A stretch of 28,994 nucleotides of DNA from the IMG/VR virus record IMGVR_UViG_3300014208_000107, positions 1-28,994 of that record, one strand, 5' to 3'. The translations under genes and the position numbers were made by a program. This document shows, in pieces, positions 1-28,994 of this stretch. Numbering within the stretch: position 1 is the first letter of the stretch; every line of letters begins with the position of its first letter. The notes below the pieces were generated by a model. That model did no database searches. It was not told the origin of the DNA and saw only the letters and a program-made list of their open reading frames with translations. Source of the DNA: a virus (Duplodnaviria; Caudoviricetes).

Positions 1-135
1 AAACTCAACTATTTCACCCTGTATCCAATCAGCATCTGTTTTAAAGTAAGTTATTCCTATTTCATCTTCTTCTTCTATTACAGTAATTCCAACTGAGTTA
101 AGCTTATCTACTATAAGTTTATTTATACTAGGCAT
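1..135 (-). CDS. small hypothetical protein, truncated at window edge (MPSINKLIVDKLNSVGITV...)
   Basis: ATG at 135 with AGAGGAG RBS upstream; open to position 1; translated by hand, not in the ORF track. Confidence 0.7.
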   Translation of the reverse strand, partial: MPSINKLIVDKLNSVGITVIEEEDEIGITYFKTDADWIQGEIVEF

Positions 136-278
136 TTCCTAATCTCCTCTCCACTTTTCTTGCGGATTATGACAACAGGTTGAAAAGGCTGTTTCACGGC
201 AACCATATTATATACTGGCTTGCCACCAACGAAATGAACTGCAGTTGTTTTAACTTTAATCCTCTTGTTATCACTCAT
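123..278 (-). CDS. 51-aa basic hypothetical protein (MSDNKRIKVKTTAVHFVGGKPVY...)
   Basis: AGGAGG RBS; ATGA overlap with the upstream gene's stop; translated by hand. Confidence 0.7.
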   Translation of the reverse strand: MSDNKRIKVKTTAVHFVGGKPVYNMVAVKQPFQPVVIIRKKSGEEIRKCLV

Positions 279-439
279 TTGTTGAACCTCCTAGTTTTAT
301 CTGCATCGTTAGCAGTCTTTAACTGAGCTACCATATATTGTCTGGATATCTCAGCTACCACGGGAATCATCTGGCTAATACGGTTAGATAACAACGCTTG
401 TACTTGTTCGTCCGTCAGTGTGAATCTAATCTTTTTCAT
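275..439 (-). CDS. 54-aa hypothetical protein (MKKIRFTLTDEQVQALLSNR...)
   Basis: AAGGAG RBS in the end of the upstream gene; tight operon packing; translated by hand. Confidence 0.7.
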   Translation of the reverse strand: MKKIRFTLTDEQVQALLSNRISQMIPVVAEISRQYMVAQLKTANDADKTRRFNK

Positions 440-440
440 C

Positions 441-899
441 TTATCTCTCCTTTGCGTATCTATCGAATTTAACAGATATCATACCAGCTTTCAGTTCTTC
501 CCACTCTACATCTGAACAGGGTTGTTCATCTTCGAGTAGTAAATGACCACCTCCACAGTGGAACATAATACCATATTTTCTGTAGTATGTAACGCTTGAT
601 TTTGTTTCGTCTGGAGTTGCACAGGAACCATAACATTCTAAGAATTTAGAATAATCTTCTTTGTTTTGGAGTGTTGCTTTAAAGATGATATACTCAGTGC
701 CTTTGGGTAGCTCATTGTGCCAAGATTTCTCTTGTGTAGATGTCTTTACTAATGCTTCATAGGTATAGATTGGTTTGAGTTTCTTTCCCGCCTCAGCTCT
801 AGCTTCATCAACTTCTCTTTTCAGTTTTCTAATCTCATCTTCCAACACTTTGATGTTAGCTTGTATCTTATCTATCTCAACTAGATTTACATGCTTCAT
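441..899 (-). CDS. hypothetical protein with N-terminal coiled coil
   Basis: 152-aa ORF, AGGAGG RBS, heptad-like first 40 aa, tight packing. Confidence 0.85.
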   Translation of the reverse strand: MKHVNLVEIDKIQANIKVLEDEIRKLKREVDEARAEAGKKLKPIYTYEALVKTSTQEKSWHNELPKGTEYIIFKATLQNKEDYSKFLECYGSCATPDETKSSVTYYRKYGIMFHCGGGHLLLEDEQPCSDVEWEELKAGMISVKFDRYAKER

Positions 900-901
900 T
901 A

Positions 902-1087
902 TTAATCCCTCCTTGTCTTAGCTGGTCTTATGAACTTTGATTTAACAACTAACTCGATAGGAATCCTCTCACCCATATCTACATCATACGCAGTTTTAGC
1001 ATCTTTCCTGTCTACGAAAGCAGCGTTGCCATATTCTGTTTCGTAGAAGCCTCTCTTGAAGTTAGCCCATACTTTCGTATCTGTCAT
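902..1087 (-). CDS. 61-aa hypothetical protein (MTDTKVWANF...), first gene of leftward operon
   Basis: Start moved from 1144 to 1087: AAAGGAG RBS precedes this ATG and the longer start lies inside the promoter. Confidence 0.8.
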   Translation of the reverse strand: MTDTKVWANFKRGFYETEYGNAAFVDRKDAKTAYDVDMGERIPIELVVKSKFIRPAKTRRD

Positions 1088-1122
1088 TTGATTTCTCCTT
1101 TCTATTATTACTGTATATACTG

Positions 1123-1151
1123 AGTATATCATACTTTTTAACATCTGTCAA
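1123..1151 (-). promoter_or_regulatory. strong sigma70-type promoter with extended -10
   Basis: TTGACA-17 nt-TATACT with TG at the extended -10 position, ~35 bp upstream of the ATG at 1087. Confidence 0.8.
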
Positions 1152-1249
1152 TCATTATTTTACAATTGTTTTGCTCGTAACTGTCCAGCAACACAGTGCA
1201 TTTAATTGTAGCATGTTATACCATGATAACAAATAACAAATAACGCCTA

Positions 1250-1612
1250 ACAATGCAACATAATAAACAACTAACTAGTGCTAGAAGCCCCTTTTAAAAA
1301 TTGACATTGATTAGTTATTTAAGCCATGTATATTTTTGACATTGATTATTTACTCATAGTTGTATTGTTTTCAGTTATTTGTATTTGCTTATTCATAGAA
1401 TGCTTGGTTATTCTCAGTATCCTTCTCTAAGTGTTCTATTGTACTTAGTAAAAATATATTCTTAAAAAGGAGAAGATTGCCAAGAGGCAGCTGAGATTGG
1501 AGTAAGAGCCCAGAAATAGTAAGTCAATATAACAGAGATTATAAAGACCAATCAATGTCAATAATAAAAAGGGGATACTAACACTAGTTATATGTTTATT
1601 ATGTTATATTGT
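1250..1612. repeat. 63-bp imperfect inverted repeat (1250-1312 / 1550-1612) around a 237-bp spacer
   Basis: Ungapped manual alignment gives 53/63 identity. Confidence 0.9.
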
Positions 1613-1668
1613 ATCATTGTTTATTGTTATCGTATTTAATTGTTGCAACTTAAATAACTAATCAATGT
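1304..1668. repeat. perfect 20-bp inverted repeat ACATTGATTAGTTATTTAAG (1304-1323 / 1649-1668)
   Basis: Exact reverse-complement match. Confidence 0.9.
1321..1347. promoter_or_regulatory. 27-bp palindromic motif copy
   Basis: AAGCCATGTATA-TTT-TTGACATTGATT; right half perfect. Confidence 0.75.
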
Positions 1669-1686
1669 AAAATTATTATGTTGATT
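1660..1686. promoter_or_regulatory. 27-bp palindromic motif copy
   Basis: AATCAATGTAAA-ATT-ATTATGTTGATT. Confidence 0.7.
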
Positions 1687-1856
1687 GCCTATCGGCAGTG
1701 GCCGTTTTAAATGCCCAGCATGGTCAATCAATTTTATTGCCCATAACATTGTATTGCCCGACAATTAAAATTGAATGTGGGGCATCCTCGCATGAAATTC
1801 CGCCACATTCACAATGGGTTATAATGATGTTCGCCAACACAAGCTGACAAGCAACT

Positions 1857-1883
1857 AATCAATGTTATTAATTGTAATTGATT
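1857..1883. promoter_or_regulatory. 27-bp palindromic motif copy
   Basis: AATCAATGTTAT-TAA-TTGTAATTGATT; outer dyad CTAATCAAT/ATTGATTAG is perfect (1855-1885). Confidence 0.75.
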
Positions 1884-1898
1884 AGAACAATAGGCAAT

Positions 1899-1925
1899 AA
1901 AAAAGGGGAGGTTGTTAGCCTCCCC
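1899..1925 (-). terminator. intrinsic terminator, possibly bidirectional
   Basis: GGGGAGG-7 nt-CCTCCCC-TTTTTT on the minus strand just after the stop at 1932; T-rich tail on the plus side too. Confidence 0.85.
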
Positions 1926-1931
1926 TGTTTG

Positions 1932-2312
1932 TTATTCTACTTCTTCGTAAGTCTTACCAAACGCTGTTTCGAGGGCTTTGATAGTGGAAGTGATTGTTTT
2001 CTCGTCTGCTCCACTTTCCAGAACCTTGCGGCATGCTGTCGTGAAGGCGTCTGCCCTTGTACGGTCTACCTTCGGCATCCCTTCCATCAACCATACCCAC
2101 TTGTCGGCAAAAAGGTCTGCCCACTTTTTGCTGTCCTTCTCATTGGCCGTGAGTCTGGAGATGAGGACAAACAATCCGTAATTGGCGAGGTATTTAGTGG
2201 AAGCTTCGGGAAGGTCATCAATTCCTTCACCGTTTACCGTGGTAATGTCTTCCACTTTCAGCAAACCTGCGACACCGTACTTCTTATTGATTTCAGATAT
2301 TTTTTCTGACAT
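1932..2312 (-). CDS. 126-aa hypothetical early protein in its own transcription unit
   Basis: AAAGGAG RBS, own promoter and terminator, locally high GC. Confidence 0.9.
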   Translation of the reverse strand: MSEKISEINKKYGVAGLLKVEDITTVNGEGIDDLPEASTKYLANYGLFVLISRLTANEKDSKKWADLFADKWVWLMEGMPKVDRTRADAFTTACRKVLESGADEKTITSTIKALETAFGKTYEEVE

Positions 2313-2342
2313 GATAGTACTCCTTTAGTATTATGGTATTTA

Positions 2343-2400
2343 CGCCACATCATTAGATATTCTAAGCCGATATGTCGGCTGGCGGTAACTAATGATGGCG
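2343..2400 (-). promoter_or_regulatory. structured 5' leader (9-bp stem enclosing a 6-bp hairpin)
   Basis: CATCATTAG/CTAATGATG (2348-2356/2389-2397), AGCCGA/TCGGCT (2365-2380), flanking CGCC/GGCG. Confidence 0.65.
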
Positions 2401-2410
2401 GTGTATTTAA

Positions 2411-2423
2411 TTGTCAAAGAGCA
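2411..2423 (-). promoter_or_regulatory. boxA-like antitermination element
   Basis: TGCTCTTTGACAA versus rrn boxA TGCTCTTTAACA, located just after the predicted start site. Confidence 0.65.
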
Positions 2424-2441
2424 TATTTACTTTATGATTGG

Positions 2442-2469
2442 ATTATACATTAATGGATAGTAAAGTCAA
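2442..2469 (-). promoter_or_regulatory. sigma70-type promoter
   Basis: TTGACT-16 nt-TATAAT. Confidence 0.7.
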
Positions 2470-2672
2470 TCATTATATTTATGGCACTAATGCTTCAAGA
2501 AATACCTCACCCCCACCGAGCACCAGAGGGGTACTTGAGTGGATTGAAGACCAGTCCCTCAGAACACACACCAAGTTTTTAAAAAGGTAACTTAACCACT
2601 ATGTGAGCACTCTGTGGTATCTGTGTATTAAGAACAGTTAAAAAATATATTTCACGCAAGCGTGTGGGAGAA

Positions 2673-2701
2673 TTGACAACTCCGTCAAAAAGTGGTATGC
2701 T
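2673..2701 (+). promoter_or_regulatory. sigma70-type promoter at the head of the late arm
   Basis: TTGACA-17 nt-TATGCT with extended -10 TG; overlapped by dyad TTGAC-N6-GTCAA. Confidence 0.65.
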
Positions 2702-2735
2702 ACTCGCAAAAGATGTTATTAGGATTTGTATACAG

Positions 2736-3182
2736 ATGACCCCAGAAGATACCAAAATGATGATTGACCTTTTAGCTGATGGTATGAAGCAAAGAGATGT
2801 TGCTAGTATCATAGGAGTATCTGGAGTTACTATTTCCAACAAGTTGAGAGAACTTAAGCAAGAAGAATCCAACTTGTTAGCTTATGATAAGAATAGGTAT
2901 CTTGACCTAATTCAAGTACAACAAAGAATAATCGCAAATGTTACTGATGAGAAGTTAGCTGCTGCTCCGGTACAGCATCTTGCCTCTGCCTACGCTCAAT
3001 TTGGTAAGATGGAACAATTGATTCAAGGGAAGCCTACTGAGATACATGGATTGATGGGTTACCTTTTACACTTGGAGAAAGAAGATATTGAGAAAGCAAA
3101 TGATGTTGTGGATAACAGTGATGCTGTTGACGCTTCTTTTGTTTCCCCCTCCTCTCCTGAGCAACTTACATTGGACTTATAA
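2736..3182 (+). CDS. N-terminal HTH DNA-binding protein; terminase small subunit candidate or regulator
   Basis: HTH pattern MKQRDVASIIGVSGVTISNKL, helical body, acidic tail, first gene of the arm containing terL; start placed after the promoter (2736 or 2757, uncertain). Confidence 0.6.
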   Translation: MTPEDTKMMIDLLADGMKQRDVASIIGVSGVTISNKLRELKQEESNLLAYDKNRYLDLIQVQQRIIANVTDEKLAAAPVQHLASAYAQFGKMEQLIQGKPTEIHGLMGYLLHLEKEDIEKANDVVDNSDAVDASFVSPSSPEQLTLDL

Positions 3183-3183
3183 T

Positions 3184-3423
3184 ATGAGAGATTTCTACGG
3201 AAAGAAGCCTTTATTGAAAGTGATTGATACGATTGGTGACATAAGTCAGTATATTAGTCCCAATCCACCTGTTCCTGTGATTACTCCTAATCAACCCTCT
3301 GACGCAGAGAGGAAAGAGATTAACAGATTGATGAAGAAGCATGGAGTTAAGACTGCGATAAATGATCCGAACTATCCAACTCCTTACTTCTTTAGAGATG
3401 GACAGAAGGTTAAGTTTCAATAG
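3184..3423 (+). CDS. 79-aa proline-rich hypothetical protein
   Basis: ATG 1 nt after the previous stop; fills the gap exactly; start shortened from 3088. Confidence 0.7.
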   Translation: MRDFYGKKPLLKVIDTIGDISQYISPNPPVPVITPNQPSDAERKEINRLMKKHGVKTAINDPNYPTPYFFRDGQKVKFQ

Positions 3424-3432
3424 GATTGATTG

Positions 3433-4929
3433 ATGCCCTTACTAACTGATGCACTTAGAGGAATTGCTGGAGCAGTTAAATCAGATGCTTTGAAAGAAGC
3501 GGAGAGATTGCTTGCTCCTAAAAGTGGGTTCTTCTCTAAGCTAGAAGATGTCGCAGGCGGATTGAACTTTACTAAGATGCCATCTACACAACTGAAAAGT
3601 GCGGTAGAAGGAAGGGGAGTATCTCCTACTGAGTATCAGAATGTGTTAGGTTCCGTTGAGGGTACTGTTAATAAAGAAGAAGTTATGGGAATGATTGGGA
3701 AGAATAAGACTGAGTTGAAGGATGTGGTGCTTGGTGATAAAGTAGATAAGTTATCTGTGGATGAACTTAATGACTTCCATCGTCTTAATACTTTGCAAAG
3801 AGAATTTACTCCTGATGAAATGGCTAAGTATGATTTCTATGAAAGTGAACTTAAAAGAGCAGATAATTTAAAACCTCACTACGAACAATACTCAGAACCT
3901 GGTTATATTCCTGGTTCTTATAGAGAAAGATTTATTACGGCTCCAGAAGCAGGAAAATTAGATTCTTCTGTAAATGATGCAAACAGAAGAAATGGTTGGG
4001 ATATTAAAGTTCCTTTTGAAGAAAGTAAAGTAAAGTGGCAAGACGGTCACTCTGCTTACTCAAACATTCAGAATCCAGTAGTCAGACTAAGGACTAATGA
4101 TAGGGAAGTAGGTGGAAAGAAAATACTCTTTGTTGAGGAGATGCAAGAACCACTTAAAAGTACTGGTGACCTTCAAAAGATGCCTAAATATTTGCAAGAA
4201 AGAACTTATGATTTAGGAGTTAAAAAGGCATTGATGCTTGCTAAGGAAGGTAACTATGATGGTATTGCATGGACTACTGGAGAGATGCAAGTTGCTAGGT
4301 ATCCTCAGATAAGGGAGTTTGTAGATAACATTAGTTGGACTAAAACAGGAGAAGCAAAGGTAATAAATATTAAACTTAAAAGCGGTCATAACGATTATGA
4401 GACTGCTGTTATAAATAAAGATGGTATAGTAGAAGAAGGTAGAAAAGAGTGGATGAATAAACATATTGCTCAAATCTTACCTAAGAAAACTTCTGAAGAA
4501 ATACTAACTGCTAGTGGTGGACATATTAAAGGTGAAGATATTACTATCGGAGATAAAGGTTTAAAAGATATCTATGATAGAAAACTTCCTTCTTTGTTTA
4601 AGAAGTACGGGAAGGAAGAGGTTAAGGAGATTCCTTTAGTAGAAGAAAAGGTATCTAAGTTTAATAATTATGCAATATCTCGAAATAGCCAAGGAAGATA
4701 TTTAGTTTATAATCCAGAAGATCCAATGACCGAGGTAACAAGTTTAGGTACTAAAGAAGAGGCAGAAAGGTTTTTAAGTGGTTTAAAAAAGATGGATACT
4801 AAGAAAGGTGTTAAAGTCCCTTACATCCCCATCACCCAGAAGACTCCATCTCGTCATCCAGTCTACTCATTCATACCTCCAACATTAGCTGGGATAGTAT
4901 CTATGTATGATAAGGAGCAAAGACAATGA
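3433..4929 (+). CDS. 498-aa protein resembling a domain of large phage polyvalent/virion proteins
   Basis: Motifs FFSKL, YRE, GH..RLRTNDR..GKKILFVEEMQ, KKAL..A.EGNYDGIAWTTG..Q..RY, YD..LP recognised from memory; ATGA overlap with terL. Confidence 0.6.
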   Translation: MPLLTDALRGIAGAVKSDALKEAERLLAPKSGFFSKLEDVAGGLNFTKMPSTQLKSAVEGRGVSPTEYQNVLGSVEGTVNKEEVMGMIGKNKTELKDVVLGDKVDKLSVDELNDFHRLNTLQREFTPDEMAKYDFYESELKRADNLKPHYEQYSEPGYIPGSYRERFITAPEAGKLDSSVNDANRRNGWDIKVPFEESKVKWQDGHSAYSNIQNPVVRLRTNDREVGGKKILFVEEMQEPLKSTGDLQKMPKYLQERTYDLGVKKALMLAKEGNYDGIAWTTGEMQVARYPQIREFVDNISWTKTGEAKVINIKLKSGHNDYETAVINKDGIVEEGRKEWMNKHIAQILPKKTSEEILTASGGHIKGEDITIGDKGLKDIYDRKLPSLFKKYGKEEVKEIPLVEEKVSKFNNYAISRNSQGRYLVYNPEDPMTEVTSLGTKEEAERFLSGLKKMDTKKGVKVPYIPITQKTPSRHPVYSFIPPTLAGIVSMYDKEQRQ

Positions 4930-6425
4930 CTCTAAATCCTAACATACTAAACAAAATAACTCAATGGAAAACAGATGCTGTCGCATTCGTTGAGGAAGTG
5001 CTTCTAGTAAACAAACCACATATAAAAATATCTACTCAACAAAGAGAGTTCTTAGCAGCACTTCCTCATCAGAAACGTATATCCATTAGATCTGGACATG
5101 GTACTGGTAAAGATGCATCTGCTTCATGGGCAGTGTTGTGGTTTCTTTCCACAAGAGTATACTCTAAGGTGGTATGTACCGCTCCGACTGCCCGCCAGTT
5201 AAACGATATTCTCTGGTCAGAGATAAGCAAATGGGCTAGAGATTCAGCAATTCAAGAAGAGTTTATAATTCAGCGAGATAAAATCTTCCATAAAGGTGCA
5301 CCAAAAGAATGGTGGGCTCGCGCGGTTTCACCTTCAGTTAAGGCTGATCCCGCAGACCAAGCTGAGACTCTCGCAGGTTTCCATGGAGACCATCTCCTAA
5401 TAGTTGTTGATGAAGCTTCAGGTGTTGAAGACCCAGTATTCATACCTATTGAAGGTGCTCTGACACAGGAAGATAACAGAGTTATGTTGATTGGTAACCC
5501 AACTAAGAATAAAGGATACTTCCATGATACTCAATTCCACCCAGAAATATGTAAGCAGTGGCATAGACTCCACTGGGATAGCAGAGACTCTGAAAACGTC
5601 AAGCCTGACTATCCTTCTTATATGGCTAATAAGTACGGCGTTGATTCTAATGTGTTTAGAATACGTGTTGCTGGTGAACCGCCGCTTGAAGATGAGAGAA
5701 CGCTTATACCACTACACTGGGCAGAGCAGTGCATCGGCAAAGAAATGGAAATTAGTGATGAGGAGCCTATTTACTTAGGTTGTGACATTGCTCGATATGG
5801 TGAAGATAAGAGTATTATACTCCCACGGCACGGGTTGCGAATTCTTCCTTGGTTAACTTTTCAGGGTATGAATACGATTACACTAGCTGGGCACATAATG
5901 CAGACCTATGGTGAGGTAAATGCTGAAGGCTGTGGGATTGATGTTATAGGTGTGGGTGCTGGAGTTGCGGATTATCTCAGAAAACAAAGAATGCCTGGGT
6001 TGTTTGATGTGAATGTTAGTTGGGCATCATCAGATCCATTGAAATATGCTCTATTACGAGATGAACTCTGGTGGAGAATTCGTGAAAACTGTATGTATGG
6101 GTACTATTCTTTTCCAGATGTGAAGTTACCTGGTGAGACTCTCAGTATTGGTCAAGAATTAGCCAATGAGTTGTCATCTCCCTATTACGAGTTTAATAAA
6201 AATGGTGCTGTTAAGGTGGAATCTAAGAAGGATATGAAGAAAAGAGGGATTGCATCTCCGAATATTGCAGATTCCCTTGGTATTACTGAGTTTTTCTACT
6301 CATATTCTACTAAGATTTTTAGAAAGAAAGTAGTTGTTGATAAAAGTAAGTATAACTATCCTAGACCTTCTATTAACTCAGCAAGGAAAAGGATACATGG
6401 TGCTAATAACTGGATGACGGTATAG
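4926..6425 (+). CDS. terL: terminase large subunit
   Basis: Walker A SGHGTGKD, Walker B LLIVVDEA, coupling motif IGNP, nuclease LGCDIARYGED...SPNIADS. Confidence 0.95.
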   Translation: MTLNPNILNKITQWKTDAVAFVEEVLLVNKPHIKISTQQREFLAALPHQKRISIRSGHGTGKDASASWAVLWFLSTRVYSKVVCTAPTARQLNDILWSEISKWARDSAIQEEFIIQRDKIFHKGAPKEWWARAVSPSVKADPADQAETLAGFHGDHLLIVVDEASGVEDPVFIPIEGALTQEDNRVMLIGNPTKNKGYFHDTQFHPEICKQWHRLHWDSRDSENVKPDYPSYMANKYGVDSNVFRIRVAGEPPLEDERTLIPLHWAEQCIGKEMEISDEEPIYLGCDIARYGEDKSIILPRHGLRILPWLTFQGMNTITLAGHIMQTYGEVNAEGCGIDVIGVGAGVADYLRKQRMPGLFDVNVSWASSDPLKYALLRDELWWRIRENCMYGYYSFPDVKLPGETLSIGQELANELSSPYYEFNKNGAVKVESKKDMKKRGIASPNIADSLGITEFFYSYSTKIFRKKVVVDKSKYNYPRPSINSARKRIHGANNWMTV

Positions 6426-6436
6426 GAGGATTAAGT

Positions 6437-6637
6437 ATGGAAGTAACAGTTATAGGTGATAAGCAAGAGATTATAGGGTTGTCTACTAATACTAGACCTT
6501 CCTTAACAGTAGCAAAAGCAGGTTCAACTTTTACTGAATTAGATACTGGTATGAAGTATGTTTGGAGCGGAACGGAGTGGGTTGAAGACCTGACAATGTA
6601 TAACGCTGTTAAGATGGCTCTTGAAGCTGCGACTTAA
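6437..6637 (+). CDS. 66-aa small phage protein (GLST..P..GSTF.E.DTG..Y.W...W type), possibly virion-associated
   Basis: AGGAGG RBS; short beta-rich motif familiar from phage structural regions. Confidence 0.7.
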   Translation: MEVTVIGDKQEIIGLSTNTRPSLTVAKAGSTFTELDTGMKYVWSGTEWVEDLTMYNAVKMALEAAT

Positions 6638-6647
6638 GGAGATATTC

Positions 6648-7046
6648 GTGGACACTTTCGTAGTTGGGAATATGGTGTGGAATGCTGGATTGGTAGGAAT
6701 TGCAGGATTTTTTGTTAAGAAATGGATGGCTGCAAGGGAAGTACGAGAGACGGAAATAAGAACTGAGGCACTAGAAGCAACCGCTAAAATAGCAACAGAT
6801 TTGGCAGTACGTCACGAGAGGTCTTGTGAAGATATTAAATCTGAGATTGGTAACAACAGAAATTTTTACGAGAAAACTTATAAAGACCTTAAACAAGATA
6901 TTAAAGAAATTGCTGGCTTACAAAGAGTTGCTAATGGTAGAGTTGGTAAGGTTGAAATTGGACTTGCTGTGTTATCTCAGAAACACGAGGATAGGATGAA
7001 TATAAAACAAAGGGTTACTGACCACTGTGTTGATGGAGGTTGTTAG
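6648..7046 (+). CDS. single-TM plus coiled-coil membrane protein of the lysis cassette (holin/antiholin- or i-spanin-like)
   Basis: AAGGAG before GTG 6648; hydrophobic N-terminus followed by KK and a coiled coil; adjacent to endolysin. Confidence 0.6.
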   Translation: MDTFVVGNMVWNAGLVGIAGFFVKKWMAAREVRETEIRTEALEATAKIATDLAVRHERSCEDIKSEIGNNRNFYEKTYKDLKQDIKEIAGLQRVANGRVGKVEIGLAVLSQKHEDRMNIKQRVTDHCVDGGC

Positions 7047-7351
7047 TGAGTGAACTTGGTGATAAAAGAAAGCAGTTTACTAAATTTGTTGCTAGGTTAA
7101 TTACCTTTATGGTTGCACAAGGTTATCAACCTATGCTCGGTAAAGATGGCTTAAAGCATATGAAAAATTCATTACACTATGAAGGATTGGCTGTTGATAT
7201 TGATCTTTGTGATTCTAAAGGAAACTATATTAGTACTGCACATCCTAAGATGTTTGGAGACTTCTGGAAGTCTTTAAGTCCAGATTGTACTTGGGGCGGA
7301 GACTTTAATGATAGTAATCATTACAGTGTAACATTCGGAGGGAGAAAATAA
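7046..7351 (+). CDS. endolysin, peptidase M15 family, catalytic domain only
   Basis: SLHYEGLAVD (SxHx6D) and WGGDF..D..H zinc-peptidase motifs; GGAGGT RBS before GTG 7046. Confidence 0.9.
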   Translation: MSELGDKRKQFTKFVARLITFMVAQGYQPMLGKDGLKHMKNSLHYEGLAVDIDLCDSKGNYISTAHPKMFGDFWKSLSPDCTWGGDFNDSNHYSVTFGGRK

Positions 7352-7782
7352 TGGGAGTAGATATTACAGGATTTGGCTCAGTCTTTGATTTCGCTGGTAA
7401 GGTAATTGATAAGATATTTCCTAACAAAGATGACGCAGAGAAAGCTAAGTTAGAACTATTCAAGATGCAACAAGCAGGAGAGTTAGCCGAACTAAATGCT
7501 TCATTACAAACTGCTCTGGCACAGGTAAATACTAATACAGAAGAAGCAAAGAATGCTTCGATATTTGTTGCTGGTTGGAGACCTTTTGTTGGTTGGATTT
7601 GTGGATTTTCACTGTTTTATAATTACATCTTTATGCCGTTTTACGCTTATAATGCTAACTGGATTTCAGTATCAGCACCAATAATGCCAGCACTTGATAG
7701 TGGTGAGTTAACTACTATATTACTTGGTATGCTTGGTCTTGGTGCAATGAGATCTTACGATAAGAAGAATGTTTGTAAATAG
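7351..7782 (+). CDS. 3-TM holin (GTA holin 3TM / DUF3154 type)
   Basis: FVAGWRPFVGWICG and LLGMLGLGAMRSYDK signatures; follows the endolysin. Confidence 0.9.
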   Translation: MGVDITGFGSVFDFAGKVIDKIFPNKDDAEKAKLELFKMQQAGELAELNASLQTALAQVNTNTEEAKNASIFVAGWRPFVGWICGFSLFYNYIFMPFYAYNANWISVSAPIMPALDSGELTTILLGMLGLGAMRSYDKKNVCK

Positions 7783-7796
7783 GTTCTGCAGAGCCA

Positions 7797-7840
7797 GACT
7801 GCAGTAAGAGGTTTGGTCTCCCTGGCTTTTTACTGCAGTC
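7797..7840 (+). other. intergenic long hairpin (RNA processing or stability element?)
   Basis: Perfect 11-bp arms GACTGCAGTAA/TTACTGCAGTC; no U-tract after the stem. Confidence 0.6.
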
Positions 7841-7859
7841 ACCATAAAAGGAGAGTATA

Positions 7860-7970
7860 ATGGGTGCAAGTTGCTTAAAATCTGTACTGAAAAGTATGGC
7901 AAAGAGTGATAAGAAGGTTAAGATTAAAGAAGTAAGTCGTGGTAAAAAGATTGCTATGCCACGCAAGTAG
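7860..7970 (+). CDS. 36-aa highly basic peptide (MGASCLKSVLKSMAKSDKKVKIKEVSRGKKIAMPRK)
   Basis: AAAGGAG RBS, codon style like neighbours; below ORF-track cutoff. Confidence 0.7.
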   Translation: MGASCLKSVLKSMAKSDKKVKIKEVSRGKKIAMPRK

Positions 7971-7991
7971 TGTCAATAATTAACATTGATT
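7965..7991. promoter_or_regulatory. 27-bp palindromic motif copy before the portal gene
   Basis: AAGTAGTGTCAA-TAA-TTAACATTGATT. Confidence 0.75.
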
Positions 7992-8005
7992 AGGACTATA
8001 TTACT

Positions 8006-9964
8006 ATGAATTATACAGAACCAACTACACTTGGATCTCTTGAAGTAAGTCAAGAAGATACAGACTTGTTGAATAAGTTAACTAATTGGCTTAAACAAAC
8101 TGAAGGTTCGGATAGTGAAAGTCTTTGGTTAACTGAAGCAGAAGAAGATTATGCTTTCTATGCTGGTGACCAAGATGATACAGTTACACTACAGAAATTA
8201 GCTGATGCTAATAGACCTGCACTTGTGTATAATCAAGTTAAACCAAAGGTAGATGTTGTAGTTGGTTTGGCTGGCCAGAATAGACAGTTACCTTCTGCCT
8301 TCCCTGTAGAACATAATGATGAGGCACTTGTTGAGTTAGCTAATGGAGTTATTAAATTCTTCAGAAGAGAATCTATGTTGGCTGACAATGAGATGACTTG
8401 TTTTGAACACACTGTAAAGAGTGGCAGAGCCCTTATGCACTTCTATGTAGATGATGAGAATCCATTTGAACCGCAGATTAAGACTCGCTTCGTTCATGGG
8501 CGCAATTTTAAGATTGACCCACGGAGTATTAACTATGACTTATCTGATGCAAGATTTATTTTTATAGACTTTTGGTATGATAAAGATGAGATTAAAACTA
8601 AGTATCCTAACTTTGACTTTGAGAAGGTAACACAGTTACAGAGTACGCAATCTGGTGCACCGCTATTCTACAATGCTATTGAAGATACTTATAGAGTAAC
8701 TGAATGTTGGTATAAAGAAGCTGCAGAAGTTTACTGGATTACTAACCCTGTTACACAGCAAGTTGAGAAACTAAACGAAGCATCTTTTAAGAAAATGAGA
8801 GATGCAGTTAGAATAGGATTCACCTTACCTAATGGGCAGGTTATTAAAGATGAGAAGTTTGATGGAATTAAGAAGTGGAGTACAGTTTGTAAGTATGCAA
8901 TCTTCTCTAATTGCTATGTCTTTGCTAAAGGTATCTCATCACATAGATGGGAAGGTTACCCAGATGTTCTGTTTGGTGCTTATAAACATGATACAGAGAA
9001 CAGATGGTTTGGTCTTATCTCTATGATGAAGGATCCGCAGAAGGGAGTTAATACTATGCGGAGACAAATGCAGCATCTGTTACAGACCTCTCCTAAAGGT
9101 ATCCTAATGCACGAAGTTGGTTCTATACTTGACATAGAAGCTTATGAATCTAAGTCTGCTGAACCTAATTACCATATGGAGTTGGCACAAGGTGCTTTAC
9201 AAAAAGTTAAGTTTACTGACCAACCATCTATTAGTCCTGTGTACTCACAACTGATGGTTGCTGACGAGCAGTTTATTAAAGATGTTTCAGGTATTCAGAA
9301 TGATACTCTTGGTATTCAGACATATTCGAGAGAGCCTGGAATAACTACACAGTTACGTCAAGGTCAGAATATTGCAATACTATTTATATTACTTGATAAT
9401 TTTAAGCGTAGTCGTTTGTTAGCTACAAAAATACTATTCTCATTTATTCAACAATATGTTACAACTGAAAGAGTTATTAGAATTGAAGGACAGAATGGGC
9501 AGCAATTATTACAACTTAATACACAAAACAACCCTGGAAGTCCGGGCTTTAATGATATCAGTATTGGTAAGTATGACTTCTTTGTTGAAGAAGGAATTGA
9601 AACAGTCAACTCTAGAAATTCTCTTGCTCAGTTGCTTACTGATATCAGTCATAATAACCCAGGTTCTGTTCCTCCTGAGTTAATTATAGAATATTCTGGT
9701 GCACCATTTACTGTAGTTCAACAGTTGAAACAGTACAGTCAACAGATGCAACAGTCTAATATGCAAGCACAAAAAGAGAAAGAACAAAGGGAGTATGAAC
9801 TGGAAATGGCAAAGATGGAGAATCAGAGATACATAGCAGTCATTAATAACATGGCTAAGTTAATGACCTCTGATAAGCAAATTGATGCTAGTATTTTAAA
9901 CACTCTTCTGGCTGGAGTTCAGAAAGAGAAACAATTAACTAATAAGGGAGAGAACAATGAGTGA
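8006..9964 (+). CDS. portal protein (P22-like)
   Basis: EDYAFYAGDQ...RPALVYNQVKPKVDVVVG, KDPQ..N motif, Gln-rich C-terminal barrel, 652 aa, lies before scaffold and MCP. Confidence 0.9.
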   Translation: MNYTEPTTLGSLEVSQEDTDLLNKLTNWLKQTEGSDSESLWLTEAEEDYAFYAGDQDDTVTLQKLADANRPALVYNQVKPKVDVVVGLAGQNRQLPSAFPVEHNDEALVELANGVIKFFRRESMLADNEMTCFEHTVKSGRALMHFYVDDENPFEPQIKTRFVHGRNFKIDPRSINYDLSDARFIFIDFWYDKDEIKTKYPNFDFEKVTQLQSTQSGAPLFYNAIEDTYRVTECWYKEAAEVYWITNPVTQQVEKLNEASFKKMRDAVRIGFTLPNGQVIKDEKFDGIKKWSTVCKYAIFSNCYVFAKGISSHRWEGYPDVLFGAYKHDTENRWFGLISMMKDPQKGVNTMRRQMQHLLQTSPKGILMHEVGSILDIEAYESKSAEPNYHMELAQGALQKVKFTDQPSISPVYSQLMVADEQFIKDVSGIQNDTLGIQTYSREPGITTQLRQGQNIAILFILLDNFKRSRLLATKILFSFIQQYVTTERVIRIEGQNGQQLLQLNTQNNPGSPGFNDISIGKYDFFVEEGIETVNSRNSLAQLLTDISHNNPGSVPPELIIEYSGAPFTVVQQLKQYSQQMQQSNMQAQKEKEQREYELEMAKMENQRYIAVINNMAKLMTSDKQIDASILNTLLAGVQKEKQLTNKGENNE

Positions 9965-10889
9965 TGCAGCAACTGTAGTAGAAACTGTAGTTGGTGGAGG
10001 GTTAACTGTTGAAATGGTTAATCAGATGCAAGAGGAGATGAATCCTATTGGAGAAGATACAGTAACAGATACTAAAGTGGTTGAGGATACTGCTAAGGTT
10101 GTAGAACCTAAAGTAGTAGAGGATACTAAAGTAGTAGATGATGCTGTGAAGGATAAGGTAGTTGACGATGGTAAAGCAAAAGAACCTGCTGAAGAAATCG
10201 ATCCAGTTAGAGAACTAAGAGAAGCTAATCGATTACTCACAGAGAATCTTCAAAAGGTTACTAGCGACTATCAAGCACTTACCAAAAAGATGATTGATAA
10301 GGGCGTTATATCAGAGGAAGAATTGAAAGCAGATAAGGATCTAGCAGATGCTAACTTAAAAGCTTTTCAAGAACGCCAGACAAAACTGACTGAAATAGTT
10401 GCAGTTATGGAAGTTAATCCTATTTATCAAGACGTTCGGACAGTTTGTACGCAAGCTAACTTGGACGATATAGTTGATGCTTTTGCAAGATACTATATCA
10501 AGGAAAACGGTGGAAATCTGCAAGATGTAGCAGTTAAAATGGAGCAGGAAATTTGGCAAGAACCGAATCCTTACAAGAAGATTTATGAACTTGTAAAGAC
10601 TTATCATCCGAAGTATAAAGTTGTGGAAAAGAAAGTGGATGAAAAGACTGAAGCTGAAAAAGCTAAGGAAGCGGAAGAGGCTGCCAAGAAGATTGCTACT
10701 GATGCAGATAAAGGTAAAGAGAAAAAGGTTGTTGAAGTTACTCCGTCAGCAGCGACTATTGGTGCAGGTGGGAGTGGTGCAGGAAGTAGTGGATGGACTG
10801 CTGCGAAGATTGACGCACTTCCTGAAGATGAGTTACATACTGTTCCTAAAGATATTTATGAAAAGTATCTATTAGGGCAGATTAATTAA
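9957..10889 (+). CDS. capsid scaffolding protein
   Basis: Acidic, helical, between portal and MCP, short C-terminal helix-loop-helix after a Gly/Ser linker. Confidence 0.8.
   Translation: MSDAATVVETVVGGGLTVEMVNQMQEEMNPIGEDTVTDTKVVEDTAKVVEPKVVEDTKVVDDAVKDKVVDDGKAKEPAEEIDPVRELREANRLLTENLQKVTSDYQALTKKMIDKGVISEEELKADKDLADANLKAFQERQTKLTEIVAVMEVNPIYQDVRTVCTQANLDDIVDAFARYYIKENGGNLQDVAVKMEQEIWQEPNPYKKIYELVKTYHPKYKVVEKKVDEKTEAEKAKEAEEAAKKIATDADKGKEKKVVEVTPSAATIGAGGSGAGSSGWTAAKIDALPEDELHTVPKDIYEKYLLGQIN
10068..10172 (+). repeat. five KVV(E/D) repeats in the scaffold N-terminus
   Basis: DTKVVEDTAKVVEPKVVEDTKVVDDAVKDKVVDD. Confidence 0.8.
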
Positions 10890-10904
10890 TTGGAGGATTA
10901 AACG

Positions 10905-11954
10905 ATGTCAGATACCCCGAAGACTCAGTTTTTAACAAACGATAATCTCACCAGAAAGAAATGGGCACGAGATTTATTTAGTATTATTCTGCCTTCTGTT
11001 GAGATTAATACGTTGGTAGGAAAAGATAGCAACTCGATTGTACAGATTAAAACAGAATTAGCTAAAGGAGAAGGTGACCAAATTACTTTCGGTATTCGCC
11101 TGCCCTTGGTTGGAGAAGGTGTTGTTGGCAACGACACTGTGGAAGGAAACGAAGAGAAACTTCGCTTCAAAGATTTCAAGATGACCATTGAAGAACTCAA
11201 CCATGCTGTTGATACTGGTGGCAGAATGGAAGAGCAGAGAGTTCCTTATAATTTGATGCAAGAAGGTAAGAATGGTCTGCAGGATTGGTGGGTAGCGAAG
11301 TTAAATACCTATCTGATGGCAGTTCTCTGTGGTGATACCAGTTATGCGATAGTTGCTGGTAAGACCTTTGGTACGACAATTACAGCTCCTGATACAGGTC
11401 ACTTGATTACAGCTAATGACGTTGCAGAGGCTTCAATAACTTCAGCAGATGTAATGGATCTTACCATGTTGGATAAGATGAAGCAAAGAGCAGAGATTCC
11501 TGCTACTGGTTGTTACAAACTTCGTCCTCTCAACCTTGGTGGAAAGAACTACTGGAGAGTTATTCTTCATAACTATGTATTTGATGCTCTTCGCCAGAAC
11601 ACTAACATTGGTCAGTGGGGCGATTTGCAGCGAGCAGCCAATAAACTGGCTATTCCCAATACCGAGATTGAATACAACGGTATGCTTATCTCCAAGAGTG
11701 AAAATATCCGCAAAGCTCCAGGTAATGCGAATGTCTATCGTAATCTGTTCCTTGGTTGCCAAGCCGCTGTATGGGCGTGGGGTGGAGCAGGTGAGTCCAA
11801 GTCCACAACGATGGCTTTCGTTCCTTACACTAAAGACGCAGAACGCTTTGTTATGATTCGTGGAGGTGGTATTTTCGGAGCAGCGAAACCTATCTTTGAT
11901 TCTAAAGACTATGGTGTTATCGTTGGAAGTTCATGGGGCGAAGCAATTTCTTAA
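10905..11954 (+). CDS. major capsid protein, DUF4043 / N4-gp56-like family
   Basis: L.K..GD.ITF, G.GV.G...EGNEE.L, HAV...GRM.EQR motifs; 349 aa; follows scaffold. Confidence 0.9.
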   Translation: MSDTPKTQFLTNDNLTRKKWARDLFSIILPSVEINTLVGKDSNSIVQIKTELAKGEGDQITFGIRLPLVGEGVVGNDTVEGNEEKLRFKDFKMTIEELNHAVDTGGRMEEQRVPYNLMQEGKNGLQDWWVAKLNTYLMAVLCGDTSYAIVAGKTFGTTITAPDTGHLITANDVAEASITSADVMDLTMLDKMKQRAEIPATGCYKLRPLNLGGKNYWRVILHNYVFDALRQNTNIGQWGDLQRAANKLAIPNTEIEYNGMLISKSENIRKAPGNANVYRNLFLGCQAAVWAWGGAGESKSTTMAFVPYTKDAERFVMIRGGGIFGAAKPIFDSKDYGVIVGSSWGEAIS

Positions 11955-11966
11955 GGAGGTTTTATA

Positions 11967-12377
11967 ATGGCTAATACAGATGCTTACACGAGTAAAGCTT
12001 CAGATAACTTTAGAATAGAGGCAAGTCGTTTGTTGCTTGCTCCTGCTGATGATACTTATAATATTATCAGAATTCCAAAGTTTGCTCTTGTAACAGATTG
12101 TTGGATTCAGATTGTGACAGAATTTACTGTCAACGCAAGTGTTAATGTTGGCTGGATGGGTAATGGGGAAACTGCCATAACCAACGGCTTTATTACAAAC
12201 GATATAGCAGAACCCACTGTGGCTGGATTGAAGAGAGGACTTAATACAAATCTCACTACATTTTCTGGTAAGTATTTCTCTGATGCTTCTGGTGCAGTTA
12301 CAGTAACGGTACTTGATAATGATGGTACTGTTGGAGATTTCAGGGTTTTTGTTCAATTTACAGTTATTCACACCTAG
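11967..12377 (+). CDS. putative capsid decoration/cement protein
   Basis: Directly after MCP; small beta-sandwich pattern (IP..A.V......V.T.F). Confidence 0.6.
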   Translation: MANTDAYTSKASDNFRIEASRLLLAPADDTYNIIRIPKFALVTDCWIQIVTEFTVNASVNVGWMGNGETAITNGFITNDIAEPTVAGLKRGLNTNLTTFSGKYFSDASGAVTVTVLDNDGTVGDFRVFVQFTVIHT

Positions 12378-12390
12378 GAGGTAAAGTGTT

Positions 12391-12921
12391 ATGGCAACTG
12401 TTACAATTATTAATGACGTAAGACGTACTGACTTACGTACGAGTGTTTTAGGAAATCCCTATTGGATTTCATCTGGTGTAGTGGATGCTTCTGCCACAGC
12501 AGCGATTGATGATAAGTATGTTATGCTTTTCTCTTTCCCTACTGCTGGTGAGTTCATCTTTATTGAGCAAGTTATTGTTCAGGTAGTTACGGCATTTACT
12601 GCTGGTACTACTTTCAGTATTGGTTTATCTACCTTGTTAACTGATGCGGTTACAACTGCTGGTGTAGCAACTACGGTAGGTGATGAGTATTTTATGGAAG
12701 CTGCTGATATTACAGCAACTACTATAGGATACTATCACGCTGCTGCCGCGGCAGGTAATACATGGTTGACTGCTAAGATTGCAGCTGTTCCTACTTCACC
12801 GTATATGTTGACTGGTGTTGCTGCTGCGGTTCCTAGTGTTCATTTGATTGCAGCTAATGCAGGAACGGTTGCTGCTGGTAAAGCGATTGTTCATATGTGC
12901 ATCAATAAATTTAAGTACTAG
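12391..12921 (+). CDS. putative capsid decoration protein, paralogue of 12932-13447
   Basis: Shares D.RRTDLR, W..S, LFSFP, V.T.FT.GTT, DI.....G.Y. Confidence 0.6.
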   Translation: MATVTIINDVRRTDLRTSVLGNPYWISSGVVDASATAAIDDKYVMLFSFPTAGEFIFIEQVIVQVVTAFTAGTTFSIGLSTLLTDAVTTAGVATTVGDEYFMEAADITATTIGYYHAAAAAGNTWLTAKIAAVPTSPYMLTGVAAAVPSVHLIAANAGTVAAGKAIVHMCINKFKY

Positions 12922-12931
12922 GAGAAATTAG

Positions 12932-13447
12932 ATGAGTACCATACAGGATTATAGAAGAACAGATCTTCGTGTTGACTCTAGTCGTGGAGCATTTTGGCTT
13001 ACTTCCAAGGCTATAGATGGACACGAAGTGTCTGGTTTGAAGGATAAAGCTTGTGTGTTATTCTCATTTCCTATAGCTGACCAACAGATTATCATTCGTG
13101 AGATTGCTGTTAGAGTGTTGACTCCATTTACTACTGGAACCACTTTAGAATTAGGGAGTTACACTCTAGCTACTGAAGATGTATCTACTGACGGTACAGC
13201 AACTGCTGTTGATGATGATGCTTATGTTACTGCTGTGGATATTTTACCTGAAACGGCAGGTTGGTATTATCCAACTCGTGGTGGATTTGTTGACGCACAG
13301 GAGTCTGGTATTGTTGTAGTTGGGGAGAATTTGATTGTAGGAGCAGCAACTACTGTTCCAGCGATTGCAATTACTCCGAAGGAAGCAACTATTATTATTG
13401 GTAAAGTTCAAGTGTACTTGCTTGTTTGCATAGTACCTGGAATATAG
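12932..13447 (+). CDS. putative capsid decoration protein, paralogue of 12391-12921
   Basis: Same shared motifs; AGGAG RBS. Confidence 0.6.
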   Translation: MSTIQDYRRTDLRVDSSRGAFWLTSKAIDGHEVSGLKDKACVLFSFPIADQQIIIREIAVRVLTPFTTGTTLELGSYTLATEDVSTDGTATAVDDDAYVTAVDILPETAGWYYPTRGGFVDAQESGIVVVGENLIVGAATTVPAIAITPKEATIIIGKVQVYLLVCIVPGI

Positions 13448-13459
13448 GAGGATATACAA

Positions 13460-14083
13460 ATGAAAGTTGAAGGAAGAGTTGGTGTAATTGATGCGGACAG
13501 CGGTTCTACTAATCCGCTTGTTACTCACACAGACGGTTCGTTAGTTGTACGAAATAGTGCTGCTAAGTATGCAGATGCAGTTTTAAAGGGTAATGTTTAT
13601 GTTGCTTGTAACCAAGCAGCTGTTGCTCTTACTGCTGCAATGGCTACCACTTACACAGGATTAGTACTGTTTAATCCTGCTACTTCTACTAAGAACTATG
13701 TAATTCTTGGTGCAGGTTATGCTACCACAATAGCAGTTCCTACAGCCACAGTGATTGGTTTGATGACTGGTACAGTTGTTACGGCAGCTACGATGGATGC
13801 AGCAGCAGCTATTACTCCTCGTAATAGATTGGTTGGTACTGCGAACTCCTCATCTGCAATCATTGATAACGCTTGTACACTGAATGGAACTCCTGTGCTA
13901 GAGCAAGTGTTTGGTAGTGCATGGTGCGAAGCAACAACTGCAGGTACGACTGGTCCGAATACTTGGGCAAACATCGATGGTTCTTTGATTATTAAGCCCA
14001 ATTCCTATGTTGCATTTTACAGTTTTGCAGCAAATACTGCGGCATTTATTTGCTCAATTCTGTGGGAAGAAGTTGATGTTTAA
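13460..14083 (+). CDS. beta-rich virion structural protein
   Basis: AGGAGG RBS; Ala/Thr-rich; ends WEEVDV; in the head module. Confidence 0.6.
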   Translation: MKVEGRVGVIDADSGSTNPLVTHTDGSLVVRNSAAKYADAVLKGNVYVACNQAAVALTAAMATTYTGLVLFNPATSTKNYVILGAGYATTIAVPTATVIGLMTGTVVTAATMDAAAAITPRNRLVGTANSSSAIIDNACTLNGTPVLEQVFGSAWCEATTAGTTGPNTWANIDGSLIIKPNSYVAFYSFAANTAAFICSILWEEVDV

Positions 14084-14108
14084 GCATCGTAAATAATTGA
14101 CATTGATT
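14082..14108. promoter_or_regulatory. 27-bp palindromic motif copy at the head/neck junction
   Basis: AAGCATCGTAAA-TAA-TTGACATTGATT; right half perfect. Confidence 0.8.
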
Positions 14109-14125
14109 AGAAGGGGTATCAGTAG

Positions 14126-14755
14126 ATGAATTACAGTGAGATACAGAGAGAAGTTAAAGCTTTGTTAATGGATCAAAGTCCAACATTACTTGTAACTATC
14201 CCTGACTTGGTTAACGAAGCTATAGGACAAATTGCCGAAGAAGTACGGTTTCCTGAGTTGCGGCAGGTTAGTTCTGTTACGACAAGTACTACCACCTACT
14301 ATGTGAATATGCCAACTACTTTTTCTAGCCGACTTAAGTATGCTGGTAATTCCGATGGTGAGTATGAGATACTAGATGAATTAACAGAGCTTATTAAAAA
14401 ATATCCTGCGTTAGATGAGGTAGGTGATATTGAATTTGTTGTTTGCGAAGGAGGGATTTTATACTATCAGCCTATCCCTAGTACTGCAGAGACAATCACT
14501 TGTATAGGATACCATACTCCAAGTTTATTAGTTAATGATACTGATACTCCTTCTTTCATACCTTTCTTTCTACACAGAGAGGCAATTGTTAATCGTGTTG
14601 TTTCAAATGCTTACAATATCATTGAGGATGGAATGGAAGCAGACAAGGTGAATACTAAGTTATTTATGAACCTTGCTGAAGTTGGACTTAACCGAGTAAG
14701 AGAATATATAAGCAGACGAAGACCAGTAGTAAGTAAATCAAATTGGGATTATTAA
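14126..14755 (+). CDS. head-tail adaptor protein
   Basis: MNYSEI..V...VNEA...I N-terminal helices, Y.MP, YY.P.P, L..DTD.P..P..H pattern typical of podoviral adaptors. Confidence 0.75.
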   Translation: MNYSEIQREVKALLMDQSPTLLVTIPDLVNEAIGQIAEEVRFPELRQVSSVTTSTTTYYVNMPTTFSSRLKYAGNSDGEYEILDELTELIKKYPALDEVGDIEFVVCEGGILYYQPIPSTAETITCIGYHTPSLLVNDTDTPSFIPFFLHREAIVNRVVSNAYNIIEDGMEADKVNTKLFMNLAEVGLNRVREYISRRRPVVSKSNWDY

Positions 14756-14756
14756 T

Positions 14757-15692
14757 ATGAAGAGTATTACTTTTCTTAAAGGTACAGCAGGACTAAATAA
14801 TGCAGTTGATGCAATTAGGATCGGGCATAACGAAGAGACTGGTATTGTAGATTTAGGCGAAGCCTATAATGTAGACATTGATGATTCTGGTAGATTATCC
14901 AGACGTAAAGGTTTCTCCACAACTACCAGAACTGAAAGTGTTCATTCTATGTTTGCTGAGAAAGAATACTGTCTTTATATGTCAGGTGATTCTCTTTATA
15001 GACTTAATCCAGATTATAGTAGAACTGGTCTGCGTAGCAGTATGACTAGAGGTGCTGTTGTTGATTATGCTTATACTAATAGAGAAGTATATTATGTCAA
15101 TGGTTTTGAGATTGGAATTGTTAGAGATAATACTTCTTGGACTTGGGCAAAGCCAACTACTTATTACGGTGTAACTACTTTCAGACAGTTTTCAGATCCT
15201 CCATTAGGTCATCTTGTATGTTACTATAATGGAAGGATGTTTATTGCTCAAGATAATATGGTTTGGTTCTCTGAGCCATATAACTATGGAGCATTTGATT
15301 TAGCGAGAAATTACTGGTTGTTTCCAAGTAGAGTAAAGATGCTAAGAGCAGTATCAGATGGTTTGTTTGTTTCTGATTCTTTTCACATCTACTCTCTACT
15401 GTTCAATAAACCAGATGAGTGTAAGCAAACTGTTGTGTATGACTACCCAGCAATAGAAGGTTCTGCTGCGATTGGAGATGCAACTAACTTACAATTACCA
15501 GAATCTGTTGTTTCAGTTTGGACAAAGGTTGCTGGGCCAGTTCTGTTGTGTACCACTAACAATGGAATCTGTGTAGGATTAACAGATGGTTTGTTTAAGA
15601 ATCTTACTCAAGATAAGATTGTTTGTCCTACAGCAAATAAGGCTACAGCAGTTATTAAAGATAATACTTACATTTGTTTACTACAAGAATAG
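14757..15692 (+). CDS. putative tail nozzle / DNA stabilisation protein (beta-propeller-like)
   Basis: GLNN...A.NVD....G.L.RRKG start, Y.GR.F.A....WFSEP; follows adaptor. Confidence 0.65.
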   Translation: MKSITFLKGTAGLNNAVDAIRIGHNEETGIVDLGEAYNVDIDDSGRLSRRKGFSTTTRTESVHSMFAEKEYCLYMSGDSLYRLNPDYSRTGLRSSMTRGAVVDYAYTNREVYYVNGFEIGIVRDNTSWTWAKPTTYYGVTTFRQFSDPPLGHLVCYYNGRMFIAQDNMVWFSEPYNYGAFDLARNYWLFPSRVKMLRAVSDGLFVSDSFHIYSLLFNKPDECKQTVVYDYPAIEGSAAIGDATNLQLPESVVSVWTKVAGPVLLCTTNNGICVGLTDGLFKNLTQDKIVCPTANKATAVIKDNTYICLLQE

Positions 15693-15704
15693 GAGGAGTT
15701 TAAA

Positions 15705-16433
15705 ATGACTTTACGTTTATCAACTAAGTTAAGAAACATGATGCTTGGTGGTGTGCCAGCGATTGGTGGTGCTACTATAGCAGGTACGGGAATTGCAGCC
15801 GTTACAGGTACACCTGATAACTTTACAGTTGCTAGTGGAATTACTGCAGCAGGTTTTGCTGTTGGAGATACAATCTGTGTAAGTGGTTTCCTTGCAGCAG
15901 CTAATAATGGTATCTTTACAATTAGTTCAGTTGCTGATGGTAAGATTGAAATTACTGAAACTACAGTAACTGGTGAATCTGCTGGACCGAATGTTAAGAT
16001 TCAGGTTATTAAAGGTGGTTCGTTAAAGGATGTTTTCAAAGATGGTGTGTTGAAGATTTACTCTGGTTCTCAACCTGCCACTGCTGATGCAGCCATTACA
16101 GGTTCTTTACTGTGTACTATTTCAGTAAGTTCTGGTGCTTGGGCTGCAGGTTCTCCTGCTTACGGACTTGAGTTTGGTACTGCGGCATCTGGAGCAATTA
16201 GTAAAGCATCTGGTGAAGTATGGAGTGGAACTAATGCAGCAACAGGTACAGCAGGTTATTTTAGGTTGTATGCAAATGCAACTGATGCTGGAGCATTAGA
16301 TACTAATGTCTACGCAAGAATTGATGGTGCGATTGCAACTTCTGGTTCACAGTTAAACTTATCATCTACTTCACTAGTGGCTGCGGCAACTTTAACTATT
16401 GATACATTTACTATTACTTTCCCGGCTGCGTAA
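15705..16433 (+). CDS. virion structural protein with inserted small beta domain
   Basis: LST.LRN.ML...LKIYSGSQPATADAA...GTAGYFR...RIDG core; insert GF.VGD.I.VSG....NG.FTI. Confidence 0.65.
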   Translation: MTLRLSTKLRNMMLGGVPAIGGATIAGTGIAAVTGTPDNFTVASGITAAGFAVGDTICVSGFLAAANNGIFTISSVADGKIEITETTVTGESAGPNVKIQVIKGGSLKDVFKDGVLKIYSGSQPATADAAITGSLLCTISVSSGAWAAGSPAYGLEFGTAASGAISKASGEVWSGTNAATGTAGYFRLYANATDAGALDTNVYARIDGAIATSGSQLNLSSTSLVAAATLTIDTFTITFPAA

Positions 16434-16442
16434 GGATAAGAG

Positions 16443-17099
16443 ATGCCTAACTACTCTTTAGAGATTGCTTCTGGTGCATTAACAATAGATGGAACAGCAA
16501 TATCTCTTACATACAAGACATGGGCTGAGCAGAATCACGCAGTAATGTTTATACCTTATCTTACTTGTGATGCTGCTAACTCTGGACTTGAATGTGCTAT
16601 ACCAGTATTGACAATTGAATCTGAAGGATATGCTGGCTTAACTGCTTACCTTATAGAGTCTTTTTCTGTGTTAAGTAGTACTGGTGAAAGTAGTGTGTGG
16701 AGTTTTGCAGATGATATTGAAGTTCCTGTTATTACTTTAGAAAGTTATAGTGGAGCGATAAGTGCATTTGATTTACTTGTTCTAACTGCAGACAGTACAG
16801 GTACATTACATGAGATAGGTGAGTTGAATGTTACAACTTCTAACTTAACTATAAGTGCAGAAGGTTGGAGTAGTGAAGTTGCTTCGTTAGGAAGTTCGTT
16901 ACCTATACTTACTATAACTACAACTGGTATGGAAAGTTTAGTTGGAACTTTAACAGTATCTGTACCGGCATTAGAGATGGAATTAAGCAGTGGTTACATT
17001 GTACCTGTTGGGATTGGAAGTATGTCCTTACCAATCATTGAAGTTAACAAGAGTGGAATTGTTGCTGGTAGATTTGAATATCCAGTATTAGGTAATTGA
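16443..17099 (+). CDS. beta-repeat fibre-like protein, paralogue of the C-terminal half of 17101-18369
   Basis: YKTWAEQNHA.MFIPYLT.DAANSGL ... GRF.YPV shared. Confidence 0.75.
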   Translation: MPNYSLEIASGALTIDGTAISLTYKTWAEQNHAVMFIPYLTCDAANSGLECAIPVLTIESEGYAGLTAYLIESFSVLSSTGESSVWSFADDIEVPVITLESYSGAISAFDLLVLTADSTGTLHEIGELNVTTSNLTISAEGWSSEVASLGSSLPILTITTTGMESLVGTLTVSVPALEMELSSGYIVPVGIGSMSLPIIEVNKSGIVAGRFEYPVLGN

Positions 17100-17100
17100 G

Positions 17101-18369
17101 ATGACAACTCCGTATGATGATAGTTTTACTGGTGCTGATAGTTCGGCAATAAATGCTGAAAGGTGGATTGTTGATGGTTCTCCAGATATTCAGGGAAATA
17201 CTGCTGAACTTACATATGGAGAAAGAATTACAAATGTATATTATCTTACTGGTGATTTTGATATTCAAGTTGATTTTGCCATGCAAAGTGAACCGGCTAC
17301 AGATGCATGGAATTACATGCTTCACTGTTACATAGATGCTACTCATCGCATTGGAGTTGGACCTGAGTACGAGAGTTCTAGAAAGTTTACCTGTCGTTAT
17401 GCTGCTGGTGGAAGTTATACATCAGCAAATGTTGCAAGAACAAATACCTATGGAAAACTAAGATTAGTTAGATCTGGTAGCAATATAACTGCCTATTACG
17501 CTGATGGTACGGGAGAATTTACAGCACTTGGAACTACTCATGTTGTTGGAAGTAATTCAGTACAACCATTTATATTCTCTACAAGATGGACAGGAACTCC
17601 TACTCCTACTTGTAGATTTGATAACTTCTTAATTAACAGTGGTTACACAGCACCTTCACTAACAGTTACATCTGGAGTACTTGCTGTTGCTGGAACTAAC
17701 ATAACATTAAAGTTATCTAATACTCATTTCTTTGTAGAAAGTGGAGCACTTACAATAAATGGAACTGCAGTTAATCTTCAGTATAAGACTTGGGCAGAAC
17801 AAAATCATGCTCAAATGTTTATTCCTTATTTAACTGGAGATGCAGCAAATTCAGGATTAGTAGTTGACTTACCAGTTCTAACTTTTGAGTCTGAAGGTTA
17901 TACAGGAATTACTGCTTATCTTACAGAAACTTTACCTGTATTAGAAAGTACAGGAGAGAGTAGTGTTTGGAGTTCAAGTGAAGTAGATTTACCTTTATTA
18001 TCTAGTACTGGTGAATCTGGAGCAATGGCGAATTTTGACATTGATTGTTTAACGTTAAGTAGTACTGGTTATCTTAATGAAATAGGTGAGTTAAGTGAAA
18101 CAATTACTATTGTAAGTTTATCTTCTACTGGTTACTTAAATGAGACTTGTAGTTTAGATAGTTCTTTACAAGTAATTACACTTGAAGCAGAAGGTACAAC
18201 CAGTTTATTAGGTTCTTCTTCTCTTACCTTACCTATGCTGGAAGTCTCCACTATAAGTGGTTATATGATTCCAGTTGGAACAGGAAGTATAACATTACCA
18301 GTATTAGCAACAACAAAGTGCGGTGGGGTTTCTGGAAGATTTAAGTATCCAGTTTACAATGACTTATAA
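17101..18369 (+). CDS. fibre-like protein: N-terminal lectin/jelly-roll-like domain plus beta-repeat C-terminus
   Basis: DD.F......W, LTGDFDIQVDF, KLRLVRSG..ITAYY, FDNF pattern of concanavalin-like folds. Confidence 0.7.
   Translation: MTTPYDDSFTGADSSAINAERWIVDGSPDIQGNTAELTYGERITNVYYLTGDFDIQVDFAMQSEPATDAWNYMLHCYIDATHRIGVGPEYESSRKFTCRYAAGGSYTSANVARTNTYGKLRLVRSGSNITAYYADGTGEFTALGTTHVVGSNSVQPFIFSTRWTGTPTPTCRFDNFLINSGYTAPSLTVTSGVLAVAGTNITLKLSNTHFFVESGALTINGTAVNLQYKTWAEQNHAQMFIPYLTGDAANSGLVVDLPVLTFESEGYTGITAYLTETLPVLESTGESSVWSSSEVDLPLLSSTGESGAMANFDIDCLTLSSTGYLNEIGELSETITIVSLSSTGYLNETCSLDSSLQVITLEAEGTTSLLGSSSLTLPMLEVSTISGYMIPVGTGSITLPVLATTKCGGVSGRFKYPVYNDL
18020..18046. promoter_or_regulatory. 27-bp palindromic motif copy inside a CDS
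   Basis: GAGCAATGGCGA-ATT-TTGACATTGATT (8/12 + 12/12). Confidence 0.7.
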
Positions 18370-18388
18370 AATTTAGGAGGATAATATT

Positions 18389-18823
18389 ATGGCAGCTTTT
18401 TTAAAGTTCAACAAATTTTCACAGTCTCTTTGCAAAGGGTTATTTGGGGATCTAGAATCAGATACACTTAAGTTTGCACTGACTAATACAGCACCAACGG
18501 CAGCAACTGACACAGTATTTGATGTAGTTACAAAACATCCTGCACCTGCAGCAGCAAATGGTTATACGTCTGGTGGGCACGCAGCAACTATATCAGGTTC
18601 AGCAGAAACAGGTGGTGTGTATACACTTGCCACTACTACTGATGTTGTTGTTACTGCAACTGCTGGCGGAATTGGACCTTTCAGATATGTTATTCTGTAT
18701 GACACAGCAGGTACGTTACCACTGATTGGTTACTGGGATTACGGCAGCAGTATAACACTGGCAGATGGTGAGACGTTTACTATTGATGTTACTACTTCAC
18801 TATTTACGATTACAACAACTTAA
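18389..18823 (+). CDS. small virion structural protein
   Basis: LK.AL.N.AP...NGYTSGG...GPFRY.ILY...LIGYWDYGSSITL..GETFTI, a familiar phage structural pattern. Confidence 0.7.
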   Translation: MAAFLKFNKFSQSLCKGLFGDLESDTLKFALTNTAPTAATDTVFDVVTKHPAPAAANGYTSGGHAATISGSAETGGVYTLATTTDVVVTATAGGIGPFRYVILYDTAGTLPLIGYWDYGSSITLADGETFTIDVTTSLFTITTT

Positions 18824-18849
18824 TTATACGTTCAATATACGGAGTAGAT

Positions 18850-19104
18850 ATGAAAGAATATTTTAAGAAAAATGGTTTCTGCACAGTACCAGAAGATCGT
18901 GAGGATATGTGTTGTTATTCTAAAGTACATCACGACAGCCCTTTCCAAGCGTGTGAATTTCAGCATGACGGAATGAAGTGTAGTTGTCCAAAAGATAAAA
19001 GTCCCGTCCCTCAAGAAAAAATGCCTGAGATTAGAACCTGTTCAGTAGTTTTATCCGAGGAAGCTAAAAAATTCATAGAGGATAATTACGATGCTGACAC
19101 TTGA
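18850..19104 (+). CDS. 84-aa Cys/His-rich hypothetical protein
   Basis: GGAG RBS; 7 Cys and 3 His. Confidence 0.65.
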   Translation: MKEYFKKNGFCTVPEDREDMCCYSKVHHDSPFQACEFQHDGMKCSCPKDKSPVPQEKMPEIRTCSVVLSEEAKKFIEDNYDADT

Positions 19105-19618
19105 ATCAAAATTTAGCGATTACATAAAAGTTCTTACGGGTGCGGGTGCTTGTGAATCTGTAATGGAATTTCACAATGCAATGATTAAGAAAAATCCTTT
19201 TCTTACTGTTGGTGACGCTTATAAAATATTTTTTGATGATTCCAGTTTCAAAGAAACATGGGTTGAGTGGGCGTTAAAACTTGTAGGCAAAGAACTCGAT
19301 ACGGAAATCAGAAAGATAGCTATAAACAAGATTCAAAGTCCCGTTACCGCAAAAAAACTTCTCTCTAATTGTGATTTCTTTACTACCGAAGAAAAATCAC
19401 TTCTATCCACATTAGCAGAGAGTCAAACCGAAATACAGAAATTAGTTGATTCAATTACCGAGCCTATGGAAGCCGCACGACTGTTAATTGATTTCCCCCA
19501 TTTAACCGACACACAGGAACTTACTTTAAAGGCTAAATTTGAAGGTCGACTCCCAACTGTAGAGAAAGAACTTTTAACAGGAACTGTTGTAACAGCTAAA
19601 TCTCAGGTGGTGAAGTAA
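19091..19618 (+). CDS. helical hypothetical protein with internal 41-aa duplication
   Basis: GAGG RBS; TAATG overlap with the next gene. Confidence 0.75.
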   Translation: MLTLESKFSDYIKVLTGAGACESVMEFHNAMIKKNPFLTVGDAYKIFFDDSSFKETWVEWALKLVGKELDTEIRKIAINKIQSPVTAKKLLSNCDFFTTEEKSLLSTLAESQTEIQKLVDSITEPMEAARLLIDFPHLTDTQELTLKAKFEGRLPTVEKELLTGTVVTAKSQVVK

Positions 19619-20196
19619 TGGCCGTTACTGATTATAAATATGCTGGAACTGCCGCCAATGTTGATAGGGATGGTAAGGCCGATTGGAATAATCCCGACAA
19701 CGCCAAGGCAGACGATGCGAATAAATCTTCCACAAACAATATAAAAAACACTTATAGCGATTGGCTAAGACTTACTAATTTTGGATTTTCTTCTGCTGAT
19801 ATTCCAGATGGCTCAACTATAAATGGAATAGAGTTTGTTATAAAAAGGTCTGTCTCTAATGACCCGACCTATACTCGTACTGACCACGCATTATATTTAT
19901 ATGATGATGGTGCTGTCGGTAATAACATGGCTTCTGGCACAAACTGGCCTGTCTCCCCAGAGGCAGAGGCTACTTATGGCGGTGCGACTGATATGTGCGG
20001 CACTTCTTTAACACAAGCGGATATAGTCACTTCAACATTCGGCATACAATTATCAGTATATAGTAATAATAGTAGCGGGTCTGTATTTACGGTTAATTCC
20101 ATCAAAATCAGAGTTTATTACACAGAGGGCGGCGGAGCAACAAGTTTACCAACAAGACTTTTTAAAAGAAATTACAATCATATCTTAGTAAGGTAG
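19618..20196 (+). CDS. jelly-roll-type virion protein
   Basis: W.NP.NA...D, L.LTNFGF...IP.G.TINGI, YGG.TD, I.IRVYY pattern; basic C-terminal tail. Confidence 0.65.
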   Translation: MAVTDYKYAGTAANVDRDGKADWNNPDNAKADDANKSSTNNIKNTYSDWLRLTNFGFSSADIPDGSTINGIEFVIKRSVSNDPTYTRTDHALYLYDDGAVGNNMASGTNWPVSPEAEATYGGATDMCGTSLTQADIVTSTFGIQLSVYSNNSSGSVFTVNSIKIRVYYTEGGGATSLPTRLFKRNYNHILVR

Positions 20197-20205
20197 GAGG
20201 AACAA

Positions 20206-20673
20206 ATGGGAAGAATTTATACAGCACAATTCAGTGCAGTTGCAGTTTCAGCAGCTCAAGATTTATTTGAAGTTGTTGCACCAGCAGATGGTATTGTAGT
20301 AGTGCATGACATCTTCATTGGGCAGACATCTGACGTAGGTGATGCAGCTGAGGAAATACTTTTAATTAAGTGGAACTCAGGAGCGTCAACAAGTGGTTCT
20401 GGAGGTGGTTCATATACACCAGTACCAATACTGTTTGGTGATGCAGCTTTTGGTGGAACCTGTGAAATAAATAACACTACACAAGCTGCTGATGGTACAA
20501 TAGTAACTCATCATGCATGGGCTTGGAATATAAGAGCACCACTGCAGATTATATTTACACCTGAAACTAGACCAGTATTATCGCCAAGTAGAAGAGGAGT
20601 ACTTACTATTCCTGCTCCTACTGATGCACTAACTATGATGGGAACTATCACACTTGAAGAAATAGGTGGATAA
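20206..20673 (+). CDS. small beta-rich virion protein
   Basis: AGGAGG RBS; ends TITLEEIGG; structural context. Confidence 0.6.
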   Translation: MGRIYTAQFSAVAVSAAQDLFEVVAPADGIVVVHDIFIGQTSDVGDAAEEILLIKWNSGASTSGSGGGSYTPVPILFGDAAFGGTCEINNTTQAADGTIVTHHAWAWNIRAPLQIIFTPETRPVLSPSRRGVLTIPAPTDALTMMGTITLEEIGG

Positions 20674-21818
20674 TGGCAGGAGTCTTTCGACATAGGCCTA
20701 GGATTATAGGATGGAGATTATCTCCTTCTTTGCTTTCTACACATATAGCGGGTGCTTATACTCTTTCGGTAGAATCTGGTTCTATGGTAGTTACAGGTAC
20801 TGCTACTACATTAAAAGCAACCAGAAAGTTACCATTAGTAGCAGGAACTATAGTTATAACTGGTACAGTAATATCTACTGAGTATGGAAGAAAGTTTACT
20901 GTAGAGTCTGGAATTCTAACTATAGATGGGCAATCTGTTGAAGTAAAGAATGCGCGAAAACTTCCTATTATGTCAGGAGAATTAACAATACTTGGTACAG
21001 TTACAGACTTACTAGGTACAAGGAAACTTTCTATTTCTTCTGGTATTATTACTATAGGTGGAACAAGTATAGGTATAAAGTCAACCAGAAACCTTACTGT
21101 TGCTTCAGGAGAACTAGTAATAGATGGTACAACTACTACTTTAATAAGTGATAGACTTATACCTATTTTAAGTGGACTTATTACTATAGATGGACAAGCA
21201 ACTGGTTTAAGGAATGCACGTAAACTTAGTATAGTATCAGGCGGACTAACTATAGATGGCACTGCAATTGATGTTAGGTATGGAAAGATACTATCTATTG
21301 CCTCTGGTGAGTTAACTACAGCTGGACAGGTTATTACACTGCAGAATACACGAAAGTTGTCTATTGTTTCTGGTGACTTAAGTGTCCTTGGTACAGTGGT
21401 AAATTTACTAGGTGGTAAAAAACTAACTGCTAGTGCTGGTACTATTACCATTAATGGAGCAGTAGTTACTTTAAAGCCTACACGTAAATTAACTGTTAGT
21501 TCTGGAGTAGTAACAATAACTGGTATAGCAGTTAATACACGCACAGCAAGAAAATTAAATACTGCAACGGGTGCACTTACTATTGATGGTACTGCAATAA
21601 CACTTAACTACACGCCATCAATAGGTGAAAGATTAGAAATCAATAGTGGTGTTATTGCTATAACTGGTTCTGATTTGTACTTTGAAATTACAACTTCTGA
21701 TTTAGATACTGAACCTTATCTCTTAAAGTATAGAAGACCTCGGCCAGTTAAAAGCCATATAACTGCATTAAGCACAGAAGCAGCAAATCCATTTACTCTG
21801 GAGTATAGAAGACCATGA
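20673..21818 (+). CDS. 22-aa tandem-repeat fibre/solenoid protein
   Basis: 13 in-register repeats xRKLxIxSGxLTIxGxxxxLxx plus one degenerate copy. Confidence 0.85.
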   Translation: MAGVFRHRPRIIGWRLSPSLLSTHIAGAYTLSVESGSMVVTGTATTLKATRKLPLVAGTIVITGTVISTEYGRKFTVESGILTIDGQSVEVKNARKLPIMSGELTILGTVTDLLGTRKLSISSGIITIGGTSIGIKSTRNLTVASGELVIDGTTTTLISDRLIPILSGLITIDGQATGLRNARKLSIVSGGLTIDGTAIDVRYGKILSIASGELTTAGQVITLQNTRKLSIVSGDLSVLGTVVNLLGGKKLTASAGTITINGAVVTLKPTRKLTVSSGVVTITGIAVNTRTARKLNTATGALTIDGTAITLNYTPSIGERLEINSGVIAITGSDLYFEITTSDLDTEPYLLKYRRPRPVKSHITALSTEAANPFTLEYRRP

Positions 21819-22327
21819 TAGCTTTTGGACTAAGATTAAATACAAAACTTAAAGCAACTACTCAATATGTAGGATACAACTTCAACAGTTTGTGTTGTTT
21901 TAATAATATAATACTTGGTGGAAATACTTCTGGTATCTTTGTTACTGGTGGAGATACAGATAACACAGTAGCAATCCTCTCATTCTTTAAAACTTTCTGT
22001 ACTGACCTCAACACTTCAAAGAATAAGAACATAAGGTCAGTAGAGATTAGTGGAGTGTTTCCTAAATTATCTGTTATTACAGTAATGGATAGTGCAGAGA
22101 AAACAACTTATAATACTTTACAAGATTCTACTCTTGAACAAAAGACTATTGATATAGCTACTAACCACGCAGATAGTGGTAAGTACATTGGTATTAAAGT
22201 ATCTAATATTGAAGGTTCAGATTTCAGTATAGATAACATTAATCTTGTAGTGGGAGCAACACAGAAACTTAATTATAGCGATGCGATAGTAGGAAGAACA
22301 AGAGTTGAACTTCCTACTTTGACTTAA
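21815..22327 (+). CDS. virion structural (tail/nozzle-associated) protein
   Basis: T.Y..YNFNS...GI....G.TD....I...F.T..D...K..R...N..G.DF.ID pattern; ATGA overlap. Confidence 0.6.
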   Translation: MIAFGLRLNTKLKATTQYVGYNFNSLCCFNNIILGGNTSGIFVTGGDTDNTVAILSFFKTFCTDLNTSKNKNIRSVEISGVFPKLSVITVMDSAEKTTYNTLQDSTLEQKTIDIATNHADSGKYIGIKVSNIEGSDFSIDNINLVVGATQKLNYSDAIVGRTRVELPTLT

Positions 22328-22337
22328 GGAGGATGTT

Positions 22338-23699
22338 ATGACTTTACCTACTCATGGTTTACAGGGATACGGTAATACAGCAGTTAATTTAGCTAGTACT
22401 AAGTTTACAGCTGCTGCTGCAGAAGCTACCGCAGCATTAGTTAGTGCAAATGAGTATTTAAGTAATTTGGGTATTGAAGCAACTAGATTAGATGCTCTTG
22501 CCGCTAAAATTAACTATGTTAATTTAATTGGCGATCTTGATATAACAGCAGCAGAAATGGGAGATGTTGGTGAAGCACCTAATGATGCAGACTTAGATGC
22601 TATTCCTGATATTCCTACTAATCCAGGAATTACATATACTACTTATACATTCGATAAGGAACTTACTTTAAGTATTGCATTTCCAGATAAACCTACGTAT
22701 CCTGCTCTTGATGAAATACCTGTTGTTGTTGCAGATACAATTGTATTACTTGAAAGTAAGATTAATACTAGACTTACTGACGGAGCAACAGGATTAGATG
22801 CAGATATTGAAGCAGCAATATGGGCAAGAGCAAGATCTAGGCAGGAACTTGAAAACATCAATAAGTATCAAGAGGTTGAAAACTACTACTCTTCTCGGGG
22901 CTTTTCTATACCCCCTGGAACCTTATCAGGAAAACTTAATGAATTACTTATTGAGTTTGCAAGGAATGATAGTTATCTTAATAATGATATTCTTGTTAAA
23001 CAAGCAGAACTTGCAATGCAGAATGAGAATGTAATGCTTGAATCTGGAATAAAGTATATTATTGAGAGACTTACACAAAATGCATCTGTTATTATTGAAG
23101 GTAATAAATTAAAGATACAAGGTTATCTTGGAGAACTTGAAGGTTATAAAGCAGAAATACAAGCAGAGATTGCTAGGATAGAAGCTTTAACAAAAGTCTA
23201 CATGGCTGAGTTAGAAGCATATAAAGGTAAGATTGAAGCAGAAGCTGTTCGTGTCGAATCAATGTCAAAAATTTATATTGCTGATACGCAGGTCTATACT
23301 GCTACGGCAGATGCTATTGTTAAAACTTATCTTGGTAGAATTGAAGCTTATAAAGGAAGGATTCAAGCAGAGTCTGCTAAGGTAGATGCTGTTATTAAGT
23401 CTCTTGACTTAGCACTTAGACAGGTTATTGCTATTGCAGAAACAGATATGAAAGAAGCAGCAATTGATTCTGAGAATTTAAAGAATGCTACTGCTTTAGC
23501 AATAGAACTTACTAAAGGTGGTGCACAGATTGCTGCTCAGTTAGCAGCTAGCGCAATGTCCAGTGTTAATGCTAGTGCTACTATTGGTGGTTCTGGTAAC
23601 GAAGGAACTAATATTAATGAAAGTTACAATACATCTGAAGATACTACTAAAACAGATGCTACAACTTCACATAACTATAATTACAATGCGAGTGTATAA
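22338..23699 (+). CDS. long coiled-coil virion protein (needle/stalk-like)
   Basis: AI..RAR..E, RGF..PPG.L motifs; 25/18-aa Y..(L/I)E.YK..I.AE repeats. Confidence 0.7.
   Translation: MTLPTHGLQGYGNTAVNLASTKFTAAAAEATAALVSANEYLSNLGIEATRLDALAAKINYVNLIGDLDITAAEMGDVGEAPNDADLDAIPDIPTNPGITYTTYTFDKELTLSIAFPDKPTYPALDEIPVVVADTIVLLESKINTRLTDGATGLDADIEAAIWARARSRQELENINKYQEVENYYSSRGFSIPPGTLSGKLNELLIEFARNDSYLNNDILVKQAELAMQNENVMLESGIKYIIERLTQNASVIIEGNKLKIQGYLGELEGYKAEIQAEIARIEALTKVYMAELEAYKGKIEAEAVRVESMSKIYIADTQVYTATADAIVKTYLGRIEAYKGRIQAESAKVDAVIKSLDLALRQVIAIAETDMKEAAIDSENLKNATALAIELTKGGAQIAAQLAASAMSSVNASATIGGSGNEGTNINESYNTSEDTTKTDATTSHNYNYNASV
23257..23283. promoter_or_regulatory. 27-bp palindromic motif copy inside a CDS
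   Basis: AATCAATGTCAA-AAA-TTTATATTGCTG (12/12 + 8/12). Confidence 0.7.
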
Positions 23700-25315
23700 T
23701 GCCAGTTCATTACAGATATAGTGGCGATAAAGAAGCTGGAATTGCAATCAAGAGGACTGTTGACAGAGAACTAGATAAGCATTTAGATAATACTCGTTTA
23801 GGTAACCTTGAACAGAACAGAAGTGTTACTACTTTTGTTAATGGTACTACTATAGAATGTAAGAGTATTTTTAATAATCATTTAGTAAATGTCTTTGTTC
23901 CTGTTGGTGGTGGTAAGAAGGAAGATAAGAAAAAATTAAAAGTGATTGAAATTAAACAACTTATTTTTTATCTTTGGGTTAACGATGACGCAGATGGAAA
24001 TAAACGAATTAGATTATGGGATTCAAACTTAAAAGTAATAGGAAGAGTTTTAAGTAACACTCTAGAAAATTTTTATCCTGATGTAGATGAAAAATATATA
24101 AATGCTGAAGGATGTGAGGAATATAATGATTATTATGGATTTGGAGATGGTTTAGGAAAGGGATTTTTTTCTCAACTGGAATATTCCAGTGGTGAGTCTA
24201 GTTTAAAAGAGTTAGTTGCCATTGAGGATCTTGATTATGATAATGAAGATGGTTGGGTTGGAAGATCTCAAGTGGTTTATTATAGCGAATCAAGTGATGA
24301 ATATCCACATACTGACATTACATACTGGAATCCAGATAAATACTTTTGGTTATACGTTGGATCTGACTATACCAATGTATACGATAATGTCGCAGATGCT
24401 ACACTAGGTATTGGTTGGTGTTTTGACGGAGATGAAAATTTAGTATTTCCTGAAGACGGATTATATAATGCTTATAAAATAACAGAGTATATTAATACTT
24501 ATTGGTTGGTCATAGAGAAGTATAATGCGATGAGTGAAAATCCTGACGGGGACTACCGAGAAATTAAGAAAACACTTATCGATATTTGGCTATATAATTA
24601 TTATTTTAAGTATATTTTTATAGCAAGGAGAAATACGGTAGCCACTGGATGGTACTGGATGGGAATGAAAGATGCTTATCCCGAACTAGCCGAGTACAGG
24701 TTTGATAGAAATATCACAGGTCAACAAGTCGATACTGCTGGTAGCGCAGTATGTCAAACTATTGGAGATTACGAAGATTCCTCCTGTTATATTTATATGC
24801 TTCGAACTTATAATATTGATGAACCTCAGTATGCTAATAAACTTTACTACTCAGAAAATGCTACAGATAGTTCCGGAGATTATGCTGATTATTTTGATGA
24901 TCCAATTCCGAACTTATTGTATCCAGAACAAGTATACACTATCAAAGTAAACGATCCTTTTGATGGAGAAAGAGAGTATGAAGTTGAAACTATACCACAA
25001 GTAGACGATTACGACTCAAGTCGCTCAATATCAATGTATTCAAAGATATATAATTATGGAGGAAAACCATTATACACTTATACTATATTTAATCTTTTCA
25101 GAAATAAGATTTGGTATGGATATATTTACAAAGATAAGCATGTAAAAAACGAAGAATTTGAAATAACAGGAAACATACTTGCGTACCCTGAAATGGAATG
25201 GCTTCACGAGTTTGGAGAATCAGTAAAAGGTGAAACAATAATGGCTTACTTACCTTATTGGCAGTACTTACACGCAGCAATACTGACGACAAAAAAGGAG
25301 GTTGAAGATGATTAA
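23699..25315 (+). CDS. Tyr/Trp/Asp-rich protein, putative receptor-binding tip
   Basis: TAATG overlap with the coiled-coil gene; ~70-aa N-terminal module, GGGKKEDKKK linker, aromatic/acidic body. Confidence 0.55.
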   Translation: MPVHYRYSGDKEAGIAIKRTVDRELDKHLDNTRLGNLEQNRSVTTFVNGTTIECKSIFNNHLVNVFVPVGGGKKEDKKKLKVIEIKQLIFYLWVNDDADGNKRIRLWDSNLKVIGRVLSNTLENFYPDVDEKYINAEGCEEYNDYYGFGDGLGKGFFSQLEYSSGESSLKELVAIEDLDYDNEDGWVGRSQVVYYSESSDEYPHTDITYWNPDKYFWLYVGSDYTNVYDNVADATLGIGWCFDGDENLVFPEDGLYNAYKITEYINTYWLVIEKYNAMSENPDGDYREIKKTLIDIWLYNYYFKYIFIARRNTVATGWYWMGMKDAYPELAEYRFDRNITGQQVDTAGSAVCQTIGDYEDSSCYIYMLRTYNIDEPQYANKLYYSENATDSSGDYADYFDDPIPNLLYPEQVYTIKVNDPFDGEREYEVETIPQVDDYDSSRSISMYSKIYNYGGKPLYTYTIFNLFRNKIWYGYIYKDKHVKNEEFEITGNILAYPEMEWLHEFGESVKGETIMAYLPYWQYLHAAILTTKKEVEDD

Positions 25316-25523
25316 TACTCAGGCTAAAGGAAACATTGAGATTGAGTTAAGTAGTAACGGAGGTTATATTATTAAGTCTACAACACAAGAAGTTATTGCA
25401 GTAAAAGAAATACAAATTAAATCTGTTATAAATACTACTAGAAATAAACAACAACTGTTTATTGCAGGTGGTTTAGAAGAAGCACTACAAATCGCAAGAG
25501 AACAACTACAATCGTTTATATAA
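25308..25523 (+). CDS. 71-aa hypothetical protein
   Basis: AAGGAGGT RBS before ATG 25308. Confidence 0.75.
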   Translation: MINTQAKGNIEIELSSNGGYIIKSTTQEVIAVKEIQIKSVINTTRNKQQLFIAGGLEEALQIAREQLQSFI

Positions 25524-25534
25524 GGAGGTTTGAG

Positions 25535-26047
25535 ATGGCTGGTGAAGGATTAGATTGGCAGGGATTGCTTAGAAAGAAGTATGAAATTGCTCAGCAAGAT
25601 GTTGATGCTACTACTACGAAGGCTGATGCTACTATGGTACAAGCAAATGCCTACCAAGAGAACGTGGGTAATGAGTATGATATTGCTAAGCAAAGATTTT
25701 ATCCTCAAGGATTAGAGGAGAGAAAGTATATTGCTGATAATGCAAATACTTTACGAAGAACAGGTATGGAAACTGCAGGGATTGCTACTTTGCGAGATAG
25801 AACTGGACAGATGTATTTGAAGCAGGGTTATGAAGCGCAGAAACATGGAGATGTTTATGGTGAAGATGTTGATAAGTTGCAGCAAGAGTATAGTATTAAC
25901 TCTATTATTAACAATAAAATCACAGGTGGATTAAATGACGGTTCACTTGATGTTGGAAGTAATGGAAGTTTGATTGCTGCACCTAGATCAGTACCTGCTT
26001 CTGAATTACCAGCAGATTACGATAAGAAGAAAAACAAATATAGATAA
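25535..26047 (+). CDS. putative internal virion/ejection protein
   Basis: AAGGAGG RBS; helical, Ala/Gln-rich; precedes the giant ORF. Confidence 0.5.
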   Translation: MAGEGLDWQGLLRKKYEIAQQDVDATTTKADATMVQANAYQENVGNEYDIAKQRFYPQGLEERKYIADNANTLRRTGMETAGIATLRDRTGQMYLKQGYEAQKHGDVYGEDVDKLQQEYSINSIINNKITGGLNDGSLDVGSNGSLIAAPRSVPASELPADYDKKKNKYR

Positions 26048-26058
26048 GGAGAATACTG

Positions 26059-28994
26059 ATGGGTTACGCTGATATCATACGCAACAATTTTGTTCGCAAC
26101 ATGGTTGAAAATGAAGATAAGAAGAACGAATTGCTTGCTAATCCAATGCACACTGATTTAGCATTAGCTCAATTAAGCAGATCGGCTATGCCTGAAAGTA
26201 AAGCTGCGAAGATGGCAGCCAATGCTAACTTTGATAAGGCTATGCTTGCTATACCTGAAGGTGACCCAAGGCGTCTTGTGTTTGAAGGACTGCGTGAGGA
26301 TATGCCTAAGATATTAAGAGGTGGGTATGGAGTAGCACCAGAAACAGCAATCCTAAAAGAAACTCAACGAAGGCTTGGTAATGCTAAGGAAGATACTTAT
26401 AAGTATGTTCAAAGTCAAGAAGGTATATGGGGAAAGAAAACTGCAAAGCCTGAAGGTTATGATGAGTGGAGTGTAGCTAATCCTACATTTGCTGGTGTAC
26501 CTATTGCTGCTAGTAGAGGTGCAGCATTTGGTGTTGGCAGTGAACTGGCAAGTATGCCTATACTAGAGCAAGCATCTAGGTTAGCCTTACGAGGTTCAAA
26601 GTTAGCTAAACCACTTGGTATGGTTGGAAGATTCTTAGCAATGAATCCTATTGCTTCAAAGAGTCCTATGATTAAACTTGCAGGTGCAGCACTTATGGGA
26701 GCAACAGCATTCGCTGGTGAAGAAGCTATTGCTACTGGTGCAGCTAAAGCAGGACATCCTCTTAGCACACTTGAAAGACTTGCTGTTGGATTACCAGTGT
26801 GGATGGGTGTTGGTAAACTAGCAAGAATGGGAGAAGGTGCAGTAGAAAGGGAAGGTGCTAAGTTAGCTAGTCAACTTGGAAGTACAGCAGACTATAATGG
26901 AGTTAAAGCAACTAATGAGTTTATAAGAGGTAAGAGTGGTAACCTTGCTCCTAAACCTCCAGTCACAAGAGAGGATCTCAAAGCAGCACAAGATGCTATG
27001 GATTTGAGTAGCGGACAGAAAGCTGCTCAAGCTGCTAAGATGGAATCATATAAGAAGCTATCTACCAGAGATTTAGAAGAGATTACTTTACATCCTGAGA
27101 ATGCAGAAGCGATTAAGAAGGCAGCTTTTGAAAGAAATGCTGCTGAGGATATAGCTAAGACTGCTGCTAAAGATGAAGCAATGAAGCAGGACATTGTAGA
27201 TAGAGCTGCAGGGATAAGGACAACAAATCCTGGAATGACAGCAGAGGAATTTCTTGAACTTGCAAGAAGGAAAGTTAATCCAAATACTATTGAAGCCTTA
27301 GATGATTTAAATTATCTTAGAGATACAGTAGGATACACTCCAGATACTCTTGCAGCTATGACTCCTTCTGAGAGAGCAATCAAACGAGCACTGTGGGAGC
27401 AGCACTCTAATTATGCTGGAACTAAAGCATTAACAATTAGAGATGAAATACTTCCACCCGCAATTCAAAGTTCTAAAAAGACTATACTGACTAATCCTAC
27501 TATCAATAGAAGTGAGAATGGTTCAGTTATATATGGCGGTTCTGAGAACTGGAAAGTTGGTAAAGGATTACCTGCAACAGGCAGTACTCCACTTACCAAG
27601 ACGATACAGCAATTATCATCTGCAAACAATCAAGATGCTATAACAAGAATTAAACAAAGAATTACTGACAGAGCAAAGGCAATTATTCCTGACATAACAA
27701 TGAGTCAGAAAGAACAAGCTGGTGTCATTACCCACAATCTTAAAACACAAGCACTTGCTAAAGACCAGGCTACTCTCGTTGCAGAAACTGAGGAAGTTGG
27801 TAAGAGTGTACTTGAAGGTGCCAAGACTATTGATGAAAAGATTAGTAACTTAAACAGACTTGCTACTCAGTCATATGATAGAGCAGTAGAGATATTAAAT
27901 AAGCATGGTATGGCTGGCAACACAGATGCTTCTAACATACTTAGAAATACACTTACTAAAGTTCAAGACTCTTTGAAGTCTATGATACCAGTTAAAGAAT
28001 TAGAAACTCGTAATGCTAAAGTTGTTGAAGATGAACTTAGCCAAATGATAAGTGGCATGGGAAGTACTGGTTCACCTACTGGTAGAAAGTTATCCAGTTT
28101 CACTGCTGAGTCTACAGCAAAACAAAAGAAAGAAGAATGGTATAAAATCTTTGGACATAAGGAAAAGATATCTCCTGAAGAATTTAAAGCAAAGGAAGAT
28201 AAAGTTACTGCGTGGATGGAGAAGTGGGGCAAGCCTGCTGGTATTGCAGGAGCAGGACTCGTATCCTTTGGTTCTTTGTTTCCTTCCGATGCTGATGCAG
28301 CTCCTTTTGGAAATCCTGCAACAGTAGTTCCTGGTGGTTTGAAAGATCTCATTGTTAACTCTGGTAAGGCAGTTGATGAAGTTGTACAGAAACTAGTTGA
28401 AGGTGGATTCGGTCCACCTAAGATAAGTGCAGATGGACATGCAATGGACTGGTTAATGAGATCAATGTCTTTTGCTCCAAAGAATGCTAACATCTTTCCA
28501 AGAACTAAAGTAAATTTCTTCGATAAGATTTCTTCTCCACATATGAGAGATGATATACATATGGATGCTAGGTATGCTGATGGTACACGAGCACCATTTA
28601 GCATGGCTAAAGAAGTTGGTTATAGAAGTCAAGTTATATTAGCTAATACAGATGCATCATTGAAGGTTGTCAATAATATACTTAAAGATGCGGGCATTGA
28701 ATCTCAGTTAGATGATGTATCAGCATTATTCAAACCACTCGTGGATAAGTATCATAAGCAAGTTAACTTAGAGAATCCTTTCTGGCATGGTGAAGTTGAA
28801 GCTATGGATAAGGTTCTTACTGGTAAGTTTAACAGTGAATCAGATACAAGCCTTAAGAAACTAAGTAAGTTCATAAAGATATCCAAAGGTGATCTCAGTG
28901 GATTAGATGCGGAAGATAAAGCAATGTATGAGGAAGTACTAAAGCGTAAGCAAATTGCTTTAGATAAACTTGAAGAACTTAAACCTACTCTTGA
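26059..28994 (+). CDS. large (>978 aa) putative internal virion/DNA-ejection protein, truncated at window edge
   Basis: AAGGAG RBS; translated by hand with no stop to the end (MGYADIIRNNFVRN...); Gly/Ala hydrophobic stretches; absent from the ORF track. Confidence 0.8.
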   Translation, partial: MGYADIIRNNFVRNMVENEDKKNELLANPMHTDLALAQLSRSAMPESKAAKMAANANFDKAMLAIPEGDPRRLVFEGLREDMPKILRGGYGVAPETAILKETQRRLGNAKEDTYKYVQSQEGIWGKKTAKPEGYDEWSVANPTFAGVPIAASRGAAFGVGSELASMPILEQASRLALRGSKLAKPLGMVGRFLAMNPIASKSPMIKLAGAALMGATAFAGEEAIATGAAKAGHPLSTLERLAVGLPVWMGVGKLARMGEGAVEREGAKLASQLGSTADYNGVKATNEFIRGKSGNLAPKPPVTREDLKAAQDAMDLSSGQKAAQAAKMESYKKLSTRDLEEITLHPENAEAIKKAAFERNAAEDIAKTAAKDEAMKQDIVDRAAGIRTTNPGMTAEEFLELARRKVNPNTIEALDDLNYLRDTVGYTPDTLAAMTPSERAIKRALWEQHSNYAGTKALTIRDEILPPAIQSSKKTILTNPTINRSENGSVIYGGSENWKVGKGLPATGSTPLTKTIQQLSSANNQDAITRIKQRITDRAKAIIPDITMSQKEQAGVITHNLKTQALAKDQATLVAETEEVGKSVLEGAKTIDEKISNLNRLATQSYDRAVEILNKHGMAGNTDASNILRNTLTKVQDSLKSMIPVKELETRNAKVVEDELSQMISGMGSTGSPTGRKLSSFTAESTAKQKKEEWYKIFGHKEKISPEEFKAKEDKVTAWMEKWGKPAGIAGAGLVSFGSLFPSDADAAPFGNPATVVPGGLKDLIVNSGKAVDEVVQKLVEGGFGPPKISADGHAMDWLMRSMSFAPKNANIFPRTKVNFFDKISSPHMRDDIHMDARYADGTRAPFSMAKEVGYRSQVILANTDASLKVVNNILKDAGIESQLDDVSALFKPLVDKYHKQVNLENPFWHGEVEAMDKVLTGKFNSESDTSLKKLSKFIKISKGDLSGLDAEDKAMYEEVLKRKQIALDKLEELKPTL

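Follow-up and report, generated by a model that had tools for sequence, protein, structure and literature searches.

Nine dispersed 27-base dyads with a strict 3-bp spacer occur in the window, i.e., the whole 28,994-nt stretch of DNA analysed, a 29-kb fragment of a podovirus, and they are real elements that recur across the whole phage family. Judged from sequence, they probably serve a ParB-HTH-methyltransferase fusion encoded by the phage itself as parS-like loading sites. This protein is very likely their binder, with the two HTHs of a dimer predicted to read both TGTCAA halves, and it may further slide along the DNA and methylate it in cis. Observed directly were the sites and their even distribution across the family, the presence of the gene on a contig of this phage, its domain layout, and the co-variation of one recognition-helix residue with one base.

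The perfect half-site AATCAATGTCAA was re-found at the six positions given in a preliminary description of this DNA, in reverse orientation at 1301, 1336, 14097, and 18035 and forward at 1550 and 23257, as were imperfect halves at 1660 and 7980 (one mismatch each) and 1857 (two mismatches). The number of perfect copies expected by chance, formerly put at about 0.01 per window, was 0.004, 0.012, and 0.063 under Markov models of orders 2, 4, and 5, and no 12-mer, whatever its sequence, occurred more than 4 times in any of 200 simulated windows. Conservation of the second half at exactly 3-nt spacing was also borne out: with spacer 3, partner halves agree at 70 of 108 positions, against only 15 to 40 with other spacers (−4 to 19) and a null of 31 ± 4.9 (maximum, 58; 100,000 draws). 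A family PWM detected exactly nine dyads at 11 bits or more (Table 1), the weakest being that at 1550, whereas the reversed window topped out at 9.4 bits. The motif consists of a 15-bp core within a 27-bp site with a 3-bp A/T centre; perfect 27-mer copies are absent from the window, and its best dyads differ at 4 positions. De novo searches returned a comparable motif in 0 of 10 Markov-simulated genomes, the reversed-sequence control being void for this type of search. As described before, dyads lie over stop codons (7965 and 14082) and inside coding sequences (18020 and 23257).

Table 1. Dyads of the window and its overlap with the contig of run X2
Feature	Position	Strand	PWM (bits)	Context
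Dyad 1	1286..1312	.	17.8	Perfect right half, control region; half-site retained in L142; in left arm of a 66-bp inverted repeat
Dyad 2	1321..1347	.	27.8	Perfect right half, control region; half-site retained in L142
Dyad 3	1550..1576	.	11.1	Perfect left half, weak partner; in right arm of the 66-bp inverted repeat
Dyad 4	1660..1686	.	17.6	Control region; right half perfect in L142 and L069
Dyad 5	1857..1883	.	20.1	Retained in L069, lost in L142; directly follows the first leftward gene's terminator-like hairpin
Dyad 6	7965..7991	.	27.4	Overlaps the stop codon of a 36-aa ORF; 14 bp ahead of the portal gene; position common to L001, L003, L005, L010, L012, L080
Dyad 7	14082..14108	.	26.0	Overlaps the stop codon of ORF 13460-14083; ahead of the SU10-type adaptor gene; position common to L001-L004, L018 and, with other motif variants, G005 and G006
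Dyad 8	18020..18046	.	24.8	Within CDS 17101-18369
Dyad 9	23257..23283	.	27.3	Within CDS 22338-23699
Overlap with 13,985-bp contig of run X2	1..1631	-		No differences over 1-1631; depth 26.1

The preliminary description had asked for conservation in relatives, and a dispersed palindrome of the same kind is present in 45 of 47 related records, which were picked by protein without regard to motif. Complete genomes carry 8 to 16 sites each, about 5 kb apart and in lineage-specific variants; spacing is more even than random in all 20 of them (p < 0.05 in 11), and the confinement to the late arm suggested earlier gives way to a genome-wide distribution. The TTGACA of the window's lineage is replaced by TTGACC, TTGAAC, TTACG, or TTGGAC in others, around a CAA-WWW-TTG centre common to most variants. 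Two genomes taken as motif negative, G005 and G006, were rejected as such when variant motifs were found in both. The fusion gene is present without convincing sites in G035 and with four weak sites only in G036.

The likely binder is encoded outside the window. A contig of run X2 identical to window positions 1 to 1631 carries a gene for a ParB-CTPase/HTH/beta-class methyltransferase fusion, about 7.8 to 9.1 kb left of window base 1 (9404-10726 of the X2 record; 201 differences in 1,323 bp from the L142 gene). The gene-bearing and overlap records of this run agree in length (13,985 bp) and depth (26.1); a search of IMG/VR via ORF 441-899 for contigs overlapping the left end of the window found none. 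Homologs form at least 694 clusters at E ≤ 1e-10, and the GGRR, ELEEN, DP, and DxxxG motifs are invariant among 105 of them. The N-terminal part has the ParB-CTPase fold with the P motif (GxxR; GGRR in place of GERR) and the EN motif of ParB-family clamps. Profile matches to Spo0J, ParB, and Noc extend over the HTH, and those to CcrM-class methyltransferases lie beyond it; the AlphaFold model (pLDDT, 86) finds its fold matches among beta-class N6/N4 enzymes. DPPY precedes FxGxG, and both motifs are intact throughout. The central HTH has a GKxR-type recognition helix, as judged from alignment to Spo0J (1vz0) and the helix pair in the model, and its variable residue aligns with GKAR of Spo0J, i.e., the specificity position G170-K171-S172-R173 (PMC7383237).

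It is this residue, at the ParB specificity position R173, that tracks motif base −7, K occurring with G and R with T or C. The rule was read from the relatives' genes, among which the helix letters of the window phage's own gene do not figure; near-duplicates (G012, G030, G032, G038, and G042), G003, and the window itself were left out of these tests, and G020 entered only from the base −7 column scan onward. The recognition helix correlated with the motif core (r = 0.42; p = 0.002, the floor of 500 permutations; 32 genomes, Pol controlled), and core co-variation was not significant for the ParB N-domain, the methyltransferase domain, RHH, the terS-like HTH, or eight other proteins. Among 2,568 protein columns scanned against base −7, the helix residue ranked first (z = 8.7; runner-up, 5.4), K being paired with G in 13 of 16 cases and R with T in 8 of 12, and K-T and R-G never. 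Six independent contrasts gave 5.4 to 5.5 in the same direction and none in the opposite one (p = 0.03 to 0.06 for R versus not-G; 0.125 to 0.25 for R versus T). The family-wise p of this single-column result is ∼0.045 (4 of 110 permutations), −7 being one of ten motif positions tried; for the other nine the best columns are unrelated ones, and no protein column accounts for the outer arms. The match of palindrome to HTH comes from co-variation, and an unbiased window scan was borderline, ranking the helix fourth among 3,140 windows, after three from Pol (family-wise p = 0.09). At unseen loci, half-sites numbered T28 C12 A8 G2 with an R helix and G15 A6 C2 T0 with a K helix; per locus, T versus G was 7:0 for R and 0:5 for K (p = 0.0013). 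Desulfofustis phage MD01 (GenBank OP947158.1), found by protein alone at 27% identity, has nine dispersed dyads with a K helix and G at −7, in line with the rule; a study of methylation in metagenomes from its community is cited in PMC10370329.

The fusion would clamp onto DNA at the dyads and move along it for a few kilobases, methylating the phage DNA in cis. Once the site and a nucleotide, probably CTP, are bound, the N-terminal gate would shut and the clamp would be released, as it is in ParB, Noc, KorB, and BisD, and the methyltransferase, whose beta class forms dimers (PMC7544214), would stand in for the C-terminal dimer domain of ParB and modify adenine or cytosine while the clamp passes. 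One site per ∼5 kb would put the whole genome inside sliding range, so that progeny DNA would be marked against host restriction or as self, and host DNA spared. The sliding distance required here is 2 to 3 kb; that demonstrated for KorB, 1.5 kb, is below this (PMC11790492), and BisD is reported to act over ∼50 kb (PMC12409273). The available sections of PMC12704722 name none of the cloned N6N4 fusions among the NTP binders, in an assay without cognate DNA. K-mer bias yielded no target for the methyltransferase, and GATC, CTAG, GGWCC, or CCCGG is still strongly avoided in some relatives (ratios down to 0.03 to 0.07), which counts against blanket protection by methylation. More tentatively, and with slightly less than even confidence, we propose a self-addressed epigenetic marking, in which a nucleotide-gated sliding clamp brings a methyltransferase to one genome via tiling loading sites, and a one-residue helix code lets related phages switch address, each marking only its own DNA.

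All evidence on the binder fits equally well a different job for the same fusion, as a long-range transcription regulator or DNA organizer like KorB, BisD, or Noc, or as an enzyme whose methylation is confined to the vicinity of the site, local or secondary. The five sites clustered in the control region, the stop codon right at 140 of 291 co-directional sites, and a small, family-conserved RHH protein that could lock the clamp as KorA does would suit such a role. We nevertheless consider it rather unlikely, since the catalytic motifs are intact throughout, sites overlap promoters no more than expected by chance, and even genome-wide spacing suits coverage better than promoter control.

That the dyads are stoperator- or operator-like sites of another phage protein (RHH, the terS-like HTH 2664-3182, or an unrecognised one), blocking transcription or pacing packaging or ejection, is improbable. 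The preference for gene junctions (159 of 221 sites), the conservation of the RHH and HTH genes, and a Pol window that narrowly outscored the ParB helix when windows were scanned without bias speak for it. However, the sites are dyads devoid of polarity, the stronger half lying upstream 130 times and downstream 120 times relative to transcription (p = 0.57), and not asymmetric elements oriented with transcription. Neither the RHH beta-strand (r = −0.09; 13 genomes only) nor the terS-like HTH (partial r = 0.20; p = 0.14; 23 genomes) tracks the motif significantly, genomes with the same type of RHH strand differ in motif (G013 versus G001), and the K/R rule predicted unseen loci. RHH had looked attractive on five genomes and was lost on more (only 13 to 15 rows aligned). 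The HTH, proposed before as a binder (as 2736-3182), gained no support; it precedes terL, positioned like a small terminase. Likewise rejected were the first leftward gene (1932-2312; 5 homologs, no family) and a gene first met only in motif-positive genomes, which turned out to be DNA ligase. Among 119 ORFs of three complete relatives (G002, G017, and G034), a scan that left out very short ORFs and those across stretch borders found no Pfam match to repressor (CI type included), integrase, or ParA families, absence of such a match not being proof. The earlier idea of a dimeric protein on dispersed dyads, with parS as precedent, stands in that dimer binding to double-stranded DNA is most likely; its stoperator or road-block version is unsupported because of the missing polarity and of the missing repressor, integrase, and ParA matches among those ORFs.

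True partition sites of a plasmid-like prophage are highly improbable. The ParB fold and parS-like geometry recall them, N15 has dispersed centromeres, and an integrase match was lacking among those ORFs, but so was the ParA that a ParABS system encodes with ParB; moreover, the phage encodes its own DNA polymerase, primase, and ligase, and the C-terminal domain of the fusion is an enzyme. That a host regulator or nucleoid protein binds the sites is hardly probable at all: the shared CAA-WWW-TTG centre resembles Fis-type sites, but one 22-bp pattern searched across GTDB gave five single matches only, in unrelated taxa, one of them a phage-like contig sharing 92% identity with the window; the 2.5-Mb bin of that contig has 10 loose matches, versus 7 to 10 per 50-kb phage, and the motif shifts with a phage residue. 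To our knowledge, the TnrA/GlnR, IscR, IHF, matS, and PadR motifs do not fit the palindrome. Finally, hairpins (terminators or processing sites) or promoters, suggested by palindromes often just past stops and by TTGACA in the window's lineage, are largely refuted: base pairing between the halves is lower in the real sites than after re-dealing of halves within genomes (3,342 versus 3,616 ± 23 of 4,908, partly a detection-threshold effect), other lineages replace TTGACA, and a −10 is no commoner at the correct spacing (62 of 724 half-sites, 8.6%) than at shifted positions (8.9%), as the preliminary description had noticed.

The loading-site reading provides a candidate DNA target and a recognition rule for a widespread phage protein whose function is unknown, and it makes direct tests of that protein possible; it also suggests how orphan dispersed palindromes of other phages might be read. 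If sliding and cis-methylation hold true, self and non-self DNA would be told apart in a new way, through the loading address instead of the target sequence, and nature would have supplied a design by which a modifying enzyme can be directed to regions of kilobase size.

Mycobacteriophage L5 (Cluster A) stoperators are likewise numerous protein-binding sites dispersed over short gaps between genes, but they are asymmetric, transcription oriented, and bound by the immunity repressor, unlike the window's sites (PMC4351075). The 7-3-7 repeat of Cluster O mycobacteriophages, TGTTCGG-NNN-CCGAACA, is similarly dispersed, nonpolar, and A/T centred, lies between and within genes of nontemperate phages, and is of unknown function; however, its 34 near-invariant 17-bp copies are unevenly spread in unrelated phages, with no binder assigned (PMC4351075). 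ParB-parS and Noc-NBS share the CTPase-fold N-domain with GxRR and EN, the following HTH with the GKxR specificity position, and a palindrome of similar span with a TGT...ACA core (PMC7383237, PMC12704722), whereas here a 15-bp core sits in a 27-bp site around a 3-bp A/T centre, no ParA was found, the C-terminal domain is a methyltransferase, and the sites are evenly spread over a lytic-looking phage. KorB-OB of plasmid RK2 (PMC11790492) and BisD-bisS of ICEclc (PMC12409273) are mobile-element clamps of the ParB family that load at their own palindromes, slide, and act at a distance, BisD with an extra effector domain; they regulate transcription with a partner, whereas the predicted cargo here is a DNA-modifying enzyme, with no partner shown. 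Closest in domain composition are the published ParB-CTPase/N6_N4-methyltransferase fusions, frequent in phages and suggested to have an anti-defence role (PMC12704722); that report, as available, gives no HTH-site pairing, target, or function, whereas here a full ParB HTH comes with putative cognate sites.

The six perfect half-sites reported in the preliminary description lie where it placed them, far exceed chance expectation, and have a partner half at a 3-bp spacer alone, as it had proposed. The family position weight matrix (PWM) recovered nine dyads in the window, none of them perfect, and none in the reversed window. Both arms of a 66-bp inverted repeat in the control region carry one dyad and one TGTTTATTATGTT-like tract; this repeat, a possible origin or packaging element, is also kept in the related locus L142, and TTATTATGTTA repeats occur in the control region of the related record G002.

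Relatives were gathered by means of the capsid (65 loci) and a conserved early protein (80 loci), the motif never being a criterion, and the records of 46 relatives were taken whole or almost whole. The dispersed dyad was found in 45 of 47 records (42 plus G034 and G044, de novo search; G003, PWM); G036 has four weak candidate sites and G035 no convincing one. The commonest core, in most records, is GTCAA-WWW-TTGAC, with CGTAA, GTTAA, TTTAA, TTCAA, GTACAA, GTCCAA, and ATACAC as variants among relatives. The 20 complete genomes carry 8 to 16 sites each (median gap, 4.8 kb), spaced more evenly than random in every case and with P values of <0.05 in 11, also against a gene-junction null; these genomes are akin, and combined P values are hence overstated. 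Crude open reading frame calls placed 159 of their 221 sites at junctions or in intergenic regions. Site places such as those before the portal gene, before the adaptor gene, and where the two arms meet are retained despite motif change. The sites revealed no pairing covariation between halves, no excess of −10 elements, and no polarity relative to transcription, and a GTDB scan for one 22-bp pattern returned five isolated matches. Together with the family-wide occurrence of the array, these findings point to a phage-encoded dimer reading duplex DNA.

The proposed binder is a ParB_N/N6_N4_Mtase fusion of 430 to 470 amino acids, present in 42 of the 47 records, the other five being fragments; records were chosen by a neighboring gene, which biases this count toward presence. 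A ParB-type helix-turn-helix (HTH) lies between the two Pfam domains, and the family profile aligns through it to Spo0J (gktrasv on GKARSTV). Its methyltransferase motifs remain intact and follow the beta-class order; enzymes of this class work as dimers (PMC7544214). The gene sits among replication genes. It is absent from the window, and L142, which has the control region and left genes in common with the window, encodes it. A contig from sequencing run X2 (13,985 bp; depth, 26.1) shows no differences to window positions 1 to 1631 and carries a full fusion homolog, the two matches being assigned to one record from their equal length and depth. In G044, the gene is in two overlapping pieces (8206 to 9523), through either a frameshift or an assembly error, and five sites are still there.

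Within the segment aligned to Spo0J, the R173 position is a specificity residue distinguishing ParB from Noc (PMC7383237), and K and R are among the residues that the fusions have there. The recognition helix, chosen by eye ahead of covariation testing, was the sole tested segment tracking the motif core once the phage DNA polymerase was controlled for, and its variable residue ranked first of 2,568 columns against base −7. Unbiased scans for motif-tracking segments and columns rendered a borderline result for the helix, and no protein column accounted for the outer arms. K and R states are scattered over both trees, with six independent contrasts and none against the K/R rule. This rule was fixed first and then applied to new loci, i.e., those with proteins <90% identical to training or to other new loci (100 loci given, 93 with the protein, 33 new, and 24 with scorable sites); two of the test loci are 80 to 86% identical to training proteins. 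Base −7 was T in seven R loci, C in three, A in one, tied in four, and never G, versus G in five K loci, A in one, tied in two, and never T (P = 0.0013). Dyads of the form TGCTATGTCCCAA-N-TTGGGACATAGCA occur at nine dispersed positions in Desulfofustis phage MD01, the top GenBank match to the fusion protein (27% identity), which has a K helix and G at −7; tblastn of the window proteins against this phage gave no match. Its genome was assembled from a metagenome, and its host was predicted from CRISPR data (PMC10370329).

From the behavior of ParB (PMC12704722), KorB (PMC11790492), and BisD (PMC12409273), we infer by analogy that the fusion dimer would bind a dyad, close upon nucleotide binding, and then slide along the DNA. 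Its methyltransferase domains, themselves a dimer, would complete the ring and modify DNA passing through, and the evenly spaced sites would tile the genome for the clamp. Its substrate is likely progeny DNA, given the location of the gene among replication genes. Some restriction sites are still avoided in relatives, which argues for a specific methylation target rather than blanket cover, and one NTP-binding survey (PMC12704722) names no N6N4 fusion among binders. The main rival explanation assigns the same protein a KorB-like regulatory or organizing role. A conserved small RHH protein is a candidate locking partner for the proposed clamp.

Features of the window and of related records
Feature	Location	Strand	Remarks
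Near-consensus sigma70 promoter, TG extension	window 1151-1123	-	drives one arm
Near-consensus sigma70 promoter, TG extension	window 2673-2701	+	drives other arm
First leftward gene	window 1932-2312	-	own sigma70-like promoter, 2469-2442
Bidirectional terminator-like hairpin	window 1904-1926		belongs to first leftward gene
66-bp inverted repeat	window 1250-1315 and 1547-1612		83%; arms 231 bp apart
Conserved RHH gene	G001 7390-7629; G002 26577-26756; homologs		upstream of another conserved gene without assigned function
DNA polymerase A with N-terminal uracil-DNA glycosylase domain	L086 8590-10977		fusion; family-wide

The window, an entire 29-kb virus record, begins at the left with the stub of a leftward gene and a control region rich in A/T, followed by an HTH gene, terL, and genes for a holin, a P22-type portal, the capsid, and an SU10-type adaptor. 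It has no close isolate (best terL identity, 37%). No dyad overlaps the two arm promoters. The first leftward gene, of visibly higher G+C content, matched no protein family and weakly resembles a conserved early protein of the phage group; it is a candidate first-expressed host interaction gene. Contig depth in run X2 approximately doubles across positions 1602 to 3166 (55 to 62 versus 26 to 31), reflecting either a terminal repeat or a stretch common to two strains, and run X1 yielded one flat contig there. A GTDB Erysipelotrichaceae bin includes a 7.6-kb contig that matches the window around the portal gene at 92% identity; this is probably a binned phage contig and at most a weak hint of the host.

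ParB/N6N4 fusions were already described as frequent in phages, without assigned function (PMC12704722). Our literature search, with sparse cover of subscription journals and with supplements limited to those of PMC12704722 (three terms), found no report pairing the fusion with cognate sites. The Cluster O repeats, which the preliminary description did not name, are a precedent for an orphan array: phages with the TGTTCGG-NNN-CCGAACA array encode a ParB-like protein (Corndog gp90) and methylases (PMC4351075), and this array may be a set of loading sites too.
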